Part shown: piece by piece, positions 1-64,000 of the stretch
How positions within the stretch are numbered: position 1 is the first letter of the stretch
Layout of the letters: the number at the start of each line of letters is the position of its first letter
Assembly (NCBI GenBank): GCA_965178125.1
Contig: OZ237757.1
Location: forward strand, 682,001 to 746,000
Direction: 5' to 3'
Length of the DNA: 64,000 nt
Origin: Bilabrum cf. latius
Taxonomy: Eukaryota
Made by a program: the position numbers and the translations under genes
The notes under the pieces: model-generated
What the model was told of the DNA's origin: nothing
What the model saw: the letters and a program-made list of their open reading frames with translations, nothing else
Database searches by the model: none

Positions 1-1
1 G

Positions 2-1480
2 GCTGCCCTGCGGCGGGCTGCCCCCGAGCTGGCGGACGCGCTGGCCTCCCAGCAGCTGGGCGGCTCCCGCGCCTTTGTGCGCGTGGACGACGAGATGCTG
101 GATGAGATGAGGAGGACGGACCGCTAGCTCCAAGCCAGGATCAGGGCCGTGATGACCGATTTCGCAGGGGAGGACGTGGTGGGTGCCCAGGGAGCGGGGG
201 CCGGGGACGACGCTGCCACAGAGATCGAGGGGCTGCAGACGCCCGCAAGGAGCTTGGCGGGCGGCGACGGGGACGGGGACGGGGACGGTTTCGGGGACGA
301 CGGGTTCGGCGGGGGCTTCGGGGACGCTGACATGGGGGGCGTGGGCGGCGGCTTCGAGGACGACATCGGCGACGGCTTCGGCATGGGCATGGACGGCGAC
401 GGCTTTGGCATGGAGGGCGGCCCGCTGGGGGATGGCGAGCCAGGCGCCCCCGTGGACGAGGAGGCCGAGGTGGACGCTGCGGATGCAGGGCTGGCGGCCG
501 CGACGGGCGCCCTTGCGGACACCCTCATGGAGGCGGCGGCAGGGGATGCCGCTGCCCTGGCCATGGGACCCGAGGCCAACGCCGCCGTGCTCGCCGCTGA
601 AGCAGAGGCCGAGGCATAGGGCAAGGGCACCGGGGCCAACCTGGCAGCCGGGGAGGATGCAGACGCCGCTGCCGCTGCTGCTGCTGCTGCGGACGACGAG
701 GACGAGGACGAGGGCGGCAGGGTGAGTGGGCTAGCCAGCGCCGCCATGCCCGTGCACAAGTGGCACTCCAGAACCAAGGCCGTCCTGCGCGCTGTGGGCG
801 ACGCCATGGAGGCGGAAGGGGGCGAGGGTGCCAGCGCGGAGCAGGATGCCAGCGTGGGCTTCACGGCGCTCGTGGACGGGGGCGGCAGGCGCCTGGCGGC
901 CCTGGCCTTCCACGAGCTGCTGATGCTGCGGAGCTGGAACGTGGTGGGTCTGGAGCAGGAGGAGCCCTACGGCGAGATCGAGATCGGCAAGGGGCCCCGC
1001 TTCGACAGCTCCTGCGGGGCACTCGACGCGGGAGCGGCTGCGGCTCGTGCTGCCGCGCTGGCTCCTGCGTCTGCGTCTGCGTCTGCGGTGCGGCCCTCGG
1101 GGGGGAGCGGGGACGAGGCCCCGGCAGTCCGAGGAGCCTCCTCGTCGTCATCGTCGTCTTCTGCTGCCGCTGCATCGTCATCGTCTTCCGGTTCCTCCTC
1201 GCGCCGTCGCCGCGCCTCTGCGCCCGCTACCGAGTCCAAGTCGGATGGCGAGCAGGAGGATGAGGAGGAGGAAGGGCAAGGCGGTGGGGAGGATAAAGAC
1301 GTTGAAGCTGATGAGATGGCTTCTAGCAGGGGCCGCAGCATGCTGGGGAAGAAGCGTGCGCGCCCTGGCAAGTCAGCATCTGCGTCCGGAGGTGGAGGGT
1401 CCAGGCGTAGCCGGGGCAAGGGTAAGAAGGGTGCTTCGGGAGGAAGAGCGCCCACTCGCAGAAGTTCCAGGGTGAGGTGA
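2..1480 (+). CDS. Rad21/Rec8-family cohesin kleisin, 3' portion (5' end outside window); in-frame TAGs at 125 and 617
   Basis: Frame 2 is open from base 2 to TGA at 1478-1480 if TAG is sense. C-terminal winged-helix motif RRLAALAFHELLMLRSWNVVGLEQEEPYGEIEI is typical of the Rad21_Rec8 C-terminus; it is preceded by an acidic low-complexity linker. Confidence 0.8.
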
Positions 1481-1782
1481 ATGCTTTGTGACAGCACTGG
1501 GTCGTTTGGGACCATTTTCTGGGCATGCTTGAGATGTCATTGCTTCCGTTCTGTTGCTTCAGACAGAATCACGGCACAGCGAACAAGCGATGCATGTACA
1601 TCGGTGACACCAACACTGGGTGCGAATTTAGCGGTTGGTTTAGGAGCCATGCTTGGAGCGATTCGACGGTTGCCCCAGCGAGAAACTCTGGTTTTCCATC
1701 GCCGCTATTCCGTTGTAACGTGCTGTCGTGCCAAGTTTGGGTCGCCACGAGCGCTAATCTCATTCGCTTGCCGTATACAGAC

Positions 1783-4700
1783 ATGCTTACGGTACTTGCA
1801 GCGGGTCTCCTGGTAGTAAAGGGACTGGCACTGAATATCAGCCGGTTCGATGAGGTGTTGCCTGCGTCCGAGGCTGGCTGGACGGCCGAGTTGAGTGTGG
1901 TCGACCTGAACCGGTCGCCCATGTCGTTTGAGCCGGGGAAGACGGTCATCCGCACAATGAATGGACATTACATGACCGCTGAAGTCCCTGAAGAAGGCCG
2001 AGAGCAGACTATAGTGCTGGCATCATCCATGGCTGGTGTTGCGCCACCAAATATGACCTTCCTCGGCGAGGATGGGCCGAAATCTGGAGCCAGCACGGGA
2101 GATACAGCCTTTGCAGCAAGTCCCAACGGCCGGTATGTTGCTGTGTACGCAAAAGTGCCTGATTCTCTGTCCGGTTCAGGTGCGCAATACTTCTCCATCT
2201 ACGACGCCGAGACCGGGATGTCGGCTCGCCTCGGTGGCGACTACTTCGGCGAAGGGAAGTGGCCTCAAGGCTTCAACAACACCAACTCCGGGCGCGGCGG
2301 CCTGCCGATTTGGTTAGGGGGCGATGTAATATGTTTTGCTGTGGGCTTTGACATGCCAGATGGAAACTCCGGTCGACACCTGGGCTGCTGGGACCGGCGT
2401 CTTCCGGCCGGGCAGGGTTAGCTCGTGATCGTCGGAAATAGCACGGGCGCAGATGGAGCGGTTGCGCTACCAGGAAGCAAACGCATCTGTATGGTTGCAA
2501 ATCCGAGTGCTTCGCACGGCCGCGAGCTCTACTGCGTCGATTTGAGTGTCGTGTCCTCCCAGCCCGTCGCGTTTCTCGCCGCCGATATCGTCCCCGGACC
2601 TGATTCTAGCATGCCATCGTTTGATCCGTATTTGCTCCCCGCAAACGGTGATTGGATATGCATGTTTTTTCAGCGGAGCTCAGGCGGGCCCACTGAGATC
2701 GGCTGCATGGAATTCGGCTCGGACGAGGTCACCATATCAGATTAGCAAGTCGCACTAAGCGAACACTACGGCGCCGTGCCTGGCTCTTACGTCTTCCCCT
2801 GCGGCTCCTACTCAATGAATAAGTTCTGCGCCTTCAACTACACGAGCGGAAATACAACCAAGATGGTGGTGCAGGACCCAGCCAACGCCGGCCAGTCGGA
2901 CTCCGCCGAGGGCGCCCACTTCCTTGGCGAGGTAGTCCTCGCCCAGTACTTCCAGAAGTCCTCGGGACATGCCCGCATGGCTGCGTGGGTCCCCTCCAAC
3001 GGGAGCTATTCGTACGACCTGGCACAAGGGCTGGGCCTCGAGCGCGAGATCGGGAGCCCCCGGAAAACCCACGCCATCGACGGCACCCGCCTGCTGGCCT
3101 ACCTGCCCTCGGTCAACTCCGCCAGCACCCCTCTCCGGGTTGTGCTCATCGACTGCACCGACCCAGCCGACATCCAGGTGGACATGGTGCAGGGGCCATG
3201 GGACTCATACCTGTCCTCGACCCAGCCCAGGGACAGCGACATCAGCATGGTCGAGCTCCCAGGGGCCGGCAAGGGCGGGGCCGTGGCAGCCGCCATCGGA
3301 GATCCCCAGGGCGTGTACTTCTGGAACGGAGACCTGCAGGACGCCGCCGTCAGGATCACGGAGGGGTACTCCAAGTCCAAGGCGCTCCTCCCGGTGGGGC
3401 CCTTCCGAGGCACCCCCGTCGGCCTCGTGCTGTCTCTGGAGAACTCGTTTGGAACGTTCTCGCAGGCCAAGGTGGCCCTGCCCGACCCCGATACCCTGGT
3501 GGTGACCCCAGTGGAGGTGCTGCCCGCCCCTGACGCGACAGAGGGCATCTCTAGCCCGACCACCAACACCCGAATTATGCAGAACGCCAACGGATGGACG
3601 TGCCACCTGGACGCTCTAGTCGGCAAGAACGACGACGCGGTGTGCTTCGACCCTGCGACCCTCGAGGCACTCACGGCCGAGGAGATGCCGGACTCCCCGC
3701 ACGCCCCCAACATCACGTACAGGTACATGGCCGAGGACATGAACAGCTACGATGTCATCCGCTCCGCAGACGGCATGATCATTTCCATGAATTATGACAC
3801 GCACGACCGCATCTTCTTCTTCGACGGCGAGCACAGGCCCTTCCTGGTCGGACCGATCGACCCGACCGGCGACGACCGCCCCAACAACGGACTTGCCGCC
3901 GTGACCCTGCAAAACCAGCGCTTCGTGTGCTTCCAGTACGGCATCTACAACTACCAGCAGGGGCAGGAGATGGTCATGCACGACACACACACCAACAACT
4001 GGACCATGGCAGACATCGACCCCACCCCGCGAGCTCAGCCTACCGTTGCAGGAGCCTTTGCCGCATTCGACCGCTACTGCATGTTTCTGGCCCAGCACCC
4101 GACCTCAGGCTGGGAGTGGTTCTACTGGGACTCGATGGACGTGCAAGCAGGCCCGCAGATGCTGAACGGCTCTGCGAGGGGCTTGAGGGCCACGAGCATC
4201 GGTCCAAACTAGGACGATTTTTCCGTCGTCGAGAGCGGCAGCATGTGGTCCATCACCTACAAACTATCCGATGACGGCAGCGTGCAGTCGGTGGCCCTGC
4301 AGCAGCAGACAGACGGGACTCTAGCCCTTGCCCAATCAGCTGCAATCCCCGGAGCGATATCCTACAGCAAGATCGCGCCCATCGCTGGAACCACTGATAC
4401 GCTGCTGTTCAGCACAGACACCCCGTAGCGGATCAGGAGACTCAATACATCCATGCAGGGCGGTAGATACACAGATCTCGTGTCGCCTTCCCAGACCAAG
4501 GTGGACATGTGGGACGTGTACAACGCCACGCACATGGTGGCCATCATGGACAACACGAGCAGGAGCAGCGAGCCCGAGGGACTCTGCCTCTTCAGCATCG
4601 ACCAGGGCACCTGCGACCTTTTCATCACCCCCATGTTTGGCAAAAGCTCACGGAAACTCACCGCCATTCCCAACGGGTACATCTGCCTAGAGACATGGGA

Positions 4701-5754
4701 CAGGGACGTCCTCTACTCGAGGGACGTAGCCTGCTGGCCAGGGTGGGGCGACCGTCTCATCGCCGTGGATGTGGTGCAAGAGGGTACGGGCGAGACCTGG
4801 GGCAACGTGTACACATACACGCCGCGGTACGACGGGCAGGAGGGCGTGACGGTCAGCATGAAGCACCCGAGGTACGGCCAGGAACTCATCGAGTTCCGGT
4901 TGGTGCAACCCAGCCCCTCGCCCTCGCCCACTCCGACCCCAAGCGTGTCCCCCAGCATCACACCGTCCACGAGCCCATCTATAACACCCAGCGCAACCCC
5001 CAGCATTACGCCATCCACGAGTCCGTCCACGAGCCCGTCCGCGTCGCCGTCCACGAGCCCCTCGCCTGCTGCTGCAGCGGCCCCGTCCTCCGTGCCCCGG
5101 AGGTCCCGCGGCAGGGGCAAGGCCAGCACGCCAAAGACCAATTCCGAGTCGTGCGCCGTAGGATCCACGGCTGGATCGGCCGAGCTGCTGCTCCAAACCT
5201 CGGTGTCGGTGGAGGGTGCCACCCCAGCCCAAGTGGGCTGCGACAACGCAGAGCAGCTCGTGGCTGCCGCCGCGCAGGCTGCCAGCATCGACGCCGACGA
5301 GGTGACGTACTGGCTGTAGGCCACCGCGACAGGCGGTACCGAGTTGGTCATGCAGGTGCCCGTCCCGTCCAGGGAGCAGGGCGAGATGGTGCTGCAAGGC
5401 CTGGAAACGGTGCTCGGCGACGGCGCCCAGACCGCCTCTTTGTTGCAGGACGCGCCCGCTGGCGCGCAGGTCTCGTGGGAACGGGGCGGTGAGGAGGTGA
5501 CGTTCGTGGCCGAGTCGCCCTACGTGGAGGAGGTAGATGACGACGGTCTCGAGCTGTGGGTCATCGTGCTTATCGCTTTAGTTGGTGCCGTCGTCATCGG
5601 CACCGCGGCGTACTTTTTCATGTGCGGCGGCGCGTGCTGCAAGAAGGAGAGGAAGGACGAGCAGAAGGACAGTAAGGCCAAGGGTGCTGAGGGGGGTGCT
5701 GCAGCTAAGCCAGTGGCGGGCTTCGAGTCGGTAACGGCTGCATAGCAGGTTTGA
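1783..5754 (+). CDS. Type I membrane/surface protein (~1320 aa) with ELWxxDGT-like beta-propeller repeats, Ser/Pro stalk and C-terminal TM helix
   Basis: ORFs 1525, 2425, 2776, 4243, 4453 and 5344 share one frame and are separated only by TAG. Signal-like MLTVLAAGLLVV; repeats SHGRELYCVD, HPTSGWEWFYWD, HPRYGQELIEF; (SPS)n stalk; TM LWVIVLIALVGAVVIGTAAYFF; ends TGA 5752-5754. Start codon inferred. Confidence 0.75.
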
Positions 5755-6002
5755 TCCGTGCATCTCAGATTCTAAATACAGCGAATTCCCTGTCCCAGGG
5801 ATCACGATTGAACTCCATGAAATTTTGTCGAACTATTTTATTTGGTTAAGGATTAATTAAGTGGGGAGCATCCTATCTATGTTTCCACACATTTAAATCA
5901 AATCGAATTGATCCGGGATTTCCGGTACCGGGACCTGGTTCAGACCCTGGAGCCAAGTGGTCACGAATGCCTGGACATTCGTGACCATTTGGCTCCAGGG
6001 GC

Positions 6003-8363
6003 TCAAGCATCACAGAACGTCCAAGTGTGGTTGTTTTGCGGGCCCGGCATGCAATGCTCGGGGATCTTGGTCTTGCTCACCGACAGGTTGATCTGAGCAT
6101 TTGCCTGGAACTGCCTGACCGCATCGCTCATCTTGCGTACCAGGGCCTCGTTGCTGTCGGCGATGTTGTGGTGCTCGCACGGGTCAGACCCGATATCGAA
6201 CAGGCAGGGCGCCTTGCCTGGCTTGCAGCCGAATTGTGCTGGGGGAAGGGGGCAGCTCAACGTGAAGGACTCGTTGAAGGACTGGCCTGGGGTCTGGTGC
6301 CAGCCGCCGTCCGTGGTCTGAAAGTCTCCGTACATGTACTTGTATGCGCCCTCCCTGTACACTCCCTGTGCGTATGATGCCCCGCTACCTACGGATGCAG
6401 CCGCCCTATCAAGCTCCGACTGTTGCTCAGCAGTGACCGAGTAGTGCACGATGCTGCTTCGGTCCGACTTGGAGCCGACTGCCTGGGCGAGGGACTGCCA
6501 CACCGACATGCCATCCCCGGGGAGGAAGGGCACGTTCCCGGCGGCATGATATGCGGACGACGCGTGCGTCTCGATCGATGATGGCGACCCGTCCTCTTGT
6601 GCTCTTGCGCGCACCATCTGCAGCACCCTTTGCGAGGCGGGACTGGACGCATCCGAGCCGTCGATGCCCAGAGCAGCTGCCTCGGACAGGGTAAAGAACC
6701 AGTCCGACACGTGCATCATCCCCATCCACACAGTGCCTCGCACGGACGGGCTGAGGCCGGGCCCAGCGATGGCGCCCACGCCCCTGAGCCCTCCGTCAAA
6801 GAGGTCGTGCTTCTGCCCGTACAGGGGCATGTTGGAGGCGCTGTTGCCGCCGATCGTGGCCGGGCCCCCATTGTCGGTCGACACTGCGAACGGATGCCAG
6901 GGTGGGACGAAGGGTGAATGCACGCATGAGCAGCGTGGCCCTTGGCAACAGGGAAAAACTCTCAGTGACCCACGGCCACGCTAGTTGGCAGCCAATAGCA
7001 CCGAGCGCATTTACTCACGAATCAGTATGGTATCCTCCAGCATGCCCTCCTCCTGCAGCGCCTACACGATCGCACCCACACCGTCATCCATGCAAGACAC
7101 CATCGCTGCAACCGTGCGCCGCTTCGGGTCGTCGATGTGCGGGAAGCGGGACATGCACTCTGGTGGCGCCTAAATTGCTGCGGGAAAAGAAAAGAAAAAA
7201 GACTCAACCAACAGTAAACATTATCATCAATGGATCTCTTCTGTCAGAATTAAGCTGGAGGCATGGATGGCTGCTGAACATGGGCACCGGGGCCGGGCCA
7301 GGCTGCGGGGCACGGGTCGCGTGCATTATCGGTGCCGGCTCTATCGGCCTCGCAAGGCCCTCGTGCTACGCCTGGATTCCCCATTTAGCTGCGAACTCAC
7401 GAGCATGCATGGTCTGCCACGCGTGGTAGTGGAACAGGGGCGCGTCGACTTCTCCCTGCTGATTGCGGTGCTCTGCCGCGTGCTTGCGGATGATGCCGAC
7501 TGTCGCGTTGGTCATCACATAGGTGCTGTACGTGCCGTTGGCAGCGAGGTCGGTATCGTTGCCCAGGTGCCAGTCGTACCCGCCCAGCCTCGAATGGATG
7601 AAATAATCCTGCTCGCCCAGCCAGTAGCCCTAGTAGTAGGAATCGAACCCGCGCGCGACGGGGGTGAGCTCCTCTTTCAGCGTGTTGTCCAGGTGCCACT
7701 TGCCCACCATGCTGGGGTTCTCGTACCCAAGAGGCTTGAGCACCTGGGGGAGGATGAGGCAGTTTCCGTCCCCGGGTCGGTTGCAGCTGGAGTTGAAGGC
7801 GACGTAGGAGGGCAGCACGAATGGGTCGTACACGCCAGTGTGGATGGTGGCGCGGCCGCTCAGCAGCGAGGCGCGAGTGGGGCTGCGATGCGACAGACTT
7901 GACAAGTTCAGAATTCGAACGCAGTAGCTTATTTTCTAGTTTCTTCTTTCAGCTTGTTTCGATTGGCCTCACCTGCACACGGGATTGACGTAATAATTGT
8001 CCAGCCTCCGGCCCCGAGATGCGATTCCATCAATGTTTGGAGTCGGGATCTGGTTGCTTCCATGCTGCAAGGGTCAAATAGGAACCGATCGTGGGCATAC
8101 ATGGCACCATCAAGCCCGCAACGCTTCTGTGCAGTCTGTACAGGTGCATACCATGGAAACGTCATTCCACCCCATATCGTCTGCTATTGAAGAGCTGAAG
8201 AGATAAACTTGCAATAGTGTTAAAGTCTTCAGTACGATTCTTGAACCCAGAATTGCTCACCTACAAGCAGAAATACCTGCAAATTGCGGCAAACATAGGA
8301 CAAAACATGGGATCCAATAGCGACTGGTTGCACGATATTCTTTCGGACGATCCGATGATTCAT
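6003..8363 (-). CDS. Arylsulfatase B-like sulfatase, multi-exon (5' end approximate)
   Basis: Spliced motifs VFLLVDDMGWND, TPNID, YYVNPVCSPTRASLLSGR (CxPxR), GKWHL, STDNGG, LFDIGSDPCEHHNIA. GT-AG introns at about 8065-8151 and 7883-7972 restore the motifs exactly; further introns likely. Ends TGA. Confidence 0.85.
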
Positions 8364-8582
8364 CTCACAATATGAGGGCGTTTCGCCTCTGTTACTAATG
8401 CATGTATCGCGCATAGAGCTACCACACACGATACTCCTTTCATTCCGGCAAATACAGTCTCGGTTGCACTTGCTCAAAAAATCTTGATTTTCGGCAAGTT
8501 GCACGGAACTACCGGCAATGGAGGGCGCAAAATATCCCCCCGAGCCGCGAGTTGAGCGAGCATCGTACGCCCCCCAATGAAA

Positions 8583-10199
8583 TCAACCTTCATCTGTGGT
8601 GGTCTTGCACAGCCTGAGAAACGAGTTGCCGTGCGCGGGCACCGCGGGCTGGCTCACGACCCCCGTCGCCGTCCCTTGCTCCTCGTGCGACCAGAGGTCA
8701 CGCACTTGCGCCACCGTGCCCGCCCCCCACCCGACGAGCGGCAGCTCCTCAAATCTCACGCCGACCTCCGAAGGACTCTCCGTCGGGTTGAGCAGGACCA
8801 CCGCCACGCACCCATCGGACTCGGAGTCGGAAGCCCTGGACAGCGGTCTGACCCACGCTGCCCTGGGCGGCTTCTCGCAGCTGCAGTTGTGCCTGGCCTG
8901 GTCGTCCTCGGACCCGCATCCGATGGAGATATCGTCGCAGTAGAAGAGACCCTTGCAGCCCCCTTGCGTCCACATGCGCTCCGTGCCGTCAGTGTAGCAC
9001 CCGAACGTCTCGCCCTCCGTGCACTGGGCGCGATGGGACTGCTGGTGCCACAGCGTGGCGTTGCACGATGGCCGATCTGTCTTGGTGGCGCCAGTTGTTG
9101 TTGTTGCTGTTGTTGCTGTTGTTGCTGCTGTAAATCCAGATCCGATCTCGCTTGTCAGACCGACAGATCCACTCGTCAGACCGACAGATCCATCCACCCG
9201 CGGCTCGCTCTTCCATGGAAGCACCGCGATGTGGTCGAAGTGCTCCGTGTCTTTGAACACATCGATGACCTCTCTGTTCATGAGCACCCCTTTCATGAAG
9301 TCGGTCATGTTCCTGGGATCAGTGGCGAAGAGCATCTGGCCGCCCGCAACCGCCCAAATCGCGAACTCGGTCATGTACTCGTCCTCCGTCTGCCCCGGGC
9401 AGCGGGTACCCGGAGCCGAAAAGTTCCCGCAGCCCGCGCCGCCCGTCATGAGAAAATCGGGGTCGGGGAACCCCTGATCTGCCCCTGGCCCCCAGTAGCT
9501 CGTCCTGTTGTCCTGCAGGAACTTGACCACGGAGACAGTGGAGGGCCAGTTGTCGTGGTGATCGGTGAACACCCTGAAGGAGTTGCCGTACTGCGCGCAC
9601 GATTCCGTGTACCAGCAGTGGAAATAAAGCCATACAGGGGCTTTGGTCCGTCCGAGCGCCCCTGAGAAGTTGGCCGTGAGCTGCTCAGGACTGAATCCAC
9701 CTGGCGCCCCGCAGCCGTCGAGCTTGACCACGGATACGTTCCAGCGCGCGAACGTGGCAGCATCTTGCGCGTAGTAGGGCCATGATCCCGCGAATTGAGG
9801 ATGGCAGCCTGTCGCGCCCCAATCCGTGTATACGCCCGCTGCAAAGCCCATAGCGTTGAGTTTTGCGATGAATGCTGGCATTCCTTCCGGGAATCGATCG
9901 GGATCACCCTCAATCTCCTTCGTCACCGGATTTCGATGCGACCAGCAATCGTCTAGATCAATGTGGTTCCAGCCCAGCTCCTGCATGCCTAAACTCTTGA
10001 TCGTGCGCGCGACGTCGAGCACCTCATCACTCGTGCACCAGTCCTAGGTGCAATCGTTCTGCGTGCACCACGTATTCCATCCCATGAGTGGCCGTCTCGG
10101 AATTCCAGGCGTAGCCTTCGACGCCGCAGAACTGCTGTAGAGCGCTACAGCCAGAATCATTGCCTGCATCGTCAACTGCAACTGCGGCTCCGGCGACAT
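8583..10199 (-). CDS. GH27 alpha-galactosidase / alpha-N-acetylgalactosaminidase (~538 aa)
   Basis: PLMGWNTW, IDLDDCW, DPDRFPEGM, VKLDGC, FPDPDFL motifs. One in-frame TAG (10044-10046) joins the signal peptide and MGWNTW region to ORF 8583..10022. Confidence 0.9.
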
Positions 10200-11261
10200 G
10201 CACCGTAGCTATCGGCTCTGATATCGACACATGAAGAATTCAAAAACTCTATTCTGCATAAGTATATGTTTAAGGGCGCGAAGCTATAACTCTACCTTGC
10301 CTTAGTAGCCTTGTCACGGAGGATCCATCTAGTGGGGTCCACTGGCAGCACGCTACAACGCCCAGTTACAAGTCTACGTCGCGCTTGCGTTCCAAATGGA
10401 CACTGTATCCGTAGTATCCTGAGTAAGCAGAATGCAGCTGTATAGATATCTGATGGATTAGAGTCGGTGCGAAACGACACACTTCCTTCAAGTTGCCCCA
10501 TCTAGAGAAGCCGTGCTTCGACAGCGCAACCCCTCATGCCACACTCCAAGCAATCTTCCAAGCCACATCCCCCATACCCCGCTACAATTCCCACCAGACT
10601 ACCTCTCTAACCTCCGGTTGACTCTGCTATGCCGAACAGGGTTCACAGTCGCGCGGAAGCTGCCCCGATGCGACACGTCGCGGCGAGCGCTCAATCCCGA
10701 GCAAACGGCAGAAAGACGTCATTCTCTTAAAGGGCGTTAGAGGGACTCATTCTACCGTTTGCGCTGCATTGAGCGCCGCCGCGACATGCAGCAGCCACGC
10801 AGCTGCCGCGCGCCACGTACCGTCCGTCCTGCATGCAGCAAGCCTACAAGTAGGCAGGCCTGGAACAGAGCCATCCATCCGAGCGGCGAGTGATTCGGCT
10901 GGCGATGGACGGGACCCCATGCAGAGGAGCGCAAATTTCCAGACAACCAGACTGTTCCCTGGCCTCTGTCTGCACCCGCATGCCCGCACCCGCACGGGCA
11001 TGGGGGTCGTCCAGCACGCAGGTTTTAGCCGTCTGAAATGGGACTGTGGTGGGGAGGAGGAGGCGAAGGGGGCAAGAGAGGGAGGAAACCGGGGCAAATC
11101 AGCGACCACCATGCGGGCCCATATATGGACTGCCACTGGCTTGCATATTCGGGGTCACAGAGAGGCCTGGACCCTGGAAAATGCCGCCCACATCAGGCTA
11201 CATGCTGCCTGACTTGCGCTCGCAACCACGTGGTCTGCATACCACACCAACTGCGTTGCTC

Positions 11262-14200
11262 TCACGCAGGCCCCCAGCGGCCGTCCACTCCCGCGAGTCC
11301 GTTCCATGCCAACGCGCCCTCGCTCGACAGCCGCTGCAGCTCTTGCTGGAGCGAGGAGCCGGGTCGCGCCTTCCGTAATTGCGGAGTCAGTGCTGTGCCG
11401 TGTCGCGATCTGAACTCGCCACCAATGTCTGCCGCCGTCACCACCGCACCGCTGGCCGTCATGCACAGCCGCTTCACGATATCAACCAGCTCCTCGCCCA
11501 AGGCCACGGGAGAGGTCGGCACGCTCCCTAGTCCAGCGCTGCCAGCACCAGAACGGGCACTAGCCGGTGAGCTGCCGCGAGAGCTAGAAGCAGCGCTGCC
11601 CCCGAGTGCCGCGGCCAGCTGCACCCTGTCTGTACCCTCCCGAACAATGTACCCCTCTGCTTCCGCCGCTGCCAGGAGACCCTGGAGCCGAGTCCCGGGC
11701 TTCCATGCCACGAGCGCCTTCCGCATCTTCACGCCGGTCAGCTGCGTGTATTGGTTGCCGATGTCGGCTTGGCACGCGCTGCCGCCGACCCTGGCAACGA
11801 TCGATACGATCGCCTGGATCCAACCGTGCTGGGAGTTCGGTCTCGTAATGCCGTCCCATGCCTGGCTTGCTGCCGCCAGCAGGTGATCGCTAGACTCGGT
11901 GCTGACCGTGCCAGCGCCTGCACCGGCCGCCCCACCTGCAGCCGCGCCAGCCCCCCCCGACTCGGCCGACCCAGGCTCCGCGACCCGATCCGATCTGCTG
12001 CCCAGCACCACTTTGTCCACCGTGATCCACCGCAGCGCCTCCCGCTCAGCCGCCGCGTCCAGGATGGTCCTGATCCTCGTGCCCGGCCTCCAGCCCACCA
12101 GCGCCCTACCCATATTCTTCCTCGTCCTGGTGACGAAGTCGCTGCCGATGTCCGACTGGGTCGCTTCGCCGCCCCGGTGCCGCACGATGTCCACCACCAG
12201 ACGGATCCAGCCGGTCATCGATGTCGGGATGGCCGGGGAAGCAGCAGCTGGCGCCTCGGCAGGCGCGGGCGCGGTAGTCGATCGAGGGGCCGGTACGGGC
12301 GCGGGCTGAGGCGCAGGCTCAGGCTCGGGCGCGCGTCTGTGCTCCGCTACTCCCGGCCTGCCTCCGGCAACCAGCTAGAGCGTTTCTTCGCACAGGCCAG
12401 GAACTGCGGATGATGACATGGTGCCGCTCACCACCGAGACATCTGGCCCGAATCGAGACCCGATGGCCGAGCCTACCAGTGAGGCAGACCCGTCCTCGTC
12501 GACAAACCCACCAGCCCCAGCCCCCGAGCCAGCATCTCCTCGAAGACCAGCCGCTAGGTCTCGAGGTCGCAGCTCTCTCCCCCCGGACACGTGGACACGC
12601 CGCCCACCGTCCCCATCTTCCTGCTCCTCGTCATCGTCAGACACATACGCGCTGCTGATAGTCCCGTCGGTGCCACTGTCGAGCCCTTGCAGTGCAGTCG
12701 CCCTGGCGCCCGGTGCCGCCCCACTCTAATAGCCCTTGCCAGCATTCGACCCAATCGCGCTCGCCACGCTAGCTCCGGTTCCCCCTGCAGTCGCACGCCC
12801 GCTCCGATCACCCGGAGATCGCGCCTCGCCACCCCTTGCCTCGGTGCCGGACTCAGACCCTAGGGCGCTCCGACCAGAACCGCACTAGCTGCCTGAACCA
12901 CACAGTGCCCCGCCCTGACTTCGACCCGAGGCTGCCTCAGCACCAGAACCGCCCTGATCCCTGCGGCCCGACTCTCCTGCGAGGCCGAGCGTGGCTAGCC
13001 CCGAGCCCGAGTCTTGACCCTTTGCAGCGGTGGCTCCCCAGGACTTCTCTGCAGGTAGCCACCACCTCCCGTCCACTCCCCCCTTGCCGTTCCAATGCAG
13101 CTGCCCCCCCTTCACGAGCTTGTCCAGGACGTGCGCCATCAGGAACTCAGGATGGACCTCCTTGAGAGCCTCTGAGATTTTCCGGCCGAAACGCATCTTG
13201 AACCGGCTGCCGACCTCTGCCGACGGTACGTGGCTGCCCGGCGGCGACAGGCGAAACAGGTCCAGCAGCACGGCTTCCCATCGCCGCATCTCCCATCTGC
13301 TCACTTGCACAGGCGGCAAGCCAGCTTCGACCTGAGGTTCCGCCCGCGCGGCGCCCCCGGACTTGCTCCAGCCCCCCGAGGCCCCAGCACCCGGTGGCGG
13401 CCTGTACACGCCCCCCCCCCCCGCGACGGTCCTGGCCTGCCCCATGGCCAAAGAGGACGGGGTCAGGAGGGCGCCTCGGGTCCCACGGGCGCCAGCACCT
13501 GCCGACGTTCCAGACAGCAACTTTCCCCCGTCTACCCCTCTCTCAATCATCGAGGACGATGACGAGGCAGACGCGCCAGCTCTCCGGTGCTGCGACCCCC
13601 CACTGGCGGCGGCAGGCGCTGCAGAGGAGGACACAGAGCCGGCGCCATGAAGGGTGCCGCCAGTGGCTCTAGACGGCGTTGCAGTCATAGTTGATGCCAT
13701 CACGGACCTAACGCCATCCACAGATCCCGCCGTCCAGTGGTGCCCCCCTGCCGCCCCGACTCCCTATGCGCCTACCATGGGGGCATGGGCAGGGGCAGCG
13801 CTCCTCTGCCTTCGAGATCTCCTCCACGCCTCTTCCTAGGGGCCGGGGGGCTTGGCCGTGCGCCACGGTACTTCTACTCGGGCCTCGGGAGGTTTACTTT
13901 GCCCTTGCACCTGGTATTCGTCGTCTTCGTCGCGATCTTGATCCGGAGTGGGGGCGCGGGAGCTCTGGTCTGACGGTGCGGCATATCGGGTTGTGGATGG
14001 CTGGTGGGTGGCAGGCTCGCCTCTGATTCCCTCCGCAAACTAAACGGTGCCATCTTCCAGGCCCATGCCCTCCCCAGGGCCTCCACCTTTTGCTTGAGGC
14101 TGGATGGTGATGCGCGATGTGCGTGTGTCTTTAGTGGGCGGCGGCGTCGTTGCGAACTCCTCTATTCGCTTCGGGTCAAGCAGTACCACCGAATCCCGCC

Positions 14201-14675
14201 CATCTCCACTCTCTGCCAGACTACTTGCCATGCCAGACGCTCCTCCAGTTGTGTTGATTGTTCCAGCGGTTGGTTCTTTCTCGGATCTGGACGTAGATCT
14301 GGATCCAGATGCGGTCGCAGCCTATCCTGACGTAGCAATGCTGCCTGAGGGTGAAGCCGAGCCTACCTTACCATCTGACGTGGACATGTGTTCACTAGAC
14401 TCACGGCCTGGTACGCTTAGCTCTTTTCCGTCCACGACCAAAAGTTCATCTTCTTCTGCTTGCCGCGCAAGGTCCTTCATGGTTGTACCAGGCAGCGAGC
14501 TGTTCAAATCTTTCGTCAGCCGCCCCCCATACTACCTTTTATATTCCTAGCGTATCTACGAAAATGTACCTTTGCCGCCGAGATCGTCCACGAGGTCCAC
14601 AATTAGATCAGCCCATTCTTCAAGGCCACCGGGAAGTGGGCGTTCTCTCGCTTCAGGCTGATCGGATGCGCTCAT
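11262..14675 (-). CDS. ~1137-aa protein with about five LOTUS/OST-HTH-like winged-helix repeats separated by low-complexity linkers
   Basis: ORFs 14556, 14322, 14040, 12885, 12375 and 11262 share one frame and are joined by TAG; ends TGA. Repeated units such as LVDIVKRL..ADIGGEFRSRHG..L, IVSIVARVGG..ADIGNQYTQLTG and AEVGSRFKMRFG. Domain family and start codon are inferred. Confidence 0.6.
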
Positions 14676-15864
14676 GGTCCACTTCACTGCGTAAACATGC
14701 ACATAGGAAATACATGCTTCTGGACTTTGTTGCCAAATTAAGGCACATTCAAGGGAACCGGACACCAGACCAACTGTTCCTGGCATGCATGGACAACCTC
14801 CAAGCAAGGTTTACCGGGGCGCAGTCCAGCAATTTAGCGCAACAGAACACTGAACCACTCAATTCAAGTGTGAAATTCTTCGGGTACACCCGAGCTCAGT
14901 CTGTGTTAGACTCACATGCAAAATATGGTGGGGAGTGTCTTCAGCCTTGCGGCTACGCTGGTACAGGCCAGAGAGCAAGTGACACGGAAAGGTGCGTCGA
15001 TGTGCTCAGCCAACAGCACAAACGACTACCTGCCGGTCGGGCAATTACTTCAAAGAAGAGTACGGACTTTTTCGTGGGACCAATTTACATCTTCATCATC
15101 GGCGAATGGGCCCCAAATTTCCTTCCTACAGAATCTGAATTTCAGATCTCAGCACACTGCACCTCCCCCAGCCATTAAAAATTAATGCGTTTATATTGTA
15201 CCGGGGACGAAAGAGGCCTGAAATGGCCCGGCGTGGTCCCAACTACGGCCTGAAAGCAGCCCGTGCCGCAGCCTCCAACTAGATACTCCCGGCGAAGAGC
15301 TGCTATCCATGGGATCCAGCGGCGTGACCGAACATAGCTAGATACGACAGATCAAGGCCCTGAGTCATGGGAGATACTCACTGAAAGAGAGTGCGCACGC
15401 TCCGAAATGTAGGGGATCGTGTTCCCGTAGAGAGACACTGTGAGGTGGTCTGAGTGGTCCTACTAGTAGGAAGAGCGTGTCCGAGACAGGCGATAGATTC
15501 CTAGAAATACATGTGCCCGGCGTGCAGCCTGCGAAAAGATGCTGGCACAAACAAGACGTCAAGATGAAGATTTAAATTGTCCAGCCAAGAAGTATACGGC
15601 TCTCACAGGAGCCTCGTAGCTGCGGAATACTAGGCTCTTAGCGATACTTTTAACTTTGTTTCAGCATACACCCCGCCACCGGCATCCCTTGGAAACACAC
15701 GAAAAAGAAAGCCTGTGTTGGTGTGCGACCTTCTCTTCGTTGCGACCAACGGATTTACATGTTCCCCTTGATGGGTACTGCAATGGCGTACATGCGTGTT
15801 GCAGCTAATTTCTCCTTAAGAGCTTAATAACGTCAAGCGTCCTGCCCGGGAGATCGGAGCCATC

Positions 15865-18800
15865 ATGCCGAGACAGACCAGCAGCGTTCAGGCTTTGGCT
15901 TCCAATGCCTGGGCCTCGATGCTGCTCCCATTCGCTCTGTCAGCGATTCTTATTACTGCAGGAGTACTTATTCTTGATATACTATCTCAGCTATTTGGGG
16001 AGGCTGTGCTCTACAGGTCCAGGCATGTTATCAGCACAGAGTTGGCAGCCCCGTGGCCTCGGCGCATAGTAGTTAACGAGTCTGATTCTGGCACTGACAT
16101 ATTTCCCGAAGATCAGTACAAGCGCACGACTGCAGTGATTCAGGGTGCAATCGGAAGCGCCTGTTCCGCACTGATTGTGCTGGCAATTTCGGGGGGTCTT
16201 GCATTCGCTGCCTTGTGGTGTCGCGAAACTTGGCAACACTCAGCGACAACTCTGGACAATGATGCTGCCCAAAGCAGCCGTGAGCATGCATGTTGCTTTG
16301 GAATGCTCGAGGGGGCCTGCCGGACCCGAAGGTCGGTGCTCCTCCTGCTCATCACAATCCTGGCGGCGATGATGGCAGTCGAGGCGTCCTTCCAGTACAT
16401 CCCCAGAAATGCCGGCCCCGGCGGCGGAACGTTTGGCCCAGGTCCTCTCGTCATGTCATACGCGGGGGCCGTAGGCCTCGCCCGCGGTTCGTGGCATTAC
16501 TTATCGCGAGCAGTCTAGGGGGAGCCGTGGACGATCGGTGATGTCCGGTACTCTATCCCGCAGCTGAGCACAGTGTCGCCCGGCGTGTCGCTGACTGGGG
16601 CCGTGTTTGTCAGCACGGTGGTGATTTCCACGATGATCATCGGCTCGGCCAACGCCACGAGGCCCAGGGCAGAGATCCAGGCCAAGAGGAGCAGGCTGGT
16701 GACCATCATCACGTGCGTGGTGGTGGGATTCGCGGCAAACGCATTCGTGTCTGCCACCATTGGCTTCACGAACTTGGGAGCATCTACATCCTCCTACAAG
16801 AAGGGAACTGGCGCCATTCGTGACCTAGAGGCGCTTCGGAATGGCCTCTGGGCTCAGCATGGGTGGTCTACCGGGACCCAGTCGATGCCTGACAACACAC
16901 CCGGTTCGTACGGTCGGTATGAATCTCTGGATGTGCAGGCGCAGCCGCTGCTACTCGGGGCAGATGGTCAGCCGGTTTATTTTCTCGCGCTGCAGCAGCA
17001 CGCTGCCCTTGCTCTTGCTCCAAATAGCAGAGATAATGCCAGCGAAGCGTTGCTGAAAGCTGCAAGGGCGGGTGCAGTCACAGGTGCAAAGGCGGGCGGG
17101 CTCGCAAACACCGTGGCTAATTCGTCCGTGGTGGGCTCTTGCCTCATTCGAATGAGCTCGGCCGAGTCCTCTGTGGCCCTGACTGCCCTCGACTACGCCA
17201 GGGGCAAATTGGCTGCATCGGGCGGGAACACATCTGCTGCTGGGCTGGCCTTCCCACTCTCTGTCAGCGATGTGCTGGACGGGGCAAGCAACAGCCAGCC
17301 CAGCCTGTATGAAGAGAAACTGGAGGGCCTGACGCGATGGCTACCCGCTGGAATTGTGTTCATGTCTGCCGTGTACCTTGGATTCACTGGCTGCGGCTTC
17401 TGCTTGTTCGTGCTGACTCCAGCAGTTGGGCTCCGACGGGTGCTCGCCACATCCGATGCGAAATTTGGAAAGTGGGCGGTGGCTGCAAAGCTCCGGGGCA
17501 GCGATGAGCGGCACAGACCGACCAGGGTGGTACCTTCCGCGGCAGCGCCCGGCGGTAATCCCAGGGACGGATCAGACGAACACGGCTCAACTGCTGCTTC
17601 GGCTCGGCAAGGACCTCCAGAATGGCAGCTGGGTCGATCGGAAGCTGGCTGGGACTGGGTTGGGACGCCTATTGGAGTGAGGTGTGCTGCCTGCATCGGT
17701 AACCTATTAGTGTCTCGTGTGATCATGCTGCTAGCCGCGTGCTGCTGCTAGCCGTGCCGGCGTTGCGCTTGCGACACCTGCTGCACGGGCGATTGCTGCA
17801 ATTGTTGCAGTCCTACGGCCCCAAAGCGCCCGATGCAAAGCAACGGTCTTACAGAAGCGGATGGTACCAGGCCCACGTAGCATTCGATCGTACGTTCACT
17901 GCGTGAGTGCAGCAAAGGTGGTCAGCTACCCGCTGGATTGCGTGCGGGGCCAACCGGAAGGAGGTCTGCAGGCAGGGGATCTACACTCCGCAGGCATGAC
18001 ACCAGCGAGGAAATGCATTCCGAATGCGGCGGTGCCCTGACCTGCTCGGAGTCGGAGCACAAGCGCGAGAAACAATGGGCTTTGGCGGCATCTGACGCGT
18101 ACGCCTTCGGCAGGGCAGCTTGGGCGGCGCTGTCACCGGCTCTGGATGAGGGCACAGTGCCGTGCTGCGCGGGGTGGTGCGGTCACACACCGCGCGGGAA
18201 GAGTATGTGCGGCTCATGTCAAAGTTAGGCTGGGAACTCCGACCCAGGTGCGGCCTCAGACGTGTCATTGGTGGATCCTCAGGTGCGGGCAGCGGAGCTG
18301 ATGCTGGAAGAGGCTGCGCAGGGCTCAATCGAGAACCGTGCTGCAAAATCCAGCTCAAGCAGCTCATCGCATGCGTACTATAGCGGTAAGCCGGCATCTT
18401 AGTACCACCGTCAGTCGAGCCTCGGTGCCGCACTCGTGCGCTAGGTGCGAGCGCGGACCGCCCTGCTGGCAATCGCTCTAAAGTGCCTGACCACTGCCGC
18501 AATCCTGCACTTTATTGCTGTGAATATCGTGCAAGCGGCTCTACTAAGCAAACCAGACGCCATCTGCGAGTGCGCATACACTAGCATTGCTGGGATTCGT
18601 GGCTTTTTCCCCTGCCAAGACACGGCCCTCGAGGGCAAGCCCGTGAGTGAATTGCTGCAGGACGAGTGGCAGGACGCTGCGATCAGCTATGTTGTAGGAG
18701 ACCTAGTGTGGCGGTTTGTTTGGTTCGTCATCCGGGTCGCGGTGCTGGGCGCGCTCTATTTGTTCGCCGTGCAATCCGACGAGCTGGAGACTGCCGTGGC

Positions 18801-20162
18801 GCAGGCGGACAGACATGCAGCCGCATTGCGAGCCAGGCTGCGGTTCGTCTCTCACGAGTGCAGGGTGCCTCTGAACTCGGTGGTGCTCGGGCTGGAGTTT
18901 GCCAGCGAGGCTGCGATAGAGGCGGAGAGGGCGGCGGGAGGGATCCGCAGGCGGCTGGCAACTCGAGGCAGGGGTCTTGACAATGGTATTGGCATGGGTC
19001 GTTCTGGCTCTGCCGGCGGCTATGACGAGAGTTTTGATGATGCTAGCCGTCAGTAGCAAGCATCCATGGGTGAAAATCCAAGGGAAAACTCGACTGCGAA
19101 TAGCACCGCCGACCTGGACGCTGCATTAGCCACCCTGCGCGAGTCCATGCCCTCGCTTCAGGCAGCGGCGCAGTCGATGCAAGCCACGCTGGACGACGTG
19201 CTGAGCCTGGAGCAGATCGAGGCAGGGGCCATGCGGCTCCAAGTCAAGCCAGCCCGCATCGGGCCTGCCTTCCTGCAGTCGGTGGCTCAGAGGCTCCGCA
19301 CCCAGGCGGTGCACGCTGGCGTGCAGATGCGGTGGGTAGACCTGCGTGATCACCGCGGCGCGGGTGGGAGAGGGCCGGCCGGTGTGTCAGTGCTGGTGGA
19401 CCAGGGCAGACTGCAGGGCGCAATGATGACGATTGCATCGAATGCACTTCATTGGAGCACTGGGGATGATGACGGGTCCGAGAGTGGAAGCAAGGCCAGC
19501 CCCACTGTCACGCTGGGGTGCTCGAGTGCCCCGCCGCACCTGTGGACGGGAGAGGACTGGGCGCAAGCAGCGAGGGGATTAGGCGCTGATACCGCTGGAC
19601 GGCTGCTGCAAATTGTGACTGGCTCGTTCAATCGGTTGCAAAGTGATAGAGTCGGAAGCAGTCACCAAACGGACGTGCCAGTCCACGCGCCACGCCAATC
19701 TGACGCAATGGGAACCGGGTCAACAATGGGCGCAGCAGTTTCCGCACGTCTTGGCGATGATCACGAGGGCATGCCTGCTACTAGTAAGCCGAAGAAAGTC
19801 TCACAAGAGAAGCTAGCTAGCGAGTCAGTGCCTGCCGAGGGAGGTCGGAGGGCCGCTGACAGCCGAATGCCAAAGCAGCGCACTGGGTCCGATCCTGACG
19901 ATACTGCGGCAATGCAGATGATGCCCATGCATCGGGCCCACACCTTCAGAACTCAGGGTCCTGTAGCCGGACGGACAGGTCCACAAAACATGCGCCTATC
20001 CGGAGGCAAAGGCGGCTCTTCAATGGGCAAGCTCAGTGACGACGGTCACGCGGCTGTGACTGTCTTCGCCACGGATCTGGGCAACGATGTGGTGCATGAA
20101 CTGGTACTGCAGCAAAGCTAGCTTGAGTCGATACCCGCTCCTGGTGATGCTGCTGATGCTGC

Positions 20163-20221
<59 letters not shown>

Positions 20222-22209
20222 GCGCGACATCGCATCACACATCTACGGACCCTTCGCTTGCTCAACAGCCCAGGAGCTCCGACGTGTCAGGAACGCGTCG
20301 CGGTGTGGCGGTTGAGGTCGCCGTACGCAGAGGTGCCCCCTCACCCCAGACCCACCATGGGACTCCCTACCCCTGCTTCGGTTCGAACGTAAGCTTGGAC
20401 GGAGCGCCAGCTAAAGGTACAGGATTGCTAGGCACCAAGACAGTCAGAAGCAACGACAAGCATGGATTCGATCAAGAGGGGAGCGGCTGCATATTGAGGT
20501 AGCCAGAGGCCGTGTCCCAGCCCCAAACCTCCCGCTCCCACTGCGGGTCAATCGGCCTAGGCATTGCGCACCATTCCTCCTCTGCTGAGTCAGGCAGCAA
20601 CGCGCCTAATTCGCTCCATTCAACGGGTCGTCTGCACCAGATGACCAGCCATGGCTCGCGAGCCCAGGCAGCTGCAGGAACGAGCCACTCGATCTGGACC
20701 GCCAATCGCACCATGGATGCCACGGAGGCAGACGTGAGCGAGGCAATGGAGGCAGCACGCTTCGCGCGAGACGGTGCCTCTTCACATGACGATCCGGTAA
20801 CAGCAGGTGGGCAAAAGAAGCTCAGGGGCGTGTGCTGCGTTGATCCCACAGGACAGAGTGCCTACTAGCGCCTTGAGCGGGGCTTGGTACGGGCACACCA
20901 ACCTCACCGGCATACAAGCGGTACATCTGCTGCCAAGACTCGCGAGAGCACGGCCAGTGGGAGATCTCGTGATCATAGAAGCTCACATTCTGGCAGTAGA
21001 AACGTGTTGCCGTCAGACGGTGCGAGCGAGTCCGACGGTCAGGTCTTGGGAGCTGCGACCAATGCGCGTGCAGCTGGCACTGGTGCTAGCAATGCCGGTT
21101 CATCGGTGTCTGTCTGTCTCTGGGCGCTGGACGAGGGGCGCGGGATCGACCGGCAGGACTGGGGCGGGGTGTTCTCTGCTCTGGACGGACTGCACTCGGG
21201 GATCCTCACATCGGAGGGGCAGGGGTCGGGGCTTGGGCTGGCTGTGGCGGCGCAGGTGCTGCGGCTGCACGGGGGCTGCTGCGGGTTCAGCAGCTGTCCA
21301 GGCGCTGGCAGCGTGTTCTTCCTGTGGTTCAGGGCAGCTGTAGTGCACAGAGATGACACAGAACATGGCGAAATCTCTTCGGCAGACGAGGAGATCAGCG
21401 TCCCGAAATCGAGTGTGGGTCTATCGGGTCGTCTTGGCGCGCGGCAAGGCGAGGGGGAGGCGGACATGAGCAAGGCTGCAGAGGCCCGAAAGATGGAACG
21501 AGGAAGCGCTGCACTCGTCACATAGAAGTCCACGTAGAGCAGCCAGCCACATCACGGACGAGGCAGGAGACGAAGAGTTGTCAAGAGAAGGGACAAGAAG
21601 ATAGCGGGTGAGAATGACTAGAAATCCAGAGCCGGGGCAGGCGATAGTTGCCTAGCAGACGGTGTTGGCTCAACAGGGCAGAATGAAGCCGTGGGAGCTG
21701 GCGCTGCCGCAGGGGGTGTGCTTCGTGTTCCTGCAAGGACGCAAAGCGTACCAGACAGACCCACGGCCTCTGCTCGCACGGTGCTTGTGGTGGACGACAG
21801 CCGCTCCAACCGCGTGCTTCTGGCCTCGATCGTGAAGCGATGCATGCCGGCGGCATGGGAGGGCACTCGGGTGCTGCAGGCCAGCGACGGGGTGCATGCG
21901 CTGGAGGTGATTGAGCAGGAGATGGAGGAGAGGAGCGGGGCTGTTGCTGGTGAGGAGTGCCCAGTGCGGCTGGTGCTGCTGGATTTCTCCATGCCGCGGA
22001 TGTCAGGGCCGGAGATGGTGCGACGCATGAGGGCGGACAGGCGCGCGTCTGTGCGAGGCATCCCGGTGGTTGGAGTGACTGGGAATGCGCTGCCGGAGGA
22101 TGTGGAGCATTTCAAGGAGTGCGGGGCAGAGCGGGTGCTATTGAAGCCCGTGTCCGTGGCAGGAATCCGGAAGGTATTGCAGGACGTCGCTGTCAGGCAC
22201 TTCTGTTGA
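15865..22209 (+). CDS. Membrane-bound hybrid histidine kinase (HisKA + split HATPase_c + receiver), ~2114 aa
   Basis: Single frame across TAGs to TGA 22207-22209. Several TM segments, H-box RFVSHECRVPLNSV, N-box IASNALHW, G1 LDEGRGID, G2 GSGLGLAV, receiver VLVVDDS...LLDFSMPRMSG...LLKP. Confidence 0.88.
20143..20220 (+). repeat. (GCT)n/(GAT)n trinucleotide microsatellite encoding poly-Ala/poly-Asp within the histidine kinase
   Basis: Directly visible gatgctgctgct...gatgatgat run. Confidence 0.95.
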
Positions 22210-22669
22210 AGCCGAAGAGTCATGAATCATGATAAGGCCCTAAATCTACCCACGAGCATACCACAGAGCTTGCTAGCTTGCTTGCCTATAGATCCGCGCC
22301 GCACGATCCCAATTGGAGTTGCACGCTATCGACTATGGCGTTGGTTCCGCAAACCAATTTCTAATGCGCGGCGGCAGTCGTTGTCCGGGCTCAGCATTTC
22401 CTCCTATCGTTTAAGCCAGCAACGTTGCTTTTCAGTGAGACGTTCATGATATCGCTATGGATTTTTAATCGTGGCATCTAATGTAGGAATTTGAACGATG
22501 ATGCATGGTGGCTTCCTCCACTGCGTGTGCCCCGAATGCCCGACAAACTATTGGCGACACTGGTACTCAAGCGTGCACCTGATAGAGCTTTCGAACCTCT
22601 ACTTGCTACAGTATGATTGAAACATGTGTATTTGTACCATTTTCCTTGTTTTCGCAGGATTTTAGGACG

Positions 22670-25600
22670 ATGATACTCCCTGCAGAGCTTCCAGTTAGAT
22701 TCGCCGTTGTGAAGAGTGTCACAGCTGCTATCGCTCTCCTTTCGTGTGCGGCCCTTGGAATGCAGGGTGGAGAATGGATTGTTCCCACTTCTCATTCCTT
22801 TGAGGCCAGCTCAGACGGGTCAACCCAGTTCGTTGGCTCATATGACTTCAACAAGAGCCCGGAAGCGGACCAAAACGTTCAGTCCATATTGCAAGTGGGG
22901 GAGCACCTCATCGGTTGTATTGATACAGAGCTAGGTAGAGAGATCTCGATCGCTAAAGTTGAAGTCGACCGGCTTGCTCCTCGGAACAAGCAGCTGTATC
23001 TGGACCCTGACGCGGCAAATGGCGCGTTGTTTGTCCCTACAGAGGATTTCGCTTTCGGGATCATGAATGGATGCGACTTCGGTCGGCCTATTCATCGAAT
23101 CGGATCCACGGATACGGTGGTCCTTTTTGCCTTTGCTGATTACCTCACTATTTACGGTGTGGCCTAGTGGGCCCAGAGGCGATGGGTCGCCGCCAACACA
23201 ACCTCCGCAGTTGTTGCCGAAATCGGATTCAACGACACGTTCGGAGAAGGAACTAAGCTCCAGGATGACGGTGTGGCCGTTTTGAACCCCTTGGATCAGT
23301 CCGTGACGAGCCTCGTGGGTGGTCTCGTGCACTGTGTGACGGTCAACCCAACTGACGACCAGGGCAGCGCCATGGGCCCCAAGATCGTGTGCTGGGACGT
23401 GAGGCTCCCCGCAGGCAACCAGATCATCGAAATCGGCGGAATACAAGCAAACAATCGCCAGCTCCTCTGGGGCTGGGCCGACCACCGCCTCTGCACCATT
23501 GGCCCAGACTCGAGCGGAGCCAACCGCGAGATACGATGTGCCGACATGGCCACGCCGAGCGCCTCCAAGAACTTCACCCTTCTGTACGACACCCACCCGA
23601 CCGACCATGCATTTTCAACCAATGCGTAGAGTAGCCTTGTGTCTGTCATCTCCGATGATATCATGTGCTGGCTGGGGACGGTGCCGGAGACCTCCAACCA
23701 GTGGTTCCAGAACACCTACAGCCATCTGGTCTGCTACAACGCATCTGACGGAACTGCTGTTGTTGCGGATGATCCCATGGGCGCAACCATGCTGTTCACA
23801 CCTGTTCTATCCTCGGACGGGCAGCACGTGTACTTCCAGGCCGGCTCGGCAAGGTCAGTGTGGGCCATGAGCATGGCCACTGGGGGGCTCTCCAAGATGG
23901 AAGACACCGTGTCACAGACTGGCTCCCATTTTGCCGAGGGGCTATCGTGGCTATCCGAAGAGAGGGGCGTGCTCGTGGCGTTCACTGAACGGACATCGAG
24001 GAGCAATAAATTGACTGCAGTGACCTGGAGGCACGACGGGTCGCCTCTCGCCGTCGACGGGGGCCCGGTCAACAATGATGGTCGCAGCTTGGGCCCAGTC
24101 ACCTGGGCCGTCCCTGCCGTGGATGACCTTTCGCCTTATAATACCACGCATTCGGTCCGAGTCGTGACCTCCCCGATGGCCTTGGGCACGTACAGGCAGC
24201 TTGCCGTGATTGACCGGTCTACTGGTTTAGCAAGCCCAGTAAAGGGCCTGAGGGATTTCGAGATCAGCAGCGCCGAGAGCGTGAGCTGGGCAGACCCTAA
24301 CTCTGGCTTGCAGCGCAGGGGGTACATTATGGTCGGACTCAACATCACAGTTGAAGGCAGTGTTCGTGTGAAGCAGCCTATCGTATGGACGGGACATCTC
24401 TCAGATCCCGCCCGTGTCATTGACTAGCTGAACGAGATCGGCAGCAACGATGGAAGTTTTGAGGACGTCGTGTTTTAGATCGTAGATACTGCGGGTCCAT
24501 TTCCCATCACGTCTGTTGTGCTGCTCCGGCAATTCTTCCGCTCTGGCGAGCGGTTCGCTGCGTACCCACTTGCCGACATCATGGCGGGCTCTGTGCAGGC
24601 GCACGAGGCAAGACTCGAGTACAACCCGGCTCCCTCCAAAACAGCATCGGGCTTTGAAATCCAGTCGGCTTTCACGCGGTCGCAGGACGGGGCTCTGTGC
24701 ATGCAGGTTGAAAACAACACACTCACCGACCTGGCATGCGTGGTGGAGGGGCCACGCCTCTCCGATGGGGCGGTCAGGATCGAGTTCGCCTCGCAGATGC
24801 CGGTGCACCCGCTGGTAAATGGGAGCTCCCAACGGGGCAGCTCGTATCCTGGCAGCAGCGCCACGGACAGCGAGACACTTGCCCGAAAACACTTCCAGCG
24901 GCTCGGCAAGGGGGACGGCTTCGTGATGCTGGAACGAGATGACGTCCCGGGAGCTTCGAACGATCGAGCCTTCTACTTCGACGGGCACCATTTCCCCGTC
25001 GAGATGGGCACGCCGGACTCTGGCGACGCTGATATCGACCATAAATCCGGGATCGCAAGGGCAGGCAACGGCCGGTTCGTGTATTTCTACGGCCGCTCGC
25101 CCACCACGAACGACGACTCCCCGCTGGTGGCCGACCTGTCTCTCAACGGGGCCGTGTACGGGGCGAATGCGACTGTATGGGAGGCTGATGATCTGTTTGG
25201 TAAGGCCACCGCCATCTACGACCGCTACTTTGTAGACATCATTGAGCATGATGACGCCGGCAGGGAGCTCGCGATCTGGGACACGATGCACGTGTCCAGG
25301 GGCCCAGTGCAGGTGGCTGGCATCGACGACAGCGTCATCGGGAACATAGAAGACGATGACAGCAGCGTGCACTACAGGCAGCCAGAGGCTCTGCTGGGCG
25401 GCAGCACGGGCGAGATCGTGTACGGCGTTCAGCACGAGTTCAGCGATGATGGCGGTGATGATGATGACGACGAAGACGACTAGTCCGGGGCTGCCGCCGA
25501 TGACTATGCTTCCACGTACCTCTTGGACGAGAGCAAATTTCTCCGATTCAATGCAGACGGCACCCTCAACGACACTGGGTCGCTTCCAGTTCTCTTCGCT

Positions 25601-27253
25601 AGTCATGCCACTGACGGCTGGCTCTCCGGAGTCAACAAGACAGGCTACGAAGTCGAGGTCAACGGCACCATCCGCCGGGGCACCATGTCGCTGACGCTGT
25701 GCCCGGGCGAGAGCAGGCAGGCGGGCGCCGACATCTGCGTGTCTGTGTGGGACACCATGGGTATCATGGAGACAAGGCAGTCATTCGAGGTGCAGGCCGA
25801 GGTGCACCGGTCTCTACTACTGGACGAGCACACGGCCGTGATTTTCGAGAATGGGGCAGGCAGCTCTAGGGCATCAAGCTTGCTCGTTGGCGACGTGGCG
25901 AGCGGAAACATCACCGAGATTGATTGCGAAGAGCACAGCATGCCGGAGGTCAACGAGAACTCGATCAACCGGCTGTTCGGCGGCAGGGCCGCGTGCTGGT
26001 CTCCCTCGAACGGTCTAAGCCAGGGGTTCGGCAACGTGGGGAAAATCGTATGCTGGTTCAAGGGGAGCCAGGAATGCACCGCGTATGCCTTCAATGCAAT
26101 TCAAGGTCAGCGGCTGGTCCGTCCATTTGCTGAGATACCCCGACCCGTGCAGTTTGACCCTACCATTGCCGTCGCCGCCGTGGCCACCAACGAGTTGCAT
26201 GGGGAGGAGCTGCACGTGATGGCGGTGATTCAGCCAACGCCCTCACCATCACCGACCCCGAGCCCCACTGCCAGTCCCTCTTCCAGCCCGAGCACCAGCC
26301 CCAGCCCGAGCGTCAGCGCCAGCCCGAGCACCAGCCCCAGCCCAAGCGTCAGCGCCAGCCCGAGCACCAGCCCCAGCCCAAGCGTCAGCGCCAGCCCGAG
26401 CACTAGCCCCAGCCCGAGCGTCAGCGCCAGCCCGAGCACCAGCCCGAGCCCAAGCGTCAGCGCCAGCCCGAGCACCAGCCCGAGCCCAAGCGTCAGCGCA
26501 AGCCCGAGCACCAGCCCGAACCCGAGCACCAGCGCCAGCCTAAGCCCGGACCCACCAGCTGCAGCCGATCCATCCCCAGTTCCAGCTCGCCGAGGCCGAG
26601 GCAAGCTCGCTCCCGTCGCCACAAACGAGGGAGACAACGAGCAGAGCGATGCCCAGCTGTGCCAGGGCCCCGCGGATGCAGCCGCCTCCAGCCAGACCCA
26701 GGCACCCAGGGCCAACATTCTTCACAACGAGATCAAGATCACCGGCCTGGATCCAATGGACGCCAGCTGCGGTGACGCCCTGCTGCTCGTGGGCAATCTG
26801 ACGGCTGCTGCTGGGACGGACGCGGGCGACGTCGTGGTGTGGTTCGAACCTGATGGCAATGGCGGGTCCACGCTCGTGGTGCAGACGCCCGTGGAGAACG
26901 AAGATGAGGCCGGCCTCGTGATGCAGGCCTACGAGGATATCTTGCTGTCGCCAGTGCTGGGAAGCACGCTAGGCTCGCAGGCGACCTTCGATCCGACCGA
27001 CGAGGACGCTGCCTACACCGTCTCGAACCCGTACGTGCCTTCCACTGACGGAGATGATGAGGTTGACTTCCCAGTGGCGATCGTTGCGGGCGTGGCGGGC
27101 TTCGTGGCTCTTGTGGGCCTGCTCGTGTGCCTGTACTGCGCTGGGTGCTGCTCCAAAAAGCGGGCCGAGGAGGACGACGAGGGCGCCTCGAAGGACGCTA
27201 AGAAAAAGCTTGACAGCGTGAAAACGGCTCAGATCAAGGCCCAGGCGGTGTGA
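22670..27253 (+). CDS. Paralog of the 1783-5754 surface protein (~1527 aa): ELWxxDGT-like repeats, SPST repeat stalk, TM
   Basis: ORFs 22613, 23273, 23639, 24518 and 25523 share one frame and are joined by TAG. Shared motifs (FYFDG, GRELAIWD, LHGEELHV, RRGRGK after the stalk, TM followed by CCSKK); ends AQAV-TGA. Start codon inferred. Confidence 0.75.
26282..26540 (+). repeat. 36-bp coding tandem repeat (SPSTSPSPSVSA)n, mucin-like stalk
   Basis: Repeated agcccgagcaccagccccagcccaagcgtcagcgcc units, about 7 copies. Confidence 0.9.
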
Positions 27254-27603
27254 GTGCCATTGAGTGGCACGATCGGCTTGCGGTGCAACATCTGTTGGCA
27301 ATGTGGTGCAGCCAGCGGTAAGCGGTGGCGCGTCGGACATGTGGTTTGCTTTTGCTTCCTGCGATTCACTGTCCTAACAACTTGCATGTTTGCTGTAGCC
27401 GCGTGTTGTAGACAACCGATGCTTCAAATTTCCCGGCGTCTCTATGTTTCAACGTGTTTCGCAGCTTGCGAACAGGCATGGAAAATGCAAAAAGTCATCA
27501 TGATATCTTCAAAATCAATCGTCATCATCACCTTTGAGACCTTGCCTTGGACCCTCGCCCAAAACTAGTTCTCTGTGGTACTTATCGAGACTTCCGAGCT
27601 CAC

Positions 27604-29076
27604 TCAGGATGATCCAGAAACGCCTATACCCCGCCGTGGTGGGGTTGTGGCGCAACTGAAACTCCTGGAGCCTCGGGCTCGATACCCATAGGAGGGCTTC
27701 CCGACCACCGGCATGCCAGCTCCTGTCCGATTCCGGCTCTGTGCAAACTGTTGCCAGTTCAACATCCACCGGAGGCCTCGCGCGTTCTCCACCACAGGCA
27801 AGACGACAGCTCCATGAGCTCGGCTGGTAGAAGTTAATAGTTTAGCCGAGTCATGGGCACCATCTGCTGCGCAGGAGGTGTCGCGATGACCATTGAGTGC
27901 CGGACTCCACCAGCCCATCACACCCATTTCCCCATTCCCGTCTCCATCGGGCCATGGGGGTGGAGGACGCCCCGACCTTCCTGCCCCTTCCCCGTTCTGC
28001 TGGTCTGACCCGCCTCCTGGTGGCCTGCCCCAGGCAGCGCCCTCCGTCCCTTCCTCTCCTGGAGGCCTGCCCCAGGCAGCGCCCTCCGTCCCTTCCTCTC
28101 CTGGAGGCCTGCCCCAGGCAGCGCCCTCCGTCCCTTCCTCTCCTAGAGGCCTGCCCCAGGTAGCGCCCTCCGTCCCTTCCTCTCCTGGTGGCCTGCCCCA
28201 GGTAGCGCCCTCCGTCCCTTCCTCTCCTGGAGGCCTGCCCCAGGCAGCGCCCTCCGTCCCTTCCTCTCCTAGAGGCCTGCCCCAGGCAGCGCCCTCCGTC
28301 CCTTCCTCTCCTGGTGGCCTGCCCCAGGCAGCGCCCTCCGTGCCTTCCTCTCCTGGAGGCCTGCCCCAGGTAGCGCCCTCCGTCCCTTCCTCTCCTGGAG
28401 GCCTGCCCCACACAGCGCCCTCCGTCCCTTCCTCTCCTGGAGGCCTGCCCCAGGTAGCGCCCTCCGTCCCTTCCTCTCCTGGTGGCCTGCCCCAGGCAGC
28501 GCCCTCCGTCCCTTCCTCTCCTGGAGGCCTGCCCCAGGCAGCGCCCTCCGTCCCTTCCTCTCCTAGAGGCCTGCCCCAGGCAGCGCCCTCCGTCCCTTCC
28601 TCTCCTGGTGGCCTGCCCCAGGTAGCGCCCTCCGTCCCTTCCTCTCCTGGAGGCCTGCCCCAGGCAGCGCCCTCCGTCCCTTCCTCTCCTGGTGGCCTGC
28701 CCCAGGTAGCGCCCTCCGTCCCTTCCTCTCCTGGAGGCCTGCCCCAGGCAGTGCCCTCCGTCCCTTCCTCTCCTGGAGGCCTGCCCCAGGCAGCGCCCTC
28801 CGTCCCTTCCTCTCCTGGAGGCCTGCCCCACACAGCGCCCTCCGTCCCTTCCTCTCCTGGAGGCCTGCCCCAGGCAGCGCCCTCCGTCCCTTCCTCTCCT
28901 GGTGGCCTGCCCCAGGCAGTGCCCTCCGTCCCTTCCTCTCCTGGAGGCCTGCCCCACACAGCGCCCTCCGTCCCTTCCTCTCCTGGAGGCCTGCCCCAGG
29001 TAGCGCCCTCCGTCCCTTCCTCTCCTGGAGGCCTGCCCCAGGCAGCGCCCTCCGTCCCTTCCTCTACTGGAGGCAT
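27604..29076 (-). CDS. Possible repeat protein (PPGEEGTEGAAWGR)n, 490 aa
   Basis: ATG-to-TGA ORF spanning the array. Other frames are also open, so coding status is uncertain. Confidence 0.3.
   Translation of the reverse strand: MPPVEEGTEGAAWGRPPGEEGTEGATWGRPPGEEGTEGAVWGRPPGEEGTEGTAWGRPPGEEGTEGAAWGRPPGEEGTEGAVWGRPPGEEGTEGAAWGRPPGEEGTEGTAWGRPPGEEGTEGATWGRPPGEEGTEGAAWGRPPGEEGTEGATWGRPPGEEGTEGAAWGRPLGEEGTEGAAWGRPPGEEGTEGAAWGRPPGEEGTEGATWGRPPGEEGTEGAVWGRPPGEEGTEGATWGRPPGEEGTEGAAWGRPPGEEGTEGAAWGRPLGEEGTEGAAWGRPPGEEGTEGATWGRPPGEEGTEGATWGRPLGEEGTEGAAWGRPPGEEGTEGAAWGRPPGEEGTEGAAWGRPPGGGSDQQNGEGAGRSGRPPPPWPDGDGNGEMGVMGWWSPALNGHRDTSCAADGAHDSAKLLTSTSRAHGAVVLPVVENARGLRWMLNWQQFAQSRNRTGAGMPVVGKPSYGYRARGSRSFSCATTPPRRGIGVSGSS
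28015..29072. repeat. 42-bp tandem repeat (minisatellite), ~25 copies
   Basis: Unit ggcctgccccaggcagcgccctccgtcccttcctctcctgga with a few recurrent variants. Confidence 0.95.
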
Positions 29077-29974
29077 GGAAATCTGAAATCTGATTTAGGG
29101 TCAAGCATAACCCAACAATCGATCCAGATCCGGATCCGGTGAGCTGCTTCTCGTTCTCTCAACACGCAACAGTCACTATTTTTCTCGCTCAGATATTACC
29201 ACCCGGTACACTTGCCGTGGCGCAGCAGAAGCACAGTTCATACTTTTCTAGAATCTGTTCGTCTGTTGCCTTGACATATCAGAGATCTGCGGGGCTGTAC
29301 AAGACTAGTTTGAAGGATGGGATCTGGCGAGTCGAAAGTCTCGGCCACGGAATCCGATGTAGCGGCATCATCCATGAAACCTGTCGCATCTGGAACCGAT
29401 TCCCTCGCTCCCCGTGCTCCAGCTGCTAACATCCGATCTCTTGGTGCCAAACTGTCGCTCGAGGATCTGGCTCGCATGATAAGTAGACTTCGTCCAGTCG
29501 AGTCATCTGATCGCGATGAGGATTCGTTTCAGATGCACTTCGGATTTAGCGCCAGTGACAAGAAGCGACTGACCGCCCGTTTGGCAAGAGGTGCGCAGGG
29601 GCCGAGTGTGCCGCCTGGAGGCTTTCAAGCGCTTCCGGACAAGCAGCTCGTGGCCATTCCAGACTCAGCAGAGCGCCAGGCAGCAGTTCCGTTGCAAACA
29701 GCAGCTTTTCTGATACAGTGCAAAGCCTTGCATGGGCCAGTGCAATCAGTTGCTGCTATGGCGATGGTCGAGACTGTTCTCGAGGATCTCGAGTTCGCCA
29801 AGCAGATGCAGGCCGCCAGGATGCAGGCCCTGGTGAACGTGCGAGTCTCCAATGTTGAGAAAAACAACCTACATTTAAGCTTGACCCCAAAGCAAGTTGC
29901 GGGGTGCAGCTGGTGGGGCAAGGTCGCGCGCGGAGACAAGACCCAGGTTGTGCTGGACGTGAGGCTTGGCCGCG

Positions 29975-30075
29975 TGTTATCCGCCAAAATGTGTGTAGTT
30001 TTTATATAAGTAAACTCTATTTCTACTATATAGTAGAAATAGAGTTATCATAACTCCACATTTTGGCGGATAACA
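29975..30075. other. 101-nt terminal nested hairpin (mirrored at 54756-54856)
   Basis: 19-bp arms TGTTATCCGCCAAAATGTG / CACATTTTGGCGGATAACA enclose a perfect 34-bp palindrome (30013-30046). Confidence 0.95.
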
Positions 30076-31535
30076 TAAGAGGTCAATATTAACCACTTCA
30101 CAACATCTTAAGCCGTAGTCCTTCATAATGTCCTTCACTTGAACATAATAATTTAATAGCTATTTATTCATATATCTACCTAATTTAATACCTTCGCGCC
30201 GTTAATGTCTATCTGTTAGACCTTTACTTTACTTAATCTGTTGAGTGAATCCCTAGCCTAAGTCTTAGGATATGCCCGCCCGAAATTGCGGAAATATATA
30301 GTCATTTAAGAATATATGTTCGCAATTCTGGGCGCGTAGGTGTATTGAGTTTTATATTATGATTTGGTTTTAAGTATCAATTGACATTTACCACTTTAGA
30401 AAATAACTAAATAAATACTTAAAGAGATTGACAGAAGTATTAAAGTCTTTTTAATACTTCCAATGAAAAATTTAAATTAATAAATAAAACTAAACTAATA
30501 TATCAACTTAATTTATCTCTTTTTTTATTACTTGTCAATCTATACTTAAATAATTGAATATTTAAATATAACTAGAAGGAGATATTAATCACTTTATAAA
30601 GTCTTTTATATGTCATCTCTTCAAAACTTCAAATATAAGGGTATCCCCTTAAAAATACATCCTTTAATCTATCGCCCGAAATTGCGGTAATATTATAGCT
30701 ATTCAAGATATATTTCTGCAATTCTGGGCGCGTAGGTGTATTGATTTTTATTTTTCATAATTCTTTAAATATGTTAAAGTCCTTTGTTTGAGTATATGAT
30801 ATAAAGGAATACAAAGCGGGATAACTTAAAAATGATAAATGTTTTGACGATGACTTTAAAATGACTCAATGAACTGGTTTATGTCAAGTGTATTACTTTG
30901 AAATGATTAATCACTAGATTAAATGGAAAATATAGGATAATAAAATATGGTATAGTATAATACTAGCGCCCGAAATTGCGGTAATATATTAGGATATTAA
31001 GATATATTGTCGCAATTCTGGGCGCGTAGGTGTATTGAGTTTTATATTTTGTTAATTTTGACATAGTTATCTTATAGAGGTGTAATTTTGTAATAAAGAT
31101 ATTTCTAGTATGTGCTATATTAAATGTCCAGAAATGACGGCCCGAAATTGCGGAAATATATAAGTATTCTAGAAATTATGTCCGCAATTCTGGGCGCTTA
31201 GGTGTCTTCAATAATTAATAATCAACTACTTCTTTATTTTGATTAATTTTTTTGACTTACCGTTCATTTTATTGACCACTTAACGGGATATCACAAAAAG
31301 ACTTAACCACTTGACGAGATATTTTAAAATAACTAATAATAAATATGACCGCCCCAAATTGTATCTCCAGATATGACCGCCCCAAATTGTATCTCCAGAT
31401 ATGACCGCCCCAAATTGTATCTCCAGATATGACCGCCCCAAATTGCGGAAATATATAAGTATCAAGAAAATTATGTTTGCAATTCTGGGCGCTCACCCGT
31501 ATTCAATTTTACATATTCACTAAGTCATACCACTT
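29975..31535 (+). repeat. Left terminal inverted repeat (~1.56 kb)
   Basis: Reverse complement of 53235-54856 apart from tandem-repeat copy number and one swapped spacer. Confidence 0.95.
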
Positions 31536-32499
31536 GAAGTGGTCCATTTGATCTTGTGTTCATATTTAGAATGTCCTTTAACTGGTTTCAATGTATTGAG
31601 CACTTCTTCTAACTAGTCCTTAACATATGATTTAGTCTAATGATATGTCTTAGTTGTCTTCACCTATTTAATAACTGAACTCTGCTGCGAATCAATGAGT
31701 GCTCCTTCTACATGCCCAATGGCCAAATCACGGACCCGCTCCCACAGTTGGGGCAGTTCCATAAAAAAAACAAACAGGACGTCCCTGCGCCCGTCCCGCG
31801 CCCTCTCCCCCCCACGAGGGACAGTCCGCCCCGAATCGACTGGTTCTCCTCAGTCGCGTCTCGCGCATGCTATACCACACTCGCCACAAATGTACACGCT
31901 ACCCCAATCCTTGCATCGTCTGCGCCTCCAGGCTCGCTCCGATGCCTCCCCTTCTAGTCCTGCCCCATTCTGATCTGCTGTCTCCCTACGCACCCGTACG
32001 TCTCAGCCTTCGCCAGAAATCCTACTGCCTTGTGGTCTGGCCCCACTCGGCTGCCTCCGCTGCCCCTCCCTCCCCATGGGCCTCCACGCTCCCGAGCCCT
32101 ACTGGCTTGCTCGGGCCTGTCCGTGCCCCTTCGTCGTCCCCGCCACGCGTCTGGTTAACCGCGCTCGGGGCATCCCGATCCTCCCCTTTCCTCCGTTCAT
32201 CTTGGAATCCCCCTCTCCGTCGCCTCCCCCGGTGCCACCCGACCCCTTGGTGGGCCGCCGCCCGTCCACCCTGTCACCTCCGCCAAGCTCCCCCGTCTGC
32301 TCCTGTCCCCCTCTCACCTGGCCCCCTCGCTGTCACCTCCCGCCGTTGTTGTCCTCCACCTGCACGTGCGCTGCTGCTGTACCCTCCCCGTCGGAGCCCC
32401 CATCGCTGTCTCACAGCCCTCAATCCCAATGTCTGATGACACAGATAATAATTTACAAGTCTTACCGACAATATACTAAGTTAATAAATCTTGTATCAT
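31517..32499 (-). pseudogene. Small viral gene (90 aa) disrupted by the GC-rich insertion
   Basis: Deleting 710 nt between the two CCCAAT(G) copies restores MIQDLLT(Q)YIVGKTCKLLSVSSDIGHVEGALIDSQQSS...GMT(Q)-TGA. Confidence 0.7.
31721..32424. mobile_element. ~700-bp GC/C-rich non-coding insertion flanked by a CCCAAT(G) direct repeat
   Basis: Host-like GC content inside AT-rich viral DNA; CCCAATG at 31715-31721 and 32425-32431; no TIR or convincing ORF. Confidence 0.8.
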
Positions 32500-32507
32500 A
32501 ATATATT

Positions 32508-32915
32508 ATGTATGAGATAATTATTGATGGATTCAAATATAAACCCTCTACTCGTAAAAATAAGAAATATGATGTATTCAAGAATGGCAAGTATATTACT
32601 AGCTTTGGTGATAAACGATATGCTCAATACTTTGATTTGATTGGTAAGTATGGAGACAATAACCATATTGACTCTAAAAGACGACGCCTATACTACCGAA
32701 GACATGGGAAGACTACCGATACTAATAGCTCAAAATATCACAGTCATAAAATCTTATGGGGAAGTGATAATGCTATTAAGGACTACTTAACAAAACTAGC
32801 CAATGGAGTATTAGATGTAAAAAGGTATGTTAAAGGGGATACTTTGGAAAAATGGTTAGATGACTATAGGTCTAAAGTGGACGCAAGACTGAAACAATTA
32901 AAAATATTAAATTAA
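32508..32915 (+). CDS. Small basic viral protein, DUF5754-like
   Basis: STRKNKKY...FGDKRY..Y....RRRLYYRRH....ILW pattern recalled from giant-virus/virophage proteins; ends TAA. Confidence 0.65.
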   Translation: MYEIIIDGFKYKPSTRKNKKYDVFKNGKYITSFGDKRYAQYFDLIGKYGDNNHIDSKRRRLYYRRHGKTTDTNSSKYHSHKILWGSDNAIKDYLTKLANGVLDVKRYVKGDTLEKWLDDYRSKVDARLKQLKILN

Positions 32916-33072
32916 AAAGTCAATACGCCTACGCGCCCAGAATTGCGAAAATATATCTTGAATAGCTATAATATTACCGCAATTTCGGGCGCCCAAATTT
33001 GAATCGAGCTTAAGACATCTCGTTTAATTAGACTTAAAAATAATATATTATTATAGTATATACTATATTATA

Positions 33073-33606
33073 ATGTGCTATAAATGTCGTAACTTCATAA
33101 TCAATAAGCTAAAGATTAATGACTGGAATAAGATAGCCCCTCTATTAATACCAGCTGGAGAGACTAGAGAAGAAGACGGAAAGTGTATCTGTGATCACCA
33201 AATTAAGGAAGTTCATTTCGTTGAGTATCCCCCAACTGGTGATATATTTAAATTAGGTTCTGAATGTATTAATAACACATTCGAAAAGGATCATGATGTG
33301 TATAAGGCTTGTATGTATAAGACTTGTGATGTATGCTCTTGTGTTGTTAAACGTAGTAGCTGGAAAAGTCATATTAAATCCATTAAACACGAATTAAATA
33401 AAGACATATTAAAAGATAAGAGTAGATGCACTGATTGCGATGAGTTCATTGAAAAACATAAATATAAAAAGACTTGTCTTAGTTGTTATAATAAAAAGAG
33501 GAAATACTCACAATGTAAGAAATGTGAAAAGTATCTTATTAAACCAGGAGCCACTTTCTGGTTTTGTTATGACTGTAACTAGAAGAGAAAGAAATATAAG
33601 AAATAA
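33073..33606 (+). CDS. Viral zinc-finger protein (multiple CxxC, one C2H2-type CDVC...HIKSIKH)
   Basis: Cys pairs throughout; extends through TAG 33580 to TAA 33604-33606. Confidence 0.7.
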
Positions 33607-33646
33607 TGTTTAATTTACGCCAACATATTATATCGTCTTTATATAT

Positions 33647-33880
33647 ATGTACGACTTGAAAATTATAATGTCTCCCAAGTTTTTAAAAGCTTGTAAAAAT
33701 AATAAAGTTATTGAAAAGGCTATAAAAGCTATAGAGGACAATTTAAAAGATGAAATTAAATTATGTTTTGATGGCAATGAGTGGGATATGTCAAATGGAT
33801 CATAGACTCTTTTTTATAATCTTCAAAGTAAAGAAGAACGAGAAGAAATATTAAAGAAAAATGGAACAATTACAGCATAA
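33647..33880 (+). CDS. Hypothetical viral protein (77 aa)
   Basis: ATG to TAA with one TAG; preceded by the CGCCAA...TATATAT motif. Confidence 0.5.
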
Positions 33881-33966
33881 ACAACTAGAAGAAATAACAG
33901 AAGACAATATGTTAAAAAATCGTTTAATTAACGCCAAAATTTATATCTACTATATATATAGTAAAT

Positions 33967-35622
33967 ATGACTAATAAAGGCAAGACATACACTAGAGGTA
34001 AAATATCTTACACGTATGGTGATGAACCGACAAAAAATCAAAAAGATAGTGATAATTTAGAAGCCACTATTAAGGGACTACTTGATAAAGGATTTGAAGA
34101 GGTACCAACTACCAAAGCAAGTATTAAAAAAATACCTTTATATTCTTATGTATCTTATGTAAGTAATATCAAGGGAAAGCCACTATTTAGAAGAGGTGGG
34201 GTAATTAACTCAATATAGAAGGATGGAGACTATTTCACTTTATATAACTTAGTGAGTCGTGTTCATTTTAGCGTTCAATAGTCTAACCTAGTTCGTCTTT
34301 TTTATAAGATGACTAAAGCTTAGACGAAAAAACTTAATAAACCAACCGGTAAATTAATTGAAGTAGAAGATGAGGACGACAAAGACAAATTTAATTATAA
34401 ACCAATATTAAAGAAACTATATTATGAAGAAGGTAATGTAGTCAGTCGTGATGCGTTATATGACCTAGCTAGACAAAAAGATAAACGTATTAAAAGACGA
34501 CAAGTAGAAAAGTGGTTAAATAACTAGATGCTCCACCAATTGACCAAAAAACGACCTAAACAGTCAGCAGTAAGTTCTTTTGTACCTACTAAGCCTTTCT
34601 CAATTTACGCATTGGACTTAATAGACATGCAAAAGTATTCAGACACTAATGACGGCTATAATTGGATATTAAATATAATGGATATATTCACAAAATACCT
34701 ATGGAGTATTTCATTAAAAGATAAGACATTAGTTAATATAATTCGTGAGATGAAGAAACTATTTAAGAAACCTAATTGGAGAAAACCGACTGTTATGTTA
34801 AGTGATAATGAGTTTAATAAAGAGGCATATATTAAATTTATGAATGACAATGACATAAAACCACTATTCACCATCGCAGGAAATCCATAGTCTAATGGTG
34901 CAGTTGAAAGACTTAACAGGACTATAAAAGAATAGATTAGAAAAGACTTTGCTATAAAGAATGACAGTGATGGTGTTTGGCATACGTCATTATAGAGACT
35001 AGTAAGAGCTTATAATAAGAGAAAACACAACACTATAGGAATGTCTCCAATAGAAGCAATGAAACCTGAAAATTTAGAAGTAGTTAGATCTAGAATTGAA
35101 AATAAGAAATTATCAAATAATTTTGACGGGAATGATAAAGATCTTAATGTAGGGGATAGAGTTAGAGTATTACTTGAGAAGAACAAGTTTAAAGGAAATT
35201 TATTTAATTGGTCTAGAGAAGTCTTCACTGTTAGATAGAAGACCAAACCAAGAAATCCTAAGTAGAGGATTAAATATAAAGTAATGGACAAAGAGGGAGA
35301 ACCTCTTACTGGATTCTTTAATGCTTCACAGTTATAGAAAATAGACAATGTAGAACACGAAGATAAGGTAAATGATGACATAGACAAGGAAAGTGAAGAG
35401 CCTGAAATTGATAATGTTGAAGGTTTAGAAGTAGAACCAGACACAATAGAGAAGTTTTTAGATAAAAGACAAAATAAAGATAGACTTATTGAATACTTAG
35501 TCAAATATAAGGGATATTCTAATAAGTTTAATGAATGGATTACCCGTAAGAAATTAGAATAGGATTATGGGAAAGACCAAATACGACCACTTGCGAAAGA
35601 CTATTCTGATAGATAGAGATAA
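33967..35622 (+). CDS. Retroviral-type (rve) DDE integrase with C-terminal chromodomain, 551 aa
   Basis: One frame with about 12 in-frame TAGs. VEKWLNN(Q), ALDLIDM (D), LSDNEF (D), NP(Q)SNGAVERLNRTIK (E), YNKRKHNTIGMSP, VGDRVRV, NWSREVF; chromodomain IEKFLDKR..EYLVKYKGY..NEW. Confidence 0.93.
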
Positions 35623-35852
35623 TTAATCTAGTAATATACTTTATGGCATAATACCAGCGCCCCAAATTGCGATAATATATTAGGATATTAAGATATATTT
35701 CCGCAATTCTGGGCGCGTAGGTGTATTGATTTTTATAATTATGTCATTTTATGTTAGCCAGTGTTTAGATACGACTTTTAAAATAATAATTTTTTCTAGT
35801 ATTTACCATATTAATATAAAACAAAGTCAAAGAAATTATTTATAATAAGTAT

Positions 35853-36533
35853 ATGGAATTGTTAAATATAACAAGATACAAAAATAAAGACCTTCTAAAA
35901 AGAGTAGTCAAGTTAAGTGAAAAGTACAAGTGGTCTCGTGATGACTTAAAAATGTTATGGATTAACAAGCATTATTCAAGTTTATAGGGTGAAATAGATG
36001 ATGAAGGGGACGAGATAGCAACTATAAATTTAGTGAGACAACCGTCTAAAATAGAACCTATCTAGTTAAAACCTCCACAATTAGAACGACAATAGGCTAT
36101 ATTGGAAGATGTTGAATTAGATAGCGAAGACATAGAGGATAATAAAGAGGAAGACTATTTGAATGATACATATAGTGATACAAGTAGTGAAGTAGTGAGT
36201 GAAGTCATTGAAGAGAAACCAATTAAAGAGAAACCAAAACCAAAAATCAATATTAGTGATCTTACAGTGAGTGATAAACCTGAATATGTTTATTGTGTAG
36301 AGATTAATGATACAAAGGTATATTTTAACAAAAAGAATACATAGACTTATCCTGATGCTTTAAGAAGAGGTAAATCACACGCTGATAAAATGAGAAAGCG
36401 AGTATTAGGACATCTTCATTTTGATGAGACCGATATGTATGACAGCAACTTATGGTATGCTAAAGTGTGCTGGGGTGATAGTGATAAAATTCATGATAAC
36501 TTTACAAAGTTTAAAAATATCTTATTAAAATGA
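35853..36533 (+). CDS. Hypothetical viral protein (226 aa) with acidic middle region
   Basis: ATG to TGA with in-frame TAGs; includes ORF 36102..36344. Confidence 0.65.
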
Positions 36534-36552
36534 CCACTATATATATAGGTAA

Positions 36553-37059
36553 ATGAAAAACACAATTTGGAAGTTTTTAAATGAATACTTTGATGTCTTT
36601 AGTTTAATACTTAAAATACGAGACGAAAACCCTAGTGATGTCATAAGTACTATAATAGCAATGTATGAAGAGAGCGAAATAGAAGACCCAAAAGAGATCC
36701 ATAAACATATGAGTGAAATACGTCATAACTTGGAACTTAGATTTAAAACAAAGTATGTTGAAGTATTAAGCACAGATCACGATGACAAAGCAGAAAGTTA
36801 TCTCCATCTTAATAATATATTATGTAATATTGAAGGAGAGCAATATGTGGAGGATAGCAAAATCAAGATGTCCGAGAAAAAACAAGTATTTATAAAGACT
36901 TACGGTGATGTGGATAAATTCAACGAGACTGTCCAAGAGATGGAACAAGAAGACGAAAAGACTAAAACAGGAGTAGAAAAAGAAATAGATCAAAAGTTAA
37001 GTCTATTATGTAATACTTCTAAACAACCAGACAATATTTGTCTAGATTATAAATTGTAA
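36553..37059 (+). CDS. Hypothetical viral protein (168 aa)
   Basis: Intact ORF preceded by a CTATATATATAG motif; ends TAA. Confidence 0.7.
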   Translation: MKNTIWKFLNEYFDVFSLILKIRDENPSDVISTIIAMYEESEIEDPKEIHKHMSEIRHNLELRFKTKYVEVLSTDHDDKAESYLHLNNILCNIEGEQYVEDSKIKMSEKKQVFIKTYGDVDKFNETVQEMEQEDEKTKTGVEKEIDQKLSLLCNTSKQPDNICLDYKL

Positions 37060-37171
37060 TATCAGTATGTATTTTAATTATAAAAATACAAATTGACAGG
37101 TTAGATACGACCGCCCCAAATTGCGGATATATTATAGCTATTCAAGATATATTTTCGCAATTCTGGGCGTC

Positions 37172-37486
37172 TCACCGTGTTGATTTTTCCACACGTTTTA
37201 ACTCATTCATAATTTCTAAATCAAGTAAGCCATTAATAATACGAAAATCTTTGTAATCTTGCGCCATCTAAAACATTCCTTCATATTTAGGCAACATAGC
37301 CATTTTAAGACCTAGGATAGACTTAATATCTTCGTAGGTAATAATCTAGTCTTTTTCTACTTCTTTTAGCTCTTCAACTTCACAAATACGAAGGTCCTTT
37401 CCATCAAAAAATTGATCAAAAGCTGTCTTTACCTTTTTTAATATATTGTTCAAACTTTTTATGTTATAAATATTATTAAAGTTCAT
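37172..37486 (-). CDS. Hypothetical viral protein (104 aa)
   Basis: ATG to TGA with two TAGs; preceded by CGCCAAAAAATATTTACTATATATATAG. Confidence 0.6.
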
Positions 37487-37642
37487 TTCTATATATATAT
37501 AGTAAATATTTTTTGGCGGAATAATTAAACTTAGGATCTAACCGCCCGAAATTGCGGAAATATTATAGCTATTCAAGATATATTTGTGCAATTCTGGGCG
37601 CGTAGGCGTATTGACTTTTGTATTATTTTGTATTTATTTGTA

Positions 37643-38281
37643 TTATATTTGGTACCCTAACTAGAGGCAATTCCTCAATTTATCGTGAAGCTATTCGTAA
37701 GTATTATAAATGTAATAGCTAGAAGGGTTCAACTCTTTGATATAAGAGTTACGGTCTTCTAACATAGACTTCTATTTATCTACTTTCTAATTCTTTAAAG
37801 TCTTCTAGAATAGTGAATTAGATGGAAGACATACAACTATACTTTCTTTTTTAAATAACTCATTAGCTAGACTTAACTCTTTAGTAAAGAATATTACTCT
37901 CTTCTCGCTACCTTCATTCAACCAGTTATCTTTTACCCATTGAAGGGCTTCTTTACTGGCTTTTCTATTAAGTATATTATAATTACCCCAATCACTTTTT
38001 AACTTACATTCGTCTAGTTTCATAAGTAATTCGGGCTCCTAGACATATACTCCTAGAGTACTATCTAAATCAACAAGTAAACAGTCTTTAGAACTAGACC
38101 GTAATATTTGACAAGCGGTAGACTTACCACTACCTTCAGGCACACAGATACATATTTTTTTACGTTTATGTAAAGGTTTATCCCATAACCACTACCAACA
38201 AGACATACCACCAGAGTATGCTAGAGGTAGTAAGACACTTAAACCTCCTACAACGACACTGCTTGAACTGATTCCATCCAT
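37643..38281 (-). CDS. Viral P-loop NTPase/kinase-like protein (212 aa)
   Basis: Walker A-like ICVPEGSGKST followed by LLVDLD; frame continuous through TAGs to TAA. Confidence 0.6.
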
Positions 38282-38324
38282 TTTATTATATTAATAAAAA
38301 AGATATTTCTATAATTAAACTCAA

Positions 38325-39047
38325 TTATCCTGTTAAGAAAATACAAGGTACGACTTTATATTCTACTCCATTAGCATCAGTAGAAGTACCACTTGAAAAG
38401 TCTTCATCTACTAGAGCTTTTGCTACAATAGTCTAATCAACAGAGACTGGTTGAGGATTAGGCGCGTAGACATATCCACTATCAGAGCTATTTATTAAGT
38501 AGTCACCCGCACTTACATCTCCTCCATTTTTATTTACTTTCACAGCTCCATCACCTAAAGATGCCACAAGTACTTTACCATCATCATGGTGTTCTCCTAC
38601 ATATACTCCAAAAGGTGGTGAATGTTGAGATGCTTGACTTACGACATATTCATTAGTTGTGGGTCCTTTATTAACTACACTATCAAGAGTAACCACTGAC
38701 CCAATACCAGCTGGTAAACTAGAAGCAACATCACTACAAGATGCAACATGTGTACCGGTAAATGATAAGAAGTTGGTTGCTGTCATAGTACTGGTTTGAG
38801 TTCCATCACCTGCGACATTAATTGAGATAGATGCACCTGCTGATGCTGAGTTTTTACCTATTCTCCATGTGAAAGACTTAGCATCTTCATTAGTACCACT
38901 CATAATATAGGGTAGTGATTGACCATTGAAGTTAAGTCCAAAGTTAGCGGCTCCATCAAAGCCTTCTGCTTTAATTGATTCTACTTCAATAGACTTACTC
39001 TTTAATTCATATTCATTTTTGTTTAAGAGATTGTATATTCCTGCCAT
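38325..39047 (-). CDS. Putative fibre/spike-associated protein with Peptidase_G2/chaperone-like C-terminal domain (240 aa)
   Basis: FTGTH...SLGDGAVKV..GDYLINSSDSGY...(Q)TIVAKAL..DF pattern recalled from viral fibre C-termini. Confidence 0.55.
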
Positions 39048-39290
39048 TACTTATATTATATTAGCTAGACTAGATATTTTTTTTTTAAATTACGAGATTT
39101 TAAAAAGTTAGTAGTATAAGATATAGTATAATACTAGCGCCCCAAATTGCGATAATATATTAGGATATTAAGATATATTTCCGCAATTCTGGGCGCGTAG
39201 GCGTATTGATTTTTATAATTTAGTTATTTTTAATATAGCCACCTCTTACAATGTAATATTTTTAAATTAAAATATTATAGTATATACCAT

Positions 39291-40733
39291 TTAAAGACTT
39301 CTTAATCTTGAATCTAACCAAGATATTAGAGTATCAAGTCTCTTATTAAGACCTGAACCTTCACCAGTCTTACTTTCACTTGCTCCACTAGATGATTGAC
39401 CTTGTGCTTCTTGTTCTTGTTCTTCCCGTTCTTGTGCTGCTCGTGCTGCTCTTGTTCTTGCTTCTTGACCTTTACCAAGATCTTCACCTGCATCGCTTGC
39501 TACAAATTCTCCATCTGGTTGTCTTTCTAATAGTGTCCCTTCTGTCTCATCATCTAAAGGTTCATTACCTCTTGCTATCTATTCAGCAGCTTCATTCATT
39601 ACATCACTTAATGCGGCTTCTCTTCGTAAGTCTGGATCTTTTTCCTTAGCTCGTCTAAGTCTTTCTTTAAGTGGAGTTCCTGACGGTTCTGCACGACTAA
39701 ATGGGTTTGTTTGTCTTTTTCTAAGTGATAATTGTCTTTCAATATCTTTCTTTGCGTCATCAAACTTGATTCTATTTAAATTTACAAATCTAGTTTTACT
39801 GTCAAGTCCCGATTGTCTTCCAGTCTTAATATCTTGAAATAAGCTCTATAAATCATAATACTACATATCATCTATTGGCACACCATCATATTCATCACCT
39901 AATAGTGCTTTAAGTCTATCTTTTAGTACTGGTGCTTTAGATGTGGCTTTTGTTTTATAAATATCATTTATTGCTTCCATTCTTTTATTAAGTACATCTC
40001 TTTTTAGTTTAACTCGATCAGTTTGGCTTCGTAATCGTTCCAAAGCATAGCCTTTTGACTTTTTATCTCCTAATCTTTCTAATAGAGGTACTATTTGTGT
40101 TCCTTTTGCTCTTTGTCTAACTTTTACAAGTCTTGATGCCATTGAATTAAGTTGAGCCTTAGAGAGACCATTTAAAGTTGAATCACTTACACCTCTCTCT
40201 TTAAGAAACTTCTTCAACTAGTCTACTGTTAAGTCATTCTCTAAGTCTTTGACATCTTTAGGTAAATTGTCTATCTCTTCTGCTTCAATAAATAAGTTAT
40301 TTAATGCGTCGTTAAGTTTTGACTCAGCTTTACCTTTTTGAAATAGAGTATTAGATGAGTTCATATATGGAATATTCTATATCATCTTAGCAATAGCTTC
40401 AGCATCTTCATCAAGTAGTTCATTATCTTTAGCTAGTCTTACAACTTGATCTATATCTGCTACTTTATACTTTTTACCTTTCTTACTGTTATCTTTAACT
40501 CTTTTTAAAGTCCTTTTCATAAGATTTGCTATTCTTTTTAATTTTCTCTTTTCTTCTAATGGCATAAAGTCCTCTTCTAATTGAATTTTTTGTTTTCGTT
40601 TAGCTTCTCCTATAGCTGCTCTTATGGCTCTCTCTTCGTTTCTTACCTTTCGTCTTGCTTGACTTGTAGGGGCTCTACTTTCCACAAGTCCATCGAGTAA
40701 GTCTTCCAATACTGCTGTTTTTTTTTTAGACAT
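39291..40733 (-). CDS. Charged coiled-coil viral protein (480 aa) with SAP/HEH-like motif
   Basis: Single frame through TAGs; LTVD(Q)LKKFLKERGV...GLSKAQL resembles a SAP DNA-binding motif. Confidence 0.65.
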
Positions 40734-40772
40734 CGTATAATTATATTATGATAATAGATAATATTATTAAAT

Positions 40773-41216
40773 TTACATACCATTTTCTTTTAATATTTTA
40801 CTTGCTTCTCCTAGACTTACGCCATACTTCTTCATTACCGCACTCACTAATTTACCTCTTGCTTTAGCTTTTGGATTAGGTTTCCTCTTACGCTTAGCCT
40901 TTCCAAGTCCTACAGTCTTAAGTGCAGCATCAAGAGGGACACCAACTTCAGGGGCTACAAACTTAAGACCTGTTCGTATTGCCTTTCCTACATTACTTTT
41001 AATACCTTTTTTAATTGTTCGCCCTACTTTCTTGAATTTACGACCTACTTTTTTAAAAAAGCGTCCAACTTTTGAACCACCTTGAACACCATTCATTTGA
41101 TAGTCTTCAAATAATTCAAGTAGTTTTTGCTTAAATTCGTCTTTTAAATTGTTGACTTTGGCATTAGAGGGTGATTTACCTAGTTGCTATAGTCTTTGTC
41201 TTATGAAATCGTCCAT
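40773..41216 (-). CDS. Highly basic core/DNA-condensing protein (147 aa) with VQGG di-glycine site
   Basis: Lys/Arg-rich after VQGG; C-terminal RGKLVSAVMKKYGVSLGEASK. Confidence 0.6.
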
Positions 41217-41250
41217 TATAATAAAGAACTATAATATTTCTTATTAATAT

Positions 41251-42069
41251 ATGGTTAAATTAACAAAGTAGTAGCTAAAGTATTATTCACGATTTGATAA
41301 TAAGATATTCAAGTCTTTTAAAATAAATAGAAGTGATATTTATTTAAATGGTTCATATTCATTTACTCATAATATGCTTTCACTTTGGGCTGGAGACATA
41401 GACCTATACTCTCCCGTTAAATTGTCTGATGTCAATAGTGTTATAAATGAATTAAAGACCTTAAGAGGTAGTAGATTAATACATATTTATAACGTTGAAT
41501 ATGATGATAATGGCGTCTCTTTAGATACATTTCTTGATACTAATAGACCTAAAATATTAAAATCTTTAAAATAGTAGAATAATCCTATGATATTCGTTGA
41601 AAGTTGGGTCTATACTGGATATATTGAAGAGGTTAGTATATTATATGATATTGGAGGTAAGATATTGAAAATGAAGCCTAAACAAGTAGCAGATAGGATG
41701 ATAGATGACATAAAAGACTTACAAAAAGAACGAAAATATTTCAAGATATTAAAAAGACTAGATGTTATATATGACGAATTAGGGCAAAAGAAGAAACAGG
41801 AAGAGATTGAACAACTTATAAAGAATCCCGATGTAGGCTTTCTTTACTTGACTATTACAAGATTAAAAAGTTTATTACTTCCAACAGTTCCATTTAAATT
41901 AAAAAATAGAGTTATTGATAGACTTAAGAATGATGTACGTAAATTAGGACTTATTAAACCAGTATATCAATACTTTAATACGTTCAATAGTAAAGATGTA
42001 AGTATTATAATTAAATATTTAGAAGACTAGCTCAATAAAAGGGTCGTTAAATTAGTTTCACATAATTGA
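41251..42069 (+). CDS. Pol-beta-superfamily nucleotidyltransferase-like protein (272 aa)
   Basis: YLNGSY-x10-GDIDLY matches the hG[GS]x9-13Dh[DE]h signature; frame joins 41374 and 41587 via TAGs; ends TGA. Confidence 0.55.
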
Positions 42070-42263
42070 ATACACCTAAACGCCCAGAATTGCAGACATA
42101 ATTTTCTTGATACTTATATATTTCCGCAATTTGGGGCGCCCTATATTGTGAGATTTTCATTAGATTGACCCGAAAATGTAAAACCTCTAACAGCCTACGC
42201 GCCCAGAATTGCAGAAATATATCTTAAATAGCTATAATATTACCGCAATTTGGGGCGGTCGTC

Positions 42264-42785
42264 TCACCAGTCACTATAAAATAGCTCGTCAATGTCTTCT
42301 TCGTTAAGTTTATTAACTTTTTCTGTCGGATGGAGGGGATTATCTGGTCGTATGTCATGTAAATAGCACTTAAGTCTGAAAAATTTTAGATATTCATAAA
42401 TTAACTACATTTGAAAAAAGTCTTTTTTAAATAACCTTTCCCACTCAACGGATTGTTTAAATTGTTCTATACATTCATTTATTTTCATTGAATTAGCATA
42501 GTCAAAGTTGAATGTTTTTAAGTGATCAAAAGAAGACGATACATATCCGTTATCATTTAACGTAAAGTCCATATCATAATAGTACTTTTTACTGCAATTG
42601 ATAATACATTCTCTATACTTACGAGCAATTAGAAGACAAGTTATATAATTAGTATAGCAATCTACTCTATCAGTTGTCATCATATTACGCTACTCTTCTG
42701 CTTTCTTATAGTACTAATTAACTTTACATGAGTACTTATAAAATGATTTAATATATCTTTTTGAAATTAGAAGTTTGTGATCCAT
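42264..42785 (-). CDS. Hypothetical viral protein (173 aa)
   Basis: ATG to TGA with in-frame TAGs; includes ORF 42405..42683. Confidence 0.6.
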
Positions 42786-42930
42786 AATTCTATATATTTA
42801 TATGATATTTTAATCATATTCTTAAGACTGTGCACTCTAAAATGAATATTTGAAATGGCTACTTCTCACAATATACCTTTTGAACCCACTAATTATTAGA
42901 AAAATAATAAATATTAACATATAGTATATA

Positions 42931-43998
42931 ATGTCATTATCATACGATGAAATACCAAATAGTCATTTAGTTGCTTTAAGAGAATACAAGCACAAGAAGA
43001 GGAACAAAAGCGTCTTTTTTAGTGAAGATGTAGGGGAAAAAGTCATAACTCCAGAAGATATAAGTGATGATTTACTTGAAGAGTATTATGGAAAGAGAGC
43101 AATTAAATATGAGAAGAATAAAAAAGCATTACGTGAAGAGATGTGTAAGCTAGTGAATGGAAATAAAAAACTAGTTAGAAAGACTAACGAGTTAAGAATA
43201 GATGATAAGAGTTAGTTTGAAATAGTCCCATTCTTTGATGATGAGACCAAAAGACAAATACACTATTTAAGTGGTTAGGCTGGTGCTGGTAAGTCTTATA
43301 TTGCTAAGTCTTTACTCAAGTATTATCATATGTTCATTCCAAAGAAGAGGGTTTTAGTCATTACACCAGTACAGGAAACAAATCCAACTTATTTAAAATA
43401 TGGTAATTTTATTGATATTGATAAATTAGTAGCAGTAGATAGAAACGATAGTTATGATGACTTAATGAGGAAATACAAAGAAGAAAAGATATTCTTTAGG
43501 TAGGAAAAGAAGTCATTAGAACCTCATGAATTAATTAAAAGAGAGATAGAGATAGAAAGAATGAAACCAACAAGTAAAGACAAGACAAAGGCATCATTTA
43601 CCACTACTCCATTGTATGAAGAATGGGCAAAATAGGGTCCTTCTGTGGTGGTATTTGATGATTATGAAGCCTTAAACGGTGATAAAAAGTAGAGAGCGTT
43701 ATTCTTAATTAAGCGTATAGGTGAAGTTGGAAGACATAGCTCAACAAATATGATAGTTATAAGTCATTTAACGAATGATTATGCGAATACTAGGTCAATA
43801 GTCATGGAAAGTCATAATATTATTTTATTTAAGAGAAATCTATGGAAATTTAGCAAATATTTAATGAAAGCATATTTAGGATTTGATGCAAGTCTTATAA
43901 ATCGTGTTTATAAATTGTTTGGAGAAGGTAATAGATGGCTATGTATTAATAAGACTTATAATTTTATCACTTGTCCTAAATAGATGTTCGTATATTAA
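42931..43998 (+). CDS. FtsK-HerA/A32-like DNA packaging ATPase (355 aa)
   Basis: Walker A LSG(Q)AGAGKS, Walker B VVVFDDYE, GRH..MIVISH, TRSIVMES; first gene of the ATPase-protease-penton-MCP block. Confidence 0.9.
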
Positions 43999-44017
43999 TT
44001 TTCTTAGTATTAAGTAT

Positions 44018-44566
44018 ATGGATATAACCACTGCATTAAGTCCTGAAGAGGTACAAAGACTATACTTTACATTTACAAAGTAGCATATACCAGTTATAAT
44101 GTATGAAGAAATAAGTGATACTAATAACATCAGACAATTTCTAGATGAAAATCCTTTATTTGTCCTTTATTATCCTAACTTAGTAGAAGGAGCAACAATG
44201 AGCGGTCATTATACTGCGGTCATATTTAACAAATCAAAGAATACTCTTTATTTTTGGGATAGTTATGGTCAATTACCTGATACTCATATTCCAGTTGTAG
44301 GTGGAGTCATAGACCCATAGAAGCTATATGATAGAAGTAGTCTTCTAATAGATCACGTATTAGATGCTGGTATTAATGTTGACTATTCAAATCAAAAGAA
44401 TCAATTAATATCAAATAACTCTGCCACATGCGGGAGGTGGTGTGTGCTCAGGATATTATTCCATCACTTGACGAATGATTAGTTTAATAGTCAATTAAAG
44501 AAGGCTTTTAAAAAGTATGGAGGAGGACTAGATAATGATGAACTTATTACTTTGATAATTAGTTAA
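44018..44566 (+). CDS. Adenain/Ulp1-like maturation cysteine protease (182 aa)
   Basis: Catalytic SGHYTA (H), YFWDSYG (D), Q....SATCGRW (Q, C). Confidence 0.9.
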
Positions 44567-44926
44567 TATGACATATACCATAAATTTTTAGATATTGAAA
44601 ATTGATATCTATAAGGTGGCCAAATTAAAAAGACTAAAATATAAAAATGAATACGGGTAAGCGCCCAGAATTGCGGAAATATATCTTAATATCCTAATAT
44701 ATTATCGCAATTTGGGGCGCTGGTATTATACTATATCTTAAGATACTAAATTTTTAAAATTTCGGAATATTGGATTTTTTCAATGAGTCAAATAATTAAT
44801 AAAAACTTTTTTAAAAAGTCAATACGGGTACGCGCCCAGAATTGCGGAAATATATCTTAAATAGCTATAATATTACCGCAATTTGGGGCATTAGACAAGA
44901 CTTATTTTCTTGATAAATGTTATAGA

Positions 44927-45853
44927 ATGGTAGAGATTCAAGAACCAGATATCTTTTATATTAACTCATAGGATACTATAACATCTATTAATACTAATAG
45001 ACCAGTATCAATACATGAACAGCGTCAAGGTAATATCTTGACAAATTCACAAAACTACTTATTATCACTTGACCGATGGACTCTTAAATGTCGTATTCCT
45101 TTATTTGTAGCAAGTAAAGAAGTAAAGAATAGCGATAATTAGTCAATTTATAAGATGTCGTTTGTGAAGAAGAGTGATGGAACTACTTACACTCGTAATA
45201 TTGTCTTAACTAAGCCGTTATATTATAGTCTTAAGACCCTATCTAATGAATTTAATAATACTCTTAGTGATTTATGTGGAGATGCTAGTATTCCAACTGA
45301 TAGTATAGTATTTGAATATCACGGTAAGACTAAAACATTTAGTTTCACCCGTTTAGCCGCTTTTACAAGTGCGTGGACTTTAAGTTTTAACTTTCCTTTA
45401 TTCTCTATCTTTGAGACATTTGAATATGACGATGAAGGTAAAGACATCAAGAGTGATACTTATATAAATCTATTAGATGGATATAATGAATAGAGTGCTT
45501 CTACCTTAGATTAGTTTCCTACTATGGAGTATATTCAAATTATTAGTCCATCACTTCCAATACTTCCAGAATTTACGCCATCATATAAAAGTACATCTAG
45601 TACAGAGATACAAAGTGAAAATATCTTAAGTGATTTCAAGATAGACAATACAACAGGAACGAGTTTTATTAAAATAAACTTTAGTAGTGGAGGAAATCAT
45701 AGATGGCAATAGTTCTATAGATCAGCATTTAATAGTTATAGTATAGTACCGTATTTTAGAGATACTTTTGGAAACTTATACGAAATACCCTTTACTTTTG
45801 GACAAGGACTTAATATAAAAGCTCTATTTAAAAGTAAAAAGTTAATAACTTAA
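44927..45853 (+). CDS. Minor capsid (penton) protein (308 aa)
   Basis: Located just before the MCP; N-terminal EQRQGNILTNSQNYLLSLDRW and C-terminal FRDTFGNLY...IKALFKSK resemble virophage pentons. Confidence 0.75.
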
Positions 45854-45895
45854 AGTAAAAAATAAATAAATATCTTTAGTCTTAATATATTTATA

Positions 45896-47782
45896 ATGTC
45901 TGATATGGATAATGTACCTGTAGCAGCACAAAGCAAAGTCGTAGATGACGTCTCAGAACTACCAGTAACTCAAATAGCTGACGAAAAACTCAACTTTGTG
46001 GGTGATAGTCAAGCTATTACTCTAGGAACTACCCTTGGATACTCTTCCAAGTTTCAAAATCACTACGAACCAGATGGTGGTAACTCTAGCGCAACTAATG
46101 CATTTAGAAGTAATTATACTTTCGTAGTGCCATCAAATCAAGGAATGACTGACAGTAATCCCCGTCTAAGAGTTTCATTTGACGTATACATCTATGATAG
46201 TTAGAACAATGGAGCAGTAGCTCAAACTGATATCGTCAATAAGGTAGCCCCTTCTACATTTATGGTAAATTCAATGATCACAAGTTCCACAGTTAAAATG
46301 GGAGACTTATCTCGTAGTTCATCACCTTATCAATTAGTCAATTTAATAGCTAGAAGTCTTGACCGTGCCACTCTAGCACAAATAAGTCCTGTCTTTTAGG
46401 CTGATAACACTTGGGAATTTAATACTGCCGCAAATGGTCTTGCTAAGTCTGTCCTTCAATGGGGTGTAAATGATGATAGTATTATGGAAGCTCGCGGTCC
46501 TGGTAAGAATTACCGCGCAACACTTGAAAAAGTGGATGCTAATACTCCAATACCTAATAATAATGTAACACCAACTCAAGACTATGTCAAATTACATATT
46601 GAAATCTCTGAAGCACTTCTTGCACGTCCTTTCCAATATATGATGGGTGGTAATGCTAGACCTTTTGTTGATCATCCACAATTAAATGTTAATTTACAAA
46701 TGAGAAATAACTTAATTGATAAGATGTTTAATACTTCAAGTGATTGGAATGGAGACTATGCTTTTGCTTTATCCGATTGCTAGATCCATTTTGATGTCTT
46801 TACTTATAATACTCATCTTAACTTCTTGAAGAAAGTACCTAAACAAATATTCTACAACTCTGTTGACTTTGAACTACATGAAGAGCCTAAACTTGATAAT
46901 CCTATCACTACTAAAGGTGTCCATACTTTTAATAATTATCAACTTTAGACTTGCCCTTCTTGGTTTGCTGTGTGCTTAGTTGATTCTCAATATGGAGAAG
47001 CTAGTGGTACACCTCATAGAACACTTGCCATTAACAATATTAAAGTACAACTTAGGTCTTAGGGTTCTATTTTAGGAGAACTTACACAAGACGATATCTT
47101 TAGACTTAGTGAAAGAAATGGATCAAATAGTGAGTATGCTTCTTTTACTAACTTAGATGTAACTGTAGGAGGTGCTTCTAAAGTATACGGATCTAATGGC
47201 TGGCTCTTATTTAGACTTAGTGATTTAAATACTCCTGAAACTATTCAAAGCAACAGTGCTGACCCTATTAGTATTCGTGTTCAAGTAGCCTATGACGAAC
47301 CCCCAACCGCTGCTATGTCTCAAGGATATAAAGCTCAATTATTCTGTGCCTATGACAAGATTATCGTGAATACTAGAGGTGCCGCTATTGAATGGCGTGA
47401 AGATAGTGCTTCTGTTGACCCTGAGAAAGTGGCTAAACCTTCTAATTATACATTTTCTAATATGAACTACTCTAAGAACGTATTAGGTGGAAGACGTCGT
47501 AAAGTGATGCAATTCTTTAAGAGAGCCTTTAACAAAGCTAAAGACTTAGGACGTAAAGTGGTAGACTTTGGAAAGAAAGCTAAAGCTAAATTTGATAAAG
47601 TGAAACCAGCTCTTCGTAAAGCAAGACAAGCAGTAAGTGAATACTTACCCGATGAAGTGAATGACCTAGCTGAACGTGTTGGAGCAGGTCTTTTAACTAG
47701 TGGTGGAAGTCTTTTGACCAGTGGAGGTAAGAAATTAACTAAGGCTCAACTTATGAAACTTAGAAAGTAGCTCAATATGTGA
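45896..47782 (+). CDS. Major capsid protein, virophage-type double jelly-roll (628 aa) with basic C-terminal extension
   Basis: Longest beta-rich ORF of the block, in one frame through TAGs. Size and gene order match virophage MCPs; VLGG-RRRK and TSGG di-glycine sites in the tail. Confidence 0.8.
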
Positions 47783-47969
47783 GTCGTAAATTATTAATTA
47801 ATATTTAAAAGTTATAAATATTGACTAAATTTAAAAACTCAATACGGGTACGCGCCCAGAATTGCGAAAATATATCTTGAATAGCTATAATATTACCGCA
47901 ATTTGGGGCGGTCATACCTTAAGACTAGTTTAAATATTACGCCAAAAAATATCCACTATATATATAGTT

Positions 47970-48392
47970 ATGGCAGCAGTATCACCGTGTGAAGACTTAC
48001 TTTATATGGAGTATTCATTCTTATTCTTACCACATAGAGAAGACCCAACACTTAAATCTCAAAAGGTTTACTTAGATGATGAACTTGAAGGAGATCCTGA
48101 AGACATTGTAATAGATAAAGATTAGATACAAGTAAATAATAGAGGTCATATAAAGACATATGTAAGTGAAGGAGGCTTTACAAAGTTAAAGGTAGGATAG
48201 ATAATTGAAGAGATGGAGCAAGAGGTGCGTAATTAGAATGGTATTCATTATGATTGTATTTTTTATCATAAAGTTGAACACGACACGAGCACAGATATTT
48301 ATAAAGTAGTATGGGGGTGGTATCCAGCAGACTTTCCAACAAATGGATGCGACCCTGCTATCTTGTATAAGAAACCCCCTAATATGGATTAA
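47970..48392 (+). CDS. Hypothetical viral protein (140 aa), absent from the ORF track because of 3 TAGs
   Basis: ATG after CGCCAAAAAATATCCACTATATATATAG; ends TAA. Confidence 0.65.
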
Positions 48393-48534
48393 TTATTAAA
48401 AACTCAATACGGGTACGCGCCCAGAATTGCGGAAATATATCTTAAATAGCTATAATATTACCGCAATTTCGGGCGGTCATATCTTAAGACTAGTTTATTA
48501 CTTTCGCCAAAAAATATCCACTATATATATAGTA

Positions 48535-48924
48535 ATGTCAGATAAAGTAGATTTAAAAATATCGTTTTCTCAAAGTCTTGTATCAAGTGTAAACCTTGAT
48601 TGGGATGGAATAGGTAAGATGTTATGTGGAAAAATCACAAGTAAGATAGAAGGAAATGAGATAGTGTTAAGACAAATAGGTCAACCGACTCCAAAAGATG
48701 GAATGATGGAGTTCTCATACACGACCGACTATAAAGCAAATCAAGTTTTTGAATTACTTAAAGACTTAACTGATGAAAGACAAGACGCGATTATGGGATA
48801 CGTTCATTGTAAGTTAAGTGATAGCAACAGGAAAAGAAGACCATTAACTGAAGAAGATCACAGACAAATGATTCTGGATGCTATGGATAGGAGTGTTAAA
48901 GAATATAAAAAACATATGTCATAA
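48535..48924 (+). CDS. Hypothetical viral protein (129 aa, MSDKVDLK...)
   Basis: ATG directly after the shared upstream cassette; ends TAA. Confidence 0.65.
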   Translation: MSDKVDLKISFSQSLVSSVNLDWDGIGKMLCGKITSKIEGNEIVLRQIGQPTPKDGMMEFSYTTDYKANQVFELLKDLTDERQDAIMGYVHCKLSDSNRKRRPLTEEDHRQMILDAMDRSVKEYKKHMS

Positions 48925-49228
48925 TTAAGTCTTAATAATAAAGTCTTAATATTAAAGTTATTAATATTAAGTCATATCTATGTAATAAAAAAAAATTTCT
49001 TTGAGCTAGTAATTATACCGATGGTTTGACTACTTGGCGAAGTCATTCGTAAGTCATTGTTGTAGCGGAGATGCGAATGTCAACCATGGACCGCTATCCC
49101 TATTAAGTCTTACGACTAAGTCTGCTACAACCACTTACGACTACTTCTACAGTATCCAAACTCCCTTCAAAGACTTGCAAGACGTGTGCTTTGTCATGAA
49201 AATGACTTACAGAACGACTTACGGCGAT

Positions 49229-49299
49229 GTCAGTGGCGGGAATCGAACCCACGACCTTGACTTTGTGAAACAATCACGATATCACTAGACCAAGACCAC
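49229..49299 (-). ncRNA. Degenerate tRNA-like sequence / Pol III type-2 promoter (A and B boxes)
   Basis: Minus strand: A box TGGTCTAGTGA (49292-49282), variable loop AGGTC and T arm GTGGG-TTCGATT-CCCGC at tRNA spacing. Acceptor, D and anticodon stems pair poorly. Confidence 0.45.
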
Positions 49300-49477
49300 A
49301 ACGCACCAAGAGGTAAAAAATATTATATTCAAATAAATTTAAAAATTCAATACACCTACGCGCCCAGAATTGCGGAAATATATCTTAAATAGCTATAATA
49401 TTACCGCAATTTCGGGCGGTCATATCTTAAGACTAGTTTATTACTTTCGCCAAAAAATATCCACTATATATATAGTA

Positions 49478-49828
49478 ATGTCAGATAAAGAAGATATCAA
49501 AATTGAACTATCTCAAAATTTTATAGATGAATGTCTTGTTAAAGGTGTAGGTGTCGATGATGTAGTCAGTAGTATAGGTAAAAGTATTGAGAATCACTTT
49601 GATAAATATGTATGGATGAAACCAAAAGACAAAGGTGATGGTTATCGTTAGAATGTCTTTAGTTTTAAATTCGACAATATTATCAAGAAACTCGAAAGTA
49701 CATTGGAACAGTTAGAATATGAAGAGCAAGTGAAACACGTCTAGGAGCTGATGTATCGTGTTGAAAGAAGTGAATGTGAAAGGAAGAAGAGAGAAGAAAA
49801 AATTAAAAAGACAAAAAGAGACCACTAA
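49478..49828 (+). CDS. Hypothetical viral protein (116 aa, MSDKEDIK...), probable distant paralog of 48535
   Basis: Near-identical upstream cassette and N-terminus; two TAGs; ends TAA. Confidence 0.6.
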
Positions 49829-49890
49829 GTCATTTTATATAAGGTATGTATTATTAAGTCTTATTAAGTTTTTTATTAATAAGTCATAAT

Positions 49891-52689
49891 TTAATTTTGT
49901 TGTTCTAGTGGATCATTATCCTCATCAACAAATAAAGCGGGGTCTAAGTCAACCTCTATCTCTTCATCGGGTAATTGAACCTCTTCATCATCAACAAATA
50001 TATCTACTTCACGAGTCTTTTTCTTGTTAGACCAGATATATTCCATCTCATCAATAATATCCTAATTAAATTCTACATCATAGTTAATTTTCTTTTTCTT
50101 ACAAGTCATAAATATGTCTTTCCCAAACATTGATTTATATACTTTAAGTATTTCGTAATAAAGACCTTTATCAGTGGATAAGTCAACTTTACTTCTTCTT
50201 TGGCAGTCATACACTGTCCTATATTCATCTGTTAAGTCTTGATCTAATACTTTCTTTTTGATATTATAATCAAGATTAGTTCTTTTAAGACCTAAAGTAT
50301 CAATCATCTTATTAAGTAAGACTAATTTTCTAGAACTAGACTTAGCATTGATAATATCAAACTCGCCTTTATTAATTGCTTTCACAAGTAAGTGCTTATC
50401 ATCTTGTCTAAAGAATTTATTGAAATTAAATAAATTAGATAACTTACCTTTATTAATAAAGTACTCTTTGTATTTGTCAATATCACCTTCATCTAAGTCT
50501 AAATATTTATTAATCTTCTTGACATTAAGACAATTAATATCAAAATTTTCAAGTTGTTTTTCTTTAATGGTATCTTTGATTTCTTTATCCTTACATCTGG
50601 TGATCTTAACAGATAAATCATAAGACACGTCATAACCGGTATCAATTAACTACTTGATCATATGTAATTTAGGGTTTGTCTTATAACAATCTACCTTGTA
50701 AAGATAATTACGATATAGTTTTTTGAATATGATTTTAACTTTGCTCATTTCTTCTTCTACTTTGTCTTCTACTTCTACCTCGTTGAAGTCGGGATATGTA
50801 TCACTGACAAATTTAACTAATTCTTCGTAGTCTTTTAAAGAGGTAGCCATAAAAGATTTAACTTGTGAAAGACTTTCATATGTGCTAGATCGTCCTTTCT
50901 AGTAATCAAAAAATATAGTGATATGTGATGGGTTTCTACATCTGTTAAGCTATTGAACCATTTGGGGAGGTGTGATAGTATGACCTTTGAAATAACCAAA
51001 GACTGGTCTAGTCATAGTGCTATCTATCCCGTAAATGACTTTAGGTGAGAAGATAATGATATCAAACATATCCATATCATAGTCTTTGTCTTCGCTTTCT
51101 GCTGTAAGTATTAAGATTTTATTTAATTTCTTATCTTTCTCGTTATCTATAATTTTAAGACTAATTAACTCATTGATTATATCAGCTTTTGTCTTACTAT
51201 CACTAGCAAGCATAAATTTCTTGTGTTTCATTAACTCATCTCTAAAAGTCTGTTCGTCATTAACAAATACAGTTTTGGTGCCCTTGAACCTGTTTCTGTC
51301 ATTCCTAATATATTGATAATCTAATTTTAATAATTCTAAGAAATATAGAGCATCTTGAGATAAGTCAGCATCTGCTACTATGAACTACTTACAAGTGGTA
51401 AGAGCACGAATAAGAGTAATGAAACTCATTGGTCGCCTACCATATAAAGTCGTAGAACTTAAACAGTGTTCTAAGATACTATTAAACTCATCTAAAAAGA
51501 CAATATAATCCTTAAAGTTATAATTGCTAAGACTAACAATACTTTCAGGAGTAATAACAATACTATCACCCTATTTGTATTTATGGTCTTGATAGAATTT
51601 AGTTGATTTTGGAAGACTACGCATCTATTGCTTACCTAATAAAATACGACTTACAACTGATAAAAAGCTGTCATCTACTCTATTAAATAAATCATTAGCA
51701 GCAGTTGTCTTTCCAGAACCAGCCCCCGACTTAACGGCATAGTTGATACCTTTCTTAAAGAATTTAATATAACGACCTTTGTCGTCAGCAGTCAAATATC
51801 TACGGTCAATCTTCTAATTGACTTTCTTGACTACTTTATTCTTGAATATCTTGTATCGATAATATAGGCTAAGTCGTTTCTTTTCACTATCTAACTAATT
51901 AAAGAACCATTCAACACATTGAAAAGTGGAATTTTCTAATAATCGAGTAAAAATTATCTTGTTCTTAGTCGACTAATAGCTTTCTACGTCTTGTTTGCTC
52001 CATTCATCAAATATATCATATACCTTATTACCATCTACTGGATTTAAGTATTTAGCGATATAACTTGTAGCTCTACAAACTAGATGCCAGTTATATGAAT
52101 TAGAATAATACTCTTTACCTAATTGATATAAGTATTGTTTGTATTCTTCGGGTTTAATCATATAACGGTAGTCTTCAGCTGTAAGTTGTGGTGAATAGAT
52201 ATTTTGTAGTATGAACATCTTGACGTCAGTTGGTATTCTTTTCACGGATGTCTTTTGTATTAGTTCGTATTTCTTACCGTTGATAGAGCTAGGAGGACAC
52301 ATGATAAAGCTATCATTTGTGATCACATCTATATGTTCTTTTCTATTTACTGACCTCTTACTAAACTCTTCTTCATACTTAAAATACAAATGATATCCAT
52401 TGGGAGACTTGACAGTGTAAGTATTCATCTCTTGAATAAACTTATCAACACTACCATATTCCGCAATAAACTTACCATTTTGAAATTCAGTTTTATTTTT
52501 CTCTTTTTCACAATCTAAGTCAAGGACAAAGAAACCTGCACGTCTTCCAGTAAGTAATCCAACATTAAGATTTGACTTTCTGGTGATAAGTTTAGTAGAT
52601 TCCAAATTCTACCAAGACTTAATAAGTGGTTGTTTAGAGTTGTGAGCTATTGAGAAATAAACAGGGTTAGATATGTGTTCGGTCGTCAT
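49891..52689 (-). CDS. Bifunctional primase-polymerase (Prim-Pol/PriCT) fused to a UL9/origin-binding-like SF2 helicase (932 aa)
   Basis: KQPLIKSW(Q), NVGLLTG, VLDLD, KSPNGYHLYF, MCPPSSING; FDEWSK (PriCT-like); helicase VKSGAGSGKTT, VSRILL, FLDEFNS, ADADLS, FSPKVIYGID, QMVQ(Q)LNRCR. Confidence 0.85.
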
Positions 52690-52719
52690 TCTAGTATATA
52701 CTATACTAAAGATAATTTT

Positions 52720-52932
52720 TTAAGTCATTTTCTAGACGCACTATTTTGGCTTAAAGGATTGAGATGGATTTTCGCGCACAACTAGAGTATTTTTAAATTT
52801 TTCAATTTCTGCTGGGGATTTCCCGATTAGTAAATAACTTATAGTCTCTTGAAACTCTATTGGTAAGTCTTGTAATTGATGTATTGGTTTATTGATAACT
52901 TGATTATTTGATTTGGTATCTATTAAATCCAT
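52720..52932 (-). CDS. Small hypothetical viral protein (70 aa)
   Basis: ATG to TAA through two TAGs. Confidence 0.45.
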
Positions 52933-52964
52933 TATTAATAATACTATAATAATAGAATATATTT

Positions 52965-53174
52965 TTAAGTCTTATTTAATCCTTCTGTATCTGGTTCATC
53001 CTTAACCTGTTTTCTCTTCTAATAGTACCCCTTCCATTTCTCTTGATTCTTTTGGTAATATTTCTATTTAGCTTTTTTAATAGCTTCTTTCTTTTTGGTC
53101 TCCTATTCCTTGAGTCTTTGATAATCTTCCATAATGTCTTGAACCTATTTTAATACATCTTTAATATCTGGCAT
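52965..53174 (-). CDS. Small basic helical viral protein (69 aa; KKAK(Q)KYYQKNQEK)
   Basis: ATG to TAA through four TAGs. Confidence 0.5.
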
Positions 53175-53234
53175 TACTATAGTAATATACTAGATAAATC
53201 TTTAAGTTTTTTAAACTAGAAAATGACTTAAAAT

Positions 53235-54856
53235 AAGTGGTATGACTTAGTGAATATGTAAAATTGAATACGGGTGAGCGCCCAGAATTGCAAACATAAT
53301 TTTCTTGATACTTATATATTTCCGCAATTTGGGGCGGTCATATCTGGAGATACAATTTGGGGCGGTCATATTTATTATTAGTTATTTTAAAATATCTCGT
53401 CAAGTGGTTAAGTCTTTTTGTGATATCCCGTTAAGTGGTCAATAAAATGAACGGTAAGTCAAAAAAATTAATCAAAATAAAGAAGTAGTTGATTATTAAT
53501 TATTGAAGACACCTAAGCGCCCAGAATTGCGACAATATATCTTAATATCCTAATATATTACCGCAATTTCGGGCCGTCATTTCTGGACATTTAATATAGC
53601 ACATACTAGAAATATCTTTATTACAAAATTACACCTCTATAAGATAACTATGTCAAAATTAACAAAATATAAAACTCAATACACCTACGCGCCCAGAATT
53701 GCGACAATATATCTTAATATCCTAATATATTACCGCAATTTCGGGCGCTAGTATTATACTATACCATATTTAATTATCCTATATTTTCCATTTAATCTAG
53801 TGATTAATCATTTCAAAGTAATACACTTGACATAAACCAGTTCATTGAGTCATTTTAAAGTCATCGTCAAAACATTTATCATTTTTAAGTTATCGTCAAA
53901 ATATTTATCATTTTAAAGTCATCGTCAAAACATTTATCATTTTTAAGTTATCGTCAAAATATTTATCATTTTAAAGTCATCGTCAAAATATTTATCATTT
54001 TTAAGTTATCCCGTTTTGTATTCCTTTATATCATATACTCAAACAAAGGACTTTAACATATTTAAAGAATTATGAAAAATAAAACTCAATACACCTACGC
54101 GCCCAGAATTGCGAAAATATATCTTGAATAGCTATAATATTACCGCAATTTCGGGCGATAGATTAAAGGATGTATTTTTAAGGGGATACCCTTATATTTG
54201 AAGTTTTGAAGAGATGACATATAAAAGACTTTATAAAGTGATTAATATCTCCTTCTAGTTATATTTAAATATTCAATTATTTAAGTATAGATTGACAAGT
54301 AATAAAAAAAGAGATAAATTAAGTTGATATATTAGTTTAGTTTTATTTATTAATTTAAATTTTTCATTGGAAGTATTAAAAAAGACTTTAATACTTCTGT
54401 CAATCTCTTTAAGTATTTATTTAGTTATTTTCTAAAGTGGTAAATGTCAATTGATACTTAAAACCAAATCATAATATAAAACTCAATACACCTACGCGCC
54501 CAGAATTGCGAACATATATTCTTAAATGACTATATATTTCCGCAATTTCGGGCGGGCATATCCTAAGACTTAGGCTAGGGATTCACTCAACAGATTAAGT
54601 AAAGTAAAGGTCTAACAGATAGACATTAACGGCGCGAAGGTATTAAATTAGGTAGATATATGAATAAATAGCTATTAAATTATTATGTTCAAGTGAAGGA
54701 CATTATGAAGGACTACGGCTTAAGATGTTGTGAAGTGGTTAATATTGACCTCTTATGTTATCCGCCAAAATGTGGAGTTATGATAACTCTATTTCTACTA
54801 TATAGTAGAAATAGAGTTTACTTATATAAAAACTACACACATTTTGGCGGATAACA
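53235..54856 (-). repeat. Right terminal inverted repeat (~1.62 kb)
   Basis: Reverse complement of 29975-31535. Confidence 0.95.
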
Positions 54857-57800
54857 CCGCGGCACCTCCACGCATCGTTTCGCATTGAACGCCACGGCGC
54901 TGCACGCGCGAACTGGAGGAAAAGCTGTGCTGCAGACGCAGAAAGGTCCCGCTGGTGACGTCAGAGCCGCCCTGTCCTCCGCCGGTGGCTGCACCGCCAA
55001 CATCGTGGTCCTGCCTCCCATGCAGGTGCACAGGTCGCACCGCCTTGTTCCCTGGGCCGTGGCGCAGGCAGTGGCCCGCGATACTGCGATTCCCAAAGCG
55101 CTGCGGGACGAGTGGTCCCGCCTGTGCTCTGCCCGGTACGGCGGCAGTGAGCTGCACCCCATCGTGCTCTCCAGGGTGGAGGCTACGACCCGCAGGATCG
55201 CAGCCTCCGTGCTGTTCCCTGGGGAACAAGAAGTCGAATCAAGCGGTGTGACGGTTGAGGCCCTCGCCGAAGAGGCCCAGGAGGAGCTGATGAGGACGAA
55301 TTCCATGGGTCCCGAGGGCGGGCTGAACACGGAGCAGCTGGCAGCTGTGGGCATGTGCCTGCGGAAGCCACCGCTGGCGGTGCTGTTCGGGCCCCCGGGG
55401 ACCGGCAAGACCACCACTCTCGCGACCATGCTGGCGCACCTGCTGCGGGATCCGGCGGAGCCTCGGGTGCTGCTGGTCTCGTCCTCCAATCTAGCCGTTG
55501 AGCTGGCCCTGGTGAAGGCGATGCAGAGGCTGGGCAGCTCGATGGAACATTGGGAAGAGCTTCCCACAGAGGACGTGCTGCGGTCCGCCTCCATGTTCAG
55601 GTCTGCCAAAGACACCCGCAGGGAACAGGGTGATGAAGCTGCCCGCGCCATGAAGCGCGTCTCGGTGTCGGGCACGCTAGACCTGTCAAAGATGAAGCCG
55701 AAGCGGCTGGTGGCTGCCACTTTGGACACCGCAGGCAAGTGGATCTTTGACGCTCTGGGCGCAATCGGGCCCGGCGGTCATGCTGGCGATCTCGCTGCCT
55801 TTGATTTCGACTACATCGTTGTGGACGAGGCCAGCCAGGCGAGGCTGTCGCAGCTGCTGCCGCTACTCACGCTGGCCTACTTGGCCAAGGAGAAGGCCGG
55901 TGGTGCTGCCGCTCGGTCAATGGCGAGCAGCAGCCACAGCGACGCGGCGCAGGCGCAGCCACCGACGCTGATCCTGGCGGGGGACCCTCGTCAGCTGGGG
56001 CCCGTGATCCACGACCGGCTGGCGGAGCTGGCGGGGGCGGGTGTCTCGCTGCTTGAGAGGATGCTGGGGGCAGACATGTCCTGGCTAGAGAGGGGGAGGC
56101 ACGAAGCCCTCATGCGGATTGCGCGCGGCACCGCACTGGCGCACGATATGTCCGTTGAGTCTGTGGTGGCCGAGCTGTCAGAGACCATCGAGGGGACCAC
56201 AGCGGCTTCGATCCAGGCGGCATACGACGCCGCCGCACGGTTGGCGCGAGCTGGGCCCGACAGGGTCGTTCAGCTGACGCAGAGCTTCCGGGCGGTTCCG
56301 CAGCTGACGTCACTCTGGAGCCATGTGACGTACGGCGGCACGGTGCAGGCCGCACGATTTGTAGGTGCGGAGTTCGGTTCCAAGGCTTCCGGCCGCGGCA
56401 TCGTCCCGGAGGGGCAGCTGGTGGTGAGGTCAGACGACTCGATGGAGGCACTGAGGTGCACGATGGTGCAGCAGGCGCTGTATGACGAGGCCACCCGCGC
56501 GTCTGCAGGGTCCCACGCCGTCCAAGGGATATCCCTTGCCCAGGCCGAGGCACTTCGCGAGGCAGCCGCGGGCGGAGCCCCAGCCGATTTGATCGATGCT
56601 GCGGACCGCATGGGACGTCCCGCCGCCCAACTGGTCGCAAAAGTGTTCGAGCGCGATCCTAAGGTGGGCAAATCAGTGATCCACGCACTGTGCGACTCGC
56701 TGGAACACTAGGAAGAAGCACCCGGACGACTACAGGTGGTTGTGGTGGGAGTCGAAGGCAAGTGCAAGCGCGCACGCGGCACGCCCTCAAAGCAGAACGA
56801 CCTGGAAGCAGAGAGGGTGGCGCGGATCGTACAGAGCGTAACCGCAGCCACCGGAGGCGCGAACGAGTCGGGGATCTCCGTGGTGACCCCGTACACTGGC
56901 CAGCAGCGGCAGGTGAGGCACGAGCTGGAGCGATTCCTGGGTGTCACAGACGCGAAACAAGTGAGGGTGGGCACAGTGGACGGTGTGCAAGGGACCGAGG
57001 CAGATCTCGTCATCATTAGCACCGTGCGAACTGCCGTGCAGCAGCCCGTGGCGGACCCTCCATCGAGTGCAGGATCGGAGGGTGTAGAAACGGCAGCATC
57101 ACCATCGTCAGCAGCAGTAGCAACAGCAGCTGGTGGCTCAGATGCTTCTGAAGCGGCATTGCAGGAGGCGAAAATGGCAGCTGCAGCGCGGGAGGCTGGC
57201 CTCGGGTTTCTGGTCAACCCCCGGCGCACCAATGTGGCCATCTCTCGCGCCAAGTTCGGCCTGGTGCTGGTGTGCGACCCTCGGGCGCTCATGCACGACG
57301 CCCACTGGGCCGCTTGCGTGGCGTACGCGGCGTGCCTGGGCGGGCTTGTGCTGCCCTCGGCAGATTTTATGGACAAAGTGCCTCCTCCTCCTCCAGCTAC
57401 TCCTGCCGTACGCTCTATCACGGCGGGATAGGGCGTGGAAATGGGCAAGGGCGCTCGTGGTGGTTCCGGGTCTGGTGCTAGTGCCGGCGGCACAGTGACT
57501 GAGGGAGCGGCGATTCGCAGGGGACGAGGGCCCGCCTCGGGTGCCGGGGCCGATGATCCCCACAGAGCAGCAGCCGTGTCGAGATCCAGGGCTGCTTCTC
57601 TCAGGGACGATGAGCCTGTGGTGGCGGACGAGCTTCGTGCAGACCGTGAGCCCGTGGTAGTCTTTTCCGATGCTGTAGGAAGCGTCAGGGTTCAGGCTAT
57701 TTCGAAGACGAGCTCCAGCACGTTCACGATGCAGGCCTATGGAGGCCCGGTCTGGCTTGTGTATGACGGCAGCGGCACCTAGATCAGGTCCGTCGGGTCC

Positions 57801-58952
57801 ACTGTGCATATTGGCGGCGCCCTTCACACTCTCTTCTTGCAGCATGCAGGGGAGCGGAAGGAGTTCGTGTTCAGTGGATCCAGCCGTGAGGCTGCAAAAA
57901 GCGCGCCAATTGCGGTCTCGGCAAGTCCAGGATGTGCCGGGGCCGGCGAGGAACCGCAAAAAGACGGCCTCTCCCAGGAGGAGGTCCGGGCGAAGATCAA
58001 GGCGTGCTTGGGAGGCCGAAAGCTGACCTGCTCGCACATCGGGTCTCTCTTCATGCAGAAGTACAGAGAGAGGCTATCCGAGGCTGCGAGCGACGTGGGG
58101 TGCGGGTACGTGCAGGAAATGCTTGAGGACATGGTCAACGACGGAGAGCTTAGCACCGATGAGGATTCCATCATGTCAAGACGGTGGTACTGGGTCAGTG
58201 GTAGCCACTCGGATGAGGAGGATGATAACGATGAGGAGGATGATAACGGTGAGGACGAGAGCGCGGTCCGGCGCAAGATAGTAGCAGCAATAAAGCTCAT
58301 TGCAGCAATGGGTGGGGACTAGTGGACCTGCTCTGAAATCGGAGGTGCCTACCTGGATGAGTACGGAGAGCGCATGTCGGACGCTGCAAGGGATGCGACG
58401 GGAATGTCCGCGCAGGCCCTTCTGGAGTTGCTGGTGGACACAGGCGTGCTCGGGTCTGACGGTGCGTCCAACATGGGACGTCGCACCTATTGGGTGAATG
58501 GCGGCAGTCAGAGCTCAGAGCAATCGGAGAACGAGGACAGTGATCTAGACGACTTGAAGGAGCAGTTGCGCGATCTGCTCGGGTCGGACACCTGCACGTG
58601 CGCCGAACTAGGGACCAAGTACATGCAGGAGACGGGAGAGCGGCTAGCTGATGTGGCTCGATCGTTGGCTGGGACAAGCGCGCAGGCGCTGCTCGAAGAT
58701 ATGGTTGAAAGCGGAAGCCTACACACCGATCTTGACGACCACATGGCGAGGCGCACATACTGGAGCACAGATTGGTAAGTTGGCTCAGGGGTTATACTCG
58801 GGCATGGCTTTGTGCCGGTGGTCGAGGGAACAGGGTCAAGCATCCTGATTTGGATGATTCCGGAATCCGGATCGGATCGTTGGGGGGAAAAAAGTACAAG
58901 CCCGAATTACAGCAACTTGGGAATTGATCATGGATCCGAACTTCCGAAACAA

Positions 58953-61900
58953 TCAATTTGGCCGTCCAGAATAGTCCTGCAATACCTTTCGGATTCCTGC
59001 CACGGACACGGGCTTCAATAGCACCCGCTCTGCCCCGCACTCCTTGAAATGCTCAACATCTTCCGGCAGCGCATTCCCAGTCACTCCAACCACCGGGATA
59101 CCACACACAGACGCGCGCCTGTCCGCCCTCATGCGTCGCACCATCTCCGGCCCTGACATCCGCGGCATGGAGAAATCCAGCAGCACCAGCCGCACTGGGC
59201 ACTCCTCACCAGCAACAGCCCCGCTCCTCTCCTCCATCTCCTGTTCAATCACCTCCAGCGCATGCACCCCGTCGCTGGCCTGCAGCACCCCAGTGCCCTC
59301 CCATGCCGCCGGCATGCATCGCTTCACGATCGAGGCCAGAAGCACGCGGTTGGAGCGGCTGTCGTCCACCACCAGTACCGAACGAGCAGCGCTTGATCGA
59401 TCTTCATCCAGCAGCTCGTTGCGCTTTCCAATGGTCTGCAACTCGGTGCCGCTGGTCGGTGGCCTCTGCAGCGACACCGGCGACCTGTCACTCTGCTTCT
59501 ATTGCTTCTTCTTTTTCACGACGCGTCGCCGGGTCCTGGCCCTAAGGTCATTGCTCCCATTTCCACTACTTTCACCGTCGTTGCTCACACCAGCTTGCTA
59601 TGCACCACCTCTTAATGCAGCAGCCGAGGCGGGTCCAGGCCCAGCTTGACCGCCTCGATCATCCACACAGGCACGCCCATGCCCCGCGGTGGTCGTGCTC
59701 AGGACGCCTCCTCCTCTACCGTGCGGTCGCTGTCTATGTTCCTTTTCCTTACCGCTGCTTGCCATTAGACCATCATCAATTGTCCCGTTTTTGCCTTCTT
59801 TGGGATTAGAAGATGACGTACTGCTTCGTGCTAGTCTCCCTGCACTTGCGTTCCTGCGGCTCTTTTCGCGGAGCCCATCGTTGGGATCATGCGGTGTCCC
59901 CATTTCACTCGTCATACTTGCCCTGAACCATAAGAAGAACACGCTGCCCGCACCTGGACAGCTGCTGAACCCGCAGCAGCCCCCGTGCAGCCGCAGCACC
60001 TGCGCCGCCACAGCCAGCCCAAGCCCGGACCCCTGCCCCTCCGATGTGAGGATCCCCGAGTGCAGCCCATCCAGAGCAGAGAACACCCCGCCCCAGTCCT
60101 GCCGGTCGATCCCGCGCCCCTCGTCCAGCGCCCAGAGGCAGACAGACACCGATGATGAATCGACGTCCTCCCCAACACTCATCACACCGGCATTGAGGCC
60201 TGCGCTGCTGGACGGGGTTGTTGTCCCCGATACTGCACTCCCATCCACGCTGGCAGTTTGCGACTCGGTAGCTGGACCAGTCACGCGAACAGCATCGTCT
60301 GCGCCATTCCCTGCGGTTGGCATGTCTCCGGCTGGGCCATCAGATGCTATGCTAGCGTCCGAGGCTGCTTGTTGCGCCATTGCGTGCCTCTGCAGTGATA
60401 GGTACGCGCTTACAGTCGCTGGATCCACGCAGCAGAGGCCTTGGGCGGCCCCCTCTGCCCCTTGGCTAGGGGACGGAGTGGCCTCTGTAGGGAGGCTCTA
60501 GGCTTGACCCGAGGTCGGCGAGGAGCTGCCTGTGTTTCGAGCCGATTTGATGGACCAATGCGCTTCAGATTGACCGGGGCGAGCCTAGGGAGCAGACTGC
60601 TTCGAGGCATCAGGAATTGCGGGCGAGACGACGCTGCCTCGACGTTGCTTCTGCTTTGTCGCATCTGCACTTGCCGGCTGCCCGTGGGGTCCGGCGTGTG
60701 CTCGGTGCGACGGAGACACATTCACACGAATGATGGGTCGCCTGGTCGCCTGAATCATCCGGGCCGCGGAGTGCACTGGCGAGGCAAGGCGTAGCTCGGT
60801 TTGTGGACGATCCAGTGCATCATGAGACTGGCGCGCTGCGGAGCCGTTTTGCACTGCAATGCGCTGCAAATGCACAACCTGGCCTGTGCCCGCAACCCCA
60901 CGCCCTGCAGTCGTGTCCACCGCAGAGGGCGCACTGGCATCGATACTCGTAGATACTGCGTTTCCATCCTCCCCAGGCACATGCACTGACCCGGTCGGTT
61001 GGGCATGCAATGCGGTGGATGTTGCTGTGTGATGAGGCAGATCGCCGGAGCTCTTGGATCCCTGCTCTTGTTCTCCAAAGAGCGCCCCTAGTCCAGCTGC
61101 GCTGGTGCTGGTGCTTGTCGCGCTCCGAACAGAAGCAACAAGAGAGCGAAGGTCGACCGCTTTCCGAAATACGTTGTCCTGCGTACCGGTTCTCGTCCTG
61201 CCACCGCCTCCATCGGTTGACAGGGCGCCCACTGAAGACAGGCGGTGGCCGCGAGGACCGGTACGCCCAGATACAGGGGCATGGGTCCCCGGGCGGGACA
61301 GGCGGCCATCCGATCCCCAGCCTGGTGTAGTCGATGGTCCGAGTCCGGAGGAAGCACCCGACTGCTAACTGTGTTTGCTCTGCGCCGACGCGATGGACGT
61401 GGCGCGCACGCGGCGGCAAGTGGCACTATCGCAAACCGTCTAGAGCGGTTGGCCCATGCGGTTGCTAGTCCCTTGACCCTCCACAGCTCGTACGCATGTC
61501 TGGGTCACAATCTGCAGCAGCCGTCCAGCGGTATCAGCGCCTAATCCCCTCGCTGCTTGCGCCCAGTCCCCTCCCGTCCATAGGTGCGGCGGGGCACTCG
61601 AGCACCCCAGCGTGACAGTGGGGCTGGCCTTGCTTCCACTCTCGGACCCGTAATCATCCCCAGCGCTCCAATGAAGTGCGTTCGATGCAATCGTCATCAT
61701 TGCGCCCTGCAGTCTGCCCTGGTCCACCAGCACTGACACACCGGCCGGCCCTCTCCCACCCGCGCCGCGGTGATCACGCAGGTCTACCCATCGCATCTGC
61801 ACGCCAGCGTGCACCGCCTGGGTGCGGAGCCTCTGAGCCACCGACTGCAGGAAGGCAGGCCCGATGCGAGCTGGCTTGACTTGGAGCCGCATGGCCCCTG

Positions 61901-64000
61901 CCTCGATCTGCTCCAGGCTCAGCACGTCGTCCAGCGTGGCTTGCATCGACTGCGCCGCTGCCTGGAGCGAGGGCATGGACTCGCGCAGGGTGGCTAATGC
62001 AGCGTCCAGGTCGGCGGTGCTCGTCGATTCAGCGTGCGCGTTGCTTGAGCTGTCCTCGGGTAACACGCACCCCGAGTCCTATGGTGCTTGCAGTGCATCG
62101 CTGTCCTGCAAGCTTGGCGAGAATGCAGTGCATCCTGGGGCAGTGCGGGCAGATGCCCAGGAGGAGCCAAGAGCCACGAGGCCTTGCATGTTCACTTGGC
62201 TCTGGCCCCGATGATATTCGTCACCACCTAGTTCCCTAGGAGTTATGCTGCCACTGTCAACCACGCCGGCCCCTGCATGGCGACCATCCGAAGGTGCAAC
62301 GGACTCGACTTTCCTGCGCAGCCGCCTGCGGATCCCCCCCGCCGCCCTCTCCGCCTCTATCGCAGCATCGCTGGCGAACTCCAGCCCGAGCACCACCGAG
62401 TTCAGAGGCACCCTGCACTCGTGAGAGACGAACCGCAGCCTGGCTCGCAATGCGGCTGCATGTCTGTCCGCCTGCGCCACGGCAGTCTCCAGCTCATCGG
62501 ATTGCACGGCGAACAAATAGAGCGCGCCCAGCACCGCAACCCGGATTGCAAGCCAAGCAAATCTCCAAGCCGACTCGCCTACCGTGTACGCCATCGCAGC
62601 ATCTTCCCAGTCCTCCCGCAGGAGTTGCTGCAACGATCGATCAGCAAGATCTTCCGTGGGACAGGGGAAGAAATCCCGGATGCCTGCGATCAACGTGTAT
62701 GCGCACTGGCAGACAGCCTCGGGGCGAGCAATCAGCGACTCCTGCAGGATATTCACCGCGATAAAGTGAAGGATTGCGGCAGTGGCCATCCCTTTCAGTA
62801 CCACGGCCAAGAGCGTTGTGCGAGATCGCACCTGCCGCACCAGTGCCGCGCCGAGACTGCTCTGTGCCCCCGTCAGTCCCTGTCCACCGGGGTCCACGAG
62901 AGACTCCACGCGACCGTCTCGAGAGCCGAGGAGCAGCGCTGCAGACCTCAACACGTGGTTCTCCGTCGCAGGATAGGTGGGATCATCGCCTTCAGCGCCT
63001 GCCCGGCCGCCTAAAGGACCGCAGCACAAGTCACAGCGCCCGCTAGTGCGATCCGGAGCGCTGCTTTTAAGGTCTGGCTGGCCACTCTGATGCCCACACC
63101 CGGGCGAAATCGCCACACTTGCAGCAACGAAGAACCCGTACGTGTCCGAGGCGGCCAAAATCCACTCGTCGCTGTCCTCCCAGATAGAGCACCACCCCTC
63201 CTTCCGTCCCATGCCGCCCTACTGCTACATAGCGCGACCAACGGTTGAACTGCTGCCAGCGCCTGCTCCTCGTCTGGTCCCTCCTGCGGGCGCCTGCTAG
63301 ATCTTTCGCAGTACCCTCAGGAGGCGCTGCTGGCCGCTGCGCAGCCTGGGAGTTCCTCGTCCTTTGCTAGACGACACATCGTTAGATGCAGCTGGTAGGT
63401 GGCCGCCATCGCATACTTGGTAGCAGCAGCAGGTGCTTATGCATGCGCCCATGCATCGGCACGGCACTCGCCAGCAGCACAGCGCTTTGCAGCACACCGA
63501 GGCGTGGCACTGACCAAAGCACACTGCGCATGAGACGGCAGCGGGAGCATCCGCCCAGTCCCAGGCGATCGTGCTCGTTAGCTCTCGGCTGGCCTCTCTA
63601 GAGCTTGGTGTTGCAGGCCCGCGTCTGGCGGCACCAGTTTCAGGGTCCAGCTGCACGTGAGAGCGCGGTGCAGCAACTGCAGCAGCGGCATGAATCGTGC
63701 TGGTATTGGCGGTCGAAACTGCGGGGGCCGTATCCGACGCAAGGTGAGGCACCGGAGCCACACCGCTTTGGTTGGCACCGAGAGGCGTGACCTTGCCCTT
63801 GCCCTTTGATGTCGATCTCCTCCTTTGCTGCTGGACGGCGTGCCCCCTCAATCTTGCTGCAATCACGTGCTACCCAAAGTGGACATCAGCTCGGTGAAGG
63901 GCCCGCCTCAAGCCCACCGCCGGTGTCAGCACAAAGAGGAGGAATCCCCACAGCGTGAATGCGACATGAACCACGGCAAGCAGCACGATCAGGCCCGGAA
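58953..64000 (-). CDS. Second hybrid histidine kinase, inverted paralog of 15865-22209 (5' end beyond window)
   Basis: ORFs 63297, 62079, 61440, 60585, 59598 and 58953 share one frame and end in TAG except the last. Same H-box, N-box, G1/G2 and receiver motifs; ends TGA. Confidence 0.88.

What the first reader, a model, noticed from the sequence alone, without database searches (positions are those of the whole stretch)
2..64000. Host nuclear code reassigns UAG alone (Gln) while UAA/UGA stay stops
Seen: host genes are consecutive same-frame ORFs joined at TAG. A paralog pair gives a direct readout: LGAALVR*VRART (TAG 18442-18444) versus LGAALVRQVRSRT (CAG, 62832-62834 minus). The surface-protein paralogs end AA*QV versus AQAV. 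Host genes end in TGA (one in TAA) and viral genes mostly in TAA. Known: most eukaryotic reassignments couple UAA and UAG; decoupled UAG=Gln is rare (e.g. Iotanema spirale). Inference: possibly an independent origin in a GC-rich flagellate lineage.
Basis: partly seen in the sequence, partly recalled or inferred. Interest (0 to 1): 0.85.

Follow-up and report, generated by a model that had tools for sequence, protein, structure and literature searches.

The report
TAG read as glutamine, virophage included
A GC-rich eukaryote and the virus-like element (virophage) integrated in its genome both use the normal stop codon TAG as a glutamine codon while keeping TAA and TGA as stops, a rare but already known type of genetic code.

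Summary
With only TAA/TGA as stops, six host frames of 1,183-2,130 codons appear, each with 4-13 in-frame TAG. Freeing TAA or TGA instead gives nothing longer than 694 codons. Nine host frames hold 54 TAG, 0 TAA and 0 TGA in 10,401 codons, and end in TGA (7) or TAA (1).

It is a mavirus-like virophage with 1.5-kb inverted ends and a 5-bp target duplication. Its 17 ORFs hold 73 TAG, 0 TAA and 0 TGA in 5,364 codons, and end in TAA (13) or TGA (4).

Virophage TAGs sit on near-invariant glutamines of standard-code relatives: 145 of 149, 131 of 147, 25 of 25, 24 of 39 and 21 of 25. Log-odds are Gln +15.9, next-best −9.6.

Host-only evidence for glutamine is thin: one clean paralog site, TAG 18442 against CAG 62834.

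No genome, tRNA, eRF1 or RNA data could be examined, and the host lineage is unidentified. UAG=Gln alone is known from Iotanema and some ciliates. I call this a new member of a known kind, with a code-matched virophage as the added point.

The parts
2..1480 (+). Host frame (5' open) with a Rad21/Rec8 C-terminal domain; 2 in-frame TAG, ends in TGA
   Evidence: Pfam PF04824 E=2e-08, above cut-off. This marks the flank as a cellular eukaryotic genome.
1492..5754 (+). Host surface-protein-like gene (Ser/Pro repeats, C-terminal membrane anchor); 6 in-frame TAG, ends in TGA
   Evidence: no Pfam family. Paralog of 22583-27253 (349 of 1,264 aligned residues identical).
6003..7968 (-). Arylsulfatase-like host gene in two frames (6003-7010 and 7204-7968); ends in TGA 2 residues after the domain
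   Evidence: Sulfatase_C, E=1.5e-4, below cut-off. PDB 1fsu E=3e-15 for 7204-7968. The TAG there falls opposite a gap.
8583..10301 (-). Alpha-galactosidase host gene; 3 TAG in the stop-to-stop frame, 1 inside the domain; ends in TGA 8 residues after Melibiase_C
   Evidence: Pfam Melibiase_2 E=3.6e-35 and Melibiase_C E=7.6e-12
11262..14810 (-). Host frame of 1,182 codons with five copies of a roughly 65-residue repeat; 10 in-frame TAG, ends in TGA
   Evidence: no Pfam family
15820..22209 (+). Hybrid histidine kinase 1; 13 in-frame TAG including 18442-18444; ends in TGA 9 residues after the receiver domain
   Evidence: HATPase_c and Response_reg
22583..27253 (+). Surface-protein paralog 2; 6 in-frame TAG, ends in TGA
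29317..29974 (+). 5' part of the host MOV10-like helicase gene, cut off by the virophage insertion
   Evidence: Removing 29975-54856 plus one copy of the 5-bp duplication gives one 1,524-codon frame. Duplication lengths of 3, 4, 6 or 7 give a stop after 227-251 codons.
29970..29974 (.). Left copy of the 5-bp target-site duplication CCGCG (right copy at 54857-54861)
29975..54856 (.). Integrated mavirus-like virophage, 24,882 bp, GC about 0.30, terminal inverted repeats of about 1.5 kb (29975-31535 and 53235-54856)
   Evidence: Composition; inverted repeats I1, I2, I3, I5 at 97-100%; ends read
33967..35622 (+). Virophage rve integrase with C-terminal chromodomain; 12 in-frame TAG, ends in TAA
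   Evidence: Pfam rve and Chromo. TAG 187 aligns with Gln in 24 of 39 and TAG 457 with Gln in 21 of 25 standard-code relatives.
42931..43998 (+). Packaging-ATPase-like gene (Walker A G-x-AGAGKS); 6 in-frame TAG, ends in TAA
   Evidence: Pfam AAA_10 and AAA_22, both below cut-off
43904..44566 (+). Probable cysteine protease; 3 in-frame TAG
   Evidence: Faint Peptidase_C57 hit, E=0.0057. Its position between the ATPase and capsid genes also fits; the mavirus gene order is recalled.
44927..45853 (+). Probable penton (minor capsid) gene, assigned by position only; 5 in-frame TAG, ends in TAA
   Evidence: no family hit
45896..47782 (+). Major capsid protein; 6 in-frame TAG, ends in TGA
   Evidence: Pfam MCP_V20_C E=3.2e-07; PDB 6g45 'putative major capsid protein' E=1.5e-15
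49891..52689 (-). Primase-polymerase/helicase; 11 in-frame TAG, ends in TAA
   Evidence: Pfam Prim-Pol E=8.6e-14. 900 library relatives found. TAG 580, 355 and 435 fall on Gln columns.
54862..58778 (+). 3' part of the host MOV10/SDE3-like RNA helicase gene; 4 in-frame TAG, ends in TAA
   Evidence: Pfam AAA_11 and AAA_12. Named relatives are MOV10L1 and SDE3 at 26-31% identity.
58953..63998 (-). Hybrid histidine kinase 2 (5' open); 11 in-frame TAG; CAG at 62834-62832 opposite TAG 18442; ends in TGA

Best explanation
The window is nuclear DNA of an unidentified GC-rich eukaryote whose cytoplasmic translation reads UAG as glutamine and stops only at UGA (preferred) and UAA. This is the code listed as NCBI table 15.

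A 24.9-kb mavirus-like virophage has integrated, by its rve integrase, into the coding sequence of a host MOV10-like helicase gene. The virophage is written in the same code. It uses TAG throughout its replication and capsid genes and has almost given up CAG. That implies long residence in hosts with this code.

Shown:
- TAG is in frame and TAA/TGA are not.
- The frames spanning TAGs are under purifying selection.
- Virophage TAGs stand on conserved Gln columns.

Inferred:
- The host's own TAGs are also Gln.
- The mechanism is a tRNA-Gln with anticodon CUA plus an eRF1 that no longer recognises UAG.
- The rule holds genome-wide.
For: 1. Frames. With TAA/TGA as the only stops there are host frames of 2,130, 1,682, 1,557, 1,421, 1,308 and 1,183 codons holding 13, 11, 6, 6, 4 and 10 TAG. 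Virophage frames of 943, 639, 565, 485, 386 and 331 codons at GC 0.29-0.36 hold 11, 6, 12, 5, 7 and 5 TAG. In the control, only freeing TAG gives these lengths.

2. Codon counts.
- Host: 10,401 codons with TAG 54, TAA 0, TGA 0.
- Virophage: 5,364 codons with TAG 73, TAA 0, TGA 0, CAA 128 and CAG only 6.
- CAA:(CAG+TAG) is 1.6:1, like AAA:AAG at 1.7:1. CAA:CAG alone is 21:1.

3. Natural ends. TGA follows the last domain by 2-9 residues in both kinases, the alpha-galactosidase and the sulfatase. The integrase ends in TAA at the same place as its 548-554-residue relatives.

4. Selection. Of 37 listed differences between the window and contigs of runs X1, X5, X6 and X7, 34 fall in these frames. 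Of those, 28 are synonymous and 6 are not (recounted). They include sites downstream of several TAGs.

5. Amino acid, primase-helicase against 149 library relatives of 26-38% identity.
- TAG 580: Gln in 145 of 149.
- TAG 355: Gln in 131 of 147.
- TAG 435: Gln in 80 of 148.
- Log-odds: Gln +6.3, next Lys −7.7.

6. Amino acid, tblastn under the standard code on 100 fetched DNA loci.
- Gln in 25 of 25, 21 of 24 and 13 of 25 at the same three sites.
- Integrase TAG 187: 24 of 39. Integrase TAG 457: 21 of 25.
- Log-odds: Gln +15.9, next Asn −9.6.

7. Control by residue class.
- At 16 TAG positions, 28% of aligned residues are Gln.
- At 29 ordinary CAR-Gln positions, 15% are Gln.
- At every other residue class, at most 6.3% are Gln.
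- The pooled TAG profile is closest to that of Gln (KL 0.26; next Lys 0.45).

8. Host readout. TAG 18442 lies opposite CAG 62834 in a stretch 81% identical between the kinase paralogs.

9. The host frames are real genes. Excising the element plus one 5-bp duplication restores a single 1,524-codon frame.

10. No tRNA gene lies in the window, so the virophage brings no suppressor of its own.
Against: - Host-only evidence for Gln is weak. Of 20 aligned TAG sites between the kinase paralogs, 2 face CAG; the rest face 14 other codons (among them GTG, CTA, AAG and GGT), mostly where the alignment is unreliable.
- In the repeated host domain, one TAG faces D, D, D, E, H, E, E in the other copies (aligned by eye). 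That fits Glu at least as well as Gln.
- In a roughly 80%-identical ATPase fragment (P0026), the three window TAGs inside it face H, E and D, so 0 of 3 are Gln.
- Some virophage TAGs fall on columns dominated by other residues: K in 117 of 148, L/I in 126 of 147, D/N in 116 of 141.
- The close relatives that show Gln at the TAG sites (P0005-P0007, P0025, P0027) may themselves have been called with a TAG=Gln table, so I do not count them.
- Only 64 kb was seen. There is no tRNA, eRF1, RNA or peptide evidence.
- Use of TAG as a terminator elsewhere in the genome cannot be excluded.
Confidence: 0.85

Rival explanations
1. Context-dependent code. UAG is glutamine inside genes but still ends translation at some true 3' ends, as in ciliates with ambiguous stop codons.
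For: Nothing in the window excludes it, since only 8 host and 17 virophage gene ends were seen. Three genes carry a TAG 2-4 codons before their final stop: integrase ...DRxR-TAA, capsid ...RKxLNM-TGA and surface protein ...AAxQV-TGA.
Against: No gene here needs TAG as its end. Both surface-protein paralogs end in V-TGA, so the TAG three codons upstream is internal. The integrase relatives run to the same end as the window's gene.
Confidence: 0.06
2. The host reads UAG as another amino acid such as Glu. Glutamine applies only to the virophage, decoded by a suppressor tRNA supplied by its helper giant virus.
For: Host-only sites are few and mixed. One repeat-domain TAG faces D/E/H; other paralog partners include V and L.
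Against: The one host TAG in a well-conserved stretch faces CAG. Two meanings of one codon in the same cytoplasm would damage one of the two proteomes. The virophage carries no tRNA. No helper virus was seen.
Confidence: 0.04
3. Both UAA and UAG are glutamine (NCBI table 6), with UAA merely rare in a GC-rich genome.
For: In host DNA, TAA is the rarest stop triplet at 89 per 30,000 positions.
Against: The virophage is 30% GC. It has 983 TAA per 24.5 kb of one strand, yet 0 in-frame TAA in 5,364 codons, and 13 of 17 ORFs end in TAA. Freeing TAA alone lengthens no host frame. Freeing TAA as well as TAG hardly changes the host frames (longest 2,145 against 2,129) but lets the virophage frames run on to over 1,000 codons.
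Confidence: 0.01
4. The TAGs are not translated. The frames are pseudogenes, assembly errors or introns, or the TAGs are edited to CAG in RNA.
For: No RNA data could be examined. Premature stops in endogenous virophages of another host were traced to assembly errors (passages in PMC8547959 and PMC10120064).
Against: Only one of the three stop codons appears in frame, 127 times in 15,765 codons. Errors or decay would give all three. 28 of 34 strain or copy differences are synonymous. The same TAG-bearing sequence stands in contigs of separate runs without listed differences at TAG sites. TAG sits on invariant Gln columns.
Confidence: 0.02

Closest known systems
Iotanema spirale (Fornicata) nuclear code: UAG=Gln, UAA and UGA stops
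   Same: The same three codon meanings. UAG is a minority Gln codon: about 8% there (passage in PMC5304391), and 54 of 462 (11.7%) in the host genes here.
   Different: There UAA is the main stop, in 104 of 119 transcripts with UGA in 15 (PMC5304391 passage). Here TGA ends 7 of 8 host genes and the DNA is 61-65% GC. This suggests, but does not prove, another lineage. No virophage is reported there in the passages I read.
Ciliates with UAG=Gln only (Protocruzia tuzeti, two phyllopharyngean lineages)
   Same: The same decoupled reassignment (passage in PMC11687900).
   Different: The window is a 64-kb multi-gene GC-rich contig. That ciliate macronuclear genomes are mostly AT-rich is recalled, not tested. 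The lineage of this host is unknown.
Endogenous viral elements of Streblomastix strix using the host's TAA/TAG=Gln code
   Same: An integrated DNA virus written in its host's deviant code, taken as a sign of long association (passage in PMC10120064).
   Different: There both UAR codons are reassigned and the elements belong to a metamonad polinton-like capsid group. Here only TAG is reassigned, and the element is a mavirus-type virophage in which TAG has almost replaced CAG.
Endogenous mavirus-like elements (EMALEs) of Cafeteria burkhardae
   Same: An AT-rich virophage of about 20-25 kb in a GC-rich host, with inverted ends, an rve integrase, primase-helicase, ATPase and capsid genes, and insertions inside host genes (passages in PMC8547959).
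   Different: That paper's text holds no occurrence of 'genetic code'; its premature stops were assembly errors. The capsid here is only distantly related to the solved mavirus-type capsid 6g45 (E=1.5e-15). It has no close relative in IMG/VR.
TAG-to-Gln recoding in large phages (recalled; I read no paper on it, and the one passage seen, PMC11502894, says only that Crassvirales can use alternative genetic codes and that ORFs were also called with TAG read as Gln)
   Same: A virus with in-frame TAG read as Gln.
   Different: In phages the host keeps the standard code and recoding is thought to time late genes (recalled). Here the host genes carry TAG too, and TAG occurs in both the replication and capsid modules.

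Membership tests
UAG=Gln-only nuclear code (NCBI table 15 type) | In-frame UAG in real, selected coding sequences | tested here: met
   54 in 10,401 host codons and 73 in 5,364 virophage codons. 28 of 34 differences are synonymous. Domains lie downstream of TAGs.
UAG=Gln-only nuclear code (NCBI table 15 type) | UAG corresponds to glutamine in conserved alignment columns | tested here: met
   Virophage genes: Gln in 145/149, 131/147 and 80/148, and in 25/25, 21/24, 13/25, 24/39 and 21/25, with the residue-class control. Host genes alone are inconclusive: 1 clean site.
UAG=Gln-only nuclear code (NCBI table 15 type) | UAA and UGA remain terminators and are never sense | tested here: met
   0 in-frame TAA or TGA in 15,765 codons. 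Ends are TGA 11 and TAA 14, at natural C-termini. Within this window only.
UAG=Gln-only nuclear code (NCBI table 15 type) | UAG is not used as a terminator | tested here: inconclusive
   None of 25 gene ends needs TAG, but 25 genes are too few.
UAG=Gln-only nuclear code (NCBI table 15 type) | tRNA-Gln with anticodon CUA | not testable with these tools
   No genome is held. No tRNA lies in the window.
UAG=Gln-only nuclear code (NCBI table 15 type) | eRF1 altered in its stop-codon recognition motifs (for example GTS in Iotanema, passage in PMC9161772) | not testable with these tools
   eRF1 is not in the window and no genome is held.
UAR=Gln code (NCBI table 6) | UAA is also a sense codon | tested here: not met
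   0 in-frame TAA, and 13 of 17 virophage ORFs end in TAA at 30% GC.
Mavirus-type virophage / endogenous mavirus-like element | Virophage-type major capsid protein | tested here: met
   PF22031 MCP_V20_C at 30.4 bits, cut-off 27; PDB 6g45 E=1.5e-15 over residues 68-540.
Mavirus-type virophage / endogenous mavirus-like element | rve-family integrase, inverted ends and a short target-site duplication | tested here: met
   rve and Chromo; inverted repeats of about 1.5 kb; 5-bp CCGCG duplication; the host frame is restored on excision.
Mavirus-type virophage / endogenous mavirus-like element | Packaging ATPase, cysteine protease and penton protein | tested here: inconclusive
   ATPase hits are below the Pfam cut-offs (24.9 against 27.5 and 25.4 against 27). 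The protease hit is faint (E=0.0057). The penton is assigned by position only.
Mavirus-type virophage / endogenous mavirus-like element | Dependence on a giant helper virus | not testable with these tools
   No helper virus sequence is in the window.

The most novel reading that the evidence does not exclude
The host is a eukaryotic lineage not yet known to have decoupled UAG from UAA. Its whole parasite chain (virophage and, by implication, the giant virus it depends on) has settled into the same dialect. The virophage has swapped CAG for TAG so thoroughly (73 TAG against 6 CAG) that standard-code cells would truncate nearly all of its genes. The code would then act as a host-range barrier for a virophage and giant-virus system.
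Probability: 0.35. Interest if true: 0.8.

Novelty: new member of a known kind. Interest (0 to 1): 0.65.

Why it matters
Nuclear codes in which UAG and UAA have different meanings are few. The passages I read name Iotanema, a rhizarian, Scotinosphaera and some ciliates. These codes bear on how release factor eRF1 tells the two codons apart.

A GC-rich organism with long, intron-poor genes would be a useful further case.

The virophage adds something the known cases lack: a mobile virus whose codon usage has adapted to the new code (TAG replacing CAG). This sets a minimum age for the reassignment. It also makes testable the idea that a changed code limits which hosts a virus, virophage or giant virus can use.

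In practice, standard gene callers will shatter every gene of this organism and its viruses at TAG.

Tried and rejected
- Whole genome: none is held. Genome-wide codon inference and tRNA, eRF1 and rRNA searches were therefore impossible.
- RNA: no RNA holder is listed. All four runs laid were contigs and probably DNA, so splicing and editing remain untested.
- Runs X6 and X7 gave no cover over 44001-54672 apart from one small piece, while covering 54673-64000.
- Paralog readouts: 20 kinase and 7 surface-protein TAG sites were aligned. Only one lies in a reliably conserved stretch.
- Capsid protein in IMG/VR: no close relative.
- Integrase alignment A1 was too diverse to scan with.
- Close primase relatives in metagenomes: none.
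- Stops inside two metagenome integrase matches (L054, L100) are TGA and TAA in over-extended alignments, not TAG.
- ATPase: only the window's own protein and one fragment were found.
- Host lineage: the helicase's best relatives are unnamed at 31-34% identity, and named ones are MOV10L1/SDE3 of animals, fungi and plants, so no placement was possible.
- Leads rejected:
  - Phaeocystis: that paper reports only a plastid UGA=Trp (passage in PMC12480563).
  - Cafeteria: no variant code appears in PMC8547959.
  - Iotanema: its stop usage differs (PMC5304391).
- Sulfatase and capsid alignments to solved structures put the TAGs opposite gaps or variable residues.
- Earlier findings of this scan: none.
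- Rfam: no match.
- Literature: five searches found no paper on a virophage with TAG read as Gln. Two more found no GC-rich non-ciliate with UAG=Gln besides Iotanema. Supplementary files were not seen.
Full report
**Layout of the window**

The window has two compositions. GC is about 0.58-0.68 at 1-30000 and 54500-64000, and about 0.30 in between.

Under the standard code the GC-rich part breaks into runs of adjacent same-frame ORFs separated by single stops. When TAG is read through, they fuse into frames of 1,183-2,130 codons. The cited sites are exact: TAG at 18442-18444 and CAG at 62834-62832 on the minus strand.

**Is it more than chance?**

I listed ORF lengths under five codes as a control.
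- In host DNA the longest frames are 617 codons under the standard code, 617 with TAA freed, 694 with TGA freed and 2,129 with TAG freed.
- In the insert the longest are 235, 381, 286 and 942 codons respectively.

Nine host frames hold TAG 54, TAA 0 and TGA 0 in 10,401 codons. Seventeen insert ORFs hold TAG 73, TAA 0 and TGA 0 in 5,364 codons.

From the out-of-frame triplet frequencies, about 31 TAA, 68 TAG and 129 TGA would be expected in that many unconstrained host codons (my arithmetic). So TAG is hardly avoided while the other two are excluded.

**Are these real genes?**

The flanks encode:
- a Rad21/Rec8 C-terminal domain, an alpha-galactosidase and an arylsulfatase;
- two hybrid histidine kinases;
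- a MOV10/SDE3-like RNA helicase.

The flanks are therefore cellular eukaryotic DNA. The catalytic and receiver domains of the kinases lie downstream of many TAGs.

One search listed 37 differences between the window and contigs of four public runs. Of these, 34 fall in the proposed frames; 28 are synonymous and 6 are not. This is purifying selection on frames that run through TAG. None of the listed differences hits a TAG.

**The insert**

Positions 29975-54856 are a 24,882-bp element. It has inverted ends of about 1.5 kb and a 5-bp duplication, CCGCG.

It encodes:
- an rve integrase with a chromodomain, a primase-polymerase/helicase and a virophage-type major capsid protein. The capsid matches solved structure 6g45 at E=1.5e-15; that 6g45 is mavirus is recalled.
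- an ATPase-like protein with sub-threshold Pfam hits, a faint protease hit, and a presumed penton assigned by position.

Removing the element and one copy of the duplication joins 29317-29974 to 54862-58778 as one 1,524-codon frame. No other duplication length does this. The virophage therefore sits inside the helicase gene, and the boundaries are exact.

TAG makes up 1.36% of their codons, in both the replication and capsid modules. They end in TAA (13) or TGA (4).

**Which amino acid?**

*Protein-library evidence.* The primase-helicase has 900 relatives in the representative library. I aligned the best 149, at 26-38% identity and excluding the 86% relative.
- TAG codon 580 falls on Gln in 145 of 149.
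- Codon 355 falls on Gln in 131 of 147.
- Codon 435 falls on Gln in 80 of 148.
- The summed log-odds over covered sites is Gln +6.3, next Lys −7.7.

*DNA-level evidence.* Library proteins might have been called with a TAG=Gln table. I therefore repeated the test on DNA: 53 IMG/VR loci and 47 metagenome loci, translated by tblastn under the standard code.
- Gln appears in 25 of 25, 21 of 24 and 13 of 25 at the same three sites.
- At integrase codons 187 and 457 it appears in 24 of 39 and 21 of 25.
- The log-odds is Gln +15.9, next Asn −9.6.

*Control by residue class*.
- At 16 TAG positions, 28% of aligned residues are Gln.
- At 29 ordinary CAA/CAG positions, 15% are Gln.
- At every other residue class, at most 6.3% are Gln.

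*Codon usage.* CAG is nearly absent from the virophage (6) while TAG (73) fills its place beside CAA (128).

**Results that do not point to Gln**
- Some TAGs fall on columns rich in K, L/I or D/N.
- In an 80%-identical ATPase fragment, three window TAGs face H, E and D.
- One TAG in a repeated host domain faces D/E/H.
- Of 20 kinase-paralog sites, only 2 face CAG, and only one of those is in a well-conserved stretch.

All of these are compatible with Gln at tolerant positions. They also show that the host's own genes, taken alone, barely identify the amino acid. The transfer from virophage to host rests on the shared translation machinery and on the absence of any tRNA gene in the element.

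**Stops**

TGA follows the last domain within 2-9 residues in four host genes. The integrase ends in TAA where its relatives end.

Table 6 is excluded in the window: an element of 30% GC has no in-frame TAA in 5,364 codons. Whether TAG ever terminates cannot be settled from 25 gene ends.

**What is known**

I read passages, not whole papers.
- UAG=Gln with UAA kept as a stop is described for Iotanema spirale, where UAA is the main stop and UAG makes up about 8% of Gln codons. The same code was once wrongly attributed to Blepharisma as table 15 (PMC5304391).
- It is also described for Protocruzia tuzeti and two phyllopharyngean ciliate lineages. UAG=Leu occurs in a rhizarian and UAG=Ser in Scotinosphaera (PMC11687900).
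- Iotanema's eRF1 has a changed GTS motif (PMC9161772).
- Endogenous viruses of Streblomastix strix share their host's TAA/TAG=Gln code (PMC10120064).

Five searches found no report of a virophage with TAG=Gln. Supplements were not seen.

The host here prefers TGA (7 of 8 ends) and is GC-rich, unlike Iotanema. Its lineage could not be determined.

**Verdict**

The kind of code is known. The likely new points are the lineage and a virophage adapted to the code.

Noticed in passing
29317-29974 and 54862-58778: The virophage is inserted in the coding sequence of a MOV10/SDE3-like RNA helicase gene. Excision plus loss of one 5-bp CCGCG copy restores a 1,524-codon frame. This copy of the gene is therefore disrupted.
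   Followed up: yes
21 sites inside 30248-54553, e.g. 44826-44892: A GC-rich hairpin of about 60 nt (14-bp stem, AT-rich loop) recurs in the gaps between virophage genes and in the inverted ends: 13 copies on one strand and 8 on the other (families D1/D2). One copy folds at -22.4 kcal/mol, z = -3.5, with 0 of 200 shuffles as stable. It may be a transcription signal or a small mobile repeat.
   Followed up: partly
31700-32500: A GC-rich island (0.53-0.70) lies inside the AT-rich virophage, just within the left inverted end, with one nearly open frame. It has no copy elsewhere in the window. It could be captured host DNA or a small insertion.
   Followed up: partly
44001-54672 against 55340-64000: In run X1 the contigs on the virophage have word depth of about 280-1,050, against about 23-74 on the host flank. 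In X5 the figures are about 15-70 against 0-12. The tool warns that this is not a copy number, but it fits many copies or free virophage DNA.
   Followed up: no
27604-29094: A long array of 42-bp (14-residue) tandem repeats, GC about 0.70, is open in several frames on both strands. It lies just upstream of the interrupted helicase gene.
   Followed up: no
15820-22209 (+) and 58953-63998 (-): Two hybrid histidine-kinase paralogs in opposite orientation share 803 of 1,498 aligned residues, with long identical blocks between diverged stretches. This may reflect gene conversion.
   Followed up: no
11262-14810 (-) and 57900-58778 (+): A repeat of about 65 residues (W/G-x-x-L-V-x-I-V...G-G...I-G...) occurs five times in one host protein and three times at the C-terminus of the helicase. 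It has no Pfam match. It resembles small RNA-binding winged-helix repeats (recalled, untested).
   Followed up: no
53821-54039 and 31343-31473: Short tandem repeats lie inside the virophage's inverted ends: six copies of 29 bp, and 28-bp units of which three copies are exact (families D5/D6).
   Followed up: no
Proteins P0005 and P0025 (public collection): A public gene call on a 48.6-kb contig already gives the window's integrase and ATPase full length with Gln at every TAG. An automatic caller evidently chose a TAG=Gln table for that contig. This is not independent evidence.
   Followed up: partly

What the first reader, a model, noticed from the sequence alone, without database searches (positions are those of the whole stretch)
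29975..54856. Apparently intact provirophage whose genome is written in the host's UAG=Gln code
Seen: nearly every viral core gene is broken only by TAG, never by TAA or TGA, even though TAA is abundant in this AT-rich DNA. TAG falls at positions where Gln is expected: integrase NP*SNGAVER (34888) and WLNN* (34525), primase SW*N (52609), helicase QMVQ*LNRCR; it also sits inside the ATPase Walker A (G*AGAGKS, 43276). Known: virophages such as mavirus integrate via rve integrase and depend on a giant virus. Inference: this virophage is recoded to match an amber-reassigned host, so it could not be expressed in standard-code cells, and its helper giant virus should also avoid UAG as a stop. Standard annotation would call it a decayed relic. 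I know of no described recoded virophage, but could not search the literature.
Basis: partly seen in the sequence, partly recalled or inferred. Interest (0 to 1): 0.95.

Follow-up and report, generated by a model that had tools for sequence, protein, structure and literature searches.

The report
Integrated virophage written with TAG as glutamine
A complete, recently inserted mavirus-like virophage sits inside a gene of a GC-rich protist, and both it and its host use the stop codon TAG as a glutamine codon, so ordinary gene finders would wrongly call it a dead relic.

Summary
Window 29975-54856 is a 24.9-kb AT-rich element (about 30% GC in about 62% GC flanks). It has 1.56-kb terminal inverted repeats that are 97-100% alike and a 5-bp target duplication (CCGCG), and it appears to be inserted in frame into a host ORF.

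With TAG read through it has 20 ORFs containing 77 in-frame TAG. All 20 end in TAA or TGA. Reading through TAA or TGA instead does not restore long ORFs.

The capsid proteins match solved mavirus structures: major capsid E 1.5e-15, penton E 1.9e-12. The element also encodes an rve integrase with a chromodomain, a primase-helicase, an ATPase and a cysteine protease.

TAG means glutamine. Six TAGs lie in columns where distant homologs have a majority residue, and 5 of the 6 are Gln columns (up to 145 of 149 proteins, and 80 of 80 IMG/VR loci). The sixth is Lys.

The host flanks also need TAG as a sense codon: 53 in-frame TAG across seven ORFs, the longest 2129 codons. For the host, Gln itself is shown at only one paralog site. 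No tRNA lies in the window.

The nearest precedent I found is Bellas 2023, where endogenous virus elements of Streblomastix use that host's code 6. My searches found no UAG-only virophage. The scan has noted TAG=Gln giant-virus MAGs on other DNA. I rate this a new variant of a known kind.

The parts
29970..29974 (.). Left copy of the 5-bp target-site duplication (CCGCG)
   Evidence: Read directly. The same 5 bases follow the right TIR at 54857-54861.
29975..31535 (.). Left terminal inverted repeat, about 1.56 kb. It holds copies of the intergenic hairpin element and a 28-nt tandem repeat.
   Evidence: inverted pairs I2, I3, I1 and I5, 97-100% complementary. The two arms differ in the copy number of the 28/29-nt tandem repeats.
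31676..32448 (.). 773-bp GC-rich (64% GC) insertion private to this copy. Probably a host repeat, possibly a solo repeat of a retrotransposon.
   Evidence: Contigs of 3 of the 4 runs laid (X1, X6, X3) join 31675 directly to 32449, 'skips 773'. One contig of X3 reads from the insert's end back into its start. There is no other copy in the window.
32508..32915 (+). 135-aa protein, no TAG, DUF5754-like
   Evidence: Pfam PF19058 E 1.1e-5, 25.8 bits, below the 27.4 cut-off. tblastn hits in 13 of 80 IMG/VR loci.
33073..33606 (+). 177-aa Cys-rich protein, 1 TAG
   Evidence: ORF. No Pfam family.
33967..35622 (+). rve integrase with C-terminal chromodomain, 551 aa, 12 TAG
   Evidence: Pfam rve 32.8 bits (cut-off 32.6) and Chromo 30.3 bits (cut-off 25.1). 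PDB integrase and chromodomain matches. 13 homologs aligned.
35853..37059 (+). Two ORFs of unknown function: 35853-36533 (226 aa, 4 TAG) and 36553-37059 (168 aa, 0 TAG)
   Evidence: No Pfam family.
37172..42785 (.). Seven accessory ORFs:
- 37172-37486, minus strand (104 aa, 2 TAG)
- 37643-38281, minus strand (212 aa, P-loop GSGKST, 7 TAG)
- 38325-39047, minus strand (240 aa, 1 TAG)
- 39291-40733, minus strand (480 aa, Lys/Glu-rich, 5 TAG)
- 40773-41216, minus strand (147 aa, 1 TAG)
- 41251-42069, plus strand (272 aa, 5 TAG)
- 42264-42785, minus strand (173 aa, 3 TAG)
   Evidence: Only sub-threshold Pfam hits. The 147-aa ORF has weak tblastn matches (E about 5e-6) in L008, L017, L042 and L046.
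42931..43998 (+). Putative packaging ATPase, 355 aa, 6 TAG, one of them inside Walker A (G-TAG-AGAGKS, codon at 43276)
   Evidence: Pfam AAA_10 and AAA_22, both just below their cut-offs. Aligned with 4 ORFs from IMG/VR loci plus P0169: Walker A is conserved and FDD (Walker B) is invariant. No PDB sequence match.
44018..44566 (+). Putative cysteine protease, 182 aa, 3 TAG
   Evidence: His64, Asp81, Gln129 and Cys138 are invariant in an alignment with 5 ORFs from IMG/VR loci. Pfam Peptidase_C57 only E 0.0043, below the cut-off. No PDB sequence match.
44927..45853 (+). Penton (minor capsid) protein, 308 aa, 5 TAG
   Evidence: PDB 6g41, mavirus minor capsid protein, E 1.9e-12 over residues 24-280. 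Sputnik 3j26_N E 4.5e-5.
45896..47782 (+). Major capsid protein, 628 aa, 6 TAG
   Evidence: PDB 6g45, mavirus MCP, E 1.5e-15 over residues 68-540. Pfam MCP_V20_C 30.4 bits, above the 27 cut-off. Two relatives at 88% and 86% identity.
47970..49828 (+). Three small ORFs that share one upstream motif: 47970-48392 (140 aa, 3 TAG), 48535-48924 (129 aa, 0 TAG), 49478-49828 (116 aa, 2 TAG)
   Evidence: No Pfam family.
49891..52689 (-). Primase-polymerase plus helicase fusion, 932 aa, 11 TAG
   Evidence: Pfam Prim-Pol E 8.9e-14. 948 representatives at E<=1e-3. 80 IMG/VR loci.
53235..54856 (.). Right terminal inverted repeat
54857..54861 (.). Right copy of the 5-bp target-site duplication (CCGCG)
29317..29974 (+). 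Upstream part of the interrupted host ORF. With the element and one TSD copy removed it joins in frame to 54862-58778, a Upf1-like helicase with AAA_11/AAA_12 domains.
   Evidence: Frame worked out (..LGR|GTSTHRFALNAT..). Pfam on the downstream part. The upstream 219 aa have no Pfam family, so their coding status is inferred.

Best explanation
This is an endogenous mavirus-like virophage. An rve integrase inserted it recently into a coding region of a GC-rich, apparently intron-poor eukaryote. That host reads UAG as glutamine and keeps UAA and UGA as stops. The virophage carries no tRNA of its own, so the host apparatus must translate it. It has adapted fully to that code: a third of its Gln codons are TAG, and it never uses TAG to stop. 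In a standard-code cell 17 of its 20 ORFs would be truncated.

Shown here: the anatomy, the capsid homology, Gln at TAG in the virophage, and sense use of TAG in the host.

Inferred: that host UAG is also Gln, that the element can be reactivated by a giant virus as mavirus is, and that such a helper virus must tolerate UAG=Gln.
For: Anatomy:
- GC is 29-38% in the island and 53-68% in the flanks.
- The TIRs are about 1.56 kb and 97-100% alike.
- There are identical TIR tips and a 5-bp TSD, and the element appears to interrupt a host ORF in frame.

Virophage identity:
- MCP against solved mavirus MCP 6g45, E 1.5e-15. Pfam MCP_V20_C is above its cut-off.
- Penton against mavirus 6g41, E 1.9e-12, and Sputnik 3j26_N, E 4.5e-5.
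- rve plus chromodomain integrase and Prim-Pol.
- Protease catalytic residues invariant. ATPase Walker A and B present.

TAG is a sense codon:
- 77 in-frame TAG. Stops are TAA 15 times and TGA 5 times.
- Only TAG read-through restores long ORFs.

TAG means Gln, helicase, 149 representatives aligned:
- Site 355: Gln in 132 of 147.
- Site 580: Gln in 145 of 149.
- Site 435: Gln in 80 of 148.
- Of the 4 majority-Gln columns, the element has TAG at 3 and CAA at 1.
- Gln ranks first among the 20 amino acids.

TAG means Gln, 80 IMG/VR loci translated by the standard code:
- Site 580: Gln in 80 of 80.
- Site 355: Gln in 73 of 78.
- Site 435: Gln in 27 of 80.

TAG means Gln, integrase distant homologs:
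- Site 187: Gln in 6 of 10.
- Site 457: Gln in 7 of 11.

The host uses the same codon as sense:
- Seven host ORFs hold 53 in-frame TAG. The longest are 2129, 1681, 1556, 1420, 1306 and 1182 codons.
- In both histidine-kinase paralogs, Pfam domains lie on either side of TAGs.
- One TAG faces Gln in the paralog in a stretch that is 18 of 25 identical.

Other support:
- No tRNA or other Rfam RNA in the window.
- Near-identical copies occur in runs of 2 studies. Of the 20 displayed coding differences, 13 are synonymous and 7 are not. Only 40 of 211 differences were displayed.
- A relative's ATPase, apparently called under the standard code, ends exactly one residue before TAG codon 351.
Against: Not every TAG sits in a Gln column:
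- Helicase site 597 is Lys in 112 of 148.
- Site 680 is Leu or Ile in 127 of 147.
- Site 239 is Asp or Asn in 121 of 142.
- Site 27 is Lys, Ser or Thr.
- Integrase site 343 is Pro in 5 of 11.

The close relatives' Gln at MCP and integrase TAG sites may itself have been translated from TAG, so I do not count it.

Host-side identity of the amino acid rests on one good paralog site. The four other paralog sites I looked at closely, all in stretches with at most 11 of 25 identities, show Lys, Leu, Ile and Glu. The one TAG in the host alpha-galactosidase domain lies in a variable loop.

The host tRNA-Gln(CUA) and eRF1 could not be examined because no genome is held.

The ATPase and protease have only sub-threshold family matches.

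Nothing here shows dependence on a giant virus.
Confidence: 0.85

Rival explanations
1. It is a decayed relic, and the TAGs are ordinary nonsense mutations in dead genes.
For: Under table 11 every core gene is broken.
Against: All 77 interruptions are TAG, although TAG makes up only 25% of out-of-frame stop triplets. Nothing suggests a frameshift: the MCP and integrase are within a few residues of their close relatives' lengths (628 against 630-632 aa; 551 against 548-554 aa), and the penton is 308 aa against 307 for the mavirus chain. TAGs sit in near-invariant Gln columns. The TIRs are 97-100% alike. Differences between copies lean synonymous, 13 of the 20 displayed.
Confidence: 0.01
2. TAG is a sense codon but encodes another amino acid, such as Glu, Lys, Leu or Tyr as in other UAG reassignments, or is decoded ambiguously.
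For: Some TAGs fall in Lys, Glu/Asp or Leu/Ile columns. In a repeated host domain, one TAG faces Asp, Glu or His when I compare the repeats by eye in the translations.
Against: Three helicase TAGs lie in columns that are 54-97% Gln, and Glu, Lys and Tyr are never seen in the two strongest. Two integrase TAGs are in majority-Gln columns. Gln scores best of the 20 amino acids; Lys is second and Glu fourth.
Confidence: 0.04
3. The recoding is private to the virus. The host would use the standard code, and a suppressor tRNA would come from the element or from a helper giant virus, as in TAG-recoded phages.
For: This is the known mechanism in recoded phages, as recorded in this scan's earlier notes. 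Giant viruses often carry tRNAs.
Against: No tRNA was found in the element or anywhere in the window. Host ORFs of 1182-2129 codons with Pfam domains exist only if TAG is sense. Host ORFs end in TGA or TAA, never TAG.
Confidence: 0.02
4. It is a polinton-like virus or Maverick-type element that spreads on its own, not a virophage that needs a giant virus.
For: Dependence on a helper was not tested. The primase-helicase is shared with 80 IMG/VR contigs of 5-28 kb, and at tblastn E<=1e-5 none of them matches this MCP. There is no protein-primed polymerase.
Against: MCP and penton give direct sequence matches to mavirus and Sputnik capsid proteins and to the virophage-specific Pfam family. Size, TIRs, TSD and the rve integrase match the endogenous mavirus-like elements of Cafeteria (PMC8547959, passages read).
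Confidence: 0.1

Closest known systems
Endogenous mavirus-like elements (EMALEs) of Cafeteria burkhardae and mavirus itself (Hackl et al. 2021, PMC8547959, passages read; solved capsid proteins 6g45 and 6g41)
   Same: - An AT-rich virophage genome embedded in a high-GC host, flanked by TIRs and TSDs.
- An rve integrase, a primase/helicase, MCP and penton homologous to mavirus.
- Conserved upstream motifs.
- Multiple near-identical copies.
- A GC-rich insertion inside the element, as with the Ngaro retrotransposons and their solo repeats in EMALEs.
   Different: The passages I read say nothing of a variant nuclear code in Cafeteria; only its mitochondrion was annotated with a non-standard code (PMC6972860, passages). 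Here 17 of the 20 ORFs carry in-frame TAG read as Gln. There is no protein-primed polymerase; a 932-aa primase-helicase takes its place. Host GC is about 62%, not 70%.
Endogenous virus elements of Streblomastix strix, whose capsid genes fall in the Metamonada group of Bellas et al. 2023 (PMC10120064, passages read); the same paper also names the Tlr elements of Tetrahymena
   Same: Integrated small DNA viruses with related capsid genes that use their host's non-standard translation table. The authors take this as a sign of long association between virus and host.
   Different: That case is code 6, where both TAA and TAG mean Gln, in a metamonad. Here only TAG is reassigned and TAA is the main stop. 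This element is also a complete mavirus-type virophage with TIRs and TSD.
UAG-only nuclear reassignments (Panek et al. 2017, PMC5304391; McGowan et al. 2024, PMC11687900; I saw only the search listing and the start of each abstract)
   Same: UAG has a meaning different from UAA, and UAA/UGA remain stops.
   Different: The host here is unidentified. It is GC-rich and has long uninterrupted ORFs. Whether it belongs to a lineage already known for this code could not be tested.
Giant-virus MAGs best annotated with alternative codes, among them code 15 (GVMAGs V2, PMC13524828, passages read), and the virophage with an ochre-suppressor tRNA (Paez-Espino 2019, PMC6905037, passage read)
   Same: Viruses of eukaryotes whose coding suggests hosts with reassigned stop codons.
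   Different: Those are metagenomic genomes with no host attached. The word 'virophage' does not occur in the GVMAGs paper's main text. Here virus and host lie on one molecule.

Membership tests
Virophage (mavirus-like, endogenous) | Virophage-type double jelly-roll major capsid protein | tested here: met
   PDB mavirus MCP 6g45, E 1.5e-15, residues 68-540. Pfam MCP_V20_C 30.4 bits against a cut-off of 27. The fold itself was not modelled; it is inferred from homology to a solved structure.
Virophage (mavirus-like, endogenous) | Penton (minor capsid) protein | tested here: met
   PDB mavirus 6g41, E 1.9e-12. Sputnik 3j26_N, E 4.5e-5.
Virophage (mavirus-like, endogenous) | FtsK/HerA-type packaging ATPase | tested here: inconclusive
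   Walker A and B are present and conserved with 4 IMG/VR ORFs. Pfam AAA_10 at 25.2 bits and AAA_22 at 25.9 bits are below their cut-offs. No PDB match. The gene order ATPase-protease-penton-MCP resembles mavirus; that order is recalled, not tested.
Virophage (mavirus-like, endogenous) | Adenain-like cysteine protease | tested here: inconclusive
   His, Asp, Gln and Cys are invariant in 6 sequences. Pfam Peptidase_C57 E 0.0043 is below the cut-off. No PDB match.
Virophage (mavirus-like, endogenous) | Integration by rve integrase, with TIRs and a short TSD | tested here: met
   rve plus Chromo domains. 1.56-kb TIRs. 5-bp TSD.
Virophage (mavirus-like, endogenous) | Replication depends on a co-infecting giant virus | not testable with these tools
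   No giant-virus sequence is linked. The intergenic motif was not found in IMG/VR.
UAG=Gln genetic code with UAA and UGA as stops (table-15 type) | In-frame TAG in conserved genes, and TAG never terminal | tested here: met
   Virophage: 77 TAG in 20 ORFs, with 0 of 20 stops being TAG. Host: 53 TAG in 7 ORFs, with 0 of 10 stops being TAG. Control.
UAG=Gln genetic code with UAA and UGA as stops (table-15 type) | TAG aligns to glutamine in homologs that use the standard code | tested here: met
   Virophage: 5 of the 6 TAGs in majority-conserved columns are in Gln columns. Host: one paralog site only.
UAG=Gln genetic code with UAA and UGA as stops (table-15 type) | tRNA-Gln with a CUA anticodon, and an eRF1 that no longer reads UAG | not testable with these tools
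   No tRNA in the window. No genome is held for this window.

The most novel reading that the evidence does not exclude
This host and its virophage are the cellular anchor of a whole recoded virus community. A UAG=Gln protist lineage would carry virophages that have used the code for a long time: TAG supplies 35% of their Gln codons, eleven times more than CAG. Its giant viruses would be among the TAG=Gln giant-virus genomes so far known only from metagenomes. The code would act as a host-range lock that confines both virus layers to this lineage.
Probability: 0.3. Interest if true: 0.8.

Novelty: new variant of a known kind. Interest (0 to 1): 0.62.

Why it matters
Virus, integration site and host genes lie on one molecule, so the shared code is not in doubt, unlike in metagenomic bins. 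This matters in four ways:
1. It is a worked example of a complete virophage that standard annotation would discard as a pseudogene field. Surveys of endogenous viruses that assume the standard code will therefore undercount such elements.
2. It points to a host, apparently available as sequenced material in two studies, in which a rare UAG-only nuclear code and a virophage can be studied together.
3. It predicts that any helper giant virus of this host tolerates UAG=Gln. That gives a concrete way to look for the hosts of recoded giant-virus genomes.
4. It allows a test of whether a code change limits virus exchange between protist lineages.

Tried and rejected
Searches for relatives that found nothing or little:
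- No whole genome is held for this window, so the host tRNAs, eRF1 and other virophage copies could not be examined.
- The single MCP in IMG/VR gave no match.
- The MCP alignment in JGI metagenomes gave 171 pattern matches, none confirmed.
- The intergenic motif in IMG/VR gave 0 matches.
- The word-based protein search found only 2 MCP relatives and 1 partial ATPase relative, so the Walker-A site could be compared with only 4 distant ORFs.
- tblastn of all 20 proteins against the 80 IMG/VR loci at E<=1e-5 hit only the helicase (80 loci), the DUF5754-like protein (13), the protease (6), the ATPase (5) and the integrase (2). There was no MCP or penton hit. At E<=1 there were three weak MCP hits.

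Sequencing runs:
- No RNA holder was listed.
- Run X7 held next to none of the words, and its contigs touched only short AT-rich pieces.
- No empty-site contig appeared among the displayed rows. 165 loose-end rows and 171 difference rows were not shown, so nothing can be said about whether the insertion is polymorphic.

Host side:
- The host alpha-galactosidase TAG falls in a variable loop.
- The paralog pair of surface proteins is too diverged to use, at 23% identity.

Earlier findings and literature:
- Look-ups of earlier findings by place and by sequence returned nothing.
- Searches combining virophage with alternative, non-standard or variant genetic code, stop-codon reassignment, UAG or amber returned no paper describing a virophage written in a UAG=Gln code.
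- Hits that turned out to be irrelevant: Crassvirales codes (PMC11502894), the plastid code of Phaeocystis (PMC12480563) and the mitochondrial code of Cafeteria (PMC6972860).
- The cryptophyte PLV paper ran Codetta on its hosts, but the results are in a supplement I could not see (PMC12220804).

Not done: structure prediction. The capsid proteins already match solved mavirus structures by sequence.

Full report
**What is there**

The window has a sharp compositional island. GC is 29-38% between about 30.0 and 54.8 kb, against 53-68% on both sides (fine profile).

The island is bounded by inverted repeats of about 1.56 kb that are 97-100% complementary: 29975-31535 and 53235-54856. The two arms differ only in the copy number of 28/29-nt tandem repeats.

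Both arms begin with the same tip. The five bases CCGCG directly precede the left tip (29970-29974) and directly follow the right tip (54857-54861).

Removing the element and one CCGCG copy joins the ORF that starts at 29317 in frame to the ORF that runs to 58778 (..LGR|GTSTHRFALNAT..). The downstream part is a Upf1-like helicase with AAA_11 and AAA_12 domains. The upstream 219 residues match no family. So the claim that the virophage sits inside a coding sequence is likely but inferred.

**The stop-codon observation**

Under table 11 the island holds 3 ORFs of at least 200 codons. With TAG read through it holds 11, the longest being 942, 638 and 564 codons. Reading TGA through changes nothing, and reading TAA through gives at most 381.

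The 20 ORFs I defined have 77 in-frame TAG. They end in TAA 15 times, TGA 5 times and TAG never. Seventeen of the 20 carry at least one TAG.

Out of frame in the same genes, TAG is only 359 of 1438 stop triplets. Random decay therefore cannot give 77 of 77 (log10 P about -46). These ORFs were delimited by TAA/TGA, so the proper control is, not the zero count itself.

**What the element is**

- Major capsid protein (45896-47782): it matches the solved mavirus MCP 6g45 at E 1.5e-15 over residues 68-540. It also matches Pfam MCP_V20_C above its cut-off.
- Penton (the gene before it): it matches the solved mavirus penton 6g41 at E 1.9e-12, and the Sputnik minor virion protein at E 4.5e-5.
- Integrase (33967-35622): it has an rve core and a C-terminal chromodomain, both above their cut-offs.
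- Primase-helicase (49891-52689, minus strand): it begins with a Prim-Pol domain at E 8.9e-14. It has 948 relatives at E<=1e-3 among 1.84 billion representatives.
- ATPase: Walker A and B are conserved with ORFs of IMG/VR contigs, but its family scores are below the cut-offs.
- Protease: it has invariant His, Asp, Gln and Cys, but its family scores are also below the cut-offs.

The closest described objects are the endogenous mavirus-like elements of Cafeteria: AT-rich virophages with TIRs and TSDs in a high-GC genome, often interrupted by GC-rich retrotransposons (PMC8547959, passages).

**What TAG encodes**

I aligned the helicase, with X at each TAG, to 149 representatives (P0019-P0167). 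I left out P0018, which is 87% identical and may itself be recoded.

| TAG site | Residues in homologs |
|---|---|
| 580 | Gln 145 of 149 |
| 355 | Gln 132 of 147 |
| 435 | Gln 80 of 148 |
| 597 | Lys 112 of 148 |
| 680 | Leu or Ile 127 of 147 |
| 239 | Asp or Asn 121 of 142 |
| 27, 292, 373 | variable polar |
| 265, 876 | columns with 9 and 11 residues only |

Of the four majority-Gln columns in that alignment, the element has TAG at three and CAA at one. Gln is the best-scoring amino acid overall, ahead of Lys, Arg and Glu.

An independent check used DNA from 80 IMG/VR loci translated by the standard code, so that their Gln is CAA or CAG. It gave Gln in 80 of 80 at site 580, 73 of 78 at site 355 and 27 of 80 at site 435.

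In the integrase, distant homologs have Gln in 6 of 10 at site 187 and 7 of 11 at site 457. They have Gln in only 2 of 11 at site 308, which does align to Gln in the solved integrase 4pa1. Site 343 is Pro in 5 of 11.

Taken together, 5 of the 6 TAGs that fall in majority-conserved columns are in Gln columns.

Close relatives show Gln at most MCP and integrase TAG sites. I do not count them, because their Gln may have been translated from TAG.

One relative's ATPase, apparently called with the standard code, stops exactly one residue before this element's TAG codon 351. That suggests the relatives are recoded too.

**The host**

The flanks contain ORFs of 2129, 1681, 1556, 1420, 1306 and 1182 codons only if TAG is sense. 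Reading TAA or TGA through gives nothing above 694.

Seven host ORFs hold 53 in-frame TAG beside 277 CAG and 100 CAA. Ten ORFs examined end in TGA (8) or TAA (2).

The ORFs are real genes. They include two paralogous hybrid histidine kinases in which TAGs lie between the HATPase_c and receiver domains, a Upf1-like helicase, an alpha-galactosidase and a Rad21/Rec8 fragment.

Which amino acid the host inserts is shown directly only once: TAG faces Gln between the two kinase paralogs in a stretch that is 18 of 25 identical. The four other sites I looked at closely, all in stretches with at most 11 of 25 identities, show Lys, Leu, Ile and Glu.

The window has no tRNA and no Rfam family. The simplest reading is one shared apparatus that reads UAG as Gln.

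In the virophage, TAG supplies 77 of 222 Gln codons (35%), CAA 138 and CAG 7. In the host, TAG supplies 53 of 430 (12%). TAG and CAA each contain one G or C. An AT-rich genome that treats TAG as a full synonym would therefore be expected to use it this way. That argues for long residence in this code.

**State of the element**

Contigs from runs of two studies hold 93-94% of the sampled words of the 9.8-kb core.

Laid on 29500-49499, contigs from three of the four runs are mostly more than 99% alike. Among the 20 displayed differences that fall in genes, 13 are synonymous and 7 are not. Only 40 of 211 differences were displayed.

Contigs from those three runs join 31675 directly to 32449. The 773-bp GC-rich stretch next to the left TIR is therefore an insertion private to this copy. 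One contig of X3 reads from the insert's end back into its start, as a repeat would.

**Comparison and novelty**

Seven literature searches found no paper describing a virophage in a UAG=Gln code. The idea is not without precedent, though:
- Bellas et al. 2023 found that the endogenous virus elements of Streblomastix strix use that host's TAA/TAG=Gln table.
- Paez-Espino et al. 2019 read an ochre-suppressor tRNA in a virophage as a hint of host reassignment.
- A 2026 catalogue reports giant-virus genomes that annotate best under alternative codes, among them code 15. Two earlier notes of this scan led me to that paper.

The case here is a complete mavirus-type virophage, physically joined to host genes that use the same rare UAG-only code. 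I rate it a new variant of a known kind. It is interesting mainly as a tractable anchor for recoded virus-host systems and as a warning for standard-code surveys.

Noticed in passing
window 30279-54552: 29 arm matches, for example 44834-44889, 47854-47909, 48419-48474 and 49362-49417: A conserved element of about 60 nt forms a 13-14-bp hairpin around a 30-nt AT-rich loop. Its arm motif occurs 29 times in the intergenic regions and TIRs of the element and never in the 39 kb of host flanks. One copy folds at -22.4 kcal/mol, z-score -3.5. It may be a transcription stop/start signal or a protein-binding site.
   Followed up: partly
window, the 60 nt upstream of each of the 20 ORFs (for example 33907-33966, 47910-47969, 45836-45895): There are two kinds of upstream sequence. 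Six genes (the integrase and five small ORFs) share ..CGCCAAAA..ACTATATATATAG.. directly before the ATG. Several others, among them the MCP and the helicase, share an ..ATATCT.. motif with TCTA-like cores. These may be two promoter classes. I did not test them against any giant virus.
   Followed up: partly
window 31676-32448: A 773-bp C-rich insertion (64% GC, 44% C) lies just inside the left TIR and is absent from the other copies of the virophage in three sequencing runs. One contig reads from its end back into its start. It resembles the solo retrotransposon repeats described inside Cafeteria EMALEs.
   Followed up: partly
window 53821-54039 and 31343-31473: Tandem repeats of 29 nt (about 7 units) and 28 nt (about 4 units) lie inside the TIRs. 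Their copy numbers differ between the two arms.
   Followed up: no
window 27607-29094, minus strand: Next to the insertion site, an ORF holds about 25 near-perfect copies of a 17-residue unit (PPGEEGTEGAAWGR..). No family matched it.
   Followed up: no
window 15820-22209 (plus strand) and 58953-63998 (minus strand); 1492-5754 and 22583-27253 (both plus strand): Two paralog pairs flank the element. One pair is hybrid histidine kinases that are 45% identical, with long low-complexity linkers. The other pair is very large surface proteins with Ser/Pro-repeat stalks, a transmembrane helix and a Cys-rich tail.
   Followed up: partly
window 11265-14810 (minus strand) and 57900-58775 (plus strand): A domain of about 50 residues (..S/A-x-I/L-G-x-x-F/Y..G..L..) recurs five times in one ORF and three times at the C-terminus of the Upf1-like helicase. 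One copy carries three TAG codons.
   Followed up: no

Follow-up and report, generated by a model that had tools for sequence, protein, structure and literature searches.

Flip and flop isomers of a nested 101-nt palindrome at the ends of a predicted endogenous virophage, and a possible hairpin telomere

We analysed a stretch of 64,000 nucleotides (hereafter the window) and found in it an element of 24,882 bp with ~30% GC, lying inside DNA of ~60% GC. The element is bounded by terminal inverted repeats and by a 5-bp target-site duplication, and the host reading frame left of the insertion stays open to the right of it, into a helicase-like gene. Given that duplication and the resumption of the host frame past the site, the ends of the element are exact. 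Judging from its genes, the element is an endogenous virophage integrated in a protist genome. The host DNA (~60% GC) has long open frames, and the gene interrupted by the virus (29317–58778) is superfamily 1 helicase-like (IGHMBP2-like, E 2e-37). Two long host genes at 15865–22209 (+) and 58953–63452 (-) are inverted relative to each other and share blocks that are 78–98% identical, which makes them an inverted gene duplication on either side of the insertion. The host DNA also has tandem arrays, of 42-bp units and of 18/36-bp units, at 27888–29195 and 26211–26581, respectively. The scan of the 22 predicted proteins of the element gave the following assignments:

33967–35622 (+): predicted rve integrase with a chromodomain, 551 aa with TAG read as Gln, residues D217, D280 and E314 present (Pfam rve, E 8.8e-08; Chromo, E 4e-07)
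42931–43998 (+): predicted packaging ATPase (P-loop/AAA families, E 1e-05)
44018–44566 (+): cysteine protease-like protein (Peptidase_C57, E 0.004, below the cut-off)
44927–45853 (+): probable penton, a 308-aa ORF named from its position between the protease and capsid genes, with no match to a penton family
45896–47782 (+): predicted virophage major capsid protein, 628 aa (PF22031 MCP_V20_C, E 3.2e-07, 30.4 bits against a cut-off of 27)
49891–52689 (-): predicted fusion protein of 932 aa, with a primase-polymerase and a UL9-like superfamily 2 origin-binding helicase (Prim-Pol, E 8.9e-14)

By profile and by modelled fold, the replication protein is a putative fusion of a primase with an origin-binding helicase similar to herpes UL9. 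Its profile, made of 11 homologues, matched solved origin-binding proteins (E 6.5e-05), and the fold search with an alignment-based model (pLDDT 74) returned as top match the origin-binding protein of HSV-1 on oriS (E 2.3e-13 across 735 columns, with a TM-score of only ~0.3). The match to CyRepA1 (E 2e-33) was under the curated cut-off of that family. There was no match to pPolB or a terminal protein among the 22 proteins, and no unassigned ORF exceeds 480 aa, in line with the original prediction that this virus lacks pPolB; the element pairs a non-pPolB replication gene with an rve integrase. The check for nucleases, recombinases and resolvases was repeated on 16 of the 22 proteins and then on 17 viral ORFs: neither a tyrosine recombinase nor an HUH nuclease or nickase matched in any of these sets. 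Likewise, no Holliday-junction resolvase or protelomerase was recognised in the element, either in the same scans or in two atlas look-ups of small ORFs, which gave no usable match.

The standard code breaks the ORFs of the element, while reading TAG as Gln makes them whole. Decay of the ORFs, which are short under the standard code, was rejected because they are intact once TAG is Gln. Two invariant helicase glutamines are encoded by TAG codons, and the host ORFs also lengthen with TAG as sense. By these reading frames, TAG is a sense codon in host and virus, most likely for Gln, with TAA and TGA as stops; if the virophage is adapted to such a code, its helper virus should tolerate the code as well. 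The element also contains a 272-aa ORF (41251–42069, +) that had no family match in the scans and carries a GS...DxD pattern resembling that of nucleotidyltransferases. A GC-rich (58–74%) insert of ~740 bp (~31690–32430) just inside the left repeat, apparently within a small gene ending at 31517, resembles host or transposon DNA. A dispersed imperfect hairpin consisting of GCCCAGAATTGCG, ~28 nt and CCGCAATTTGGGGC was represented by 34 matched half-sites in intergenic positions between 30278 and 54553 (e.g. 44834–44889); it occurs about five times per terminal repeat and is terminator- or polyadenylation-like.

The outermost bases of both terminal inverted repeats are hairpins of 101 nt. The features of the ends, read from the sequence and, for the repeats and the right hairpin, from sequence comparison, are:

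29970–29974 (unstranded): left copy of the target-site duplication, 5 bp, with letters identical to 54857–54861
29975–31535 (+): left terminal inverted repeat, 1,561 bp, its initial 473 nt identical to the right repeat
29975–29993 (+): arm A, the outer 19 bp, which starts with TG and contains the CGCCAAAA motif
29994–30012 (+): B, the 19-nt unpaired or mismatched side of the hairpin and the marker of the isomer; its reverse complement is joined to A' and the inner repeat in runs X2 and X6 (see below)
30013–30046 (unstranded): P, a perfect 34-bp AT-rich palindrome forming the hairpin tip, with the CTACTATATA motif on both strands
30047–30056 (+): C, the 10-nt mismatched side of the hairpin
30057–30075 (+): arm A', the exact inverted copy of A, ending in CA; the proposed integrase nick would fall at its 3' end
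53235–54856 (-): right terminal inverted repeat, 1,622 bp
54756–54856 (-): right 101-nt hairpin, the same isomer as the left one in the register of the repeat
54857–54861 (unstranded): right copy of the target-site duplication, matching 29970–29974

The 101 nt at 29975–30075 thus read A + B + P + C + A' (19 bp, 19 nt, 34 bp, 10 nt and 19 bp), an imperfect palindrome whose layout had been described correctly in the original prediction: the 19-bp terminal arm recurs inverted at 30057–30075 as the exact reverse complement of A, the perfect 34-bp palindrome with asymmetric flanks is read off the sequence at 30013–30046, and the reverse complement of the matching structure at 54756–54856 is identical to the left hairpin across 101 of 101 nt. 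The window contains the arm 19-mer at four places only, all of them in the two hairpins, and no further hairpin with a perfect arm of at least 14 bp within 200 nt. The 101 nt fold with -32.2 kcal/mol (z = -13.3), and none of 200 shuffles folded equally well. In Markov simulations of the 24.9-kb element, the longest perfect arm obtained by chance was 15 bp, and arms of at least 17 bp appeared in 0 of 200. The features described for elements of Halocafeteria seosinensis, i.e. a palindrome within a terminal repeat adjoining a target duplication, are present here.

Two motifs of the hairpin were also found in front of genes. The CGCCAAAA motif has 9 copies in the element, 4 in the hairpin arms and 5 located ~35 nt upstream of start codons (0.35 expected), and the C[TC]ACTATATA motif also has 9 copies, 4 in P of the hairpins and 5 directly upstream of start codons (0.43 expected); the motifs were chosen by eye, and three of the five promoters are near-duplicates of each other. 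The motif scan gave these promoter-like modules:

33925–33969 (+): example module, CGCCAAAA followed by 13–15 nt and C[CT]ACTATATATATAG directly before ATG
37484–37530 (-), 47930, 48495 and 49438: further promoter-like modules

Both halves of the module recur in the hairpin, where they face the tip with a spacing of 41 and 32 nt, against 13–15 nt in the promoters. Poxvirus resolution sites double as promoters adjoining the hairpin, as described in PMC8956199. The possible parallel between the hairpin motifs and the promoter-type resolution site of poxviruses is an analogy worth testing and no result in itself.

We found fourteen public runs, with no RNA run among those listed, and compared four of them, from three studies, with 29500–30700: X1 and X6 (both of sample S1), X2 (possibly the window's own sample) and X7. 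The run data are assembled contigs, which lose rare variants, and the matches listed comprise 31 of the 145 pieces and, for loose ends, 21 of 30 rows. Among the matches listed, the flop link, in which the reverse complement of B is followed by A' and the inner repeat, was present in three of the four runs (X1, X2 and X6), representing two studies. In X2 and X6, respectively, 10 and 14 loose letters before 30057 were the exact reverse complement of B, and X1 had a contig with 11 loose letters before 29975 that are the reverse complement of 30076–30086, again among the matches listed. The flip link was the minority in sample S1, where it accounted for 11.3 of a depth of 30.6 in X1 and, in X6, for 3.1 of 9.8; the remaining depth, ~19.5 in X1 (derived from bin means) and ~6.7 in X6, is consistent with the flop link. 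The flop share was therefore ~64% and ~68% in the two libraries of S1, about two thirds of the ends. At least three contigs of X1, at least one of X6 and at least one of X7 (an unbroken flop junction of 715 nt) continued from C-A' into foreign DNA past 30075, and four foreign flanks taken from junction contigs had no match within the 64-kb window. The comparison of other copies for flip and flop isomers, which the original prediction had put forward as its check, thus recovered both isomers at integrated ends in public contigs, the signature expected of hairpin telomeres or of resolved concatemer junctions.

A 59-nt contig corresponding to 30017–30075 was observed in X1, X2 and X6, and 41-nt links together with a break at 30057 were observed in X1. 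We simulated four end models with 31-letter words, a length that agrees with the 30-nt overlaps seen, and only one of the four, the model of integrated flip and flop ends, reproduced the pattern. The simulations of flip ends only, of flip ends with junctions, and of flip ends with ends cut at the inner copy failed to give the observed breaks. The ratio of hairpin-arm depth to inner-repeat depth was 0.95–1.03 in X1, X2 and X6, which indicates that each repeat has a single whole hairpin and that truncated ends and head-to-head junctions are few. These three runs gave no sign of closed hairpins or of such junctions; by depth, the junctions would amount to ~5% or fewer, since they would pull the ratio towards 0.5. 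Such an absence is expected without a helper virus, and the three runs show no sign of replication. Separately, X7 covers the host flank and the hairpin without the inner repeat, with no contig joining across, a pattern that solo hairpins persisting once the virus body is lost could conceivably produce, and its small word share of 0.13 would fit the GC-rich insert (~31690–32430) alone. In X2, the terminal-repeat contig had ~22x the depth of the host flank contig, which suggests many copies, contig depth being no copy number.

The left junction contig of the window was unbroken through A and 8 nt of B in both X2 and X7, and was flip both times. Another junction, at 29978, is without the initial 3 viral bases and was flip in both X6 and X7, which come from two studies. 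Because these junction contigs run unbroken into one isomer that is kept between runs, the isomer state looks set at integration; its constancy was observed at two sites, in two runs apiece. These data bear on the reading in which the isomers arise only afterwards, by inversion of a chromosomal cruciform or through fold-back chimeras in the library, and would say nothing about viral replication. The hairpin is indeed very stable (-32.2 kcal/mol), and very stable hairpins cause template switching. Accidental annealing is also named as an alternative origin of palindromes in the text of bioRxiv 10.64898/2026.07.28.741278. Later inversion or an artefact would, however, split the junction contigs at the arm, while the contigs continue unbroken into a single isomer; moreover, the isomer of either site is the same in both runs in which it was seen, and the flop share agrees between the S1 libraries (~64% and ~68%). 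We regard this origin of the isomers as extremely improbable.

The window copy carries one and the same isomer at both ends, which independent resolution of the two ends allows and a circle with a single junction does not. A unit-length circle with one palindromic junction, at which the integrase would cut both CA sites 101 nt apart and repair would then duplicate the junction at both ends, has the merit of using both CA copies and of needing no resolvase, and a retroviral integrase, that of HIV-1, can make internal cuts where a circle has a palindromic junction (PMC1905944). Once its junction is opened with a stagger, the circle should nevertheless leave one flip and one flop end in each provirus and a 1:1 proportion overall, against the identical isomers of the window copy and the ~1:2 of S1. 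Gene conversion between the repeats could hide the one-flip-one-flop pattern, and the circle, taken together, seems very unlikely to be the free form of the genome.

The original prediction had two parts on what the hairpin is for. The first, hairpin telomeres or resolved concatemer junctions, gains from the presence of flip and flop isomers; the second, that the two CA-ending copies of the attachment site give alternative integration ends, does not stand. The inner copy is inverted, so that its CA points to the viral core, away from the host, and a cut there in the provirus would remove the hairpin without yielding a shorter viral end. Host DNA joined at 30057 or at 30076 was absent from the 21 of 30 rows of loose ends listed. 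Alternative ends were rejected on this geometry, on the ratios of arm to inner depth and on the simulation of ends cut at the inner copy. They are also not needed, given that the folded end has a single A/A' duplex, which unfolding doubles in the provirus.

We also searched related environmental sequences. The related primase-helicases came from at least 141 loci (61 viral loci plus the best 80 of 196 from metagenomes); most of these are fragments or belong to virus types of another kind, and their ends told us very little. Integrase matches were found in 4 of the 141 loci, and the ATPase and the protease, which co-occur, in 10 and 9, respectively. A terminal arm of at least 12 bp was present in 2 of 143 loci, one of which (L143) is a cut point, so one true contig end with a palindrome remains. 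In L051 (13109–13206), a 26-kb environmental virus contig ends in a perfect 98-nt palindrome, 180 nt past the primase-helicase gene; this palindrome may represent a hairpin end or a fold-back of the assembly. Long internal hairpins with TTTTTGGC/GCCAAAA motifs were seen in related viruses (L067:16517–16675, L038:8257–8356, L022:13070–13148 and L110:10534–10670). The ends of two further related records showed no hairpin, viral contigs contained no exact copy of the 19-bp end, and a search of viral contigs for relatives of the integrase by its own patterns gave 0 of 45 candidate stretches. The capsid protein had 3 matches only, one of them itself.

We propose that the 101 nt are the unfolded form of a hairpin telomere, which would invert in the course of replication and be cut open at CA by the integrase, and we consider the chances of this model evenly balanced. 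The extrachromosomal virus would be a linear duplex whose strands are joined at each end by the folded 101 nt, with A paired to A', B and C bulging out and P as the tip. The primase/UL9-like helicase, together with a polymerase of the helper or the host, would copy through the hairpin and produce head-to-head junctions, and resolution of these would give the two complementary isomers at random; the simplest agent would be a Holliday-junction resolvase of the helper giant virus, acting in a poxvirus-like manner. The rve integrase would then nick the base of the 19-bp stem, after CA, and join the 3'-OH to host DNA with a 5-bp stagger. Repair of the gap by the host would unfold and copy the hairpin, leaving a proviral end with the attachment arm twice and one isomer frozen. 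On reactivation, a nick at the host-side CA may turn the end into a self-priming fold-back and allow excision. The end structure, the target duplication, the gene content, both isomers at integrated ends and one hairpin per terminal repeat are the observations that enter this model directly. To our knowledge, no integrase has been described that acts on a closed hairpin while the genome lies beyond CA. It counts against all hairpin models that the free form was not seen in the contigs and that no resolving enzyme was identified in the element.

The same isomers could be produced by parvovirus-like terminal resolution, in which open, extended palindromic ends self-prime by folding back, a nick falls on the core side of arm A, the hairpin is copied and inverted in each round, and the integrase uses a blunt CA end, the usual substrate of rve integrases and to that extent a good fit. 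This would yield the same flip and flop ends in all four combinations, with a single hairpin in each repeat, and it is near the model drawn in the text of bioRxiv 10.64898/2026.07.28.741278. It requires, however, a site-specific nickase of HUH type, none of which is among the 22 proteins, and the nick of the integrase would seem to have the wrong polarity for regenerating the hairpin; we hold it to be unlikely.

The resemblance of the replication protein fold to the origin-binding protein of HSV-1 favours another reading, in which an ordinary linear end would carry an origin like oriS or a double site for the integrase. The UL9-like protein would bind inverted boxes around an AT-rich spacer, the primase would start synthesis, and isomers would be occasional products of virus replication, made when templates are switched or the 19-bp arms recombine, with no hairpin step that is obligatory. 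The oriS itself has inverted boxes around an AT-rich spacer and is able to form a hairpin (as described in PMC12543377), and in EMALE04, according to the text of PMC10945749, new versions of the primase/helicase accompany new terminal repeats. Such an origin leaves unexplained that the palindrome ends exactly at the terminal base and that the isomer shares are as even as ~1:2, and it is not exclusive, since a hairpin telomere can serve as an origin; we find this reading decidedly unlikely. That replication passes through the hairpin, in the closed-telomere and the parvovirus-like readings jointly, is probable. The most specific form of the closed-telomere model is a dsDNA virus that integrates and has flip-flop telomeres with covalent closure, and whose retroviral-type integrase inserts the genome by nicking the hairpin base, so that telomere, attachment site, primase/UL9-like origin and promoter-type resolution site would be one 101-nt element; this is a serious possibility that falls somewhat short of an even chance. 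If it is true, a provirus is a fossil record of the isomer that was integrated.

Perfect palindromes cannot reveal inversion, and the imperfect one described here can and does. At the level of sequence, the isomers favour hairpin-type replication among virophages and polinton-like viruses that lack a protein-primed polymerase, and they argue against protein priming and against the circle with a single junction. The feature is real, and terminal palindromes as a kind have recently been noticed; new here are a palindrome with its own orientation marker and the predicted flip-flop.

Among known systems, the termini of parvoviruses and AAV are terminal palindromes whose inner asymmetric part is flip or flop, ending at a fixed base beside the unique sequence of the repeat. 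The hairpin shares with these rolling-hairpin termini the asymmetric inner part in flip and flop forms and the fixed end base; unlike them, no HUH Rep was found in the element, which has a predicted double jelly-roll capsid and a primase-helicase instead. With HSV-1 oriS and UL9 (as described in PMC12543377) it shares inverted boxes around an AT-rich centre and a UL9-like superfamily 2 helicase. However, oriS is internal while the hairpin is terminal, and the helicase here is fused to a primase-polymerase; the likeness seen is one of layout and fold.

The element resembles mavirus and the EMALEs of Cafeteria burkhardae, as these are described in PMC8547959 and 10.1101/068312, in being a low-GC, ~20-kb integrated virophage with an rve integrase, terminal repeats of 0.2–2.3 kb, short target duplications and an ATPase-protease-penton-capsid module. 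According to the same texts, low-GC EMALEs carry pPolB, unlike the element (22 proteins), and mid-GC EMALEs (types 5–8), which lack pPolB, have a tyrosine recombinase beside a long primase-helicase, whereas the element has the primase-helicase and no match to a recombinase. The element also differs from mavirus and EMALEs in reading TAG as Gln. The texts of the EMALE, EMALE04, mavirus and Gezel-14T papers make no mention of a hairpin, and those of the EMALE and mavirus papers none of a palindrome either. We found no report of end isomers in virophages or polintons in a literature search that lay mostly outside subscription papers; flip-flop is mentioned for giant-virus genomes in PMC11788076.

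The closest parallel in the end structure is found in Halocafeteria seosinensis, where palindromes lie within terminal repeats adjoining target duplications in virophage subtypes 1, 2, 5 and 6, as well as in subtype 4 of the PLVs (bioRxiv 10.64898/2026.07.28.741278). In its text, the preprint ties these palindromes to non-pPolB replication genes and rve integrases, proposes hairpin priming and calls for tests. The element has the same combination of a palindrome in the terminal repeat by the target duplication, a non-pPolB replication gene and an rve integrase. The palindrome described here is imperfect and nested, which makes its orientation readable, and both isomers were found; the main text of the preprint does not mention flip, isomer, inversion or resolution, and figures or supplements may bear on this comparison.

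In poxvirus telomeres, as described in PMC8956199, an incompletely paired, AT-rich hairpin of ~100 nt lies in an inverted terminal repeat, exists in two inverted complementary forms and has promoter-like sequence facing the tip, all of which are found here; flip-and-flop hairpin ends are also stated for Asfarviridae and Phycodnaviridae in PMC11788076. Poxviruses, by the same description, are non-integrating viruses with a resolvase of their own (A22), while the hairpin of the element is known only unfolded in the provirus, with the TG...CA integrase end as its base. The hairpin would work like an end of poxvirus or parvovirus type but belongs to neither system.
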